Part shown: positions 1 through 64,000 of the stretch, one piece after another | Numbering within the stretch: the stretch's first letter is position 1 | How the letters are laid out: each line of letters opens with the position of its first letter | Assembly (NCBI RefSeq): GCF_006345805.1 | Contig: NC_043005.1 | Coordinates: forward strand, 20,522,001 to 20,586,000 | Source: Octopus sinensis | Taxonomy: Eukaryota | DNA length: 64,000 nt | Reading direction: 5' to 3' | Position numbers and translations under genes: made by a program | The notes under the pieces: generated by a model | The model's database searches: none | What the model saw: the letters and a program-made list of their open reading frames with translations, nothing else | What the model was told of the DNA's origin: nothing

Positions 1-39
1 AGAGAAAAAGTAATGCCAATCAATGTAATTACGTACCTC

Positions 40-960
40 CTGTATTTTGGCATGGTTACTATAGGTGAATATATCTTCCTATCACCAATCTTTATACTGC
101 CTAAAGAGAGTACATTTTCTCATGTTATTAAAGTTAGTGAAGTTGTCTGCTGGGACTAAAAAATCTTCTCTACTTAAAATATATACCTATTCAGAATGGT
201 TCCATGGTATTGAGAAAAAATTGGTCAGAGAATTCACTTAGTTGTTTTTCAAGGATTTTGTTCTTTCCTATTGAAACGCTTCCTTCTTGAGACCTTGGTC
301 TTAAGAGGAAATTCACTAGGTTTAATGATTTCAGTATTACAATACTCATGAATACCAAGATATCATCACTACTGTAATGAATCTTGCTGGTTCCAAAAGA
401 AAGTTGAGCTATTTCTCCCTATTTCTATGAGGACAGTTAACAAAGGTTGAAATCACAGACCTCACTTCAGTATTTATCCTAGGTGCTCTCAAGAAGTTTG
501 AGTACATTCACAGTTCAGGATTATACAGAGACAACAGCATATCGATCTCATCTAATATGAACATCCATGAACAGGTTTAGGAAGAACTTAACAGGAATCT
601 CCAAGGAGTTTAATTTGAAATAAAGATTACAAATAATCTAACTACATTCAGCTAATTGGACATTACTTTAGATTTGAAGTCAGATATCAGACAAGTATTA
701 GCTCTACAGAAGGCCTAAAAGAAAGAGAATGGGAACTTTTATAGGAATTTCAACTATGATTCCCAAGCTATATTAAGATAGTTATTACTTGACATTACTA
801 AAATAATCTTGAATTTATCCTCAAATACAGACACTTTTGACTGCATTTATTTATTATGCAACAAGGTGTTAGCTAGGATTTGCTTTAGCAAGAAAATAGT
901 CTAAATAAAGTGTAAATACATTTACACAAGTTTCATGAACTGGCACTTATCAAACGTATC
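40..960 (+). mobile_element. Fossil Penelope-like RT fragment (copy 1 of a block that follows B exons)
   Basis: gga tta tac aga gac aac (GLYRDN, degenerate GLYRDDG) at 518-535 and LDITLDLKS at about 656-683. Many stops. Confidence 0.65.
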
Positions 961-1074
961 AAAATTGGTTAAGTACTAATGCATGAGACTTTCAGACCAT
1001 GGGCCACTTTGTAACTTTTGCTGATGAAATAATATACAGGGTGGGCCAACAGTGATGCACCAAAACATTTGGAA

Positions 1075-1299
1075 TTTTGGCAGAATTATTAGCACACCAA
1101 GTGAAATGCTTAGCAATATTTCGTCTACCACTACATTCTGAATTCAAATTCTGTCAAGATCAACTTTGCTTTCATCCTGTTGGGGTCAATGAATTAAGTA
1201 CCAGTTGAACACTGGGATCAATGTAATCAGCACATCTATTCCCCTAAAATGGTTTTCCTTGTAGCAAACATCCTTTGCCCTTGTAGCAAATAAATGAAA

Positions 1300-1333
<34 letters not shown>

Positions 1334-1555
1334 AGAGTAAGCTGGCAGAATCATTGGGCTGATTAGCATGCTTAGCGGTATTTTGTCTGTTTCATATTCT
1401 GAGTTCAAATTCTGCTGAGGTCAACTTTGCTTTTCATCCTTTCAGGGTCGATAAATGAAGTACTAGTGAAATACTGGGGTCAATGTAATTGACTAGTAGT
1501 CCCCTCCCCGCAAATTTCAGGCCTTGTACTTTTAGTAGAAAGGATTATTATCATT
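1075..1555 (+). mobile_element. Two adjacent SINE copies with (ATT)n tails
   Basis: Repeated ggcagaat...ttctga(a/g)ttcaaattctg...ggtcaatgtaat...gccttgta motif. The same family recurs at 22395-22690 and, degraded, before each B exon. Confidence 0.65.
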
Positions 1556-1673
1556 ATTTTTGTTTTTTAGTTTTTTTGTTTTTTGTTCTTTTTTTTTATT
1601 TTGTGTGTCACACTTTTCTATTGTCCCCCATGCTTTGAGTCCTTGTGGCCAATAAAAGATATCATTATTATTA

Positions 1674-1728
<55 letters not shown>

Positions 1729-1774
1729 CATATATTATTATTATATTATTATTTTTTATTGTTATTATTATTAT

Positions 1775-2893
1775 TGAGTGAGAGAGCAGTGTATGCCATC
1801 AAAGTGACACTGGGGTAAAATATATGAAACCCAGTATACCCATCATGACTACCCGTCTGATAAGGGAACACCAGGCACATGCATCACCACCATATGTGCA
1901 CAACATGGTGATCTCATATCAAGATAAACAGTGCATGATCTTGCAGGTATGGCCCACTTAGAATTTTCTTCCTGCTCAAAAGGTCCCTGAATAAGGGTTG
2001 TTTAATGATGTTGAACGAAACACCCATGTTTCCAGAGGGGAATTACCTAAATCCCAAAGAATTCTCTCAACACATGACTATGATGCTCCCCCACTACTTC
2101 TGCTCATGATCAGAGCTGCACATATCATCAGCCATTAAGGGACATGCTCAACTGTTAAGGTCAAGCAACTGACAATCAAATCTGAGGTACTGAGCAGAAT
2201 ATTTGCTGATGTCCATCTTTTATACCAAGACAAAACAATGTATATAATAACACTTCTAATCAGTTAAGATCAGAAGCTATGAGAGCCACTGCCTGGTTAT
2301 TATTATCATTATCATTATTGTTATCATTATTATTATTATTATTGAGTGAGAGAGCAGTGCATGCCATTAAAGTGACACAGGGGTAAAATATACGAAGCCC
2401 AGTATACCCATCATGACTACCCGTCTGATAAGGGTACACCAGGCACATGCATCACAACCATATGTGCGCGACATGATGATCTCATATCAAGATAAACAGC
2501 ACATGACCTTGTAGGTGGGGCCCAGTTAGAATTTTCTTCTGGTCAAGTAACCCATCCTGCTCAAAAGGTCCCTGAGTAAGGGTTGTTTAAGGATGTTGAA
2601 TGAAACACCCATGTTTCCAGAGGTGAATTATTCAAACCCCAAAGAATTCCTCTCAACACATGGCTATGATACTTCTGCTCATGATCAGAGATGCACATAT
2701 CATCAGCCACTAAGGGACATGCTCAACTGGTTAAGGTCAAATAACTGACAAGCAAATCTGTGGTATTGAGCAGAATATTTGCTGATGTCCATCTTTTATA
2801 CCAAGACAAAACAATGTACATGATAACACTTCCAATCAGTTAAGATCAGAAGCCATGAGAACCACTGCCTGGTACTGCATCAGGGCATTTATT
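1775..2893 (-). repeat. Tandem pair of a ~520-550 bp interspersed repeat (1775-2294, 2343-2893), each with a (TTA)n tract at its left end
   Basis: The two copies align throughout (tgagtgagagagcagtg...gatcagaagc...ccactgcctgg). Family not identified. Confidence 0.75.
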
Positions 2894-2921
2894 ATCATTA
2901 TTATTATTATTATTATTATTA

Positions 2922-2991
<70 letters not shown>

Positions 2992-3008
2992 TTATTATTA
3001 TTATATTA

Positions 3009-3045
<37 letters not shown>

Positions 3046-3070
3046 TATATTATTATTATTATTATCATCA
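2893..3070. repeat. Compound (ATT)n/(CAT)n microsatellite
   Basis: Visible directly. Similar (ATT)n tracts occur at 1303-1331 and 1660-1775. Confidence 0.95.
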
Positions 3071-3489
3071 TTATTTAATAGATATTTTAGAATATCAGAT
3101 AACTGATATTTTAAATAGTATCCTAGAAAACCATCTGGTTTATTATTTAATAGATTGATAATATATTTTGAAAACATAGTCCATTTGCAAAATCACATTT
3201 CATCTAACCCATCCTTTTCTGAATTTATGTGACTTCTAGAACATCATGAGAAAGATGTAAAGCCTTTCTTCAATATTTAATTTATATATAATCCATTTGT
3301 ACATCCCTCTTTATATGGTTTGTTTTTGTTTAACATTGAATGGTTATAATACCAGTAGACATTTTGATTGACTTCCCATTTAAGGAAGTTTCAACCCTAC
3401 AAAGGCATACCATTCTGATGGAGGATATACTAATGGAGTATCTGTAATCAATAGTAGGATTGGCATAAACAGGTAGACTGTATTGGGCC

Positions 3490-3800
3490 ATATATGATGT
3501 TGTTGTTTGTTTCTTCTTTGAGTCATGCCTGGCTTATAAGGGCTAGTTTCCTGGGTTCATTGGCGTATAAGTTCCCCACCTGGATGGGACGCTGGTCCAT
3601 CACAGGTGAGCTGCTAGATGCTGGAGGAAAGAGTGAGAGAAAGAAAGAGTCAGAAGAAGTTCACCATTACCTTCTGCTGGAGCTACGTGGAGCTTAGGTG
3701 TTTCACTAATAAACACACACATCATCTGGTCTGAGATTCGAACCCATGATCCCTCAACTGTGAGTCCACTGCTCTAACCACTAGACCATGTGCCTCCACA
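3490..3800 (-). mobile_element. tRNA-derived SINE
   Basis: The minus-strand head gtggaggcacatggtctagtggttagagcagtggactc...gggttcgaatc has A-box and B-box motifs. It interrupts the conserved pre-A intron block. Confidence 0.7.
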
Positions 3801-3979
3801 TTGCACCAGATATAGTTTGCTTAAATACTAAAGAGTTGAGTCTCAAGATGTACTACAACTCACAAGAATGCTGATGAGGGTGTCAATTTGTTGTATGTAT
3901 ATGGTGTGGTGTATATATGTATGTCTTACTGACTTTGTGTATGAGTATACAATATATTTCTTGTTTTCTTTTTTTCCAG

Positions 3980-4216
3980 CTGATGATGATGATGTTAATA
4001 GATTTAAAGCAACTTCTGTACCAAAGCAAAGTACTATTGGACGGCTTAAAGGTGTGAAATTAAAGGAATGTCTTCATGCTTGCCAACTTTATCCAGGATG
4101 CTTATCTTTTGCGTACAATGAGGATTTTACATTGTGTAATCTGAATAATGCAAGTTCCGGAACTCAAGAACTTAAACCCAATGATAAAACTTGGGATACT
4201 TACTTCATTAACCCAA
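3980..4216 (+). CDS. Exon A1, PAN/apple-like domain (xDDDDVNRFKATSVPKQSTIGRLKGVKLKECLHACQLYPGCLSFAYNEDFTLCNLNNASSGTQELKPNDKTWDTYFINP)
   Basis: Acceptor ttttttccag, donor gtcagt, 237 nt. The C-x3-C-x5-C-x-S-F-x-Y...C-x-L pattern and terminal W-D-x-Y match the PAN module (4-Cys type). Confidence 0.88.
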
Positions 4217-4319
4217 GTCAGTAGCATTTTCATTTTATTAATTGTATGAGTGTTTGTGTATATTTACATATACCTATATGTGTGTACATAACAACATATG
4301 AATATATTTAAGTAACATA

Positions 4320-4660
4320 CGTTGCCTTACTGGCGCTTGTGCTGGTGGCACGTGAAAAAACATTCAAGCGAGGTCATTGCCAGTGCTGCTGGACTGGCAC
4401 CTGTGCAAGTGGCACATAAAAAGCTCCATTTGAGCGTAGCATTGCCAGTACTGCCAGACTGGCCCTCATGCCGGTGGCACGTAAAAGCACCCACTACACT
4501 CTCAGAGTGGTTGGCGTTAGGAAGAGCATCCAGCTGTAGAAACTCTGCCAGATCAGATTGGAGTCTGGTGCAACCATCTGGTTCACCAGAGCTCAGTCAA
4601 ATCGTCCACCCATGCTAGCCTGGAAAGTGCACGTTAAATGATGATGATGATGATGATGAT
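4320..4660 (+). mobile_element. SINE or LINE-tail repeat with (GAT)n tail
   Basis: ggcgttaggaag(a/g)gcatccagctgtagaaac...catgctagc...gttaaatgatgatg. Also at 11121-11460 (both orientations), 14740-14960(-), 36095-36350(+), 40930-41080(-) and 63070-63225(-). Confidence 0.7.
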
Positions 4661-4661
4661 G

Positions 4662-4697
<36 letters not shown>

Positions 4698-4791
4698 ATA
4701 TATATATATATTATATATATATCCAGAATTTAGAGAATGTATTTGATAAAATCTAGGTTACACATGTTATATAGCTAGCAAACCTCAGAAG

Positions 4792-4824
<33 letters not shown>

Positions 4825-5269
4825 TTATACATATATATGTACACTCACACACAAACAAGAAATTACAATAAACACAAGTTGATATCATTTGTTTCTAATT
4901 ATGCTTCACCACTGAATTTCTTTGGAACCTTCATTTAATGTTTCAAGAGAAATCGGATAATCAAATGCAACACATTATCGAGGACCCTGTTAATGTAACC
5001 ATGATGTTCTCGTGATCTGATGAGCCAACTTTTTTTGCTTTCACATAATGCTGTCACACTCCAGATTGAGCTAAATCTTATCTACTAATTAGCAAATGAA
5101 TATAATATGAAATTCAATGAATCAAAATTTCAGGTTCTTCATTATGGAGTTGACATGCACAAAACTTATTAGACATCAGAAAACCAATTATTGAAAGCTC
5201 AAAAAAATATACTAGACTTAGGAGTAATCATGTCAAATGCTGCATCTTTCATCAGACATCAACTTGATC

Positions 5270-5650
5270 TTTTGCTAACCAACCACATGGTTCTGGGTTC
5301 AGTCCCACTGCGTGGCATCTTGGGCAAGTGTCTTCTGCTATAGCCCTGGGCCGACCAATGCCTTGTGAGTGGATTTGGTAGACGGAAACTGAAAGAAGCC
5401 TGTCGTATATATGATATATATATATATGTATGTTTGTGTGTCTGTGTTTGTCTCCCTAGCATTGCTTGACAACCGATGCTGGTGTGTGTTTACGTCCCCG
5501 TCACTTAGCGGTTTCGGCAAAAGAGACGAGAAGAATAAGTACTGGGCTTACAAAGAATAAGTCCGGGGTGATTTGCTTGACTAAAGGCGGGTGCTCCAGC
5601 ATGGCCGCAGTCAAATGACTGAAACAAGTAAAAGAGTAAAAGAGTAAAAG
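5270..5650 (+). mobile_element. tRNA-head SINE
   Basis: ttgctaaccaaccacatggttctgggttcagtcccactgcgtggc...gatttggtagacggaaactgaaagaagcc. A fuller copy lies at 11478-11900(+), an inverted copy at 62590-62950(-) and a head fragment at 23770-23880. Confidence 0.7.
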
Positions 5651-5779
5651 AGAGTATCTTATTGGATGAAAACCTTCATAACTCAAGAACCAGTAGTTCT
5701 GCTGACTCTATGGAAAGCCTTAGTTATGAGTATACTAGCTTACTGCTCAGAGCTTTGATCTCCATATAGACCCAGTCTC

Positions 5780-6240
5780 ATAGAAGAAATCAAAGGGTTA
5801 CAGTGAACCCTCACAAGTAAGATAACTTCTGTTAAATTACTAAGGACCTCTCAAAGCTCGACATCTCTACTCCCTTGAATGATAGAGATATGTTTTTATT
5901 TATGTATGGAGGATCCTGGATGGTCATGTTCCAAACTTCAGCATTAAAGAAAACTTTAATGCCAGACCTGGTTTCCAGATATGCCACCTTCAAAATGATG
6001 AACAAGGACACTTTATTGCAATAATCTGGTATTTAGAGGCCCTCAAATATTCAACAACTTACATAAAGAAATCAGAAACATAAAAGAGACTTCTACTGAA
6101 AATAATTCAAGAAATCATTGGATGAATTCCTCACCAAAATACTGAACCAGCCAGCAATACAAGGTTACACTCAAGAAAGATCAACTGCTGCTAATTCATA
6201 TAGAGACCAACTTACAGCCATAAGATTTCAACAAACCTGA
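5780..6240 (+). mobile_element. CR1-group LINE 3' relic
   Basis: Translates to fragments like LYSLE*(R)...YVWRILDGHVPNF, typical of CR1/L2/Crack-group C-termini. Confidence 0.5.
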
Positions 6241-6689
6241 TAAAAAGATAGTAATGTATAAAAAAAATAAATAAAAGTAAATAAAAATATGGTAGTACTC
6301 CACTATGGCTACAGTCCATCAATCAAAGCCACAAAGAGAAAAAAAAAGTAGAAAAATGTATCTACAGATTGTGTTGAGTTAAAAGTTTTGCAATATTTTG
6401 GTAAATTACTTGCTTTATTCATCAAGTTACAACAAAAGTGGCCTGGCATTCAAAATGGAGGATATTGTGTTGCACTGTCTGAAGCCACTTTTCTGCCAGT
6501 TCTTTGATTCCATGCTGATACCAGTTCCAGTCCTTTGAGGATAAGAACTCCTTCAGGGAAACTTTCACCTCTTCTTTGTTGATGAAGCCTCACAAGCACA
6601 GGAAGCGAGCTATGGATCAGAGCAATTAATAATCTAAGAGTGTGGAATCAGTTTGATTCCCACAGTTCCTAGAGTTTATCCCGAGTTGT

Positions 6690-7150
6690 GCCATAACAAA
6701 GATACTTTGGACCAAAAGGAGTAGCAATCCTAGTGACAAGTATGGTGTGTGATCTGGGGATTGATATGAATAAAACCTCATTTCATGTGCATATCACCAA
6801 GCTGGTGGCAATGTGCAGGCAAATTGCCAGATGGATTCTGAGAACTTTCAAAATGAGGTACCAGGAAACTATGTTGGTTCTATGGAGGACATTTGTCTTC
6901 AGCTGTCTGGACTACTGCTCTTAACTGTGGTCACCTCACTATCAAATTAATAGTGGAACTTGAGTTAGTTCAGCTGTGCTACATGAGAAAGATTGCATCG
7001 ATAGAACAGCTGAGTTACTTGGAGAGACTGAAAGAGTTGTGACTCTACTTCTTGGAGCAAAGATGAGAGCGATACATAATGATATATGTATGAAAGGTCC
7101 TGGATGAGTTGGCATCAAATTCTCAGCATTGACTCCTAATGGACCAGGAA
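6690..7150 (+). mobile_element. CR1/L2-group LINE RT C-terminal relic
   Basis: ORF 6733-6924 DLGIDM...FHVHITKLVAMCRQIARWILRTFKMRYQETMLVLWRTFVFSCLDYCS, then LWSPH after the stop. Confidence 0.7.
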
Positions 7151-7689
7151 CTTTCCATGTTTATATATCTTTAATTGTCTTATCTGTTATACAGCTGTCA
7201 ACTAGGACAACTTGTACCTCTATTGGGTTCACATAGGGGAGACACCCGTTCTCCCATTCACTCTCCACATTTAATAGACTTTCATAGTAGCTCTTCCATA
7301 CCTTTTTCTTTCAGAATCATCATTAAATGCCAAGCATACCATTATCCAGTCTGGAAATGGAAGATATAGAAGCTTGAAGACTCAGCAAATTGACAGAAAT
7401 TTAGAGATATTCTAATGGAAGCCTCTAACAAGAAGAAGGACGAGTTGGAAACATAGCTTAAAGGAAAACTGGAAGTTTCTATGGGACAACCTACTGCGGG
7501 CTACAGATTAAATCTGTAACTGATGCAAAGTTGCAGCCAGGTTGAGAATGACAGCACTATAAAAGCAAAGAGATGGGCCTGGAAAGATTGGAAATATGGT
7601 GGTAGCAGAAAATTGTATCAGGTATCCCGAAGGGAAGCTAGGTGACAGGTTTACATAGTGAAAAGAAAAGCAGGAAGTAATGTTGTTTG

Positions 7690-8800
7690 GTATGCTCCAC
7701 CCTTTTCACCCAATGTTAAAACTTGCATGGGAAGAATTTTCCTTAGTTTAAGGATAAACACTTCACCCAATCACACATAACAGAGATTTGTTTAATAGGC
7801 ACAACCTGAGAATCTCGTTCAGTTGTGCACCCAGCATTAAGAAAATTTTAGTGAGTACCCCTAAGCCATGAGCAGAAGCAGTATGCTCATGTATGTGAAA
7901 TGACAACCAAGTGGGGATTGGTTAAAACTGCATGGGAAGAATTTTCCTTAGTTTAAGGATAAACACTTCACCCAATCACACATACAGAGATTTGTTAATA
8001 GGCACAACCTGAGATCTCGTTCAGTTGTGCACCCAGCATTAAGAAAATTTTAGTGAGTACCCCTAAGCCATGAGCAGAAGCAGTATGCTCATGTATGGTG
8101 TATAATGACAACCAAGTGGGGATTGATGTGAAGTTTAAGGTTTGAATTGGTAGCTAGCATTAACAGCCAGAGCAACAACCTAAGCACCAATGACACTACT
8201 AACAGCAGCAATGATGACAACAATGACAGTGGTGGCAGCAGTGCCTCAAGCAGCAGAGGCAACAATACCAACAGTCATGATGGCAGTTGCAACACTGACA
8301 TTGCGGCCAGGAGTGGCCTCTACACTAGCAACACATCTTCAAGAATAACAGCACTGACAGTGACTCTAGGACAGCATCTATGGCAATAAGAACAACATCA
8401 AACCTGGAGTTTATGAAACAAACATCAGTGATGGTGGTACATCCAATACACAAACAGTTCAACTGGGCCCCCATTTATACAATATCTGAACAACCACAGG
8501 TCCTCTATTAGGTTACAAGAAAGGCATAACATTACATCCCTACCAGTCACGTATGGCACTTAAAAGAGAAAGGAACATAAGTGAAAACTCTCTGAGCAGC
8601 CAGGACCTTATATTAATGGAAGCAAGCAATGTAAGCTTTGCTTGGCAGAGAGAGCAAGAATCCTAGAAAACTTACCTGACATGGAGACCTTTTTAAACTT
8701 CAGGAAAGAATTATGTTGTCAATGCCCACATCTAAAACATTTCCTACTACAAACCTGGAATTCCCCATTCATTGTGGCAGAGTTTCAAATATCACTATGG
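7690..8800 (+). mobile_element. Penelope-like element relic (post-RT linker plus GIY-YIG tail)
   Basis: PFSPNVKTCMGRIF...DKHF...FNRHNLRISFSCAP and YINGSKQCKLCLAERARI...LNFRKELCCQCPHLKHFLL are characteristic PLE motifs. Confidence 0.65.
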
Positions 8801-9039
8801 CTGGAACATTTGCATGGTGGATAACATCATCCAACCTGTAACACTTCCTGCATGGACAAATATTTTTTGTTTACAAAACTAATTGACCTCCACTTGTAGA
8901 GAGGTTATGCACCTTTGGGCATTTGCATCTGACAAGTTGCCTGTACATCTAAGCACTTTATAGGTGTGAAACCAATGGTCACTCTCTGACTGGTCATAGC
9001 CATTAACTTACTAAACATATATATATATATATATATGTA

Positions 9040-10793
9040 GAGGTTGAAAAGGAGCACACAAGTTGATATATATGGAAAAAAATGTCAAGATAGAAAATGC
9101 TAAAATAATCTTATAAAAAACATTTCAGTACCGATTTCAGTCATTGAGACTTTTTCAACTGTAAGTATGGAAAACAATTAAATTTGGAAAAATTAAAAGA
9201 ATATTTGTATAGTGTTCAAATACAAGTGGTATTTTCCTTGTTTCTGTCTGTCTCTGTCTCTCTTGTTTTCTCTTGTGGGTTTGAGGTCATTGTAAATTCT
9301 TGGTAGGGAAGAAGAAGAAGAAGAAGAAGAAGAAGAGAGAAGAAGAAGAAGAAGAAGAAGCAGAAGAAGAAGAAGAAGAAGAAGAAGAAGAAGAATGTGG
9401 GAGTGCCATGACAGTAGTATGTTGAATGATCAGCTGTCCTGAAAATGACCAGCTGTGGATGGTAGCGGTCACTGTTCAATTCACAAAACATCTCTTTTGA
9501 ATGTTTTGTGTATAAAATTTGCGTAGGTGTTATTCTAAACAGCAATATTGATAAAGAGTTAGGAAGGAGACAAAGAAGAAGAAGAAAGAGAAGGGAGAAT
9601 AAGAAGAAATGTAGGTAGTGTGAAAGTAGTAAGGTGTTAAATGTTCAAATGACTTAAAATTGGCAAGTTATGGATTATAGCAGTGATTGGGACTATTTTT
9701 TAATGAATTATTGGGAATCTCTTGTATGTATCATTTTTAATATTTGCGTGTGTATTTGTGTTATTCTAAGGCCATGGTGGATATGTCGTTTGTTGTAGAT
9801 GCGTTCAAAAAGGGTCTGTATTTTGTAATAAAGAGCGTCTCTTTACTAATTCGTTGGCTCCAGGTTGTATCGTCCCTGAATTGGTAGAGGGGAAAAATTC
9901 TGAAGCTTGGATTTTTGTTATTGGTGCAAATGTCTATATGTTGGCTGAATGCTATTTTTCTGTTTTGGGGAATTTTGATCTGGGATCTGTGCAGAGCCAT
10001 TCTTTTACATAGACTGTTTTTTGTTTGGCCTATGTATTGCTCTTGACACCCAGAGCAGGTTAGTGCGTATATCAGGTTCTCCAAAGCACATGTGAAGTTG
10101 CTTTTCACTGTGAAACATTGTCCATGTTTGAAGGAGAACTCTGATCCCGCAATTAAATTGTCACATATCCCACAGTTGGGTCTTCTGCATTTTTTTAATG
10201 ATAGTGCGTCTTTGGAGGATTAAGTTCATTCTGTGGTCCTTTTTTAGCAGGGGTATATTTTGGAGGATGGTGTCGAAGGCTTTATTTTTGAGAGGGTTGT
10301 GTGTGGAGATGTATGGTAGGGCTTTTGGTTGTAAATCTTTCTTTAATTTGGGATGTCTGAGTTACTGCATGTTGAGTTGAAGGGCACGTTGAAAGCATAT
10401 GTCAATTAATGAAGGTGAGTAGTTTCTGGTGATGAGTGTATCTTTTAGTTCATGTAGTCGTGTGTCTCTGGTGTCTGCATTAGAAACTATAGTACATATC
10501 CTTTTTGCTAGGTTGACGGGGATATTCATTCTGGTGTGTCTGGGGTGGCATGAGTTGAACGGTAAATATTGCTTGAAATCCATAGGCTTATAGTATATAT
10601 CTGTTTTTATTACATTGTTAGATTTCTCAATGAAGATGTCGAGGAAGGGAAGTTGTTGCTGGCTATATTCCATCGTAAATTGAATGTTTACATCAAGTCC
10701 ATTTAAAAGTGCTTGGAATTCTTTAAGTTTCTCTATATTTTCATGCCAAAGAATGAAACAGTTATCTAAGTATCTCTTCCAGAGACAGTACTT
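9040..10793 (-). mobile_element. 5'-truncated Penelope-like retroelement (RT C-half plus GIY-YIG endonuclease), inactive
   Basis: WKRYLDNCFILW (YxDD mutated to YLDN), LPFLDI, IYYKPMD..QYLPFNSCHP, then NLIYALTCSGCQEQYIGQTKNSLCKRMALH (ORF 9761-10108). A stop follows the RT part. Confidence 0.9.
9308..9395. repeat. (GAA)n microsatellite
   Basis: Visible directly. Confidence 0.95.
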
Positions 10794-11077
10794 TCTTGAT
10801 ACACCAAACATTTCAGTTGCTTTCGTTATGCTAGCACCTCCCAAACGAGCACCAACAACATGACCTCTTTGAAAGTCTGATAGATCTGTCATTTTAATGA
10901 ATATTAATTACCTTTTTCTGATGATATCTGAAAAGAAACAGCAATTTAGCAAAACATATTAAGCAACACTAATAATAAATCAAAAAACATAAAAATAAAC
11001 AAGAATTTGATGGTTTTATAGATATTTCAAAATTATGATGGATGCTAGGTGTTTCCATTATTTTGTCCAACCCCTCT
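10794..11077 (-). mobile_element. Tc1-like transposon 5' end (TIR plus N-terminal HTH)
   Basis: TIR-like ta|gaggggttggacaaaataatggaaacacc on the minus strand, and MTDLSDFQRGHVVGARLGGASITKATEMFGVSR, a Tc1 transposase N-terminus. Confidence 0.75.
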
Positions 11078-11120
11078 ACATGTATAGACATATATATATG
11101 TTTTCATGAAATATATATAT

Positions 11121-11460
11121 CATCATCTTCCTCATCAAAATTTAACGTCTGCTTTCCATGCTAGCATGGGTTGGACGATTTGACTGAGGACTGGCGAACC
11201 AGATGGCTGCACCAGGCTCCAGTCTGATCTAGCAGAGTTTCTACAGCTGGATGCCCTTCCTAACACCAATCACTCCGAGAGTGTAGTGGATGCTTTTACA
11301 TGCCACCAGCACAAAGATGGCGTTAGGAAGGGCATCCAGCTGTAGAAACTCTGCCAAATCAGATTGGAGCCTGGTGCAGCCATCCGGTTCGCCAGTACTC
11401 AGTCAAATCGTCCAACCCATGCTAGCATGGAAAGCGGACGTTAAATGATGAGGATGATGA
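11121..11460. repeat. Head-to-head inverted pair of the (GAT)n-tailed repeat (arms ~11121-11268 and ~11318-11460)
   Basis: The arms are near-exact reverse complements separated by a ~50 nt spacer. Confidence 0.85.
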
Positions 11461-11641
11461 TGATGATATACACATATGGGCGCAGGAGTGGTTGTGTGGT
11501 AAGTAGCTTGCTAACCAACCACAGGGTTCCGGGTTCAGTTCCCCTGCATGGCACCTTAGGCAAGTGTCATCTACTATAGCCTCAGGCCAACCAAAACCCT
11601 GTGAGTGGGTTTGGTAGATAGAAACTGAAAGAAGCCTTTTG

Positions 11642-11688
<47 letters not shown>

Positions 11689-11919
11689 TATGTATGTATT
11701 TGTTTGTGCATCTGTGTTTGTCCCCCACCCATTGCTTGACAACCAATATTGGTGTGTTTATGTCCCCATAACTTAGTCATTCAGCAAAAGAAACTGATAT
11801 AATAAGTACTAGGCTTACAAAGATAAGTCCTGGGGTCGATTTGTTTGACTAAACGTAGTGTTCCAGCATGGTCACAGTCAAATGACTGAAACAAATAAAA
11901 TAAAAAATAAAATAATATA

Positions 11920-11963
<44 letters not shown>

Positions 11964-12155
11964 TATATACATATTTAAAAGTTAGCAAAGTTAGCAGTTG
12001 GAATAACCATCTCAGGAATAAGAATATCCATTATAAATATATATATTTATAAATGTTTGTGTAAATTTCTACCATTTCACTCAATATCTTTCATTCTAAA
12101 TTTCTCATCCTCCTAATATACATCCACTATCTACATGAATTATGATCAATTTCAG

Positions 12156-12326
12156 ATTTTAAACCTGTTAAATGTGGACCTCCAAAAGATATTACTGGTG
12201 CATCAAAGTTATTCATGTCTACTACCTACAAATCTGTAGTGACATATACTTGCTCAAATGGAGAGAAATTTAAAGCGCAATGTGAAAAGGACAGTAAATG
12301 GTCTTTAGTACAACTTAGTTGTAAAG
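12156..12326 (+). CDS. Exon C1, Sushi/CCP domain (xFKPVKCGPPKDITGASKLFMSTTYKSVVTYTCSNGEKFKAQCEKDSKWSLVQLSCK)
   Basis: Acceptor caatttcag, donor gtaaaa, 171 nt, open frame. C-x-x-P...V-T-Y-T-C...C...W...C is the CCP signature. Not in the ORF track. Confidence 0.88.
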
Positions 12327-13027
12327 GTAAAATAAACAGATTCCCTCTTTTTGTTTTCGTCTAGGTAATTTTGTTTAATTATTTTATGAAATATTTTTGT
12401 CACAAGAATTGCAGCCTCAATGACAATTTATATTGTGTCTGTAGCTGGTGGAGAGAGAGAGAGAGGAACTTATCTGCAGACCAGAGACGTCTCCAAATAT
12501 TTGAAACAGTGTGATCACCATTTATTCTATGATCAGGTAATAGTATTATACTGGGTGACAGATTAGGTCTCACAACGAACAATTGGAAATGTGGAAACTG
12601 GTTCCCCCTGCTGTAGTTTCCATTTACTAGATTAACTTTTCAATGAGTAGCAGATGAGTGACTATCTTTCCATAAAGACACAAGAAATTTATCATTAAGT
12701 GTGTGAAATATTCACGGTTCCTGCTAGTTATCATTAATATTGTTAACATCCCCAACATTAATAATAAATTATTCTTGTTGTTAAGGGTGGTGGATTGAGA
12801 GAAGCATTAAGCATCAGAGAAAATGTGTCATGATTTTTTGTTTTGGCTCATTACCTTTTAGTTTCAAATCCTGCCTTTCCAGAACCAATAATATAAAGAT
12901 ACCAGTCTAGTGTAGTGTCCAATTTACTCAATTAATTTTAACCTCAATGTTTTAGGCTTTTAAGTTGGAAATTATTGTTGTTGTTGTTATTATTTTTCAT
13001 TTGTCTACATTTTACCTTCAATTTTAG

Positions 13028-13267
13028 ATGTTCATTCACATTTTATAAAAATAAAAGAAGCAATACTGGATGTACCTGAGAAAACATTGTGGACAAAGAA
13101 GAAAGTAGCAGTAGACGCCTGTGCAAAACAATGTTGGTCTGACAAAAATTGTTTATCATTTGAAATTATTAAAAAAAGTGGCTACTGTTACTTATCAAAG
13201 AAATCTGCAGCTACTGTTACGAAAATAAAATCAGACAAAAGCAGAGATTACTACCAACGAGTAAAAC
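13028..13267 (+). CDS. Exon B1, PAN/apple-like domain (xVHSHFIKIKEAILDVPEKTLWTKKKVAVDACAKQCWSDKNCLSFEIIKKSGYCYLSKKSAATVTKIKSDKSRDYYQRVK)
   Basis: Acceptor attttag, donor gtaatt, 240 nt. Pattern C-A-x-x-C-x-S-D-K-N-C-L-S-F-E...C-Y-L-S...D-Y-Y. Confidence 0.9.
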
Positions 13268-13499
13268 GTAATTATTCTTTATATTTTATTGTTGGAAATG
13301 TCTTCTTTTTTTCTCTAAAATTTGTGATCCCGTTCATGGTATGTAGACCACCACTTCTATAACTGAAAGGTTTATCTATAAGGACAAACATAATCATTGG
13401 AGCACAACATGGTCTTTGGACCACTCAAATCCTGTCAAACCATCCAATCTGTGGCAACATGGAAAACAGATGTTAAATGATGTTGATGATGATATTAGG

Positions 13500-14530
13500 G
13501 CATTTTTATATAGCATGTATTCACCTTAAACACTTATTTGCATCTTTTCTACACAAAATATATTCCTATTCAGAATAGTTCCATGCTGTTAAGAACAAAA
13601 CAGATAATAAATTAACTTAATTTGTTCTCAAAGATTTTGTCACTTCCTATCAAAATCCTTCCTTCTTGAAACCCAGAAAAAGTTAGCTAGGTTTGTTGAC
13701 TTCAGTATATGAATACTCATCAACACTTGGATGTCATTGCACACATGATAAATCTTTCTTGGTCAAAAAGGAATGTGAGCCATTTTCTGTATATCTATTA
13801 AGCTATTTAGTTAGGTCAAAATTGCAGACCTCATTGCAATAATAACCCTGAGCACTTTCAAGAAATTAATATAGATTCACAGTTTAAGTTTATGACAACA
13901 ATAACCTAATAAGTTCATGTAATATGAACAGCCATGCTATGAATAGGTTTATGAAGAACTTTAAAGGTATCTTCAAGAAGTTTGATTTAAACATAATGGT
14001 TACTGGTTACTACCAATCTAATTCTACATTCATCTAATTGGATTTTATTTTATATTTGAAGTCAGGTATCAATTTATCCTCAAGTAAAGATATTTTTGAC
14101 AGTATTTTTCACAAAATGTCACATCTTTCAAGAGAACCTACTATAAAAAGATCATACTTCATCTCCATATCTGAAGAGAGTTTGGAAGCGAAGAATGATT
14201 TGATTCAATCCTCATTTCAACTTAAATATCTCCATGAACTCAGTCAGGAACTATTTATCCTGCATTAGACACTATTTCTCATAAGTATCACAAGCTTACT
14301 AATGTGCATAGTGTTAAAGTTTGTTACTCCTGTGTAGATAACATTACTTTCAACATTGTATGCTACAAGAAGATTTCTTTTTTACCTATTTGCAACTGCC
14401 AAAATCAACCTACTCTGCTAGTAGAATTTTGCCTTTCTAAGAGAGTGGTGTGTAGAGCAACTCTCACTCCATCTGATAGTTTCCTATCAAATCAAATGGG
14501 TTCTGTAGACAACAACATCAATGAAATTTT
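13500..14530 (+). mobile_element. Fossil Penelope-like block, copy 2 (after B1)
   Basis: Colinear with 40-960. Contains VKVCYSCVDNI, resembling PLE VKVSYSCMPN. Confidence 0.6.
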
Positions 14531-14536
14531 CACTTA

Positions 14537-14574
<38 letters not shown>

Positions 14575-14999
14575 TCCTTTGAATAAGTGTAATGGAAAAG
14601 TCTGTATCCCTATCTGTCTTCTTTTTCTTTTTGGAGACTTTGGGAGCAGGGAAATGAATGAACTGTCCAGCATAATCTCAAACTTACTCAACTCATACAT
14701 ACACATACACATCTGTGTGCGGGCATATGTCTTCATCATCATCATCATTTAACATCCATTTTCCATGCTGGGTTGGATGGCTTGTCAAGAGCTGACAAGG
14801 CCAGAAGCCACACCAAATTCCATAGACTGTTTTAGCTTGGTTTTCACAGCTGGATTCCCTTCATAAAGCCAACCAATTTAGATGGTGCTTTTTATGTGGC
14901 ATCAGCACCAGTGATTTTTATGTAGCACAGGCACCAATGTGTTTTATGTTGCACCTTGGTTTTAAGATATCAATTCTGTTGTGGTGGGCAGGTCTTCTT

Positions 15000-15400
15000 G
15001 ATACAGCAATGCACTACATGTCTAGGTTCTTTGTCATTTCCTTCACAAGGCATAGAATTTTGAGATCATCTTTCAATATTTTGTCCCGTCTTCCTGTATC
15101 ACCCCCTTTCACAACTCCCCTTCATTTTAAATGATAGCCCTTCTTTATGCAACTGTTCTCAACCATCCATATTGCAAGACCAAACCAGCAGTCTTCTCTC
15201 TTGAACACTACATCTAATTCCTCTTATGCCTAATTTTTCTCTCAGTATGCTAGAGCTCTGTTGCATATGCACACTGACATTACATATCCAGTGAAGCATA
15301 CAAGCGTCATTCTTCTCCAGTCTTTGTATGTCCTCCACATTCAGAGCCCACATCTCACTGCCAAATAGCATTGCAGTTCACACACATGCATCATACAATC
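15000..15400 (-). mobile_element. RTE LINE 3' relic
   Basis: ORF 15159-15371 MLFGSEMWALNVEDIQRLEKNDACMLHWIC...LREKLGIRGIRCSVQERRL, homologous to the RTE copies at 44380 and 59330. Confidence 0.75.
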
Positions 15401-15482
15401 TTTCCTTCACTTAGAGAGAGAGACCTTGGTTGTCAGAATTGAAAACTCTATGAACTGACCTTTCTCCATCATATATATATAT

Positions 15483-15530
<48 letters not shown>

Positions 15531-15535
<5 letters not shown>

Positions 15536-16117
15536 GAAAGAAGGTTTGAAAATGCAATTTAAAAGATGTTTATTTACTTTACCGGTTTCACTCTTTGGAA
15601 AAAGATTATCAAAAGTAACATGTGGAAGTTTGGTTGCGTTAATTATTGATTGTTGCAAATTGCTACATTACATAAATATATACAGTCTTTGGAAACAGGG
15701 ACATGTTAAGGACATAAAAAAGTACAACAGTATGTTGAGAATATAAAGAGGTTTAACAAGCTCATTGAAAAAATGGGCAGAAAAGATTAAAACAAATATA
15801 TTATACATCTCAGGGTAATTTCCAGGAGAAATTATTAAAAAAGTTCAGTACAGAATATTATGAATTCAAAAAGATTTACATTAATGTAGTGGCGAGGTTG
15901 TTACTGACCTGTCCGTTTTAGCAGTAATGTGGAATTGAAAAGGATGTACCCGTTTTTTTCTTTTTTGGCTTTCCTTCAAGCATCAATGATTTTGGGGTTA
16001 GGATGAGGTGAATATGTGTAGGATGGTGTGTGTATACGCATGCCTGCCCGTGCGCACGCGTGTTCGTGCACGTGCGCGTCTTCGCGTGTGTGTGGGCCAT
16101 ACACACACACTACATAT

Positions 16118-16148
<31 letters not shown>

Positions 16149-17845
16149 TCATACACATACATACCACACACACACACATCTCTCACACACACACACACAC
16201 ACATACACCACACATACACACATAATCTACACACACACAACACACACACACACAACACACATACATACAGAACACACACACATGTGTATGTGTATGTTAT
16301 ATGTATATATATGTTATATGTATGTGTATATGTATATGTATACATTGTATGTATGTATATTGTGTGTATATGTGGTATATTTATGTATGTGCATGTAAAC
16401 ATTATATATATATATATATGTATATATGTATATGCATTGTCTATGTATATATATTATATGTATGTATTGCGTATGTATGTTATATGTATATATTGTGTAT
16501 GTGTATTATATATATGCTGTGTATGTGTACTGTATGTATATATGTGTTAGGTGTATATGTGTTGTATTTATATTATGTATGTATGTGTGCGTGTGTTGTG
16601 TGTGTGTGTGTTATGTGTGTGTGTGTTGTGTGTGTGTTGTATGTGTGTATATTATATATAAATATATGTTATATTTGTGTGTTGTGTGTGTGTATTATAT
16701 GTATGTGCGTTGTGTGTGTGTGTGTTCTGTATGTATGTGTGTTGTGTGTATGTGTGTTGTGTGTGCGTAGATTATGTGTGTTGTGTGTGTGTAGATTATG
16801 TGTGTATGTGTGTTGTGTGTGTGTATGTGTGTGGTGTATCTGTGTGTGTATGTGTGGGGTGTGTGTGTGTGAGATGTGTGTGTGTGTGTGGTATGTATGT
16901 GTATGATGTGTGTGTGTGTGTGTGTGTATATATGTATATGTAGTGTGTGTGTATGTCCCACACACACGCGTAGACACGCACGCATGGGCGGGCACGCATA
17001 TACACACCATCCTACCCCCAAAAATTCTTTAAACAACACACATCTATTTACACCACCCTGAAACCAATCAAAAACAGCCCCCACACACACACAGACACTT
17101 GTATACGTGTATGTGCATGCACACAGGGACACACACACTCACCAATCTCACCTCCATACAGGCACACATATATACACACGCAGCACCATGTCAAATGCCA
17201 TCCACACACATACATGCGTACACGCGCACACACACGCACACACACAACACCATGACAACCACACACACGTTTGACAAACAGACACCATCTGACCAAATAC
17301 TACAGACACACAGACACATCTATTCACACCACATGTATATATATGCACACACACATACACGCAGAGACCACATATTCACCTCATCCTAACCCCAAAATCA
17401 TTGATGCTTGAAGGAAAGCCAAAAAAGAAAAAAACGGGTACATCCTTTTCAATTCCACATTACTGCTAAACGGACAGGTCAGTAACAACCTCGCCACTAC
17501 ATTAATGTAAATCTTTTGAATTCATAATATTCTGTACTGAACTTTTTAATAATTTCTCCTGGAAATTACCCTGAGATGTATAATATTGTTTTAATCTTTT
17601 CTGCCCATCTTTTCAATGAGCTTGTTAAACCTCTTTATATTCTCAACATACTGTTGTACTTTTTTATGTCCTTAACATGTCCCTGTTTCCAAAGACTGTA
17701 ATTTTATGTAATGTAGCAATTTGCAACAACCAAATTAACGCAACCAAACTTCCACATGTTACTTTTGATAATCTTTTTCCAAAGAGTGAAACCGGTAAAG
17801 TAAATAACATCTTTTAAATTGCATTTTCAAACCTTCTTTCGTATA
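15531..17845. repeat. Nested inverted duplication around a CA/TG/TA low-complexity core
   Basis: 15531-16016 is the reverse complement of 17371-17845, and ~16020-16180 mirrors ~16900-17020. Differences are mostly small indels. Confidence 0.85.
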
Positions 17846-17883
17846 TAATTCCACTTGTGCGATACCCCACAACTCAACTTTAT

Positions 17884-17912
<29 letters not shown>

Positions 17913-17921
<9 letters not shown>

Positions 17922-19241
17922 AAAGGGCTTAGTAAAATAAATTACTTTGCCGCATACTGAACTCATTAGAAATAGCAGCTAAAAAACTTTTTTAAGGCTA
18001 TTTCTAATACTTAAAGAAAATCTCTCTCATATATAGTGTTTGCTTAATTCAACTCACAAAAGTTTGGGGGTAAGGACATCGAAAAATCAAATGCTAAGGT
18101 TATTCGAGAACGTACGTTTCAAGATTAGTCAAAACAACATTTCTATCATCGGCTCAGAAATCCTTGGTTTGGATTTGGAAACACTGAAAATAAGAACATA
18201 CCCTTTCGAAGATCTGCTCCCAACTAACAGTGCCAACAAATTCAAAATAAGCAAGCGAAGAATCTCTGTTCTCCCCTTTCCACCAGCGTGGGTTAAAATC
18301 ATCAAACACTATGCTTATTTCGGTAAAATCCGAAGCATTAATCAGAGGGAGATTAATTATAATTTCAACAATTGAGGGCAAAATTAATTAATTATTAATC
18401 AATTTCACCGTACGTTCTCGAATAACCTTAGCATTTGATTTTTCGATGTCCTTACCCCCAAACTTTTGTGAGTTGAATTAAGCAAACACTATATATGAGA
18501 GAGATTTTCTTTAGTATTAGAATAGCCTTAAAAAAGTTTTTTAGCTGCTATTTCTAATGAGTTTCAGTATGCGGCAAAGTAATTTATTTTACTCCCTTTT
18601 ATATAATGTAATAATTTGAATTCGCCTTGAATGGTCCCTTTGCATACTGAACACTTGGTGAAATTGATTAATATTAATTAATTTTGCCCTCAATTGTTGA
18701 AATTATAATTAATCTCCCTCTGATTAATGCTTCGGATTTTACCGAAATAAGCATAGTGTTTGATGATTTTAACCCACGCTGGTGGAAAGGGAGAACAGAG
18801 ATTCTTCGCTTGCTTATTTTGAATTTGTTGGCATTGTTAGTTGGAGCAGATCTTCGAAAGGGTATGTTCCTTATTTTCAGTGTTTCCAAATCCAACCAAG
18901 GAATTTCTGAGCCGATGATAGAAATGTTGTTTTGACTAATCTTGAAACGTACGTTCTCGAATAACCTTAGCATTTGATTTTTCGATGTCCTTACCCCCAA
19001 ACTTTTGTGAGTTGAATTAAGCAACACTATATATGAGAGAGATTTTCTTTAAGTATTAGAAATAGCCTTAAAAAAGTTTTTTAGCTGCTATTTCTAATGA
19101 GTTCAGTATGCGGCAAGTAATTTATTTTACTAAGCCCTTTTATATAATGTAATAATTTGAATTCGCCTTGAATGGTCCCTTTGCATACTGAACACTTGGT
19201 GAAATTGATTAATAATTAATTAATTTTGCCCTCAATTGTTG

Positions 19242-19245
<4 letters not shown>
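17913..19245. repeat. Array of a ~541 bp unit: one inverted copy (17913-18409) then direct copies (18410-18600 partial, 18600-19140 full, 19141-19245 partial)
   Basis: Near-identical sequence in both orientations, giving mirrored ORFs 18040-18375(+) and 18674-19027(-). Confidence 0.85.
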
Positions 19246-19293
<48 letters not shown>

Positions 19294-19312
19294 CACACAT
19301 ATATATATATAT

Positions 19313-19345
<33 letters not shown>

Positions 19346-20829
19346 ATGGTTATAATATTTTATAAGCTTAAAGCTTATAAGTGATCACTGTGTAATGGTG
19401 TAATGACTAAAGAAAATGGTCTAATACTGGGGCATATAAGCCCTCAATGGATAAAAGTAGTGTTTTCATATGCTTGAACTCAAACCCACAGCTCTTTGTT
19501 TTCGCGACAAGTATGTTACCATTACACCAACTGTTCTTATCCATCCATATTGCAAGATATGGCTTCTTTCAGTCAGATTTAGGAACTATAATCAATTCAA
19601 AGTGTTGTTTTTGTAAATAAATGTGTATTTTCTGCAATGGTTTTTGGTGAGCAGAATCAATTTTTATAATTCTGTAAATGATAATAATAATATTTCATAA
19701 ACTTAAAGTTTACCAGTGATCACCGCATAATGACTAAAGAAAATAATCTAATATTGGGGCATATAAGCCCTGGATGGAAAAAAGTAGGGTTTCCATATGC
19801 ATATGACTTGAGCCCACAGCTCTTTGTTTTTGATAAGTGTTGGTCGGTAGATAGTGAAGATCAAAATTATAGATGTGTCACTAGAATTAAACATCTAGTG
19901 ATTGCTTGTGTGTATAGTCAATAAAGGCCTAGACACACTTCTGGATATTAATAAATATCCCAAGGAAAATTGGTCTAGGAGTGAGCTGGAGATTTTGATC
20001 GAGGTAAAACGGTAATCTCTGGACAAGATCCTCTATCTCATAGAGCTACTGGATTAAGCACAATTCCAAGTTGTGGTGGAAAGCAGGAAACCAAGATGTC
20101 AAACTTGCACATTTGAAAGCTCTCTGCTTACAACAGCAACAAACGCCAGTCCCTGCAGCAACAACAGCCTATGAAGTAACAACTTAATGGAATTTAATCG
20201 TAGCACACTACCACTCCTTCAGAAGGACAATACAAATATACCTCTTGCTCCAGACAGTGGATTTAGAAATCTTATTAAATGATGAGGAGGATTTGAATCT
20301 GTCACAAAAAACTTGTGTGGAGGGAAAAAGAAAAAGCAGTTCTGAAAAAAAGTCAAAAGAAAAGATGAAAAGCATTCACTATTTACACTAACAATAACCT
20401 TGACACGTTCACCAAAATCCCAACAACAGCAAAAGCAACACACACATTTAACCACAATCACTGTTATAAAAAATACCCCACCAAAACAGAAACAAATACA
20501 CAAAAACAACAATATATATGACTGAGTACAGAACCTGAATCCCTCATCAGCTTCACAATTATTTGAAAGAACAGCAGTGAAATGATGCAAGATATAACCA
20601 GCAATGCAAACATTCTTACAAAAGGCGATTGCTTTGACAAACTGCTATCAAAAGCTCCCCATGGCAAACAATGAATAAAAGCAGACACAAACACACATTT
20701 AGAACTTTAAAAAAATATCCAGCAGACATTGGGTCCTTTAGAATAAAGCCATACAAAAGGACTTTTCAATAATTTTGTTCCCACCAAGGCAGTTGAATCA
20801 GCTGGCCTCCTCAAAGCCTAAGGCAAATG

Positions 20830-22150
20830 AGTTCTCTTTTTTGTTTCTCCTATAAATATGGCTGTTCTTTGAGGTGAAGTATGAAGGCTGCATAGTCAGA
20901 GTCCCAAAGAACTAAAGTTGAAGTGGAGACTCATTGAGAAAAGAAAACTATAATCAGATTTGACAAACTAGTTAAATTGCTCTATTTGGTTCAGTCTCAA
21001 CTTCAAGGTAGATAAGAACAGGGATGAGGTGACATACAGGGTAGCTAGCCTTAGAAATGGGCAGAGAAGAAACTGTCCCTGAAAGGTTGGGCTGAGGTGG
21101 TGAATGCCTTCATTGCCACCATCATCATTTATAGCCTGATTGTCATACTCTGTCCTAGTTACTGCTTGAACTGGTTAGAGTGTCTCTTATTTTCTTGTGG
21201 AAGGGATGTATTTCAATGGTGAGGTGGTCAGTTTGCTACCTACACCCTTTGCATGACCAGTTAGGCATGCTATGGCTGCTGCTGAGCAACCAGACATGCA
21301 CTGAGATTGTGTGAAAATGCAATGATTTCTGGACGATGAACATGTGTGGGCTTTGTTTGTGAGGCCCATCTTTCTGCAGCCCTTCTTGATGGAGCTGCAG
21401 TCCTGGATGAAGGAAAGGCTGAAAACTGGGCACCTAGCTCCTAGAGTATCATCAAAAACTCATAACTCTCTACCAGTCAGACGATGGGATTAGCGTATGT
21501 TCTTCTTTAGCAATATATAGAAAATTAATGGTGATGAAGTTGACAATGTTCTCAGGGAGACTCTGGGCATCTATGAAAATGAATTGGCTAGTGTATTCCA
21601 GAAGACTTTCTGATCAGAAATTACCATGGATAATTCCCAGATGTTCTTGGCTTAGCTGTGCTACTGGTTTGAGATAAACTCTACAGGCATGGATGTTCTG
21701 TTAGATAGATTTGTCTAAGATGAGTGTGAGTTGATGAACTCATTTGGTGTCCGAAACTTGTTAATTTGTGGAGTTAGTTGAATAGCTGTTGTTGCATGTG
21801 AGAGGGATCCATCAATCAACCAAGTCCATAGTGATGATTGCCCTGTCACCTTCCTTTAATTGGGTAGGTAAGGCAGATTTCCTGAGCCTGATGGCTGTGG
21901 TGAAAGAAGTTGTCTAGTGGTTGAGGTTGAGCAGCATGAGGACAGAGACATTTCTCTTTGGTAGAATTCTCATTGAAGGGGAAAATATAGTTGGAAACGG
22001 AGGTACTGTCCTCAAGTAAATTTATTGAAAGGTGGATGATAGTTGCAAAAATGGTAAGAGTGGATGGCACTGCTCTAAGTTGGTGAACCAGAATTGGAGA
22101 GGGTACTTGCCCTTAGTGTTCAGGGAGATCTTGGTTGTGAGTTGCATGAT
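20830..22150 (-). mobile_element. Heavily degraded LINE-like relic
   Basis: Shares ccatccactcttaccat.tttg.aac with a relic at ~26490 (opposite orientation). No intact motifs. Confidence 0.3.
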
Positions 22151-23337
22151 TGTCTCTTGATTTCCTCCACTGTCAGGAGGTTCAGATCATCTTCATCCCT
22201 ATAACTGATGTATACTATGTATCTTTCTTTCTTTGTTTAATGGTAAACCACATATACTTTCTTTATTTTATATATATATATCATTTTATTGTATGTAAAT
22301 CCCCACATTTCTTGTCTGTCATTGCATTGCCCCCTCCCTCATTTGTTTCCCTGGTGACAAATGAAAGAAATCATTATCATATTTTGTTGTTAAGGTGGTG
22401 AGCTAGCAGAATTGTTTACAAGCTGGAGAAAATGCTTAGTAGCATTTCGTCTAACTTTATGTTCTGAGTTCAAATGCTGCCAAAATTGACTTTGCCTTTC
22501 ATCTTTTTGGGGTTGATAAGATAAGTACCAGCTGAGTACTGGGTAATAGTATTGAGTACTCAGTACTAGATACAGTAATTACTGGGTCCTAGTAACTGAG
22601 TATTAAGTACCATTTAAGCACTAGGGTCAATGGTATCAATTCACCCCTCACCCAAAATTTCTGGCCTTGTGCATATAGTAGAAAGAATTATTATTTCATA
22701 AATATTTTTAAAATATTGGATAAATACCTAGAAGTAACATGTAATTAAAATTTTAAATAAAATATCAAAAAGCTGTCTAGTGCATTATTTTTTTAATGAA
22801 TAATTTATTATAAAGACACAAAATTCTTTTTCAGTTTATGACACCCTCTTCTGAATTCTAGCACTTTGTGAGATATACTTGTAACCGTGCCCCACTGTTT
22901 CAGTTATAGAAAACATATACATACATTCTGCTTTTGATAATGTGCTTTGATCTAAGATTGAATGACCATAATTCAACTTAATTTGTTGGTTGCCCACCAG
23001 TTTAAGGGAGTTTTCACCCTACAAAAAGCACAACATCGGAGGAAGGATGTACAAATGGATTTCTGCAATCTAAATATTGCAACAATATTTTAAGTAAATC
23101 TCAATATGTATTACATCTCACATGAATTCTGATTAGGGTGTCATTTTTAGGTCAAATATTTTCAAATAATAAATTGTCAATTTAGAATATTATACACTAT
23201 ATTATTTGCTCTATTTAATATCTGCATGTGATGCCTGTGTCTGTGCATGTGTGTATGCATATGTATGCATGTCAGTGTGTCTGTTTGTGTGTGTTTCTGA
23301 GAGTATAAAATGAATTTGTTTTCATTTTTTTTTCCAG

Positions 23338-23571
23338 CCACTGATGAGTTTATTACAGTTAAAAGTGTTGGTGCACCAAAGAAGGATCATTTTGGATGGC
23401 TTAGGAATGTGAAATCAAAGGAGTGTAATGAGGATTGCTATCAACATCCACTGTGTAATTCTTATCAGTACAATGAGAAACTTAAACATTGTGGTCTGAG
23501 TAATGGTACACAATTCACTCATGTACTTAAACCCAGCAATGAAGGTTGGGATACATACATAGTTAATCCAG
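23338..23571 (+). CDS. Exon A2, PAN/apple-like domain (xTDEFITVKSVGAPKKDHFGWLRNVKSKECNEDCYQHPLCNSYQYNEKLKHCGLSNGTQFTHVLKPSNEGWDTYIVNP)
   Basis: Acceptor tttttccag, donor gtcagt, 234 nt. Paralog of A1 with the 4 Cys conserved. Confidence 0.88.
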
Positions 23572-24299
23572 GTCAGTAGCATGTTTTCATTTTATTGTGT
23601 GTGTCTGTGCATATTTACATATACATATGTGTGAGAACATATATTGGAAAGACTTAGCCGTGCTTATACATATTACTGTAACTCAGATGCATGCTGTATT
23701 GAGAGTAAACTATATATTGTTTGCATGTGTGTTCGTACACACACAAGCACACATGTGCACACATACACAGGCACAGGTGTGGCTGTGTGGTGAAAAAGTT
23801 TGCTTGCTAACCATGTGGTCTTGGATTCAATCCCACAGCATGGCATCTTAGGTAGGTTTCTTACACTATTATACTGGGGTAGAGGCTGTGTATGGATATG
23901 TTTGAATCTATTTTAGAGAGTGATGTTCGATGTGTTGTTGTCAAAGCCTTAGCACTGTGGGGATTGAAGAGTTTATAATATCTATGAGTTCTAAGGAAAT
24001 GTTTGTTAAAGAAACTCCTAGATTCACTACTAGACAAAACTTTAAAACCAGTGGAAAAACTGCTGAAATGAACTCCTTGCAGACCGATACATTCAGCTAT
24101 TTTTCATTATAGATTCGTTATTGGCAAATACATAAAGATATATGAAAACCTAAAGAAATGTTTAACATTTAATACAGAAAATATCTATTGTATAAAAACT
24201 AACAAAATTTTGCCTGGTCAAAAACTTAAGACCATGAGAAAAAAAAAGTTTAAATCTGGTTTAAATCATAAAAATTCTGGTATTTATGTTCAAGTTTTT

Positions 24300-24490
24300 G
24301 TTGTGTCAACAACTGACAGTTACTCCCTATCTATCTCACAACAACCTCAATGGGCAAATCTAAAATATGGATGTGGTAGAATTGTAGAGCTCAAGAAGCA
24401 ATGTTTTTCTCAACATGTCATCTCCAGAGAAATTGGTCGCAATAAAACTGCCATTGCAAACTCCTTAAAAGACCCTGAAAATCAAAATGA
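24300..24490 (+). mobile_element. Tc1/Tc3-like transposase N-terminal relic
   Basis: GRIVELKKQCFSQHVISREIGRNKTAIANSLKDPEN resembles the Tc3-type HTH. Confidence 0.65.
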
Positions 24491-24559
24491 CTTAAATCTC
24501 TTGAAAAGAAGTTTTCCAGAATGCCTAAATAAATGCTTTGGCTGTATACAGCGTTTTTT

Positions 24560-25000
24560 AATGCAAGCATTATAGGGTAATCTGTATAGAGGAAGTTGTT
24601 TTGAGTGTCAGTGTTGACTATTTCCAGTTTAGTATTGAATGTAGAATTCTTATGAATTATTGTTCTTTAGCCTTTTGTAGTTGATCATTTTCTTCATTCA
24701 TTTTGAGAAATAGGAATATTCTGAATTTTCCTGTTGAACAGATGTCTAGATGTTCATTATATGGAACATTTCTAAGAATTGGGTCTTTAATTCATTGTTC
24801 ATGTACCCTAATCCATTGTATACATCTTGGTCTTGTTTGCTCTATATAATTCTCATTGCTTTTGAGCATGTGATGCAGCAAATGAGATTTTTTTCTTTTA
24901 CATTTCATATTTGCATAAATCTTCAGTTCCTGCTGCTCAAAAGTAATCTTAGAACAGACATTAATTTTTTCTACCTCAATGAATGTCATTACAAATGTAT
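24560..25000 (-). mobile_element. Penelope-like GIY-YIG relic
   Basis: NYIEQTRPRCIQWIRVHEQ*IKDP..RNVPYNEHLDIC is homologous to the 9761-10108 ORF. Confidence 0.6.
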
Positions 25001-25149
25001 GCATGCATGTATGTATTTATATCTGTGTGCAATTTTTTCAATTTGTTTCATGAAATAACATTTATTGTAACATTCGCATTATCTCTATGTTCTCATCTTA
25101 CTCCTAATATACATCCATCATTGTTGTAAATTTTTGTTGTTAATTCCAG

Positions 25150-25319
25150 TTTTTGAACTGATTGATTGTGGATCTCCAAAGATGTTTTTGGTGCATCAAA
25201 GTCCTACAAGTTCACTACATACAAATCTGAAGTGACATATACTTGCACAAGTGGAGAAAAATTGAAGTCGGTATGTGAAAAAGACAATAAATGGTCTTGG
25301 GTAGAGCCTACTTGTAAAG
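25150..25319 (+). CDS. Exon C2, Sushi/CCP domain with a 1-nt deletion (frameshifted as assembled)
   Basis: Acceptor taattccag, donor gtaaaa, 170 nt versus 171 nt in the other four. It reads ccaaagat where C1, C3 and C5 have ccaaaaga(t/c). The downstream frame KDVFGASKSYKFTTYKSEVTYTCTSGEKLKSVCEKDNKWSWVEPTCK is intact. Confidence 0.8.
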
Positions 25320-25446
25320 GTAAAATAACTAGTTTTTCCCTTGTTGCTTCTCTATAGGTTAATTGTTTTTCATTTGTTTTATGAAATATTTTTGTCAGAA
25401 GAAGAATTACTGACTCCATGACAGTTTCCACTGCATCTATAGCTAG

Positions 25447-25447
<1 letters not shown>

Positions 25448-25532
<85 letters not shown>
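25448..25532. repeat. (GA)n microsatellite
   Basis: Visible directly. It is an expansion of a short gagagag at the orthologous position after C1 (~12450-12465). Confidence 0.95.
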
Positions 25533-25535
<3 letters not shown>

Positions 25536-26579
25536 GTTATCTGCAGACGAGAGATCTCTCCAAATATTTACAACAGAGTGAACACCATTAATTCTATCCA
25601 GAGGTTAGGTGATAGTATTAAGTTGCATGATGGATTAGGTCCGAAAACTAACAAATGGAAATGTGGAAGCTTGTTCCCTTTGACTTAGTCTCCATACACC
25701 AGATTCCATCCTCAGTTGTGTGAAGCAAATTTTAAATTATGCCAAAACTCTATACAGTACCTCATTGTTGTGAAGTGAACTTATTAAGCCCAAGCTATAT
25801 CTGGCTCATCAATTTTTCTCTTTATTTCTGATTTAAGCTGTCCCACCCATACTTTGTGTCATCATCCAACTCTCTGTACAGTGTAATGTTCTGAATCCTT
25901 CATTACTAGATTTTGGTCATCTTCTAAAACAATCTTCTGATACTCTTGTGATCTTCTAATCCATCACCCTTTATTATAATAATATTAATCATAATAATGG
26001 TCTTTGATTTAAGCACAGAACAAACAAATTTTGATGGGAGTGGTTTTGTAGATACCATCAACTAGTGACAAGTACCTTTCAATAACTTTGAGAGTGAAAC
26101 ATGAAGCTGATGTTTAACTGAGAAATGTAAAGAGCCTGAATAAATGGTGTAAAGCATTTCTTTGAATGCTTGTAATGATGCTTCCACTCAGCCACTTTTA
26201 GTCATGAAAAAAAGTAATAATAATGATTTCTTTTATTTGTCTGTAGGACATGATATTGGGCAAATGATACAAAGATAGGCATAAAGTATGGTGATTTACA
26301 GAAAGAAATGAGTAAAAGAAAACTATCAGTGCACACATGTACATTTAAAAGAAAGATCAGGATGATGATGCAGTCCTCCTGAATATAGAAGGATCAACTG
26401 AAGAACTCCACCATCAAAGATTACTCTGAACTCCAGATCATATGTCCTCTTCCATCATTGTTCTTATAAATGCATGCACTGTAGGCTCCATCCACTCTTA
26501 CCATCTTTGAAACTTTCACCCAGCTTTCAATAACTTCACTTGAGGACAGTACATCTCTCTCTCTCTCTCTCTCTTTCTC

Positions 26580-27520
26580 TCAATCTTCATTTTCTTTACA
26601 AGTGATAAAGGGTGAACCAAAGAGGAAAATCTCTGCCATCAGACCTTTCAGCCTCATCCACCAAACGACCACTTTTGAAAAAGCTACCAGATAGATGAAA
26701 ACTGCATTCTCTTCCCTATTAAAGGAAGATATAGGACATTTATCTTGAAAGACTTGATTGACAATCAGATCCTTTCCATACACAATAGCAGCTCTTTGAC
26801 ATAACTCATGAACAATGAATAAGTTGCATTGAAAAAGAATTTTGTGTACTGTGTTCAACTCAGACATGATAAAAGAGATTGTATTGGACTCGTAGAGTTC
26901 TTTGGTAGCACTGACAAGCCAAAGACTTCAGGGAGTTGTCCATAATATTCCCTTATCAAAAGGTCCTTTGAAACAAACTTGCTTGTTCATTTCCATGAAT
27001 TCCCAAAGGGCTTTTTGAGAATGTCAGTGCTTTTTCCCTTCACTAACCTTCAACAGGTTCTTTGATTGGGACAGTCACCAGTTCCATTACCCATTTCAGG
27101 TTTGATCTAGCATATGTTATATGTAATCCTTAGGCTTACTTTAGATAATATGGTCTTCCCTTTTTTAAGAATGTGGTAAGGCAATTGAAGACGATTTTGT
27201 TAATATTTCTGATATGTTGAGTGAATTCATAGGGGCTTCCACAGTGGCTGATCCACTGAATTTTGAACATATTGCAAACAGATCTGACATAGCTTATAAT
27301 TTGTTGCCTTATTCAACATCACCACCTGGCCTTTAGATGGTCATGGCAATGGTGGTGGATAGTATTTGGCCAATGTTAAAATACTAATTACAATAACAAA
27401 TACTCACATTGACCCACAGTTGTTCAGGCTGGGCATGAATGACATGAATCTTGCATGTGTAGGAGGGAAAATGGCCTGAGAATTTCATGGTACTGATATT
27501 TCTTTCATGACCAGCTTATT
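26580..27520 (-). mobile_element. L1/Tx1-like LINE relic in intron C2-B2
   Basis: VFIYLVAFSKVVVWWMRLKGL matches the 55973-56194 ORF (IFIVLVAMTKECVWWMHLKGL). A colinear copy lies at ~41970-42860. Confidence 0.6.
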
Positions 27521-28461
27521 AATAAAAACAAAAAATCCTACTTCATTAAAATAAATTATGCATTCATTGTTTAGGTGCAAGGACAAACACTATGAGAGAG
27601 CAATGAGAACTGTGTGATGTTCATGTCTTTCTCAGGGACACTGTTTATATCAAGTGCATCTCACTAAAAGTATAATTTTGATGAATTAAAATTTATTAGC
27701 TTGTTACATTAAGTTTTGTGTATCCATATTTACTACATATTTTTATTAATTCACTACCTGATGATGACAATTAAATTATTTTAGTTTTCCAAGGCAAAAC
27801 AGTAAGGTAAGGGGTTTTGCTATGTCTTGATATATTTAGTGACATCCCTCTACATTCTGGGTTTAAATCCCAACAGAGTGTACTTCACCTTTCATATTTC
27901 TGAGATAGATCAAGCAAACACTTGTAAAGTCTGAGGTTAATTTATTCATATGCATTCTCATTGTTGAATGTGTGGCCTTGTGCTTAAACCATTGTTATAA
28001 ATATGGTTAACTTCATCAATAATACATCCTTATCGACAAGAACTGAAAGGTGTTTTTGAATGAAAATAATGCAGAATATACAATCTATAAAGGAACTCTA
28101 ATTTTTATGGCTCTATATGAACTTACAATTATCTAAAAAATTTTGTAATTTCTGTAAAATTTCCATAGGTATTGCTAGTTATAATTATAGTTAAATATTA
28201 TTATAATTGTTAAGGGTGATGGATTGACAGAATCATTCAAACATCAGAAATAATACGTTGTAGTATTTGTTCTGGCTCTTTAACTTCCAGGTTCAAATCT
28301 TGCTTGTGACAACTTTCTTTTTCCAGGGCAATAAAATACCAGATAAATGTAGTATCCAACTTAACTGAAAGTCATATCTCAAATTTTGCTCTCCTGTCTA
28401 TGTTAAAAATTATCATTATTGTTGTTATTTTTAATTGCTCTAAATTTTACTTCAACTCTAG

Positions 28462-28701
28462 GAACTGGGACCCATTTTGTGAAAGTAAAAAATGCAGTTC
28501 TGGATGTGGATGGGAAAACACCATTGCATATTAAAGATATAACAGCAGAAGCCTGTGAACAGAAATGTTGGTCTGACAAAAAATGTTTGTCATTTGAAAT
28601 AAGTGAAAGAAAGGAAATGTGTTACTTATCAAAAGCGTCAGCAGCTTCCTCCAATAAAATAATCAAAGTCATTGGCAAAGATTACTACCAACGAGTAAAA
28701 T
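28462..28701 (+). CDS. Exon B2, PAN/apple-like domain (xTGTHFVKVKNAVLDVDGKTPLHIKDITAEACEQKCWSDKKCLSFEISERKEMCYLSKASAASSNKIIKVIGKDYYQRVK)
   Basis: Acceptor aactctag, donor gtaatt, 240 nt. 41/80 aa identical to B1 by hand alignment. Confidence 0.9.
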
Positions 28702-29089
28702 GTAATTATTTTTTGTATTATATTATTGGACTTTTTCCTGAAATTTGTGATTCCATTTATACATCAGGAAATATAGACAAGGACTTCTGTAAAAATATTT
28801 GCAGGTTTGCCAAAAAGGACAAATATAGACATGTTCCAGAAAAGGAATGCAATACTAGAAACTATAAATATTGATAAGGCATTGTCATATAGCAATTGTT
28901 CATCTTGAATATTTTCAACTCTTGTCTTTGTTGCATAGAAACAGTTGTCATAATAACAACAACTTTGTCAATGTTGGCATGGCTTAAACAGCTTTGTTAT
29001 TGTACATTGTCTCACCAGTTGTTGCTGCTCTTTATAATTTGATACACAAAAGGCCTAAGCAAAAAATGACAATATGTGGTCAGGTATCT

Positions 29090-30330
29090 CCTGTATTATG
29101 GTAAGGTTGTTATGGCTAGGGTTCCTTCATATTGCCAACCATTATGTTACATAAAGAAAGTACATTTTCCCATGCTACATGAAAGAGAGAAGTTTTCTAT
29201 TGGGAATATGGAATCTTCTCACCATAAAATAAGTTCCCATTCAAAATAGTTCCATGGAATAAAGAACAAAGCAAACAAATTCACTCATGCATTTCGTACT
29301 TTTTCATTGAAATCCAATCCATCCTTCTTGAAACCATGAACTTCAAGGGAAATTCACTATGTATAATGAACTCAATATTAGAATGCTCATAAATGCTAGG
29401 ATGTCATTGCTATCATGATGAATCTTTTTAGCTCAAAAAGATAGGTGAGTCATTTTTGTATATCTAACTGCAATATTTACTTTGGGCACTTTCAATAACT
29501 TCATGCACATTCACAGCTCAGGTTCATACAGGAGCTTGGCAATTTCAGGTAATATGAACAGCTTGTCATGAAAAGATTTAGGAAGAATCTAACAGGAATT
29601 TACTTGAATTATATTCAACTAAATGGATATTGCTTTAAACCTGAAATTAAGTATTACATGAGTATTTCTCCTACAGAAAGACATACAAATGCCTTCATCA
29701 GAATTTCAATTACTACTACCAAGTTATAATAAGAAACTTAGTAGCTGGTATTGCTGAAAGTATCTATAATTTATCATCAAATAATGATGTTTTTGTCAGT
29801 TTATTTACAAGGTGTTAGCTAAGATTGGCTTTAGTGAGAACTTAGTATACAAAGTATCTCCATACATGAAGTGAATTAGGAAGAGAAAAAGAAAACTTGA
29901 TTCAACTTTCTTTTCAATTTAAATGTCTCCATGAACACAGAGAGGAAATTTTAAGTATCCTGCATTAGACACTATTTCTCAGGCATGCATATGAATAACA
30001 AGCTTATTAATGTGCATGGTATTATGGTTTAGTACTCCTATCCAGATAACATTTCTCCAGCAATGTCTACTACAATAGAATTGCTTTCATTCAGTATTTT
30101 TACCAGACACCCACCTGAAATTGCCAAAATCAATCCACCTCTCCATTGAGAAAATTGTTCCTTTCTAAGATAGAGGTATATAGAGTAACTCGTACTCCTC
30201 TTGATGGGATTAACAGACAAATATTTCAGAGAAAGTTTCACTCAGCATATATCTCCTTTTTATGTGAAAACTTCAGGAACAGGGAAACAATCTGTCCAGC
30301 ATAACCTTGAGCTTACTCAACACATGCATG
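29090..30330 (+). mobile_element. Fossil Penelope-like block, copy 3 (after B2)
   Basis: Colinear with 40-960 and 13500-14700 (shared aaggtgttagct and cctgcattagacactatttctc). Confidence 0.6.
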
Positions 30331-30369
30331 CACACTAAGAATAAACCTGTATGCATATGTATGTGTGAA

Positions 30370-30700
30370 GGTGCATTGCTTGGTGGTTAGGGTATTCAGC
30401 TCATGATTATAAGGTCATGTATTGGATTCCCAGTTGCATGTTCAATTCCTGATGACACTTCATTTCATGTTGCTCCAGTCCATTCAGCTGACAAAAGTGA
30501 GTTGTACCTGTTATTCAAAGGGCCAGCTTTATCACGTTCTGTGTCATATTGAATCTCCCTGAGTACTCTGTTAAGGCTTTGTGTGTCTGTGGAGTACTCA
30601 GCCACTTGCATGTCAATTTCATGAGCAGGCTATTTAATTGATTGGATCAACTGGAACATCCCAACTTGATACCCCATCAGAAATGATGGGTAGGACTGCC
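30370..30700 (+). mobile_element. Degraded tRNA-derived SINE
   Basis: Head gtgcattgcttggtggttagggtattcagctcatga...attccc, followed by a SINE-like body. Confidence 0.45.
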
Positions 30701-32024
30701 AGAAATAATATTTTATTACAGGTGTGTTTTTATCAAAAATTGACTGGTTTTTAATGCTACATATTTCTAAGTGAAAAAAATGCTTAAAAGTGTTATGGAC
30801 AGATATCAACTTCATAACTCAAGGAATGTTATATGGGTCTGTAGAAATGAACTGCCTAACAGAAGCAGTCAAAAGAAAAAAAAACATCATCAACAATAAT
30901 AAAGAATAAATAGAATATATACATCAATGTACAAACACCAAGAACAATGGCTATAAGAACACCACTACACACCAACTGATAATCAAATTCTAAAAGTAGA
31001 TGAAGAAACATACAACACACTGAAGAAAAATATTCCAAGGGAATGGGAGATTTCTGAGAAAATATAAATGAAAGAATATACAGAGGATTTACTTGTGGAA
31101 ACACTTGCAAGAAGCCAGAAGGATGGAACACAGATCCTTCTCACCTTTGTCCTTCTAACTGAACATAGCCTCACTGAAAATGGATGGTCTGAATGCATAT
31201 GGACTGGGATTGCCTTTGGAAGTAGGGTCACCAGCTCAGCCACCTTAGATCATGAAACAGATGTAGTGACCATTAGCAAGACCGTCTTGATTTGCTACAA
31301 ATTGTATGCATCTTCAAAATTACTGGGAGTGGATGGTATAATCAGTGTTGATTTGGAAAGGGTTAGATCTTGTGATATGGACTATTTCTCTAGTTCCAGA
31401 AGGTGACTGAAAGATGCAGTTTACTTTCTTTTGAATGTTTGTACATTGAAATTGACTGGGGTGACCATTGTTGTTGTTGCATAGAGGTTTTGAAGCATTT
31501 TAGATAATAATGTAGAAATACCATGTAAGTGAAATTTTGAATAAAATATTAAGAAGCCATCTCTTGCACAGTTTTTTAAAATAGATAATTTATTATAAAA
31601 CACAATCCATCCACAAAATTATTGTTTGGTGCATCATAAAACATATTCAAAACCTTGCCTTAAAGTTGTAGATAATCCCAAGCTTGGTGTGCTTTGGCTT
31701 AAGATTTAATAGCCATAACAACACTTAAGTCATTAGTTTAAGGAAGTTTTGACTCTGCAAAAGTACACCATCAGAAAAGGGATGCATAAATGGATTATTT
31801 GCAATATATTTGTTGAAACAAGGTTTCAGGTGGATTTCAAGATGAACTACAACTGATATGAATATTGAATAGGGTGCCATTTAATGGATCAAATATTTAT
31901 TTACAATAATTTATTTATTTGAATAAACTATGCATAACTTGCTTTATAATATTTAATATATATGTGTGGTGCATGTATGTGTGTGTGTGAAAATATGAAA
32001 TGAATTTCTTTTCTTTTTTTCCAG

Positions 32025-32255
32025 CTGATGACGTGACTTTTGTATTTAAAAGTATTACCATACCAGGGCAGAATAATATGGGACGGCTTAAGAAATTGAA
32101 GTTAAAAGAGTGTCATCAATCTTGTCTACATCTAGGATGTAATTCTTATGAGTACAATGAGAAAACTAAGTTATGTGATCTAAGTAATGCGACTCACATG
32201 ACCCATGAACTTGAAACCAGCTTTGAACGTTGGGATCTTTATATTATTAATCCAG
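32025..32255 (+). CDS. Exon A3, PAN/apple-like domain (xDDVTFVFKSITIPGQNNMGRLKKLKLKECHQSCLHLGCNSYEYNEKTKLCDLSNATHMTHELETSFERWDLYIINP)
   Basis: Acceptor tttttccag, donor gtcagt, 231 nt, open frame. Confidence 0.88.
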
Positions 32256-32338
32256 GTCAGTAGAATGTTTTCTTATTTTATTTATTGTCTATATGTGTTT
32301 ACATATATGTGTGTGTGTATTTATGTTTGTTTGTATAT

Positions 32339-32389
<51 letters not shown>

Positions 32390-32458
32390 GATAGATATAC
32401 GTTTATCAATTCATTTTGCCAGATTCCTGATGTGAAATTGTGTATTGAAACATATATT

Positions 32459-33096
32459 GTTGTATTTCAGGATGGTCATTTTATTTATTCATTTTTTTTT
32501 GGGGGGGGGGGGCAAATAAACACACACACACTATATTTTTTTCTTCATTCGATTACTACTATTATTTTATTATTTTAACATCCGTCCATTGTCTGGAAAT
32601 CTTTTGTCACACATCTGTGACCTCTTCAGTGACACTTTTCGTTTCCGTGTGTGTTCTTGCTCCACTTACTCTATTATGTTCTTCTAAGATGTGTATCTTT
32701 ATGTGCACATGTGTTTGTGTCCTTGTTTGTGTTTGTGTGTGTGCATGCATGCATGTATATGTCTTAGTTTTTAGGAGCCCCAACTCCATTGTGCTGCTGC
32801 TGTCCTAAGACCTGAGGGAAAAAAAAGTGGGGTGAGAGGTTGGGGCTAAGGGGAAGGCCACACTGCTGCTAAAAACTAAGACACACATGCAAACATAGAC
32901 ACACAAGAACACACGGAAACAAAAAGTGTCACTGAAGAGGTCACAAATGTGTGAAGAAAGATTTCCGGACAATGGACAGGCATTAAAATAATAAAATAAC
33001 AATAATAAACAAGTGAAGAAAAAATAAAAACATAGAGTGTGCATGTGTTTATTTGACAAAACAAAAATGATAAATAAAATGACCATCCTGAAATAC

Positions 33097-33099
<3 letters not shown>
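32459..33099. mobile_element. MITE or foldback element with perfect 29-bp terminal inverted repeats
   Basis: gttgtatttcaggatggtcattttattta (32459-32487) and taaataaaatgaccatcctgaaatacaac (33071-33099). Imperfect arm symmetry extends ~200 bp inward. Confidence 0.75.
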
Positions 33100-33143
<44 letters not shown>

Positions 33144-34191
33144 CAAAATGTAACCACATGTGAATCATTGGTGATTTTCTTCCTCCATCTTCCTTTCTAT
33201 TGGATTTTATTCTGTTCCTGAAGAAGAGTGTTGCTCGAAATGTTAAACCATCTTTCTTCCCTTCCTTGAGCATCTGCTAATACTTTACATGTTCCATGTG
33301 CTCGCGTTGTAGTGTTTTTTCTTCTTCCTTTTGGGATTTACTATATATATATTGAAATATAAAGATAACATTCAGGAATCCAAGTGTAGGATGTTTGTAA
33401 GCTCCAAGCTGTCCGTAGTAGCTACAGAATGCAAAAAGTGGACAGTGTATAGTCAGTAATAACAACAATTTATTGGTGCCAAAGGTTACACACTTTTTCC
33501 CATATCAAAGTTACATGGAAATTTGATAAGCTGAAACTTTCCACAGAGCTCATGGTTAGCAACTAGGGTTGCTTTAAATGTGAATAAAAAGGCTCTCATA
33601 TTTGCTCTAAATATGAGAGGAAATATAGATATTATCCTGGCAGCCTGTGGAATTGTTATAAAATTTGACAGAAAACTTTGGGCCTGCAAGGACACTCCAA
33701 TTACTTCAACATCCCAAGGTGGGTGAGTGACTCAACTTTCAATCCATTGAATTATCCTACTCCACCACAACTAACATTGCCAATATTATTTGATGACTTA
33801 ACAATAGGAAGTTACATAACCAGAAGAAAGTTAACTGTAATCATACAAATACAATATTCTAACTCACAGTTTCCTGACCATAATCCTAGAGCATCCTTAT
33901 ACCTTCCTACCAGTCCCAACTTTCACCCCACTATCCCTAATCCTAGTACTCCATCCACTACCTGTAACCAGCTTAGAGATCAGGCTACACCAATTACTGA
34001 AGTAGGGAATAATAGAGATATCACCAGACATGAGAGCTACTATAAAATACATCTTCTGGATAGCTCCCTCATCACTACCACCACCACCACCACCACCATA
34101 TAAATGTGAGTGTCTCACCCCAGTAGCTCCCTAACTAATCCTCCAACATCCCTTCAACTTTGATTTCTCCTATAACCATTACTACTTGGCA

Positions 34192-34555
34192 TTATTACCT
34201 GTGCCTTAGCGAAGGTGGAGGTATTGTTTTCAGTCCTGTTTGTTTGTCCATGGACAAGATATCTCAAGAACCACTGGATGGATTCAAATGAAACTTTTAG
34301 GAATGTTTGGCCTCATGACTGGCATAGACTGATTAGATTTGGGGATCGATCCAGTACCGGATAAGGATTCTGATTATTTTTCCTGTTTTTTTTTACTTAA
34401 TTTTTGAGAGTGGTTGGGTTCATTTTTAGTATTCTCATTTGTGAGAGCAGTTGAATTTACTTCAGATATTCTCACTTTAAAAATAATCTCCGGCTAATCA
34501 TTGAGAGGATATTGGTGTTGCCTTGGCAGAGGTTTACACTCTATGAGTGCTCTTG
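34192..34555 (+). mobile_element. Helentron-associated non-autonomous element (DINE/HINE-like)
   Basis: 5' attacctgtgcc...ggaggtattgttttc...gtttgtttgtc...gatatctcaagaaccactggatggatt...gaaacttt, and 3' ccttggcagaggtttacactctatgagtgctcttgtt with a terminal hairpin. This layout is typical of the class. Confidence 0.65.
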
Positions 34556-34867
34556 TTTTTATATATTTCCTTTACTTTGTGGTCTCCTTATTTTTCCTAT
34601 TTCTGTCTTTTTTGTATACCCTCTAATTCATGTACTTTTTCCTCTTACCCTTTTTCTTCTACCCTTTTTCTCCCATTTTTCCTTTCTTTTCCTTTTTTAA
34701 CTACTTTTTTCTCTTCTCTTTATTTCTTGTTTTTTCATGCACTTTTTGCTCTCCTTGTAGTTTGCGCATATACTTGCACACCTACAGCTTGCATGTCTAG
34801 ATATATGCATGATTTATATAGTAGAAGCATTGATATATGTAGAAACTTGACAAATAAATTACTACTG

Positions 34868-34938
<71 letters not shown>

Positions 34939-35043
34939 CAAAAGCAAAGATCAAATAAATAGTGTATGTGCTTGTTTGGCAAAAGATGATCATCTCTAAA
35001 TGAAATAATATATTAAATTCAGCTTATGTTGAGATGTATTGAA

Positions 35044-35273
35044 AGATACAGATAAGGAAACATTTTTAATCTCAAACACTAATATTGCTAATAATATAGC
35101 ATGAACAGGATAAACTATTGATATTTTGGAGAAAAATCTGTCGGTAGCCAGCCATGTCTCATAGCTGGTAGCCTACAGATTTTTCTGTAAAATTTGGATA
35201 GTTTATCCTGTTCAAGCTATATTATTAGCATTATCCTGCATTTGAGAATAAAATAATTTCCTTATCTGTATCT
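35044..35273. repeat. ~230 bp imperfect palindrome (small foldback element)
   Basis: agatacagataaggaaa pairs with tttccttatctgtatct; gctaataatatagc.tgaacaggataaactat pairs with atagtttatcctgttca.gctatattattagc. Confidence 0.8.
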
Positions 35274-35331
35274 TGAAATAATGTTTCAACACACTATTTC
35301 ACATCAATAACCTTGCAAAACAAATATGTAA

Positions 35332-35384
<53 letters not shown>

Positions 35385-36077
35385 CATTTAAATAATGAGG
35401 GAGATAAATTGAATATTAATTTAATTAATATCAATTTAAAACCAGTAGCCTAGCATACAAAAATCTGAAAAATCAGAGAAAATTCTAATACATGTGTATA
35501 TTTTAAGGGCTAAAAACATGTGTATATTTTAAGGGCTAAAAACCACTATGTGGACAGCCATATGCTAGAAATAGATCACCTACGATCAAACTACAAAGAA
35601 AGAATGTTCTCTAGAGAAAAATTCAGCAGACACCAGAACAATAGGCAGGCAAGACAGATGAAAATTATATAAAAAACAAGAATTAATCGCAAACCAATTT
35701 CGCCTATTAACGAATAAATCACTTACGTAATCCTTCGTCCATAGGACTCATCAGTACGATCGTTCCAAAAGCAATATAATTTATAAAACTAACCACCAGT
35801 TTTCCATATAAAAACAGACACGTGCTTAGTTCCACCGATTACATTGGGGAGTTTTGGCGCGCTAAATTCCGGAAACAAAAACTGCAGCAAATAATTTACT
35901 GCAGTTAATGCTGCCTATTAGAGAACATATTTATTTTAACATTTAAATAATGAGGGAGATAAACTGAATATTAATTTAATTAATATCAATTTAAAACCCG
36001 TAGCCTAGCATACAAAAATCTGAAAAATCAGAGAAAATTCTAATACATGTGTATATTTTAAGGGCTAAAAACCACTA
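35385..36077 (-). mobile_element. Non-coding element with ~140-bp direct repeats (35385-35548, 35940-36077); Penelope pLTR-like or retrozyme-like
   Basis: Near-identical direct repeats 555 bp apart. The first carries a 26-bp internal tandem duplication. A hammerhead core lies between them. Confidence 0.6.
35706..35770 (-). ncRNA. Degenerate type-I hammerhead ribozyme
   Basis: Minus-strand RNA ...AACGAUCGUA-CUGAUGA-GUCC-UAU-GGAC-GAA-GGAU-UACGUAAGUG-AUUU-A-UUCGUU: intact CUGAUGA core, perfect stem II, palindromic UUACGUAA in stem III. A15.1 is G and stem I has mismatches. Confidence 0.65.
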
Positions 36078-36441
36078 CCATCTGAACATGGTTGATACCA
36101 GTGCCCCCTGACTGGTTCCCATGCCAGTAGCTTGTTAAAAGCACCATTTACTAGTATGTTTTAACTTAGTGTATGCAACTCACTACACTCTCAGAGTGGC
36201 TGGCGTTAGGGAGGGCATCCAGTTATAGAAACATTGCCAGATTAGATTGGAGCCTGGTGCAGCCCACTGGCTTGCTAGACATCAGTCAAACTGTCCAACC
36301 CATGCTAGCATGGATGGTGAATGTTAACCAATGATGATGATGATGATACATACACATACAAACTCTGTCATTATCACCTCATTTTCATCCTCTTCCTAAC
36401 ATATGTGTACCATTGGTAATTATTTCTGCTCTTAATTCCAG

Positions 36442-36612
36442 TTTATGGAAGAATCAACTGTAAATCTCCAAAAGATGTTGTTGGTGCATCAAAGTCCTAT
36501 GATGTTACCACCTATAAATCTGAAGTGATCTATACTTGCCCAAATGGAAAAAAATTTAAGTCAGTATGTGAAAAGGACAGTAAATGGAGTTCAGTAGCAT
36601 CTGTTTGTAAAG
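36442..36612 (+). CDS. Exon C3, Sushi/CCP domain (xYGRINCKSPKDVVGASKSYDVTTYKSEVIYTCPNGKKFKSVCEKDSKWSSVASVCK)
   Basis: Acceptor ttaattccag, donor gtactg, 171 nt. Confidence 0.87.
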
Positions 36613-37199
36613 GTACTGTAAATAACTTCTCTCTTGTTAACTTTGAGCTTGCAATTTTGTTTTATGTTTGGCTTTATGTCTTTGCCAGAAGGTTTATTAA
36701 CTATATGACGACTTTCACAGTGTTTCTAGCTGTTGTGAGGGTGAGAGGTTGTTATTCTCAGACCAGTGACTTTGCCAAACACTTACAGCAGAGTGAACTC
36801 CATTGTTTGTACTGAAGGGCCAAATAACACTATTAAACTGAAAGCATTGAAGCTTGTTCCTTCCAGCTGGATTCCACACAGTTTCCATCTACCAGATTTC
36901 ATCCTTAGTTGTGAAGTAAATTTTTTTACCACAAAACCAAGACTCCACCCAGTACCACAAAGTTATGAAGTAAACTTCTTATGCTCAGGAAGTAGATCTC
37001 TTAATTTCTAACTTCACCTTTTTGCATATAACATGCTTCATCATCCCAAATTCTGTGCAGTATAATGCCCTGATTCCTTTTCCACAAGAATCCAACAATA
37101 CTCTAATGATTGTTCCAATCCATCATCCTTATTATAAATGCAACTAAAAGGGGAAAGGCTAACATCCTCCATATTTACTATTATGTTTTAACTTAGTGT

Positions 37200-37520
37200 A
37201 TGCAACCCTGTTGTTCTTTAATTCTTTAACAGCAGTAGCAATCAGATTCCTCCATAGTTTCTTCTCTGATGCAAAAGCTTCCCAGATTTTGGTATCAACA
37301 TAAATCTTTGTAAGTGTGTCTCTAAAATTGTCTTTGGAACTCTTTTGTGACTTGCACCAGGATGGTTTCCTTCTTTCAACTCACCATACAACACCTCATT
37401 TGGCATATGGGTGTCCTCTTGACCTTTTTCAGATGTATCATGCTTCATCATCCAGAACCCTGTACAATATAATGCTCTAAGTCTTTCTTCATTACAATTC
37501 AGCAATCCTTTCAAATAGTC
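37200..37520 (-). mobile_element. RTE-like 3' relic
   Basis: HMPNEVLYGELKEGNHPGASHKR resembles the RTE C-terminal RLPKQVLYGEL..G.R..G.PRKR motif. Confidence 0.5.
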
Positions 37521-40153
37521 TTCAAGGATTTAATGAATATTCCAATCTGACACCCTTAATTATTATAAATACAACTAATAATAATAATAATGGTTTCTAA
37601 TTTATTGACAAGGCCAGGCATTTTTGATAACAGGACTTTAATTTTTGCCACTAACATCTGTATTTGCATGTTGATATTATTTTATCAACCCCCAAATGGA
37701 TAAAAGGAAAAGTCGACTTTGGCTGGATTTGAACTCAGAAAATAAAGAATGATACAAAGGATTTCTTCCAATGTTTTAATGATTCTTTGAGTCAACAATC
37801 CTTAATTATAAACATAATGATAATGATTTCTTTTATTTGCTACCCGTGCAGTGGCTAAGGTTGATGATTCATAGACAGACATATTGTGTGATGGATTACA
37901 TAGAATCAAATAAGTATAAAGAAAATGTAAGTGCACATGGTATACATTTAAAAAGGACGATGATGATACTAGTGATGATGATGATATAATCCGGCTGATA
38001 CAGGAGCACTTCTATTTAGTGTCTAACAGGAAACCCTACAATTCACAATTACTGTGAATACTTAATGTCCTCACTGATTGTCATTCTCTGATACAGACTT
38101 GTCCCATCAACTCTTTAGCAAATTTAGCCACTTTCAAGCACTGTTCAAAGAATTCACTCAAGAACAGTATCTCCCTCATCACTCTTTCTTTTATTTACAA
38201 ATGAAACTTGACAAGACAATGAGTTAGTAATCAAACACAGTAGTCTCAGTCTTAGGACAATTTAACTTTATCCACTTTCAACTTATTTTGCTATGGCTTA
38301 AAGAATGTAACATGATTAGTGCTAGTTCCAAAATAGAATACAAACAGTATACTCTGTAAAGTTGTTGGTGAGTAAAAAGAGAGATGATAGTGTTGAGAGG
38401 ATCCTTTAATTTTGTGTGATGCTGATGCCATGATGAAATAAACATTGTACACTGTCTATAAACTGGTTGGTGTTAAGAGCATCCAGCCAAATAAACTATG
38501 CCAAACAAAACAAAAGTGAGAAGTGACCCCACAACTTTGACCATGGCTTGAAGGACAGTAACTCTGAATAAGAACTGGCACAGATGTGACAAGTTGTCCT
38601 ATGCAAGCCAGGATCGTGAAACGTGGAAATAAGGATAATACTTACTCTTTATATACATGTGTGTATATAAAGGGTAAGATCTTCCTTGGCTTATTGGGTA
38701 AACTGTTACCTTGTATAAATATGTTCCATAAAATTTTTAATTGACTCACTTTAAAATTCTTTTAGGTGTGTACCTAGTATTAAAAAAATATTAGTAGGTT
38801 GGTTCACACACGAGACAGATGCTGGATGTTCATATAGAGGCCACACCACATGGCAATTCAACAGCCACTGCATCACAGAGACACTAAAAAAATTCCAGTG
38901 GGTAGTCAAACATGTAGAAGAATGTGGGCATGATAGAACATTGTTTCAAGACCAGTTTCAGCAACCTTAAATCCTCCTTTAATATTCTCAGAAGACACAA
39001 TGTCACAGCTGTTAGGCATGTATTGTCATTGAAGGAAAGGGCCACAGATGAGAACATTAAGTCAATGTCATGGAGAAGTGCAAAGCTTATTTTAATTATG
39101 GCAGAAAATGCAGACTAAACTGAACTGAGACAGAATTATATTAAAAAAATTCTCTTCACCTGGACATGTACCAAAACTGTGGAAATGAGATTTTCATCCT
39201 GTGCCCACATGAGAGAAGGTATATGTTAGCTTACCTATGAGGTCCATCATTATCATAAATGCGAGGACTGTCATTATCAATCCTCCCATATAACATTCTG
39301 AGATTCCAGTAAATTTTGACCAAACCATAGATACACGAACACACATGTGCACCTAAAATATGATGTTAAAAATTTGGGCACCTAGCCAATTCTTTATCCA
39401 AATTTAAAACCCTTTACACACATATCAACCACCTCAAATTTGATATGTAGATACTGGCGGTATCAGGGCGTGTATAAGTCTTGAAAAAATTACAAAAATC
39501 GATTCCAGGTGAGAATGCGATCGATAAAGCCATGGGAATGTGCATTTGTATGCGCAAGTACATCAGCTGTTGTGATTGATACTACACATATGCGAGAAAA
39601 ATGCATGTGCAGTTTGCGCAAAAAAAGCCGGCTGGCTTTAGATAATACCACAAAATGCAGTATATTTAAGAGACCAAAAAAAGTAAGATGCAAAAGAGAT
39701 ATTTTCTTCAAACTTGGCATGAAGGAAGGAAAGACTATTTGGTTTCTCAAGAAGTTTTTTTTTGCCTTAACTTCATTTAACAAAGCCAAAAATTTTTTTG
39801 AAATAAAGGCATGCTTAATTATTTTTTAATGAAAAGAACTGTTTAAACCATGTTTGTGTTCTCCCAGTCAACAGCCTTATCATTACTGGTACTTTAAACA
39901 CTTCGGTTGCATATTTGTGTGAATAAAATCGTTTTTCTTTGGAATAGAAAAAAAGTCTATCTTTATTTCTTCTTTTGCTGGTGTCTCAAATTTAGGTTAA
40001 ATCAGTGTTTCTTAAAGGGGAGGCCTATGGGACAGTCGGACAAGTTGTTTTGAGAAAATTTGGTTTAAATGTTTGACAACTCAGCACCGTCCATTGAACG
40101 GTGGGTGGGGGCACGTTTTGCTCATTGATATTAATATCTGTTTTCAATTTCAG

Positions 40154-40324
40154 ATTATGAAAACATTGACTGCAGAACTCCAAGAGAAATTATTAATGCG
40201 TCGAAGTCCTACAGAACCACCACCTATAAATCAGAAGTGACTTATATTTGCCCAAAGGGAGAAAAACTAAAGTTGATATGTGAAAAGGACAGCAAATGGA
40301 CTCCAGCAGCAGCGTCTTGTAAAG
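40154..40324 (+). CDS. Exon C4, Sushi/CCP domain (xYENIDCRTPREIINASKSYRTTTYKSEVTYICPKGEKLKLICEKDSKWTPAAASCK)
   Basis: Acceptor caatttcag, donor gtaata, 171 nt. Not in the ORF track. Confidence 0.87.
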
Positions 40325-41969
40325 GTAATATAATAGCTTCTCTCTTATTGACTCTGTTTATGTAATTTTATTTTATCTTAGTGTCAAATGTCTTTGTCAA
40401 AGGAAGACTGGCTGATTCCATAATAACGTCTTTGGTGTTAATGTTTATGGCTGGCATGAGGGAAAGAGGAACCTATTCTGAGACTAAAGACCTCCCCAGA
40501 TGCTTGCAACAGAGTAGACTCCATTAATACTACCAAAGGCCCAGGTAATGCTATTAAATCGGGTAATGAATTAAGTCTGCCAGCCAGTGTAGAAACTTCT
40601 CTGCAGCAAGTTTCCACATACAATCCCTCCACGAAATTCCATAAGGCTTAGTTGTGAAGTGAATTTTTAACCATGCAGATAAAACTCCTCCCACTTCTAT
40701 GTAGTTGTTAAGTAAACTTATTTCCTCCACAGCTATACCTCAGCTCATCTTGGTGGTTTTTCTCTTAAGATCTTTCTCACTCATACTTTGTGTCATCATC
40801 TAATACTCTGTACAATATAATGTCTGATTTCTTTTTTGCTAAAACACAGCAATCCTCTGAAACAGATTTCTGATGCTCTTGTTTTCTTTCAATTTCTACT
40901 ACCCATAAGTATAGTATTATTGCTGATAATAATAATTTAGAATCTGTTTTCCATACTGGCATGGGTTGGACGTTTGACAAAATTTGGTGAGCTGTAGAGA
41001 TATGTCAGACTCCAGGGCTAGTTTTGTCATGGCTTCTATGGCAGGAAGCCCTTACCAATCCCAACCACTTTACAATATGTACTGTTTTTTTTTTTTTTTT
41101 TCATTAGCACTAGTGAGGTCACCAAGTAATGTGCAAAACAAAATAATAAAAGGAGAAGAGAAAAGCCCCCTTGGCTGAGTGGGACTGTATTTGAGAGGCA
41201 GAATTAGCCTTTTGCCTGGTGTTGAAAGCTAAATATGATTGAGGCACAAGCATTATAAGGGGCAATCCTGCATTATGCAGGGCAGGGAAGGGACATCAAA
41301 ATGATGTTGACAGAGCACCAGATGATACTCTTATGATACAAGGAAGTGAGTATAAGTGAGAACATGGACTGTGGATCAGGAGGCAAGGAAAAAGTGGGTA
41401 ATTTCATAAGTGTGTGGAGAAGAGTAACAGATGGTTAAAAATTGGGCTCAAGGTGAATGTAGTGAGTGATGAGAAAAAGTGAAGCAGAGGTTGATAGTAA
41501 ATATCAGTATACAGTTGGAAGGGAGAGACAGAAGTGGCTTAGGAAGGAAGAGGTGACAAGCAGTAGCACAGGAAGTTTGGAGTGCAGCAGTATCATATAA
41601 CTGTGGATAGAATGAAAAGTAAGGAAATGATACACAGTGTGTGAAATTTGAGGGTGATGAATTGTTGAAGACATAAGGGTCAAAGGTATATGGGAATTGC
41701 TATATTGAGTAGAGCAACATACACAGGGGCAAACATTGCTAGCAGATATAAGAATGATAACAGGTAGAAGTGTTAAAGATGAAGTATGGTAGACCTAGAT
41801 GTCCTCTCTAGTTATTGTTCAATGGCCTACAGATTTATTCACTGTGTTCCCCATCCACTCAAGCCAATTTTGCCACTCTCAACCTGCTTTCAATAATTTC
41901 CCTTGAAGACAGCACCTCTTTCTCCATCCCCACATTCTTTGCAAGTGAAATTTTAAATTGTAGATGAAG

Positions 41970-42860
41970 GATTGCCTAAAAAGGAAAGTCACTGCTGTCT
42001 GACCTTTTGACTTCATCAACTACACAACCTTTTTGCTATAGCTATCAGAGAAAAACTTTCTCTACCTGGTTAAAGGAGGGTGTGGGGCAATCACTGCTGG
42101 ATTCATCTGATAGCTAGATCTATGTCGCACTCAACAGTGGTTCCACAAATCAGCAATGCATGGATGATGGACAAGTTCATGTAAAATGATTTCATGTTAT
42201 TGCATGCATCTCTGACAGGCTTGTCTGATGGAACTTCCAAAACAATAGATTTATTTGGATTAGGAGAGCACTTTGGTAGTTGTCCATAATATTCTCTGAA
42301 CAGCATATACCCCAAAACAAGCTTCCAATTCATTTTCATTGATGCTCTGAGTAACCCTAAGTAGGTCAGTGCTCTCTCTCTCTCCATCTACTAATCTTCA
42401 ATAGATTATGAGAATGGAACATCAATCAGTTCCATTGCTCAGGTCAGTTTTGATCCACCATACTATGTCCTCTGAAATATTTAAGTTTACAGAAGATAAT
42501 CTGGCCTTTTGGTTTTGGAAGATAGTAGGGTGTAATTGGGGGTGATTTTGTTAATATTTCTAACATGTTGAGTGTCCAGATAGGGACTTCAAAAGTGGCT
42601 GGTTCACAGTAAACATTGAATTTAGTATTGCACACTAACAACATTGACACGGTTTATCCTCTGGTATAATCTGTTACCTGGCTCTTTTGATGGTCATGGT
42701 GATGGTGGAAGATAATACATGGTCCAATGTTAATATATTTATTACTACTAACACTCACATTGATGTACAGATGCTCAGATTGGGCATAGAATGCATAAAT
42801 GTCACAAGTAAAGGAGGGAGGGTTGCCTGAGAATTTCATGACATCACTGTTTTAGCTGTA
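41970..42860 (-). mobile_element. L1/Tx1-like relic in intron C4-B3, paralogous to 26580-27520
   Basis: IIHALLICGT corresponds to the zinc-finger segment ILHALVQCPT. Colinear with the C2-B2 intron. Confidence 0.5.
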
Positions 42861-43699
42861 ACTAGCTTCCTAAAGTAATGAGATTGTGTGATATTCATGT
42901 GTTTCTCTAGAGCATTAAGCAAACTTTGTCTGAGAATCATACTCAGGTCATTGATTCACACCATTCAGTCCATATCCTTACTATATATTTATTTCTTTAT
43001 TGCCCACAGGAGGCTAAACATAGAGGGGACAAACAAGGACAAAGGGATTAAGTTGATTACATCGACTCCAGTGCATAACTGGTACTTATTTGATCCACCT
43101 TGAAAGGATGAAAGACAAGGTCAACCTCAGCAAAATTTGAACTCAGAACGTAACGGCAGACGAAATACTGCTAAGCATTTCACCCGGCATGCTAACGATT
43201 CTTATTTCTTTACTGCCCACTAGAGGCTACACAGAGGGGACAAACAAGGACAAATGGATCAACAGAAGACAGAATATATGAGAATTTATCATTAATCACA
43301 ACAATTGTTTCAACAGATCTAGCATCGATCCCTCATGAGTGGACACTCAGCAACTGGTTCAGAAGCATCCAGCAATGCAGATGTATCTCGTTGGGTGACA
43401 AATACAATTCATTGAAATAACAGTTCCGCAGTGTAACTTGTTTTCTAGAAAGAAAAGCAGCCAGATGGAGGAAATATCTTCACTTATATAGAAGATCAAA
43501 AATAAAATCACAGATGGAAAAAAGAGATACGAACACGCAATCCAGTAGGAAAAGTATTAAAAAATAACCGTTAACAAACATAGATGTATCAACGCTCTTG
43601 GACAAGCTGCAGGGCGCGAGTACACTCGCTTATACAAGCATCTGCGAAAATGTGAGCATATGCACACTTGAGGTTTGGTGCACTCATGATCACAAAGCG

Positions 43700-44050
43700 A
43701 GTTAACTATCTACTTGGTGTTTGTAAAAATGGGGAAGTTAAAAGGAAATTTAAGTCATCCATACTTTAATGTAGCACATTTATATGCATGTAGGCATTTC
43801 GAGAGTTGTTTAAAAATTCTGTTAATGATCTTCTCATTAGTTCACAAAATAAACAGGGATTCCTGAGAGCAGAACGGCATCTCCTGGTAATTATACTGTA
43901 TGGTTTTGCGTGCCTTACTACGGACCAAGTTATGCTGTACTTCATTTTATCCTGCTTCAGTCGCCATACAAAATCTGCCAAAATGTTGAATGTCTCTTAT
44001 TGATTGTCTTAAAGCTGGCAACATGGTTATAATAACGATTTTTAAATGAA
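43700..44050 (-). mobile_element. Penelope-like GIY-YIG C-terminal relic
   Basis: ORF 43766-43981 FVWRLKQDKMKYSITWSVVRHAKPYSIITRRC matches PLE VW.LK...Y.I.WSI...A.PY...C. Confidence 0.6.
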
Positions 44051-44379
44051 TCAGCCGATTGTAATGCATAAACATCATTTCATACTAATACAGCACATAT
44101 GTTCAAATGCTTGCGCGGTGTTGTGAAATTTCAAGAAATCTTTTGTCGACTTGGTTTTATAACAGCCTAAACAATATCTAATTTTCCATCAAAATCTCGT
44201 TACACATATGTACATAAATACATAGATATATGCAATACATACATACCAGCACAATACACATATGTAACTTTTAGAACTCTAAGAAAAATGGAGGTGTAAG
44301 GAATGTGCAACTTTAAGACAGAAGTGGTTGGTTGGTAAGCTTGCAATAGTTGTTCATATGCAGCGTTTCTGCTGTCCAG

Positions 44380-44945
44380 GCTAACTGGGAAGATAGTTTT
44401 TATATGTGGCAGATGCTCGGGAGCAATAAACACTGGAAATGCACAGAGAACAACTTCTGCCACATTCCAGAAATAAAAACTAGAAGTAGTTGATAGCTTC
44501 TGTTACCTAGGTGACCAAGTCAGTAGCGGGGGAGGGTGCACTGAAAGTGTAGTTGCTAGAATAAGAATAGCTTGGGCAAAGTTCAGAGAGTTCTTACCTC
44601 TGCTGGGGACAAAGGGCCTCTCGCTCAGAGTAAAAAGTAGACTGTATGATGCTTGTGTATGAACAGCCATGCTACATGGTAGTGAAACATGGGCTGTGAC
44701 TGCTGAGGACATGCATAAGCTCACAAGGAATGAAGTCAGTATGATCCAATGGATGTGTAATTTCAAAGAATCTTGAGAGAAAAGTTGGACCTAAGAAGCA
44801 TCAGATGTGGTGTGCAAGAGAGACGACTTCACTGTGATGAGAATGGATGAGGATAGCTGTGTGAAAAAGTGCCACACCCTAGCGGTTGAGAGAACCTGTG
44901 TAAGAGGTAGATCCAGGAAAACCTGTTATGAATTGGTGAAGCACG
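44380..44945 (+). mobile_element. RTE LINE 3' fragment
   Basis: KLEVVDSFCYLGDQVSSGGGCTESVVARIRIAWAKFREFLPLL...LYDACV*TAMLHGSETWAVT; same family as 59330-61370. Confidence 0.85.
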
Positions 44946-45458
44946 AAAAAAGACTGCAAAATCTGTAAAGTGATGAGTTTGTCATGATTAACCATATTCA
45001 GTTACATCCTTTTACAATTTTGGTTAAAATACCAAGATGCATTCTGCTTTTCATACTTCTAAAGTTGATAAAACAAGCTCAATTCAAGTACTGAAGTTGA
45101 TTTATTTTTCTCTATTGTCTCAGCAGAATGTGTGGTTATGTGCATATATGTTAGGAACCATTATTATTAGTATTGTTAACTTCAACAATAATTACTCATC
45201 TTAAGTTTGATGGATTGACAGATCATTCAAGCATCAGACAAAATATGTTGTGGTATTTGTTCTGGCTCTTTAACCTTTGTGTTCAAATCTTGCTAATGCA
45301 AACTTTGCCCATCCAGGGTCAATAAAATACAATGCCAGTCAAGTTTAGGGGCCAGTTTAATTGACCAACTCTTACCGCAAAGTTTTGCCCTTCATTCTAT
45401 TGGAAATTGTTATCATTATTGTTATTTTTCATCCGTCTAAATTTTACTTCAATTCTAG

Positions 45459-45695
45459 ATTCTCAGATCCATTTTGTGAAAGTAGCAAATGCAATTCTGG
45501 ATGTAAAAGGGAAAACATTATGGAATAAGAAAAAAGTAACAGCAGATGCATGTGCTGAAAAATGTTTGTCTGATAAAAATTGTTTATCATTTGAAATAAC
45601 TAAAGGAAGTGGAAACTGTTACTTATCAAAGCAAACTGCAGCTTCCTCAAAATTAAAGGGAAGCACAGACAGAGATTACTATCAACGACTACAAG
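45459..45695 (+). CDS. Exon B3, PAN/apple-like domain (xSQIHFVKVANAILDVKGKTLWNKKKVTADACAEKCLSDKNCLSFEITKGSGNCYLSKQTAASSKLKGSTDRDYYQRLQ)
   Basis: Acceptor aattctag, donor gtaatt, 237 nt (an in-frame one-codon deletion relative to other B exons). Confidence 0.9.
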
Positions 45696-47880
45696 GTAAT
45701 TATTTTTGTATTTCATTATTAGATTCCTTTCTTCTCTTTTTCTGAAATTTATAATTTCACCTGTACTGGGAGAAGTTGGGTTGATGAGAACCTGGTATGT
45801 TCTTGTAAACATTTAGAATGCCATTGTTCATGTTAACATCTGAAATCTTAAATGCTTGTAGCAGTTGGTGAAATCCAGTCAGCAATAGGCACTGTATTCC
45901 CTTGCATATAGGCTAACTCTGATGTGTGTAAAGTTATATCAATCGGATTGTTACCTAACACTCCATTGTATTCTTTATGCAAAACTATTTGGTAAGATCA
46001 GCCATGATGGATATTTAATACTATACATTTTGGATAAAATATATATCATGGCTATTATACAAAAGTGTTTTAAGTTCAAAATGTTGCCTTCTCAGAAAAC
46101 AAAAAAATAGTTTCACCATTCCATTTGTCTTTACATTAGCAACAGTTTCAGCTTAACAATAATTCTTTGTTGGATGCATAAAATTGTATGCATGTATGAT
46201 ATTTTCAGTCAGAAATATTTTTGCAAAACTGTTGTATGTGGGACTTACTACACTTTTGAAAATACTAAACTGTTGTACTACACTTTGATAATTTTCATAT
46301 CTTGGCATCTGAAACAACTGGAGATATGATAGTTTGACCAAAGAACTGGTTATTGCGAGCAAAATTAAGGTATTGAAAAAAACATTTGACCAGAGTTGGA
46401 CATACGACAGCTTAACATAATCGTAATGATATATATATATATATGTATTTGTTTTGCAAGATTTTTGATGTGAAGTCGTGTGTTGAAACAGATACAAAAC
46501 AAAAACAAAATCAAATTACATGAACGTATATAAACAGGAGATACAAATATTGCAGGCATTTCAGCACACACACACACTAACTAAACATAGACGCACAGAG
46601 AGGTATACGCATGTGCAAATGAAGACACATACAATAGGAATACAAAATGGCTGACCGTTAGTAAGGAGAGACACACAAATAAGAAAGAAGAAAGCAAAGG
46701 ATCAATGATGCGGCCACAGGAGTGTGATGAAAGAACTCTGGCCGAAATAAGATTAAGATTAATGTAAAAAATAAATAATGCTGAAGCAAAGTAACACCAA
46801 ATATATAGTGCATGTGTTTTTATTGGCTAAACTGGCAAAATGACCATTCCTTAATACAACAATATATATATATAATTATATATATATATAAAATGTAACT
46901 TAGATTCAGTAGAGTTAGGTACTTTGAGACACCTTGTTGGGATGAACTAATTTGTACACTCAGACAGTATTAGGTGAGTATCAAACTCTACATAGAATTT
47001 TTTCCACCTTAGTGAATAAATTTGCTCTTGTTCAGATATTTACTTTATATAAAGATACTTTCCAAATACTTCTGAAGTGCAGATTTCAGGGTAGGTGAGT
47101 AAAATATAAATGAGTTACAATGATGTGTCAGTGTCAATTCATTATAGCTGTTTCAAACATCTCCTTCAATTGATCAATGAAAGCATTACATCATTACAAA
47201 GAGAACCGTTCTCATCAATTGACCGCATAGACTTCAAGCATAAAAGATAAGTTAGATTTTTAGACATATTCAATATCATCAATAGAGAGCAAATATTTAC
47301 AATGATGCCACTGCTAAATTTTTTGGCAGAATGAGAAAAATGAAAAAGGACAGTATAGACACACACAAACTTGAGAATTAGCATGGGCTAGAGCTGCAGG
47401 GAATTTCAAATAACTAAGTGGATACTGTATAATCTAAAATTTCATAATAAAAGATTGCAGCAAATAACAAATTTTATGAAAAAGTTAAAAAGTTATAAAT
47501 TACCACCAGATTTTTATGCTATAAAACTTGAAAAAAAAACGAAGAAATAAACATAAAAAATAAAAAATGTGAAGAAATATAAGTATAAAATATAATATAG
47601 AAGAATATAAAAAGTATATAGAATATACATCTGAATACATGAAAAAATAAACATAAAATATATAATCTGTAATAAAAATATAATTTTAAGTTCACAGTAT
47701 ACAATGGGATCTATGTAAAAAGATTTAACCTATCAAAGCAATTAATAAAACGCACAAAAATTATGAAAATATATGAAGAGTATATAAAATCTTAAGACAT
47801 ATAAGGATATAAGATTTATAAAATATATAAGGAAATATAAGAAATTTCTGAAAGAAGAATTACAATCAAAACCATAAAAA

Positions 47881-48471
47881 AACACGATTTCTAGTTAACT
47901 AAACACTTTTAAACTTCGTATACTGGTAGAATGTGTCAAAATAAAACATTTTTCTCTTGGCTTTCTTGAGAAAATTGTAATTTGTAAGTTTAACGTAGTT
48001 TAATTTTTCGAATTTTAACCAATCACTTGCCTCTTTTGAGCTAAAATCATTTGCTGCGTCTAAAACTGAGACAACATCCTGTCACTAACCCTAACTCTAA
48101 CTCTAACCCTAAATTTTAGCCTTTCGTTTTTTTATTAATTGTTAAATTAAAATTATTTTCCATTGCTTTCGTTTTAGCCTTTCATTTTTTTCTTAATTGT
48201 TATCCTTAAATTAATTTAACAATTAAGAAAAAAAAAACGAAAGGCTAAAATTTAGGGTTAGGGTTAGTGACAGGATGTTGTCTGTTTTAGACGCAGCAAA
48301 TGATTTTAGCTCAAAAGAGGCGATAGGATTGGTTAAAATTCGAAAAATTAAACTACGTTAAACTTACAAATTACAATTTTCTCAAGAAAGCCAAGAGAAA
48401 AAATGTTTTATTTTGACACATTCTACCAGTATACGAAGTTTAAAAGTGTTTAGTTAACTAGAAATTGTGTT
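47881..48471. repeat. ~590 bp near-perfect palindromic (foldback) element with short TAACCC/GGGTTA tracts
   Basis: The arms (~47881-48140 and ~48215-48471) are almost exact reverse complements, including ctaaccctaac and gttagggttagggttag. Confidence 0.9.
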
Positions 48472-48474
48472 GAA

Positions 48475-50510
48475 AACTGCTGTTCAAAAGGAAAAGATCC
48501 ATTTTTGCTGCCACTGCTGGACATCAGTTCCACTCTCTTTTGGCTTCTTTCCCAGAGCTCGTAGATCCAACTTTCAAATCAGTGAAAGTCACACACTCAA
48601 CTCACCATTATATCACTACTTCTGGACCACCTGTTTTTTCGCGTCCATGGCGACTTGCTCCTGATTGGCTCAAAAAGGATCGATCTGAGTTTGAGCATAA
48701 GCTTCAACTTGGCCTTATTCTCCCCTCCGCCAGCCCTTGGGCATCTCCTCTTCATTTGGCATGGAAAGGGGATTCAGAATTTCGACCGGTGGGGGATTAC
48801 AAACGTTTGAATGCGGTCACTGTTCCCAATCACTATCCGATAAGAAATCTCCAGGATTTTTCTTCAAACTTGCATGGTTGTACTATTTTTCCCCTAGGTT
48901 GAGCTCATCCAGGCTTATCAAATTCTGATGAACCCTGACGACATTCCAAAAACTGCTGTTACCATCCCTTTTGGAAGTTTCGAGTTCCTGTTTACGAGCT
49001 TCAGTTTGTGGAATGCAATGAGTACATTCAAGAGGTTTATTGATGCAGTTATCCATGGACTTGACTGTGTGTTCACTTACGTGGATGATTTGCTCATAGC
49101 TAGCAATACGTGAAAATCACCTCCAACATTTATCTCAACTTTTTCAGTGTCTTCGTACCTACAATGTGTGAATCAACACCGAATTTCTAGGTCATTATAT
49201 TGACTCTAATGGTATCCGACCTCCCTCCCTCCTCCAAAATCAATGCAATTCAACGCATCTCTCCTCCCACTTCTTTACGCCAACTGCGTCATTTCTTGGG
49301 AATCATCAACTTCTACAGGAGATTCATACTTAAATGTGCAGACAAATTACTTCCCTTGCCTCAACTATTAAAAGCAAATAAAAAAAAATTCTATCATTTT
49401 ATCTGTCGAGGCATTATCTTCTTTTGAGTCAATCAAGAAGGAAAAAGCTTCTGTTCCTTTGCTTGCACATCTGGTTCTTGATGCTCATCTCTCTTTAACA
49501 GTTGATGCATCGGATTCTGTGGTCGGTGTTGTTTTACAACATACAGTCGATAATCAAATTCGACCTTTGGCATACCTTTCTCGTCAATTAAAGCCAGCTG
49601 AATGTTGTTACAGTACGTTTGATTGTGAACTCTTAACAATCTACCCATCAGTTTGTCATTTTCAATATCAGCTCGAGGGCTGAGATTTTGTGATTTATAC
49701 TGATCACAGGCCTCTTACGTTTGCTCTGTCATCTAAATCGGACAGATACTCGCCTCATGCTTTTCGTCACCTGGACTACATTTCCCAGTTCAAGAGTAAC
49801 ATTCGGCATATACCTGGAACAGAGAACATACCTGATGACGCACTCTCTTGTCTCCCTGTGTGTTCTCTTTCATCTCCTGCAATTGATTTAACTGCCATTG
49901 TGCAGGATCAGCCAGCTCTGGACACATTGGATCTAACTTCTACCAAGTTGTCCTGTTGCATGTTTGCCTATCTTCCACTTCCGTCTGCTGAAGGCACAAT
50001 CCTTTGTGACACAGACACTGGTTCTCCCAGGCCGTTTGTACCTATGAACCACCAGTGTTCTATTTTTAATGCCTTGCATTCACTGTCACATCCTGGCAGT
50101 GCTGCCTTGGTGAAGCTTCTTAAGGTTCAGTTTTTCTGGCCTAATATGCACTGGATGATCACCACTAGGGCATGCTCTTGTGTGAAATGCCAGCATTCTA
50201 AAATCCACAGGCACATTCGTGCTCCTCTTCGACAGTTTTCTCCGCCGGAGACTCGCTTTCACCATGTCCACATTGATCTGGTTGGGCCATGGCCTGTCAG
50301 TCGCGGTTTCTCTTACATATTAACATGTGTCAATTGTTTCTCTCATTGGCCTGAAGCCATTCCAATAGTGGACATTTCCACTGAGTCAGTTGCTTGAGCT
50401 TTCGTTTCTAATTGGATTGCACATTTTGGTGTTCCAGCTAAGATAACCAATGACCATGAACGCCAGTTCGAAGCTTCCTTATTTTGTGAATTATCACAAA
50501 ATGATCTCAG
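48475..50510 (+). mobile_element. Ty3/gypsy LTR-retrotransposon pol relic (RT-RNase H-integrase), no LTRs seen
   Basis: SPWASPLHL...FRPVGDYKRLNAVT..YPI, YVDDLLIAS, TVDASDSVVGVVLQ, IYTDHRPL, HSLSHPG...C-x2-C, HVHIDLVGP. The domain order is gypsy-type. Multiple stops and frameshifts. Confidence 0.93.
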
Positions 50511-52469
50511 ACATATTCTTCAGGCACCAACCACATATCATAACAAACTAAAAAAAAATTGAATAAGGGAAGTAAAAAGTGTACCCTCCTTAGACCTTAA
50601 ATTATAACCTTAAATTATGGTCTATGGAGGATAACTCTTTTACCATTTTACAGTTTAGTTTTTGTGTTTTCGTTTCCATTTTTTGTTTTCTGTTTTTTTA
50701 ACTTCTGTGTTTTCTATATAGTACTTTCTCAGTTTTTTTTGTCTTTCTTCTCTTATTCAATTTTTTCAGTTATATGTGGTTTACACTTGAAGAACATGTT
50801 AGAGATATTTCTCAACATATGAAACTATTAGTAGCACTTAAGGACATATATTGTGTCCTTTGAATAAATACTATATATATGTCTGTCTGTCTGTCAGAAA
50901 AAAAAAATTCATATATTTGCCAGTAGAGAGGGTATATTAATCAAAGTGTACAGTATTATATACTCATTATGGCTGATCTTATCAATCAGTTTCCCACTAG
51001 GGGTTCAACAGAGTGTTAGGTAACAATCCAATTATATAACCCTGCACTCTTCAGAGATAGTAGTTATGACTGTTCTCTATAGTTGGTGAACAGATACATC
51101 CAGTTTATGGTTGCTGTGAAAAAGATGATGAAACAAACTGAGCAAGGGTTAAGTTAAGAGTTAGTCCCTTGGTACCAAAACAATCTCTGGAGATGTTGCA
51201 AGGCTATAAGAGTTTTCAGGAAGAGTGTTGGGGGAAATGTGTGTATGTTTTAGTGTTGGTGTTCTTGTAGAAATGGAATGTGTGTAGTGGTTTTATATGT
51301 GCAGTGTTTTTGGTGGGAAGGGTATTAGTGTGATCTTTTTCTTTTATGTTTTGGTTAAAACTTTTGATTAAATTCTTTGGGGCATTTATGTATGCATGGA
51401 GTGTATATAGGGGTACAATATATGTGGGTGCTTATATTGTGGTGGTGGAAAAGGGTCTATTGGGTGGATGTCTGCTGTGTTAGTGTGTGTTTTTGAGTGC
51501 ATTTGTGTATGTTCTAGTCAAACACTTTGCTGGATTCCCAGGTATTGGTGGTGGGAGGGTTAAATCTGGGTGACACAGGTATGATAGGATTTACCTCCTT
51601 TCAAGGATTAAAAATTTCACTTCTACTCTTCAGGTAGACGGGATAAAATGACTGACTTCTTTCATGACCCTTACAATACAATGTGTTTTATATCCATTAG
51701 ATACTAAACAAAAACTCTCAGAACATACATTCAAATTTTTGTAAGATGGTGAGTGCCATAAGTTAATCAACATTATCAAAATTATAACAATATCACCAAA
51801 GAATGAAGGAAGAGTCAGTGTATCTCATTGAGATGACATATGAAATAGTTATTTAAAACTTTGCTTCGTTATTCTTCACTACTCTGTGAAATGATGGGGG
51901 TCATTTCATGAACCTCCCAGAATATGTATTAAAATCCATGTAAGCTGCCAACTTCCATGTATGTTAAACAGTGAAATAAGAACAACACAATACCACCAAT
52001 TGCTTGTCAAATTGAAATTTTGAATAAAATATAAAACAATATGGTGCATTGTTTACTAAATTAACAGTAAATTATAAAAACACAATCTATCAACAGATCT
52101 ATTTTTAGCATACAAAGGGTTAATGTGAATTCTAATATATCATGATATACACACAACAGCTTGCCTGAATGTTTCAGTTGTAGATAATCCATTTGTACAT
52201 CATTCTTCTGATGCTGTGAATTTGTTTAAGATTGAATGGCCTTAACAAAATTTGACCTCTTTAAGGTAATATCAGCCTTGGAAAAGTACATCATTAGAGA
52301 AGAGATGTACAAATGAATTGTTTGCAAACTAAGTATTGCAATAAAGTCTCAAATAAGTCTGAAGATGTATTACAACTCACATGAACTCTGATTAGAGTGT
52401 CATTTTGGGAATCAATATTATCTTCATTATGAATTATCCATTTACAAAATTATGCACGAACACACACGC

Positions 52470-52533
<64 letters not shown>

Positions 52534-52621
52534 AAGAGCATATGAATGTAATGTGTGTGTATGTGTGTGTGTTTGGATGGGAGGATGAGTAAGAAATATA
52601 TTTCTTGTTTTCTTTTTCCAG

Positions 52622-52852
52622 CTAATAAGCCTTTGGAGCTTAAAAGCGTTAGCATACCCACGAAGGATACTTTCAATCAGCTTAAGGATAAGACTTTAAA
52701 GCAGTGCAATGAAGCTTGCCAAAATTATTATGGATGTTATGCTTATGCATACAGTGAGAAAGCTAAGACATGTGGACTTAGTAATGTGACTCAGTTGACT
52801 GATGTACTTAAACCCAACAATGGAAATTGGGATGTATATATAATGACACCAG
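52622..52852 (+). CDS. Exon A4, PAN/apple-like domain (xNKPLELKSVSIPTKDTFNQLKDKTLKQCNEACQNYYGCYAYAYSEKAKTCGLSNVTQLTDVLKPNNGNWDVYIMTP)
   Basis: Acceptor ctttttccag, donor gtcagt, 231 nt. Confidence 0.88.
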
Positions 52853-52907
52853 GTCAGTAGAGTGTTTTCATCTTATTTATTGTGTGCTTGTTTTTGTGTA
52901 TTTACAA

Positions 52908-53140
52908 GATCAAGGAAGAGTTCGAAGATCTTCCTGGGGACTCACTGAGGAACAAATGTGCCAGGTTCTGGAGCCATCTTGAGGCTGTGGTGGAAGCTGA
53001 GGGTAGCTACTTTGAGCAAACTGTTGTCTCCCAACCATAATTTTGTTGATATATTTTGATTTTTTTAAATACTACTATTTTGAGATGTGATATTTTTTGT
53101 TTTCTTTTCCTGCAAACTCAAATTTAGCACAAACACCCTG
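52908..53140 (+). mobile_element. Tc1/mariner 3' end with TIR
   Basis: KIKEEFEDLPGDSLRNKCARFWSHLEAVVEAEGSYFE, ending in ...caaacaccctg. Confidence 0.6.
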
Positions 53141-53429
53141 GTTTGATTCCAACGATACAGTGATAAATGAGCTTTTAGCAACAAAGAGGTTCACTCATGA
53201 AAAGCTTCTTGACCCGAACATTAAGAACAAAGTGTAACTAGAAAAGTTGTACAAGTCTCAGAAAGTAGACTTGCAAAAGGAACTTAGGAGGCTTAAAGGC
53301 ACTTAGTGGAGAAATTTGTCTGAGGAAGTACAGGTGGCCTATAACAGGAAAGACGTTGTAAGTTATTATTGTTTCTTGTGGCAAGCTTTTGGACAGTAAT
53401 CTTTATCATATGTTCACTTGAAGTCAAAA

Positions 53430-53970
53430 GATGGAAATGAGGTTATTAAAGACCCAGGAAGACATGGGATGAGGTGGTCAAGCATGACCTTCGAACGTTG
53501 GGCCTCACAGAGGCAATGATGAAAGACCGAGCGAGATCTCTGGAGATATGCTGTGACTGCGAAGACCTGACAAATAATGTGAGTTCATGGCTGCTTCTTG
53601 CACCAGTTTCGCATAGCACCAGCCCATCCAAAGTACCTTGGATTGCAGAACGACCTGCTGTGCTTACCTTGGATCGTAGGGTAACCTGCTGTGCTTGAGG
53701 AGACCTATTGAGTCAAGTACATCAACATCAAAATAAATTTCAAATGGAAATTGTAGTTATGATACATGTGCCAGCAGCATGTAAAAAGCACCATCCGAAC
53801 TTGGCCAATACCAGTGCTGACTTGACTGACTTCTGTGCCGGTGGCATGTGACCTGCTGTGCTTGAGGAGACTTATTGAGTCAAGTACATCAACATCAAAA
53901 TCAAAATCAAATGGAAATTGTAGTTGTGATACCTGTGCTGGTGGCATGTAAAAAGCACCAACCGATCATG
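53430..53970 (+). mobile_element. RTE 3' end and UTR fragment with an internal duplication
   Basis: RPRKTWDEVVKHDLRTLGLTEAM-type C-terminus. acctgctgtgcttgaggagac.tattgagtcaagtacatcaacatcaaaat occurs twice. Confidence 0.6.
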
Positions 53971-54349
53971 GCCACTGCAAGCAAGACGAAATATGGAACT
54001 AAGAATGACAACAATTAAGGAAGCGAAGCATTATGGGGATAAGAATGAACGTGAATTGAAAAACGAGGATAAACGAATAGAAACGAATAATTATCTTAAC
54101 AAAATTAGGAAATAAGGCTAAAATTAAAATTATATTTGAGGAGACATTTTCAATGAAAAAAACACAAGCTGTTTAGTGAATAATACATTTTAGGTATTAG
54201 TGGCGAATGAAGTGCAAGGGGACGGAAAGAAAAATGAGAGAAAAATCTTAGCTTTTGGACATCGTTCGGCAGAGAAATGAATATATATGTATATATATGT
54301 GTATATATATATATATATATATACATATATATATGCATATATATGCGTG

Positions 54350-54385
<36 letters not shown>

Positions 54386-54513
54386 ATGTAAAGTATAGAA
54401 GCCATCTTATCATGGCTAACCACATAGAACCACATAGATGGCTTCTATACTTTACATTATCGAGCGATTACTGTTTCAATCTCATTCTGAGATTTAATTA
54501 TGCTTACTGTTCG

Positions 54514-54572
<59 letters not shown>

Positions 54573-55170
54573 TATACACACATATATATGTATGTATTTA
54601 TGTATATGTAGAAGAAATTGACCCCAGGAGTTATTCTTTGTAAGCTTAGTACTTATTCTACTGGTTTGTTTTGCCAAACTGCTAAGTTACGTGACGTAAA
54701 CAGAGCAACATCAGTTGTCAAGTGATAGTGGGGGTACAAACACACAGACACACATACACACACGTATATACATATATACACATATATATACATATAGAAA
54801 TAAGTGTGTTACTGTCTCCTTGCTTTGTCATCACATGATAGTCCATCACCATCATGATTTAACATCCACTTTTCCATGCCTGCGCTTATCAGACAGAACC
54901 TGCTAAGACTGATCCTCCACAGCCAGATATCCTTCCTGTCACCAATTCTCAATCCCCACTGAAAAAAACCCAAAAAAACTAAGCCACAACTTACATGGCC
55001 ACATTTTTTTACATAATACAAGCAAGCATATGTATATATGTATATCCATGTAAAATTTCTTTTTGTTTTTTCAGTCAAGCTGTTATTCTATATTTGTTTT
55101 TACCTCCATGTTCTTCTCCTCTTTTAAACATATACTCATCATTGATATCAGTTTCTCTTATCACTTCCAG

Positions 55171-55341
55171 TCTTCTCAAGAGTTGACTGTGGATCACCAA
55201 AAGACGTTGTTAATGCAAAGAAGTCCTACACTACCACCACCTATAAATCTGAAGTGACATATACTTGTTCAGGAGGACAAAAGTTGATGTCAGTATGTAA
55301 AGAGGACAATAAATGGACTCCAGTAGCGTCAGGTTGTAAAG
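55171..55341 (+). CDS. Exon C5, Sushi/CCP domain (xFSRVDCGSPKDVVNAKKSYTTTTYKSEVTYTCSGGQKLMSVCKEDNKWTPVASGCK)
   Basis: Acceptor cacttccag, donor gtaata, 171 nt. This frame is not in the ORF track. Confidence 0.87.
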
Positions 55342-55369
55342 GTAATATAAATCGGTTCTCTCTTTCTAT

Positions 55370-56300
55370 CTCTGTCTAGGAGGGCTGGGCATGCCATGGT
55401 TGATGATGCGCTGAGACTGTGACATCTCTGGCTCTACGTAGACGACAGTGAACAGGTGTGGTCGCTGTTTGTGAGGTGCACTTTCCTGCAGCTCGTCTCC
55501 TTGACCGAACTGCAGTCGTGGATCAAAAAGAGGCCGAGGAAGGGTGAATGACACTGCTAGTTTTGTGTTGCTCTCAAGCAACTATGCCATCCTGGGTTGA
55601 CCTTGGGCAACTTCAACACACCCAAAGCATTCTATAGGGGATTAGTGGAGGGGAAGTACGATGACGATCTTGGGGTGAACCTGGGCATTGATAAGGAATG
55701 CCTGACCTACCTGTTCAAGATAACTTTTGGGCCGGGACCTATGGAGAACTTCCAGAGATCCCTGGCAGTGCTATCAAGAAGCGCTACCCATTTTGGATAA
55801 GCTGTACAGGTATGGCTCGAGAAACACGGGGTTCACCTGTCTGAGATGTGGTCAGAGTGACAAAGCCATCCTGCATGCACTTGTACAGTGTCCAACCATT
55901 TCTGACCTGTAGTCCTATGTCGAACGACTGCTATCGCATGTAGGACGAGTCAGCTCATCAACCAAGTCTATCATGAATATTGTTGTGCCTCCTTCCTTGA
56001 AATGGGATGGAAGAGCCATTTTCATCGTACTTGTGGCTATGACAAAAGAATGTGTATGGTGGATGCATCTGAAAGGTCTAGAGACAAACACTTTCCTCTC
56101 TGGTCAATCTCTCATCAACTTCTTCAAGTATCACTTGAAGAGGAAGGTGAGAGTAGAGAGGGAAGTTTTGTCTAGTGAATGTTTCAAAAAATGATGGGTG
56201 AATGTAGCAAGGATGGCACGTGTGAATGATGGAACCAGCTTGAGCATCATCCTATTAACCCAAAAAAGGAAAGGAAAAAAAGAGAGCCACTTACTGCAAT
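55370..56300 (+). mobile_element. L1/Tx1-clade LINE 3' fragment with CCHC zinc knuckle
   Basis: WQCYQEALPILDKLYRYG...CLRCGQSDKAILHALVQCP...VWWMHLKGL...FFKYHLKRKV. Confidence 0.75.
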
Positions 56301-56669
56301 GTCTTTTTTTTGCATGACACTATTGCCCAAGGTTCCCGTGGTCTATTCCGTAGGCTTTTTTCATCAAAATTAAGGACAATAAGTATTGTTACTATCAACA
56401 ATAATTATAATTATTCTTGTTGTTAAGGGTGATAGACTGACAAAATCATTAGGATATCAGACAAAATGTGGTATTTGTTCTGGCTCTGAGTTCAAATCTG
56501 GCAAATGTTAACTTTACTTTTCTGGGACCAATAAAATAAAATACCATTCAAGTGTAGGGTCAATTTAATTGGCCAACTGTTTCTCAAAGTTTTGACTTTC
56601 TTTATATGTTAGAAATTATTATTATGGTTGTTGTTGTTTTCATTCATTAAAATTTTACTTTAACTTTAG

Positions 56670-56909
56670 ATTCTCAGCTCCATTTTGCGAAAGTAGCAGA
56701 TGCAGTTCTGGATGTAACTGGGAAAACATTGTGGAGTAAGAAAAATGTAACAGCAGATGCTTGTGCAAAAAAATGTTTGTCTGACAAAAATTGTTTAGCA
56801 TTTGAAATAGTTAAAGGAAATGGAAACTGTTACTTATCAAAGAAAAGTGCAGAACTCTCCAAGACATTAAAGACAGATGAAAGTAGAGATTACTACCAAC
56901 GAGTAAAAT
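56670..56909 (+). CDS. Exon B4, PAN/apple-like domain (xSQLHFAKVADAVLDVTGKTLWSKKNVTADACAKKCLSDKNCLAFEIVKGNGNCYLSKKSAELSKTLKTDESRDYYQRVK)
   Basis: Acceptor aactttag, donor gtaagt, 240 nt. About 57/80 aa identical to B3 by hand. Confidence 0.9.
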
Positions 56910-57469
56910 GTAAGTATTTTTGGTGTTTTATTATTGGATTCTCTTTCCCTCTTTTTTTTCTGAAATTTGCCATTTCATTTGTGCTGCATAATATATAAAC
57001 AACCACATCTGTAAAGACATTAACACGTTTACCTATATAGACAAACATAGACACATTCTATACATAAGCAACTGTAAATACTGCTAGGACATTTTCATAC
57101 AACATTTGTTCACCTGCAACATTTTATGCATGTTTTCAGTCAGGCTTTTAGTGTAGAAAAGGCAACTCTTGTTTTTATTAACCGTAGTGGTGGTGGTGGT
57201 GGTAATGATTTCAAATTTTGGTGCAAAACCAGCAGCTTTGAGGGTCACTGATAGCAGATATCATCAATCCTGTATTTATATTAAGCCAAAGGGATGAAAT
57301 GCAAACTTGACCTTGGCAGAATTTGAAAACAGAATATAATGAGTTAGAAGTGGTACCACTAGGTGGCAAGGGTTTCAGACAATACCTTGTGACTAGCTGC
57401 TGTCCTTCACACTGTGTTATACAAAATAAGAGAAAAAGTAAAACCTATCTATGTGGTTGTGTGTGTCCT

Positions 57470-58560
57470 ATATTTTAGCATGGTTATTAGCCTTCCTATG
57501 GCCAACCATTTTACTACTTGAAAATAATACAGTTTCTCATACTACTGGAATCAGAGAAATTGTCTGCTGGGACTAAATAATCTGCTTAGCATAAAATAAT
57601 TTCCTATTCAGAGTTGTTTCATGGTATTGAGAACAAAACAGCCAGCAAATACATAGTTTGATCTGAGAGATTTTGACTGTTTTTATCGAAACCCTGGACA
57701 TCAAGGGAAATTCACTAGGTTTAATGACTTCAATATTTGGATACTTCTGAAATCTGGCATGTCATTGTTTTTGTGATAAATTGTTTTGGATCAAAGAGAA
57801 AGGTGATCTCTTTCTCTGTATATCTATGAGGATGCGTGTATTGTAAGAATGGCTTACAAATGCAGAAGACACTTTCATAGGAATTTCAGCTATTATTCCC
57901 AAGCTATAATAGCAACAAAGTAAGCAAACAGTCTCCAATTTATCCTCAGATAGTTATTTTAGTAGCATATTTACAAAATAACAAGGTGTTAGCTAGGACT
58001 GACTTTAGAGACAAATTAATATAAACAGAGTATCATCCCCCTCAATGCTTGAAGAGAATTAAGATGAGAAAATTCTCTTGAATTTACTCCTCTCATCAAC
58101 CTAAATGTCTCCATGAACACATGCAAGAACTTTTCAGCCTTACTTTAAACTCCATTTCTCCAGCACACACAATTACTTTAAGCTTATGAATGTGCATAGT
58201 GTTAAAGTTTGTTACTCCTGTCCAGATAACATTACTTCCAGCATTTTGTGACTACAGAAAAGCTTACACTTGTCCAGCCTTTTCCCACACATTTGCTTAT
58301 AACTACCTCAACCACTCCCCATCTCCACCTAGAGACATCTGTCTCACAATAACAGTGATTTATTGAGCAACTCTCACTCTATCTGATGAATTGTAAATGA
58401 ACTACATGGGACTTAAATAACTTCAAGGAAAGTTTCACTCAACATATATACTCCTTTAAGTTCATGTACAAGGAAAAATTTAACTGTCTCTTGTTTCATC
58501 TAGAGGCTTGAGGAACAGGAAAATGATCTACCCACCATAACCTTGAGCTTACTCAATGAA
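57470..58560 (+). mobile_element. Fossil Penelope-like block, copy 4 (after B4)
   Basis: Colinear with the other copies, e.g. aatgtgcatagtgttaaagtttgttactcctgt shared with copy 2. Confidence 0.6.
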
Positions 58561-58989
58561 CCCACTCCTTATTTACCAGAACATACAACTTCAGTCATTA
58601 TATTATGAAGTCATTGAAAAACAAAATCACATGCATATGTGTGTGCATATACATGAGAGGTATTTGAATATATATGTGTATGCATATAGATATGTATATA
58701 ATTGTGTAGTTTCCATGCATGCATGCATATATCATTTGTGAGATTTTCCAACATTGTTCTTGAACTAATAATTTCAAACATATAGTTACCTACCTACTTA
58801 CATGTGAGTATACCTGTGTACATACACACATACATACATATGTGTATGTATTAAAATATACATTCCAAATCAGATTGCTGTAGCATGGATGAATCTTATT
58901 GCCAAAAATGAAAGCTCTCAGTTGATAGAAAACTATATGCCTAAACAACTTTATACGAGCTGTCTCAACCAATTCCTTCAGGATCAGTG

Positions 58990-59310
58990 AATTCAATGAC
59001 ATTGTGACTGATGAGCCTGCAGGTGGAGAGAAGGGAATGATGGGATGTGCCAGATACCTTTTGATAAACAAAGCTATGCTGTCCAAAGTAAGAAAACATT
59101 GCAAAATCCCTGTGCTAATATTGTTTGATTATAGGAGAGCATTCAAATCTATTCCCCACACATGGCTACTAAAGTTTTTGCACTCAGTAAAAGTACCTGC
59201 TATCCTAGTTGCTGCCATTGAAAGGCTCACAAAGACCTGATAAACAATCCTACAAAGAAACAATGACAACACAAGGATGTTGATTAATCTCCCTTTTAAT
59301 AATGCTCTAA
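58990..59310 (+). mobile_element. R4/Dong-like non-LTR RT fragment
   Basis: EKGMMGCARYLLINKAML...LFDYRRAFKSIPHTWLL...VPAILVAAIERL resembles R4-clade GC..QLLID...DYKKAFDSVPH.W. Confidence 0.55.
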
Positions 59311-59329
59311 CCATAGTAGTCCATGAGAT

Positions 59330-61370
59330 TTATATCCGTCATATTTGGAGGTCATAACTTTTGTGTTATATCCTCAGCAGTCATGGCCCATGTTTCACTA
59401 CCACGTAGCATGGCTGTTCGTACACATGCATCATACAGTCTGCCTTTTACTCTGAGCGAGAGGCCTTTTGTCACCAGCAGAGGTAAGAGCTCTCTGAACT
59501 TTGCCCAGGCTATTCTTACTTTAGCAGTTACACTTTCAGCACACCCACTGACTTGGTCACCTAGGTAACGGAAGCTATCAACTATTTCTAGTTTTTCTCC
59601 CTGGAATGTGGTGGAAGTTGGTCTCTGTGCATTTTCAGTGTTTATTGCTCCTGAGTATCTGCTACATAAAAAAACTATTTTCTTAGTTAGCCTTCCTTTG
59701 ACATTGCTGCACCTCTTATCTGTCCATAGCTTACACATGGTACATCTTATAGAGTTTCTACCTATACCTTTTCTACAGATCGAGCAGGGCCATCTACCTG
59801 AAGGCGTTTGTGATTTGTCTACCTTCCTACTTATTAGGACTTTGGTTTTAGCTAGGTTGACTCTAAAGCCCTTCGATTCTAATCCTTGCTTCCACACCTG
59901 AAATTTCTCCTCCAGTTCTGATAGTGACTCAGCAATTAGAGCAAGGTCCTCAGCATAGAGGAGCTCCCAGGGGCATCCTGTCTTGAATTCCTCCATTATT
60001 GCCTGGAAAACTATGATAAATAGGAGGGGGTTGAGGACTGAACCTTGGTGGACCCCTACCTCTACTCGGAATTCTTCACTGTACTCGTTGCCCACCCTCA
60101 CCTTACAAGCAGCATTCCTGTACATGGCTTGCACAGCTCTCACTAACCATTCATCTATCCCTAGTTTCCTCATTGACCACCAGATAAGGGATCGGGGGAC
60201 CCTGTCGAAGGCTTTCTCCATGTCAACAAAAGCCAGCTACAGGGGCTTATCTTTGGCTAGGTATTTCTCCTGCAGCTACCTTACCAGGAATATAGCATCA
60301 GTGGTACTTTTCCCTGGCACGAACCCAAACTGCATCTCATCTAAACTGACTCTCTCTCTAATTAGTTGGGCTATGACCCTCTTTGTAACCTTCGTTACCT
60401 GATCCAACAGCTTGATACCCCTGTAGTTATTTGTATCTAAGGCGTCACCTTTACCTTTGTAGCAGTTGACTATTATGCTGCTACACTAGTCATTGGGAAT
60501 GACTCCTTCGTGTATCACCTGGTTAACTATACGGGTGACTAGGCTATAGCTGACACTACCAGATATTTTGAGCATCTCTGTAGTAATTCCTGATGGGCCT
60601 GGGGTTTTCCCTGTCTTCATGCTTCTAATCGCCTTAACTACCAAGGAACTGTCAACTCGGATAGCTGGTCCCTCTGTTGAGTCAACATTCGGCAGACTCT
60701 CTTTATCCCATTCATTTTCTTTATTCAGCAACCTTTCATAGTGGCGTCTCCAAACTTCTCTCTTTGCATCCTCATTTAGCGCAAGTGAACCATCATCCAT
60801 GCAAACAGATTTCTCTCCTACCACATCACGATTCTCTCTCACACACTGTCTTGCAACACGAAATACCTCAAGTCTTTCATCCTCACGGTGCAGAACATTG
60901 GCAAATGTTTTCTTATCTGCTTCCCCTCTGGCTAAATACACCTGCCTCCTAGCTTCCCTTGTGACAGTCTGATACACTTCCCTGCTACCACCGTTCTTCC
61001 AGTCCTTCCAAGCCTGTTTCTTTTGTCTAATATCCCTGTCAACAATATTATTCAACCACGACGTTATTTTGGGTCTTGAGGGGACTTTGCACCAACCACA
61101 GATCTGGTCAGTGGCTCTCAGGTTGTCTCTTAGAAACCTCCAGTTGTCTTCTACCCCATGTGAAGCTATATTTCCTTCTATTTCATCAAAGGCTTCAAGT
61201 AATATGTCTTTAAATCTCTGTCCATTTGCAGGATCTTTAAGCTTCCAGACCCTTCTTCTCCATGTTGATCATCTTCTGGTTGTCCTCTTAGTCCTGATCC
61301 TAAAGTCACTAACTACCAGTCTATGTTGTGGGGTACCACGAAAACTAGCAGCCATGAAGGGGCGCCTCTC
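59330..61370 (-). mobile_element. RTE-clade LINE, truncated at both ends, inactive
   Basis: PGPSGI, NYRGIKLL, FVDMEKAFDRVP, GVHQGSVLNPLLF, LLYAEDL (YADD mutated), a Cys-rich insert and GSETW. Endonuclease tail QHRLVVSDF. Several in-frame stops. Confidence 0.93.
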
Positions 61371-62133
61371 ATCTTTGGAAAAGGAATACTTAGTAGTAGT
61401 TATAAGAGACCTAATTGAGAGAGAGATATGTTGCAGATTTAGGGTAGATGCGTGAGCTAAATTTATCTTAAACATCGATAAGTAAGAGGAACTATAGAAT
61501 TATATATTTAACATGAGACGTGAGGCTGAAATTTATCTTAGACATTGATAAGTAAGAGGAACAATAAAATTATATATATATTTAACATGAGACTATATAA
61601 CAGATAATTATGTAGAAGTACCATGTAATTGAAATTTTAAATAAAATTTCATATGAACAATTTAATATAAAAACACAGGCCATCCACAAAATTATTTTTC
61701 GGTATAAGTCACCCTCCTAAGAATTAATGGGAACTCTAATACATAATGAGACCTACTTGGAACCTTGCCTCACTGTTTAGAATGTAGCTAAGCCATTTGT
61801 ACAACCCTCTTCTGATGGTATGCTTTTGCTTAAGACTGAATTACCACAACAACCCTTGATATGTTGGTTTACACCTTGACCCTTTAAAAGTACACCAATA
61901 GAAGATGGACGTAGAAGTGGGCATATGCAACTTCAATTTTGAAATAAATTTTCAAATCTGTCTCAACATGTGCTACAGCTCAAATTCTAAGTTGTCATTT
62001 TCCAATGAATTATTTGTTTGTAATAGATTGTCCATTTAAAATGAATTATGCACCAGATGCTATATAATATTTAATGTGTGTGTGTGTGTGTAAGTATGAA
62101 ATGTATTTCTTGTTTTCTTTCTTTTCTTTCTAG

Positions 62134-62364
62134 CTGAAGGTGTTTTAATATTTAAAAAAGCTTCGATACCAGGTTATGATACATTTGGTCAGCTGAAAAA
62201 TGTGAGCTTAAAGGAGTGTGAGCATACTTGTTATCAAACTCCAGGATGTAACTCTTATGAGTATCAAGAAAGTTCTAAAATTTGTGATCTGAGTAATGTG
62301 ACCCACTTGATTCGTAACCTCGAACCTAATGCTGAAGATTGGGATACTTATGTCATTAACCCAG
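62134..62364 (+). CDS. Exon A5, PAN/apple-like domain (xEGVLIFKKASIPGYDTFGQLKNVSLKECEHTCYQTPGCNSYEYQESSKICDLSNVTHLIRNLEPNAEDWDTYVINP)
   Basis: Acceptor tctttctag, donor gtcagt, 231 nt. Read directly from the sequence; not in the ORF track. Confidence 0.88.
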
Positions 62365-63223
62365 GTCAGTAGAGTGTTTTCACTTTATTTTATATGCGTG
62401 TGTATGCATGTGTGTTTGTTTGTATTTACACATATGTACATGTGTGTGTGTGTGTTTAAGCTAATAAAACTGGGAATGTTAAAAGCCAAAGAGTTCTAAT
62501 GTTTCTGTTGAGTTTTCAGCAGTTTCCTAATCCACTCAGTTACATCATGAAATTCAATACAGATATGTATATATGTGTGTGTGTGTCTTTTATCTTTTGC
62601 TTCTTTCAGTCATTTGACTGCTGCCTTGCTGAGGCCTTGAAGGGTTTTAGCTGAAGAAATTAACCCCAGGACTTATATTTTTAAAAGCCTGGTACTTATT
62701 TATTAGTGCCTTTTGCTGAACTGTTAAGTTACGGGGATGTAAGCACCAGTTATCAAGCAGTGGTGGTGGTACACACACAGACTCAAAGACACACACATAG
62801 ATATATACATATATATATGATGGGCTTCTTTTAGTTTCCGTCTACCAAATCCATTCATAAGGTTTTGGTCAGCCCAAGGCTATAGAAAACACTTGCTCAA
62901 GGTGTCAAGCAGTTGGACTGAACCCAGGACCATTTGGTTGGCCAGCAAGGATAGTGATGTAAAAACACCAACACTGGTTGTCAAATGGTGGTACAAATGC
63001 AGATACTAAGACACATACATATAGACATATATATATTTATATATATACACATATATATACATACATATCATCATCATCATCATCATCATCATTTAACGTT
63101 GCTTTCCATGCTAGCATGGGTTGGACGGTTCAACTGGGGTCTGGCAAGCCCGAAGGCTGCACCAGGCCAGTCAGATCTGGCAGTGTTTCTACAGCTGGAT
63201 GCCCTTCCTAACGCCAACCACTC

Positions 63224-63225
<2 letters not shown>

Positions 63226-63291
<66 letters not shown>

Positions 63292-63378
63292 GTATATATA
63301 CATATGTATATGTATACATACATACATACATACATACATACATACATACATACATACATACATACATACATACATACA
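63226..63378. repeat. (TA)n plus (TACA)n microsatellite
   Basis: Visible directly. Confidence 0.95.
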
Positions 63379-64000
63379 GGGTGCGATGGGTAAATTGTCA
63401 CCATTTTATATTTAATTTCATGTATGTGCATTGTATAGTATAGTAGGATCAACTGGGCACTGTCTGTGAAAAAAACAGCACCATGGCACAATTCACTCTG
63501 CCAGAAATTGGGAAATGACATGCTGTACTGCTTGGCATTTGCACCGGAAGCTCCGATGCAAACATTTTGGAGTGTTTAGGTGTCAATCTGAGGACAGAGC
63601 AGAGAGGATTCGGAAAGAGTTGGATGAGTCAAGGTGATTATGAAGGTATGGCAGCTCAGAAAACTCCCTCTGATTGTTCTGAGAAAAGAAAAGAACTCTT
63701 AAATTTGTTGGTGAGATCCAGGCTATGATTGATGATGGTCAATCTCCAAGTCAATCAGGTCCATCACCAGGGACATGGCAGTGTCTGAATTTCTTATTAA
63801 GCAGCTAGTACATGAAGAGATTCGATATTCTTCACATAAGATGAGAAAGGGCTTATCTTAATCCCAGGCCATCAAGGACAAGACAGAAAACCACACTATG
63901 AAGCTTTTGAACAAACTCAAGCATCACCTCCAACTGAACATGCTTTGATTTTTCTCAGATGAGAAAATTTCTGCCAGGATCAGATGATGAACACACAGAA
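63378..64000 (+). mobile_element. Tc1/mariner-superfamily transposon relic, 5' part; runs off the window
   Basis: ta|cagggtgcgatgggtaaattgtc TIR-like start; ...SIRSITRDMAVSEFLIKQLVHEEIRYSSHKMRKG...LLNKLKH...FFSDEK first-Asp motif. Confidence 0.75.

Follow-up and report, generated by a model that had tools for sequence, protein, structure and literature searches.

What kind of gene do the PAN/apple and Sushi exons at this Octopus sinensis locus belong to, and how much of it is present here? The window, meaning the whole stretch of 64,000 nucleotides that was analysed, was searched by tblastn with module queries. Fourteen PAN/Sushi modules were found, all on the plus strand and with no others at E<0.1. 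Their order is A-C-B-A-C-B-A-C-C-B-A-C-B-A, where C denotes Sushi/CCP and the letters A and B distinguish two subtypes of PAN/apple, and each exon carries a single four-cysteine module. An earlier sequence-only reading had described the same 14 exons in this order; our boundaries, derived independently from tblastn and splice sites, reproduced them, with the first base (3980) and last base (62364) coinciding. The exons are as follows.

Exon A1, 3980 to 4216, plus strand: PAN/apple subtype A, 79 codons, phase 1-1; Pfam PAN_1 1.8e-09, 37.7 bits; four Cys and an N-x-S sequon after Cys4.
Exon C1, 12156 to 12326, plus strand: Sushi/CCP, 57 codons, phase 1-1; borderline for Pfam Sushi, with 20.3 bits against a cut-off of 20.7.
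Exon B1, 13028 to 13267, plus strand: PAN subtype B, 80 codons, phase 1-1; Pfam PAN_1 4.5e-09; 55% identity to the GON-Abd-1 B module.
Exon A2, 23338 to 23571, plus strand: PAN subtype A; Pfam PAN_1 9.6e-09.
Exon C2, 25150 to 25319, plus strand: Sushi with a broken frame, 170 nt against 171 nt in C1, C3, C4 and C5.
Exon B2, 28462 to 28701, plus strand: PAN subtype B; identified by tblastn, splice sites and blastp match to GON-Abd-1.
Exon A3, 32025 to 32255, plus strand: PAN subtype A; tblastn, splice sites and GON-Abd-1 blastp match.
Exon C3, 36442 to 36612, plus strand: Sushi, first of a doublet; tblastn, splice sites and GON-Abd-1 blastp match.
Exon C4, 40154 to 40324, plus strand: Sushi, second of the doublet, 'DY..I.C' subtype; Pfam Sushi 21.7 bits.
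Exon B3, 45459 to 45695, plus strand: PAN subtype B; tblastn, splice sites and GON-Abd-1 blastp match.
Exon A4, 52622 to 52852, plus strand: PAN subtype A; tblastn, splice sites and GON-Abd-1 blastp match.
Exon C5, 55171 to 55341, plus strand: Sushi; Pfam Sushi 2e-05, 25.3 bits.
Exon B4, 56670 to 56909, plus strand: PAN subtype B; Pfam PAN_1 8.3e-10.
Exon A5, 62134 to 62364, plus strand: PAN subtype A; 54% identity to the GON-Abd-1 A module.

Every exon has a polypyrimidine tract and AG at its acceptor, GT at its donor and phase 1-1 (14/14 for each). Donor motifs by type are GTCAGT for A, GTAAAA, GTACTG or GTAATA for C, and GTAATT or GTAAGT for B. Length is a multiple of three in 13 of the 14 exons, A and B measuring 231-240 nt and C 171 nt. 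In C2 the frame shifts roughly 30 nt after the exon begins, and a stop follows 19 codons on in the incoming frame; the two pieces separately match the Sushi consensus, and the other C copies (C1, C3, C4 and C5) are intact. Because C2 shifts the frame and then meets a stop, the 14 exons as assembled give no single open frame. Their summed length of 2975 nt agrees with the figure of about 992 codons given previously, in which the C2 break had been overlooked. That figure does not stand as the size of a gene: C2 is out of frame, and the window covers only an inner portion of an array that is at least tenfold longer.

Exon C4 is 74% identical to residues 1001-1057 of paralogue P0002, and its 'DY..I.C' subtype also forms the second Sushi of doublets in paralogues. 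As had been noticed, four exons escape the open reading frame track: C1, C4 and C5 are not in the list, and A5 yields just a 56-aa piece, the default cut-off being 60 aa. No further hidden modules were found by tblastn in the long introns, and the window yielded no tRNA or Rfam RNA genes and no GON exon. A signal-peptide exon was likewise found neither in the window nor in 430 kb of related loci. Beyond exon A5 the array presumably runs on past the window.

The identity of the domains is firm. On the whole window product, Pfam PAN_1 (PF00024) scored E=3.6e-65 (216 bits, nine stretches) and Sushi (PF00084) E=1.6e-10, values which exclude a chance origin. Single A and B exons reached 35-39 bits for PAN_1 against a cut-off of 21.4, so that both families lie above cut-off with C1 alone borderline. 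Each module has exactly four Cys, which in A and B form the PAN core C-x3-C ... C ... C and are invariant in the A and B family alignments, and the Sushi residues C7, P10, C33, C43, W49 and C56 are invariant in the family C alignment. Every A module carries an N-x-S/T sequon at the same position after Cys4. Modules of types B and C are basic. When profiles were compared with PDB sequences, family C matched the CCP modules of CR2, DAF and CR1 at 3e-09, and the best matches of family A were Toxoplasma MIC4 (2.4e-08) and Sarcocystis SML-2 (1.2e-03). The B profile matched no PDB sequence, so that its identification as PAN depends on Pfam together with the fold match. An AlphaFold model of the A-C-B unit, built from a paralogue, had a mean pLDDT of 77 (about 90 over B). 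It matched the HGF N domain with an rmsd of about 3.1 Å over 79-80 columns (25% identity) and the N-terminal region of plasminogen with an rmsd of 1.7 Å over 75 columns, and it also matched the factor XI apple domains and the MIC4 PAN fold. The proposal of one PAN or Sushi domain per exon is thus borne out by Pfam, PDB profile matches and fold.

We also checked how far such arrays extend in Octopus genomes. In O. bimaculoides, O. vulgaris and O. sinensis the PAN-Sushi-PAN array extends along a single strand, both inside gene models and across the gaps that separate them. The exons number well over a hundred; in O. bimaculoides they cover at least 0.57 Mb, in O. vulgaris a comparable or greater distance. 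The order A-C(-C)-B in single-domain phase-1 exons on one strand was seen in seven Octopus loci, and the annotated paralogue proteins have the same junction residues as the boundaries derived for the window. In intron size (4.2 kb per exon) the window is closer to O. vulgaris and O. sinensis than to O. bimaculoides (1.8 kb per exon). The O. bimaculoides array terminates in a GON domain (Pfam 6.3e-33) adjoining a CACHD1-like gene. This is the sole distinct C-terminal domain, and it lies on the last model of the array.

Exon types, order, phases and junctions of the window, along with occasional Sushi doublets, are shared with the predicted proteins of LOC106869390, LOC128248837/38/40 and LOC106869402 (O. 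bimaculoides), CAI9728790 'SVEP1-like' (O. vulgaris, 4470 aa) and LOC118764741/42 (O. sinensis). These relatives, all uncharacterised fragments, are only 45-77% identical per module to the window exons, and none of them is consequently the window's product or orthologue. More generally, no database protein was accepted as the window's own product or orthologue, the maximum being 77% identity to any exon, and an exact look-up of the A2 open reading frame found nothing. The window overlaps none of the seven Octopus loci examined; only shared interspersed repeats match, at 84-93%.

Taken together, the 58-kb region is probably an inner part of one very large gene of octopods, or else a chain of gene fragments that in reality form one locus, predicted to encode a secreted, disulfide-rich, N-glycosylated multivalent binding protein. 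A clearly less probable, though still substantial, alternative is a tandem cluster of many separate genes of moderate size, as in the RefSeq and ENA models, with the window holding parts of one or two. Annotation pipelines do divide the region, giving models of 667-4470 aa named 'uncharacterized' or 'SVEP1-like', and the family includes small independent members, among them GON-Abd-1 and an Argonauta protein with the structure signal peptide-B-A-B-A. The few damaged exons such as C2 would, moreover, interrupt a single reading frame. Against separate genes, every Octopus array model begins at an internal Met within a module. A signal peptide is missing from all of them, although their modules belong to cysteine-rich types of extracellular proteins and carry a conserved glycosylation sequon. 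The gaps between models are also filled by intact in-phase exons, for example A-C-B between P0002 and P0005, and the GON domain occurs on the last model only. Added together, the present fragment models exceed 9,600 residues in O. bimaculoides and 12,000 in O. vulgaris. The suspicion that automated annotation fragments the gene is supported by the headless models and intact 'intergenic' exons of three Octopus genomes. The case shows how current Octopus annotations cut genes of this kind into headless pieces that bear misleading names (SVEP1-like, ADAMTS9-like). If transcribed as one unit, the gene would have a product ranking among the largest extracellular proteins in any mollusc.

The repeated unit has a counterpart in small proteins of coleoids. 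GON-Abd-1 (Abdopus aculeatus, R4G2C1) and GON-SepT-1/2 (Sepioteuthis australis, R4G2C9 and R4G7D8) are complete proteins with the structure signal peptide-B-A-C(-C)-GON, and thus have the same three module types and cyclic order as the window. When the 13 intact window exon peptides were compared by blastp, each type matched its own GON-Abd-1 segment (B 28-107, A 108-185, C 187-242) at E 1e-16 to 2e-29, with identities of 46-55% (B), 39-54% (A) and 45-54% (C). At its end the O. bimaculoides array carries a GON domain orthologous to that of the coleoid proteins; the domain (PF08685) is absent from the window, an internal slice. The coleoid proteins consist of one unit in 450-500 aa and possess a signal peptide; the window by itself has more than four units and neither end. 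The earlier reading had not recognised the architecture from a named gene; for the unit this does not hold, as it occurs once in the named GON-Abd-1 and GON-SepT-1/2. Those names reportedly go back to posterior venom-gland transcriptomes described by Ruder et al. in 2013 (J Mol Evol 76:192). Judged by module order and similarity, the array is a small secreted protein of the GON-domain type in massively amplified form. Neither the domains nor the single-unit protein is new; for the amplification to an array of well over 100 exons, our literature search found no description.

Homology between unit copies reaches into the flanking introns, indicating that the unit was duplicated at the DNA level. 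When paralogous copies are compared, the 50 intron nucleotides next to each exon edge are 62-80% conserved and the exons 65-75%. The earlier claim of growth by repeated unit duplication is supported accordingly. An exhaustive scan of 1.84 billion representatives, with paralogue P0005 as query, returned 13 matches at E<=1e-30, and all family members whose source was looked up were cephalopod, in agreement with the suggestion of a lineage-specific protein. Outside cephalopods the same architecture was sought and rejected: the next-best candidates were pure Sushi-repeat proteins, aligned on the Sushi doublet alone, or annelid PAN arrays with SUEL-lectin and without Sushi.

Sequence change was studied in 16 exons lying in the same order in O. 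bimaculoides and O. vulgaris (3216 exon bp, 21350 intron bp). These orthologues are 84% identical, with an overall dN/dS of 0.77 and substitutions at 8.1% in exons and 7.0% in introns. Indel events were about 11-fold rarer in exons, numbering 2 in 3216 bp (about 23 expected) against 153 in 21350 bp of intron. Splice edges were the most conserved positions (3.6% mismatch). Columns conserved in independent modules had a dN/dS of 0.41 (range 0.14-0.41) and the remaining columns 1.20, which is not significantly above 1; between modules within the window, dN/dS was 0.3-1.4. With indels so much rarer in exons and substitutions at the intron rate, the reading frame and the fold are retained and the module surfaces either drift or diversify. 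The evolutionary regime of the array is thus unusual, in that frame, cysteines and splice sites are kept and other residues change at intron pace. A kept scaffold with fast-changing other residues is the pattern of recognition, reproductive and venom proteins.

The overall dN/dS of 0.77 and an exon substitution rate at or above that of introns are also expected of a weakly constrained or decaying array. It is nonetheless improbable that the exons are untranslated pseudo-exons, the decaying relic of an exon amplification. The C2 frameshift, the dN/dS of 0.3-1.4 between window modules and the absence of slower substitution in exons than in introns are what a relic would show; however, all but one of the 14 exons are open, have an in-frame length and retain all four Cys, splice sites are intact in 28/28, and the rarity of exon indels, the low dN/dS of conserved columns and the conserved splice edges all argue against decay.

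Least probable, by a narrow step, is a cassette library in which splicing would place any subset of the symmetric phase-1 exons between a signal-peptide exon and the GON exons at the end, yielding many secreted isoforms of small or medium size: with every exon in phase 1-1, skipping any of them preserves the frame and would rescue the broken C2, intron flanks are conserved like exons among paralogous copies, and the known expressed relatives are single-unit proteins, but no signal-peptide exon was found and such flanks are also expected from duplication and ordinary splice-signal constraint. The related and more ambitious idea of the megabase-scale array as one transcription unit, with combinatorial splicing between a distant signal-peptide exon and terminal GON exons giving a Dscam-like secreted PAN/Sushi repertoire, is a long shot. 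If true, it would be a Dscam-like diversification system in a mollusc, possibly for saliva or venom.

Returning to the single very large gene that we favour, its protein would be built as 'beads on a string', the repeated unit being PAN(B)-PAN(A)-Sushi(C), at times with a second Sushi, and each module lying on its own symmetric phase-1 exon. The single coleoid B-A-C unit would have been amplified in Octopus by DNA-level duplication to well over 100 exons with a GON domain at the end. With fold residues kept and other residues changing at a roughly neutral rate, the modules would form a panel of different surfaces. PAN/apple domains are known to bind heparin in the case of the HGF N domain and galactose in Toxoplasma MIC4 and Sarcocystis SML-2, and by analogy with these three the PAN modules are putative ligand-binding faces for glycans or proteins. 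The Sushi modules may act as spacers and secondary binding sites. Such a tandem chain could provide high-avidity, multi-specific extracellular binding, possibly in the secretion of the salivary (venom) gland, a context suggested by the names of the GON proteins and the transcriptome study they are said to come from. A role in recognition, adhesion or immunity may likewise be proposed.

The searchable literature contained none of the LOC, XP or UniProt identifiers of the array family, and the literature searched on octopus or cephalopods with PAN, apple, Sushi or GON gave nothing relevant. The family identifiers were also absent from the supplement to a proteome of mucus from O. vulgaris skin. 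That proteome lists 'Apple-like' and 'Sushi' proteins, and the SVEP1 in it is a different gene. Logan proteins of 240-340 aa were considered as transcript evidence and rejected, as they are read-through open reading frames of single genomic exons.

Several known systems share parts of this architecture. SVEP1 has Sushi repeats in common with the array and ADAMTS9/GON-1 a C-terminal GON domain. The vWA, EGF, HYR and pentraxin domains of SVEP1 are however absent from the window product, from relative P0003 and from the complete small relatives, and the reprolysin metalloprotease, disintegrin-like and TSP1 domains of ADAMTS9/GON-1 are absent from the window product, P0003 and the complete small GON relatives. 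Only PAN and Sushi families were listed by Pfam for the window product and for the 'SVEP1-like' relative P0004. The N-terminal PAN of HGF and plasminogen provides the closest fold matches to the A-C-B model and has the same four-cysteine PAN core, and the basic character of the window B and C modules is shared with the heparin-binding HGF N domain; both proteins, by contrast, have a single PAN followed by kringles and a protease domain, neither of which occurs in the window product. Factor XI and plasma prekallikrein carry four six-cysteine apple domains and then a trypsin-like protease, whereas the window array has four-Cys modules with interleaved Sushi and no protease domain. Toxoplasma MIC4 and Sarcocystis SML-2, the best PDB sequence matches of the A profile and also fold matches, have tandem PAN/apple modules like the array and act as multivalent glycan-binding adhesins, but they are without Sushi modules or a GON domain and are unrelated to the array in gene-level descent.

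Searching the whole window with module peptides (tblastn) recovered exactly 14 modules, all on the forward strand, in the order A-C-B-A-C-B-A-C-C-B-A-C-B-A, A and B being two PAN/apple exon subtypes and C a Sushi/CCP exon. The same order had been proposed in the sequence-only reading. All 14 modules are preceded by a pyrimidine tract and AG and followed by GT, and reading of these flanks gave a single consistent exon solution whose outermost bounds, 3980 and 62364, agree with that proposal. Every exon is of phase 1-1, with two bases finishing a codon at its start and one beginning a codon at its end. A and B exons are 231-240 nt long and C exons 171 nt, except C2. The exon junctions of the window gain independent support from annotated paralogue proteins, in which modules meet at identical residues (...NP/VF..CG, ...CK/D..HF and ...YYQRVK/x, the slash marking the junction). 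Each of the 14 modules contains exactly four cysteines; in all A modules the fourth is closely followed by an N-x-S/T sequon, whose position does not vary. The product is 13.6% lysine with a pI of 8.9, the B and C modules being basic.

Pfam searches with the conceptual product of the window identified PAN_1 (E = 3.6e-65, nine stretches) and Sushi (E = 1.6e-10). Single exons scored 35-39 bits for PAN_1 against a cut-off of 21.4, and 20.3-25.3 bits for Sushi against a cut-off of 20.7. The C profile, built from 15 modules, matched CCP modules of complement receptor 2, DAF, CR1, MCP and MASP-2 (best 3e-09); the A profile matched apple domains in MIC4 from Toxoplasma (2.4e-08) and in SML-2, a Sarcocystis lectin. 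The B profile found no match among PDB sequences; profile-profile comparison related B to A (93.8% probability, 22% identity). One A-C-B unit from the Octopus paralogue P0005 was modelled with AlphaFold, using an alignment of 11 units; mean pLDDT was 77 (~90 over B, ~85 over C) and pTM 0.40, a value in keeping with a beads-on-a-string chain. The model resembled the HGF N domain over 79-80 columns (rmsd 3.1 Å, 25% identity) and the plasminogen N-terminal region over 75 columns (1.7 Å); apple domains of factor XI and prekallikrein were further matches, as were MIC4 and SML-2. Taken together, the Pfam, profile and fold matches identify A and B as PAN domains of the four-cysteine kind, belonging to two old subtypes, and C as a Sushi domain.

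The exon C2 is 170 nt long and its frame shifts ~30 nt into the exon, the incoming frame reaching a stop 19 codons after the frame change. Both pieces separately match the Sushi consensus, and the four other C exons and the nine exons downstream of C2 are intact. The break was bridged by an X in the product for Pfam and word-indexed searches, and by a joined peptide for identities, locus mapping, and cysteine and composition counts. An assembly error, a recent lesion and a skipped exon are all possible explanations; skipping would preserve the frame, since all exons are symmetric. A perfect (AG)41 lies just downstream of C2, at 25451-25532.

The exons of the window form part of a far more extensive array. 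When 5.8 billion proteins were screened by word-indexed search, just eight relatives emerged; they belong to three Octopus species (O. bimaculoides, O. vulgaris and O. sinensis) and carry the names 'uncharacterized protein LOC...' or 'SVEP1-like'. The best identity of any of these to any window exon was at most 77%, against 84% between O. bimaculoides and O. vulgaris orthologues, indicating that the window's product and its orthologues are not among the eight. The array models are placed as follows.

Array models in Octopus genomes
O. bimaculoides CM046610.1, 88.25-88.82 Mb: same-strand models of 1133, 709, 1865, 761, 4083 ... and 1067 aa
O. bimaculoides, the 1067-aa last model: C-terminal GON domain (Pfam 6.3e-33), followed by an unrelated CACHD1-like gene
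O. vulgaris OX597823.1: head-to-tail models of 2247, 4470 (416 kb span), 861, 857 and 3597 aa
O. sinensis: a 2643-aa model across 153 kb

In O. bimaculoides the array covers 568 kb or more, and the summed fragment models exceed 9,600 residues in this species and 12,000 in O. vulgaris. Modules mapped on seven Octopus loci (430 kb) form an unbroken one-strand A-C(-C)-B series, flanks and inter-model gaps included; the gap between the paralogue models P0002 and P0005 contains A-C-B exons. A few exons across these loci look truncated, resembling C2. All Octopus array models start at a Met that lies inside a module, and all lack a signal peptide. With exons continuing through the gaps, the models are thus fragments, bearing out the earlier expectation that automated annotation would fragment the gene. 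The array could comprise many separate genes instead of one, which we consider unlikely but worth keeping in view; the headless models and exon-filled gaps speak against the present gene boundaries. Within the 4470-aa O. vulgaris model, blocks of several units are nearly identical, a sign of recent block duplications in this species.

Same-type copies in the window share 39-72% protein identity, with dS of 0.2-1.2 and dN/dS of 0.3-1.4. When these copies were aligned with 400 nt on either side, gaps made up 0-2% of exons and 1-52%, mostly 10-30%, of flanking-intron bins. Over the first 50 nt on either side, introns are as similar as the exons (62-80% versus 65-75%), which argues that units were copied as DNA, introns included. 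Upstream of B exons, similarity among window copies reaches ~200 nt. In the intron preceding B exons, e.g. 44957-45458 before B3, sequence aligns at 70-80% over 200-500 nt, and does so even with O. bimaculoides units. The conserved intron flanks may reflect neutral duplication carry-over or splicing control.

Selection was assessed on 16 orthologous exons, in the identical order BACCBACBACCBACCB, from one O. bimaculoides locus (L003) and one O. vulgaris locus (L005). Over 1067 codons dS was 0.103 and dN 0.079 (dN/dS 0.77), and mismatches amounted to 8.1% in exons and 7.0% in aligned introns, with the minimum, 3.6%, within 12 nt of exon boundaries. Only two indel events occurred in 3216 exon bp where ~23 were expected, against 153 in 21350 intron bp. 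Codons in columns at least 80% conserved, as set from independent modules (window, L002 and L004), had a dN/dS of 0.41, and other codons 1.20, not significantly above 1; a non-independent column definition gave 0.14 and 1.06, respectively. The reading frame, splice sites and fold-determining residues are thus under selection, with the remaining surface approximately neutral. This pattern would fit either weak constraint on a spacer-like chain or diversifying binding surfaces. That the array is a decaying relic is improbable, the exon indel deficit and scaffold conservation both speaking against it. A library of combinatorially spliced cassettes is a further improbable reading, to which symmetric phases and conserved intron flanks are the sole pointers. 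In O. vulgaris, introns of the orthologous units have ~3 times the length of those in O. bimaculoides.

The window is AT-rich (GC 31-41%), with abundant microsatellites and retroelement fragments, which mark it as eukaryotic DNA.

Repeats and mobile elements in the window
1975-2908, 4356-4663, 5272-5659, 11112-11470: short interspersed repeats
7715-8125: tandem duplication of a 202-bp unit, two copies, 96% matches, A1-C1 intron
9761-10892, reverse strand: Penelope-like retroelement fragment, A1-C1 intron; ORF with GIY-YIG endonuclease (Pfam 3.1e-05)
9761-10892, reverse strand: ORF adjoining the GIY-YIG ORF, read as reverse-transcriptase-like; no Pfam match
15900-17400: degenerate (TG)n/(AC)n microsatellite, ~1.5 kb; many long spurious Cys/Val/Tyr/His-rich ORFs on both strands
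17947-19249: nested inverted repeats, arms 43-155 nt, 97-100% complementary; mirror-image ORFs on both strands; probably a foldback/TIR element or assembly artefact
44378-44946, 46496-46893, 53450-53752, 63019-63226: short interspersed repeats
48540-50397, forward strand: degenerate LTR-retrotransposon pol split over several frames, B3-A4 intron; RT-RNase H 2.2e-17, integrase zinc-binding 3.1e-09
59352-61336, reverse strand: non-LTR (LINE) element, B4-A5 intron; RVT_1 2.3e-15

The interspersed repeats recur in locus introns of O. bimaculoides, O. vulgaris and O. sinensis at 84-93% identity, slightly higher to the latter two, and 1975-2337 and 2560-2908 are two copies of one element. A copy of the LINE, 88.8% identical over 2 kb, lies in an O. 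vulgaris array intron (L005, 25666-27666).

In an exhaustive HMMER search of 1.84 billion cluster representatives with P0005, only 13 proteins reached E<=1e-30. Past the Octopus members scores drop steeply, to generic Sushi-repeat proteins aligning only on the Sushi doublet. A Sepia pharaonis fragment among the matches reads A-C-C-GON. Searching with a profile built on C-terminal parts of Octopus and Sepia proteins retrieved complete named relatives, GON-Abd-1 (Abdopus aculeatus) and GON-SepT-1 and GON-SepT-2 (Sepioteuthis australis). These proteins of 451-503 aa consist of signal peptide-B-A-C(-C)-GON, one unit where Octopus has an amplified array. Intact window exons match the same-type modules of GON-Abd-1 at 46-55% (B), 39-54% (A) and 45-54% (C) identity, with E down to 2e-29. 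This type-for-type match argues that B-A-C(-C) is the ancestral unit, of which A-C-B is the same cycle with a different start, and that the Octopus locus is its massive internal amplification. The earlier remark that the architecture was not recognised from a named gene is not supported as worded, as the unit is present in these named proteins.

Two further proteins encoded outside the window carry related modules. In an Octopus 'ADAMTS1' protein, an A-type PAN module (42% identical) lies close to the C-terminus, and a small secreted Argonauta hians protein reads signal peptide-B-A-B-A, with neither Sushi nor GON. Together they suggest that modules have been shuffled among cephalopod secreted proteins.

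The anatomy of the exons, their domain types, the family they belong to, the size of the array and the conservation of frame and scaffold are directly established; the mechanism proposed here goes beyond them and draws on domain knowledge. That the product would enter the secretory pathway is suggested by its extracellular, cysteine-rich module types, by sequon conservation and by the signal peptides of complete relatives; it would form an extended chain. By analogy with the heparin-binding HGF N domain and galactose-binding MIC4 and SML-2, PAN modules could be ligand-binding elements; Sushi modules might be spacers or additional binding sites, and repetition could confer avidity and multiple specificities. 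The weakest step is the site of action; for the relatives, no context other than the posterior salivary (venom) gland is known to us. Ruder et al. 2013 (J Mol Evol 76:192), whose existence and title are borne out by reference lists elsewhere, reportedly studied coleoid posterior venom-gland transcriptomes.

The names GON-Abd and GON-SepT reportedly stem from that study, and no discussion of this family was found in the searchable literature. Nor did that literature yield a description of the megabase-scale amplification or its evolutionary regime. The domains, the phase 1-1 exon-shuffling logic and the single-unit protein are already known, and array fragments are in databases as uncharacterised predictions. 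In ADAMTS9/GON-1, the GON domain operates within the ER and promotes ER-to-Golgi transport (PMC3338439), a role that may be relevant to a secretory-gland protein. In gastropods the GON domain is joined to PAN, Sushi or EGF modules, and some of these proteins bear the automatic name 'ADAMTS9-like'. Annelid matches combine PAN arrays with SUEL-lectin domains and lack Sushi, unlike the Octopus array.

Follow-up and report, generated by a model that had tools for sequence, protein, structure and literature searches.

A tandem PAN-Sushi-PAN exon array in Octopus sinensis, its phase-symmetric exons probably spliced in genomic order

The 64-kb stretch of Octopus sinensis DNA analyzed here (the window) contains 13 intact exons of 171–240 nt on the + strand, each bounded by AG and GT. 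It is probably an inner piece of a giant octopod PAN-Sushi-PAN gene, or of several such genes arranged head to tail, with the intact exons spliced collinearly. The product would be a secreted, disulfide-rich protein composed of a repeated unit in which a type A PAN module is followed by a single Sushi/CCP module (B) or a pair of them, and then by a PAN module of type C. Each module is encoded by a single exon between phase-1 introns, and the units were amplified in tandem. The default mRNA is predicted to join the intact exons in genomic order, and the protein may function in extracellular adhesion or recognition.

Exon map and module identity

A pyrimidine tract and AG precede each exon, GT follows it directly, and none of the 13 intact exons contains an internal stop. 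The exons are arranged in the order A B C A (b) C A B B C A B C A, where (b) denotes the frameshifted exon B2; the only neighbours of like type are B3 and B4. A exons are 231, 234 or 237 nt long, B exons 171 nt and C exons 237 or 240 nt. The features of the window are listed below, with slashes marking exon boundaries.

1..903, + strand: post-C-type intron sequence, matched by self-BLAST to introns after C exons
3980..4216, + strand: A1, PAN/apple, 237 nt, phase 1-1; tttttttccag/CTGA ... CCAA/gtcagtag; 4 Cys; PAN_1 E = 1.8e-9
12156..12326, + strand: B1, Sushi/CCP, 171 nt, phase 1-1; caatttcag/ATTT ... AAAG/gtaaaata; 4 Cys
13028..13267, + strand: C1, second PAN type, 240 nt, phase 1-1; caattttag/ATGT ... 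AAAC/gtaattat; 4 Cys
23338..23571, + strand: A2, PAN, 234 nt, phase 1-1; ttttttccag/CCAC ... CCAG/gtcagtag
25150..25319, + strand: B2, frameshifted Sushi exon, 170 nt; taattccag/TTTT ... AAAG/gtaaaata; 4 Cys
28462..28701, + strand: C2, PAN, 240 nt, phase 1-1; first bases GA, last base T
32025..32255, + strand: A3, PAN, 231 nt, phase 1-1
36442..36612, + strand: B3, Sushi, 171 nt, phase 1-1
40154..40324, + strand: B4, Sushi, 171 nt, phase 1-1; second B of the B-B pair
45459..45695, + strand: C3, PAN, 237 nt, phase 1-1
52622..52852, + strand: A4, PAN, 231 nt, phase 1-1
55171..55341, + strand: B5, Sushi, 171 nt, phase 1-1
56670..56909, + strand: C4, PAN, 240 nt, phase 1-1; last base T; PAN_1 E = 8.1e-10
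62134..62364, + strand: A5, PAN, 231 nt, phase 1-1

Every intact exon corresponds to one Pfam match with exactly four cysteines, PAN/apple in the A and C exons and Sushi in the B exons, and the modules follow the order A-B(1-2)-C. In the spliced 13-exon product PAN_1 (PF00024) matches nine stretches (E = 8.8e-66, 218 bits; cut-off 21.4), which correspond to the five A and four C modules; taken singly, A1 scores 37.8 bits and C4 38.9 bits. Sushi (PF00084) matches four stretches, the four B modules together reaching 38 bits (E = 2.2e-9), while B1 alone is borderline, with 20.5 bits (E = 6.7e-4) against the curated cut-off of 20.7. All B modules carry the C...C...C..W...C pattern. Their PDB matches are CCP modules of complement receptor 2 (E = 1.8e-8), DAF and CR1; with the A4-B5-C4 unit as query, the matches to complement receptor 2 and DAF map to the B5 part. 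All five A modules retain an N-x-S/T sequon.

B2 is a fourteenth module exon, absent from the list of 13 exons in the sequence-only reading that preceded this analysis. It has good splice sites and is 60–70% identical to the other B modules, being intact apart from a 1-bp deletion (CCAAAAG to CCAAAG) that shifts the frame and results in stops. It is either a pseudo-exon or a homopolymer assembly error. At 170 nt, its inclusion would shift the reading frame; if the frameshift is real, the exon would be skipped, or the transcript would be sent to nonsense-mediated decay.

Phase symmetry and junction codons

The first two bases of each intact exon finish a codon and its last base opens the next one (phase 1-1). 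The sequence-only reading assigned this phase to every exon, which is correct for the 13 intact exons and fails for B2. All 13 lie between phase-1 introns and, as that reading stated, have lengths divisible by three. The exons begin with CT, CC, AT, TT, TC or GA and end with G (n = 9), T (n = 2), A (n = 1) or C (n = 1). No stop codon arises at any of the 78 forward junctions, so that the intact exons can be joined in any forward combination without loss of frame, again as described earlier; TGA is formed only at the backward junction C4 to C2 and at C2 to C2.

The absence of stops does not exceed chance. The corresponding probability is 0.50 when the order of the exons is shuffled, 0.09 when the last bases are kept as observed and paired with random dinucleotides at codon positions 2-3, and 0.13 when both parts are drawn from the exons' own codon usage. 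The junctions are stop-free because of the splice-site consensus, which favors G as the last exon base: a stop codon cannot begin with G, A or C, the last bases of 11 of the 13 exons. The 13 phases are also not 13 independent events, since all of them are paralogous copies derived from a single ancestral A-B-C triplet, and a shared phase is what exon duplication ordinarily leaves behind. Shuffled extracellular modules are as a rule of class 1-1 (PMC8001218), which bears out the earlier caveat that symmetry alone is no proof of alternative splicing.

Growth of the array and its relatives

Paralogous intron flanks align across 200–900 nt at 64–77% identity, showing that tandem copying involved complete A-B-C units together with their introns. 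Positions 1–903 of the window match 29065–29849, 13542–14071 and 57429–58031 at 64–71% identity; this homology to post-C introns indicates that the array extends upstream beyond the window. Introns in the window range from 701 to 10,070 nt, bear transposons and are dense in retroelements. Because all the exons are of class 1-1, the frame survives when an exon or unit is added, is lost or decays, and the array could thus expand to dozens of modules in a gene model, accommodate B-B doublets and harbour the frameshifted-looking B2.

In the libraries searched, long-array relatives occur only in octopuses. They include O. vulgaris CAI9728796.1 (4,283 aa, labelled “ADAMTS20-like”) and CAI9728790.1 (4,470 aa, labelled “SVEP1-like”), the 2,643-aa PAN-Sushi array protein of O. 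sinensis (LOC118764742) and the O. bimaculoides loci LOC106869390, LOC106869402 and LOC128248837/38/40. These proteins share with the window the three module types, an A-B(1-3)-C grammar, exon sizes, phases and donor motifs. Per-module identity is 50–78%; none is the window's own gene, for which the protein databases searched contain no protein. Exons of 231/234, 171 and 237/240 nt in phase 1-1 are found in O. bimaculoides L001, together with the donors CAG/gtcagtag (A), AAG/gtaat (B) and AAY/gtaattat (C), and L005 as well as O. vulgaris L006 and L007 have exons of matching size and phase. Orthology with the window is non-collinear, suggesting lineage-specific birth and death of units.

One kind of array in O. 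bimaculoides and O. vulgaris terminates in a GON domain (P0002, P0008); this end, present in LOC106869402 and CAI9728796, is absent from the window. One O. vulgaris chromosome carries at least five array gene models; four of these are neighbours, with a combined length of about 9,800 aa. Model boundaries differ from one annotation to another: intact A, B and C exons were found between the RefSeq models LOC128248837 and LOC128248838, and the O. sinensis models P0012 and P0007 cross boundaries drawn in other annotations. Like the post-C intron at the start of the window, this favors an unbroken array over a set of neatly delimited genes. The N termini of the long-array models are truncated, with no signal peptide or gene start in any of them, a point against the proposed gene. 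A search for publications on the octopus array loci found none.

The names given to some homologues do not describe these proteins. ADAMTS-9/-20/GON-1 proteins are characterized by a reprolysin metalloprotease, a disintegrin-like domain, thrombospondin type-1 repeats and a C-terminal GON domain. This identity was rejected, as the Pfam lists of the relatives and the window product alike lack any protease or TSP1 family; the sole hallmark listed is GON (PF08685), on O. bimaculoides P0002, the tail of which resembles that of O. vulgaris P0008. SVEP1 would be expected to combine VWA, EGF and pentraxin domains with Sushi repeats. It was rejected as well, PAN and Sushi being the only families recorded, and the name mirrors the Sushi match alone.

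Other cephalopods have short relatives. A 359-aa protein of Acanthosepion (Sepia) pharaonis (CAE1175485.1), PAN-Sushi-Sushi-GON, shares the module types and the GON ending with the octopus arrays, and a 356-aa protein of Argonauta hians (GAB1601772.1), with a signal peptide followed by C-A-C-A, shares the module types. The cuttlefish and Argonauta relatives comprise only one to four modules, whereas the large expansion is seen, among the libraries searched, only in Octopus-type genomes.

Comparison with orthologous Logan contigs yields dN/dS values of 1.6 for A1 (L003), 1.42 for A2 (L004) and 1.2 for A3 (L002; nucleotide identity 84.4% in the exon and 85.3% in the intron), and 1.34 (CI 0.80–2.30) for the three combined. 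Between the O. bimaculoides and O. vulgaris arrays dN/dS is 0.83 (CI 0.60–1.22; 801 codons), and all 48 cysteines compared are kept. Nucleotide identity between species is 79–84% in exons and 82–85% in introns. Indels relative to the Logan orthologues amount to 13 events per kb in introns; 702 nt of exon contain two, both of 3 nt. The modules thus diverge approximately neutrally and retain their reading frames, four cysteines per module and splice sites (26 of 26 at the intact exons), a pattern of scaffold constraint with relaxed or diversifying surfaces.

Splicing of the array and comparison with known systems

In 11 annotated octopus proteins, 226 of 245 module transitions (~92%) are AB, BB (30 cases), BC or CA, and AA and CC do not occur. 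The models P0005, P0006 and P0003 use in order every module exon found within the gene range of L001, L005 and L006. The gene models behind the inference of collinear splicing are fragmentary and partly homology-based or ab initio. The interleaved order, with like exons unclustered and a fixed grammar, favors concatenation, as the sequence-only reading had argued. An ordinary class 1-1 module array that would be spliced collinearly is the most likely interpretation.

A smaller but appreciable chance is assigned to regulated or stochastic cassette skipping, resembling that of titin rather than of Dscam: symmetric exons or units of one long pre-mRNA would be skipped in a tissue- or cell-specific manner, yielding isoforms of different size and composition with no need for docking/selector RNA structure. 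All 13 intact exons are symmetric and junction-safe, and B2 would have to be left out if it is truly frameshifted. O. vulgaris P0004 omits an intact A exon (L007 33214–33447) and an intact C exon (L007 54614–54853) with normal splice sites, and O. sinensis P0007 begins inside the orthologue of this C exon; the remaining 19 transitions (~8%), which are BA, AC or CB, break the grammar. These omissions and off-grammar transitions also speak against the preferred collinear reading. C-exon donors are weak yet conserved (AAC or AAT followed by GTAATT, with U1 mismatches at −1 and +5), and A donors have a conserved non-consensus C at +3. In three species, 20 of 21 A exons are followed within 135 nt by a (TG)n tract, compared with 0 of 51 B or C exons; splicing regulators are known to bind UG repeats. 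The TG tracts may, however, be an inherited microsatellite, and the exons left out by P0004 may be annotation errors, the O. vulgaris annotation being an EVM consensus that mixes transcript, protein and ab initio evidence. Skipping is also opposed by the three models that include every module exon in range, by the absence of the “isoform” label from all RefSeq names in the array family (an unrelated neighbour has one) and by intron flanks that show no extra between-species conservation relative to exons or deeper intron. Each exon is individually kept open, which requires inclusion in functional mRNAs, though not in all of them.

The two other alternatives are far less probable. That the window is a pseudogenised cluster segment, a decaying exon array with expression lost, is very unlikely. 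A dN/dS near 1 and exon identity not above that of introns are also expected of a dying gene, and the frameshift in B2, the lack of a database protein and the retroelement-dense introns fit such decay. Under neutral substitution, however, the probability that all 13 exons are stop-free is only about 3e-8, and the conserved cysteines, the rarity of exon indels and the intact splice sites are likewise contrary to it. Least credible of all is a Dscam-like mutually exclusive choice of one A, B and C exon, or of one unit, per mRNA via competing docking-selector pairing, an idea loosely advanced in the sequence-only reading. Same-type Dscam variants adjoin, with short introns between them. Dscam1 variants are picked singly through docking-selector RNA pairing (PMC3535345, PMC8042237). 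Like Dscam1, the array has numerous paralogous exons that agree in size and phase and specify portions of extracellular binding domains, and nothing else supports the analogy. The octopus types are interleaved, the introns span kilobases and are filled with transposons, and the search of the window introns for docking/selector complementarity, proposed in that reading, found no site pairing with the flanks of three or more same-class exons; inverted matches were dispersed repeats, (TG)n/(CA)n tracts and chance matches of 10–18 nt. Models in three species string together 9 to about 60 modules, many of each type, and symmetric phase cannot exclude double inclusion by frame.

Complement receptor 1, with its long homologous repeats of CCP exons, is the nearest known class 1-1 module gene; apolipoprotein(a) kringle arrays are similar. 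The octopus array shares with such genes one disulfide-bonded extracellular module per phase 1-1 exon, and with CR1-type duplication the tandem amplification of multi-exon units with their introns, in which copy number changes without loss of frame. It differs in being far longer, with copies diverging near the neutral rate. We know of no characterised protein containing the PAN-Sushi-PAN unit. Class 1-1 module genes arise through exon shuffling and the tandem duplication of exons (Patthy; PMC8001218), and titin is listed among proteins built from such modules (PMC8001218). Titin, which shares with the array a very long symmetric run of module exons with any block skippable in frame, is the best model for how isoforms might arise. 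In titin, an intracellular protein, this run consists of the tandem Ig/PEVK exons of the I-band, and skipping is documented; in the octopus array it is only a candidate.

Frame symmetry as such is textbook: it explains gene growth, not function, and the finding in its original form does not merit ranking as a candidate generator of diversity. A bolder proposal, which we consider improbable, is an octopod-specific hypervariable recognition gene, in which near-neutral to positive divergence of PAN surfaces (dN/dS of A exons about 1.3) and regulated skipping among dozens to hundreds of junction-safe exons, perhaps steered by UG tracts, would create repertoires of a giant secreted receptor that differ between individuals or cells. 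If true, it would be a third invertebrate route to somatic diversity, beside arthropod Dscam-hv and mollusc FREPs. An undescribed, very large tandem PAN-Sushi-PAN exon array is present in octopuses, at a locus that current annotations fragment and that is a concrete target for cephalopod long-read transcriptomics. Its modules evolve about as fast as introns with the fold scaffold strictly kept, as is typical of proteins of immunity, gamete recognition or the host-parasite interface.

Module exons of the window and their reading frame

The GC content is 31–41% in all 2-kb bins of the window but one, microsatellites are abundant and ORFs of retroelements are scattered along it, which marks this AT-rich sequence as nuclear DNA of an animal. 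A tBLASTn search with the translations of three cysteine-rich ORFs detected 14 plus-strand copies of three module types, designated A, B and C, and when every copy was extended as far as the closest in-phase AG and GT, clean exons with the following limits were obtained.

3980-4216, 23338-23571, 32025-32255, 52622-52852 and 62134-62364, + strand: A exons (PAN/apple), 231-237 nt
12156-12326, 36442-36612, 40154-40324 and 55171-55341, + strand: B exons (Sushi/CCP), 171 nt each
13028-13267, 28462-28701, 45459-45695 and 56670-56909, + strand: C exons (PAN/apple), 237-240 nt
25150-25319, + strand: Sushi exon B2, 170 nt, with intact splice sites and four cysteine codons

Pfam assigned the A and C exons to PAN/apple (nine stretches, E = 8.8e-66) and the B exons to Sushi/CCP (four stretches); the latter also match solved CCP modules of complement receptors. 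The module order across the window is A B C A (b) C A B B C A B C A, with B2 in lower case. The start (3980), end (62364) and length classes given in the sequence-only reading agree exactly with this map. An extra B copy at 7876-7929 was rejected: the match is weak (E = 0.4), module features are lacking and the site falls within a tandem duplication of 96% identity. The whole window was also scanned with Rfam and for tRNAs, with no match.

The same reading had held that every exon is of phase 1-1 and that any forward subset can be spliced in frame. This is true of the 13 intact exons, all of which are of phase 1-1 and free of internal stops, with stops at 0 of the 78 forward junction codons, but not of the fourteenth exon, B2, which had been omitted and whose frame is broken by a 1-bp deletion in a run of A (CCAAAAG to CCAAAG, at about 25175). 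B2 may have become a pseudo-exon very recently; alternatively, the deletion is a homopolymer error of the assembly. Its rescue by an in-frame acceptor AG at 25180-25181 was rejected: there is no pyrimidine tract, the first cysteine would be lost, and this AG falls within the P-K-D codons of other B exons, which also counts against an acceptor role.

The last exon base is G in nine exons, A in one and C in one, while T occurs only in C2 and C4, and GA as an exon start is found only in C2. Since G, A and C as the last base cannot start a stop codon, stop-free junctions are an expected property; the probability of zero stop junctions is 0.50 with exon order shuffled, 0.09 with the observed last bases and 0.13 with the exons' own codon usage. 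A terminal G belongs to the splice-site consensus, which also accounts for the bias to phase 1, and class 1-1 is the rule among shuffled extracellular modules (PMC8001218). Because the exons are paralogues, their common phase represents one ancestral triplet and not thirteen events. The frame symmetry is thus genuine but unremarkable for an array of class 1-1 modules.

Duplicated units, introns and repeats

Introns flanking exons of the same class align well past the splice signals. Self-comparison of the window revealed paralogous intron segments of 200-900 nt with 64-77% identity beside exons with 66-77%, and therefore whole A-B-C units, introns included, were duplicated in tandem. Intron sizes across the array range from 701 to 10,070 nt. 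In the same comparison, positions 1-903 are homologous to the introns that come after C exons, indicating that a further C exon is located just upstream and that the window covers an interior part of the array. Open frames extending 16-57 codons beyond the C-exon donors were considered as the source of a hydrophobic tail or a different terminal form and rejected, because non-triplet gaps separate the paralogues there (for example, one of 14 nt in C2) and the stretch is just rich in T.

The introns carry several retroelement remnants. An ORF for a GIY-YIG endonuclease (9764-10892, - strand) is read as a Penelope-like element, an ORF with RNase H and an integrase zinc finger (48540-50394, + strand) is of the LTR-element type, and a reverse-transcriptase ORF (RVT_1; 59355-61055, - strand) probably represents a non-LTR element, of which an inverted partial copy at 44378-44712 is 87% identical to 59368-59693. 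The 10-kb intron between C1 and A2 contains, within 15471-19249, two inverted repeats: 15471-16018 versus 17369-17913 (94-97%), enclosing a 1.3-kb TG/CA-rich block, and 17911-18409 versus 18657-19151 (98%). Local tandem duplications are present at 1733-2343 versus 2301-2931 (86%) and 7715-7920 versus 7921-8125 (96%).

Upstream of each C exon, at a distance of about 200-90 nt, lies a conserved segment (...GTTCTGGCTC...GTTCAAATCTTGC...), for example at 28260-28370, 45260-45370 and 56470-56580. It has short inverted matches (13-18 nt) at 43129-43147 and 26128-26145, the former within a dispersed repeat (copies at 1082-1229, 1368-1489, 22408-22543 and 43054-43202). ARAGORN and Rfam returned nothing for this segment, which looks like an old SINE-like insertion older than the unit duplications. 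Another dispersed repeat of about 200 nt occurs in introns in both orientations with 80-90% identity (4469-4722, 11080-11477, 36178-36358 and 63015-63226) and has no relation to the exon classes; paired in opposite orientation, its copies might in principle favour looping or back-splicing.

Relatives in cephalopods and order of splicing

A word-index protein search matched the spliced product of the window to octopus proteins only; the window's own ORFs were absent from the protein libraries searched, and a second word-index search also gave no match. An exhaustive HMMER search with an O. bimaculoides relative (P0005) returned only 13 representatives below 1e-30, and the identity of window modules to database modules never exceeds 78%. 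Long arrays are present in O. bimaculoides, O. sinensis and O. vulgaris, the largest models comprising 4,283 and 4,470 aa, and a terminal GON domain is present in one O. bimaculoides model and in the corresponding model of O. vulgaris. In contrast, the cuttlefish relative consists only of PAN-Sushi-Sushi-GON, and that of Argonauta of a signal peptide and C-A-C-A. A literature search on the family and its LOC identifiers found no paper on these loci.

Exon sizes and 1-1 phase identical to those of the window were found at two O. bimaculoides loci (L001 and L005) and two O. vulgaris loci (L006 and L007), and the donor motifs of L001 are also as in the window (A, CAG/gtcagtag; B, AAG/gtaat; C, AAY/gtaattat). 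The homologous arrays map to about 24.0-24.2 Mb of OX597823.1 in O. vulgaris and to 88.2-88.5 Mb of CM046610.1 in O. bimaculoides. Collinear orthology of the window with L001 was rejected, since the best match (82.5%) is around C4 and the adjacent exons do not match up between the two loci. Across the cluster, the limits of the gene models look arbitrary and are inconsistent from one species to another. The 8 kb of "intergenic" DNA that separates LOC128248837 from LOC128248838 in the RefSeq annotation contains A, B and C exons, all intact (4716-8124 of L001; CM046610.1), which makes the two models fragments of one continuous array. O. sinensis models span boundaries drawn by other annotations, and four consecutive O. 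vulgaris models on a single strand adjoin each other (861, 857 and 3,597 aa, plus one of 4,470 aa placed by overlap).

Collinear splicing of the array by default is the best-supported reading. Three models take up every module exon in their range in genomic order, of the 245 module transitions in eleven proteins 226 obey the succession of A, one or more B, C and again A while neither AA nor CC occurs, and RefSeq names for the family include no isoforms. The loosely Dscam-like choice among exons suggested earlier is unsupported: exon types are interleaved, and introns are long and transposon-bearing. Minus-strand self-BLAST and short-word searches of the 300-nt flanks of every exon found no candidate docking site complementary to conserved sequence beside same-class exons, yielding just (TG)n/(CA)n tracts, copies of dispersed repeats and chance matches of 10-18 nt, and the intron flanks are conserved between species no better than exons or deeper intron. 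Looping through (UG)n-(CA)n pairing was rejected, as the long TG and CA tracts are not positioned to bracket particular exons.

Cassette skipping of the symmetric exons is possible. In O. vulgaris, two intact exons of L007 (OX597823.1), an A exon (33214-33447) and a C exon (54614-54853), are left out of the 857-aa model P0004; both are of phase 1-1, have normal splice sites and lie inside the model's own range. However, this may be an artefact of the annotation, which merges Iso-Seq and RNA-seq data with protein alignments and ab initio predictions into a consensus. In O. sinensis, model LOC118764741 starts within the orthologue of one of these two exons. Skipping would also fit the weak and conserved donors of C exons and a (TG)n tract located +10 to +135 nt from the donor in 20/21 A, 0/31 B and 0/20 C exons across three species (window, L001, L005, L006 and L007; window background 1.2%). 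Tracts flanking A exons of the window include those at 31978-31989, 62075-62090 and 62441-62454; they may represent either a microsatellite passed on by descent or a UG-rich splicing element of the introns.

Evolutionary rate of the modules

Three short genomic contigs from the Logan assemblies SRR11869384 and SRR11869391 carry the orthologues of A3, A1 and A2, each with its introns, and share 82-85% identity with the window in introns and 79-84% in exons. The dN/dS values are 1.2, 1.6 and 1.42, respectively, and 1.34 combined (bootstrap CI 0.80-2.30), an excess over 1 that is not statistically established (P about 0.13); dN is 0.22, versus a K2P distance of 0.19 in introns. Twelve orthologous exons (801 codons) of L005 and L006 gave a dN/dS of 0.83 (CI 0.60-1.22) at 84% amino-acid identity, and paralogues inside the window gave 0.43-1.5.

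Decay of the exon array was rejected: neutral substitution would leave all thirteen exons open with a chance of about 3e-8, cysteines are conserved between O. bimaculoides and O. vulgaris at 48/48 positions, and relative to the Logan orthologues the exons carry two indels in 702 nt, both of 3 nt, versus 13 events per kb in introns. Every intact window module keeps its four cysteines. The modules thus change about as fast as introns, with cysteines, reading frames and splice sites strictly kept. This pattern describes a rigid scaffold whose surfaces change freely or adaptively, and suggests diversifying or strongly relaxed selection on these surfaces.

Overall, the account with the best support is one of tandem unit duplication in a giant extracellular gene that is specific to octopods and whose default splicing is collinear. 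The family's size, confinement to octopods, GON ending and near-neutral rate outrank the frame symmetry in interest.
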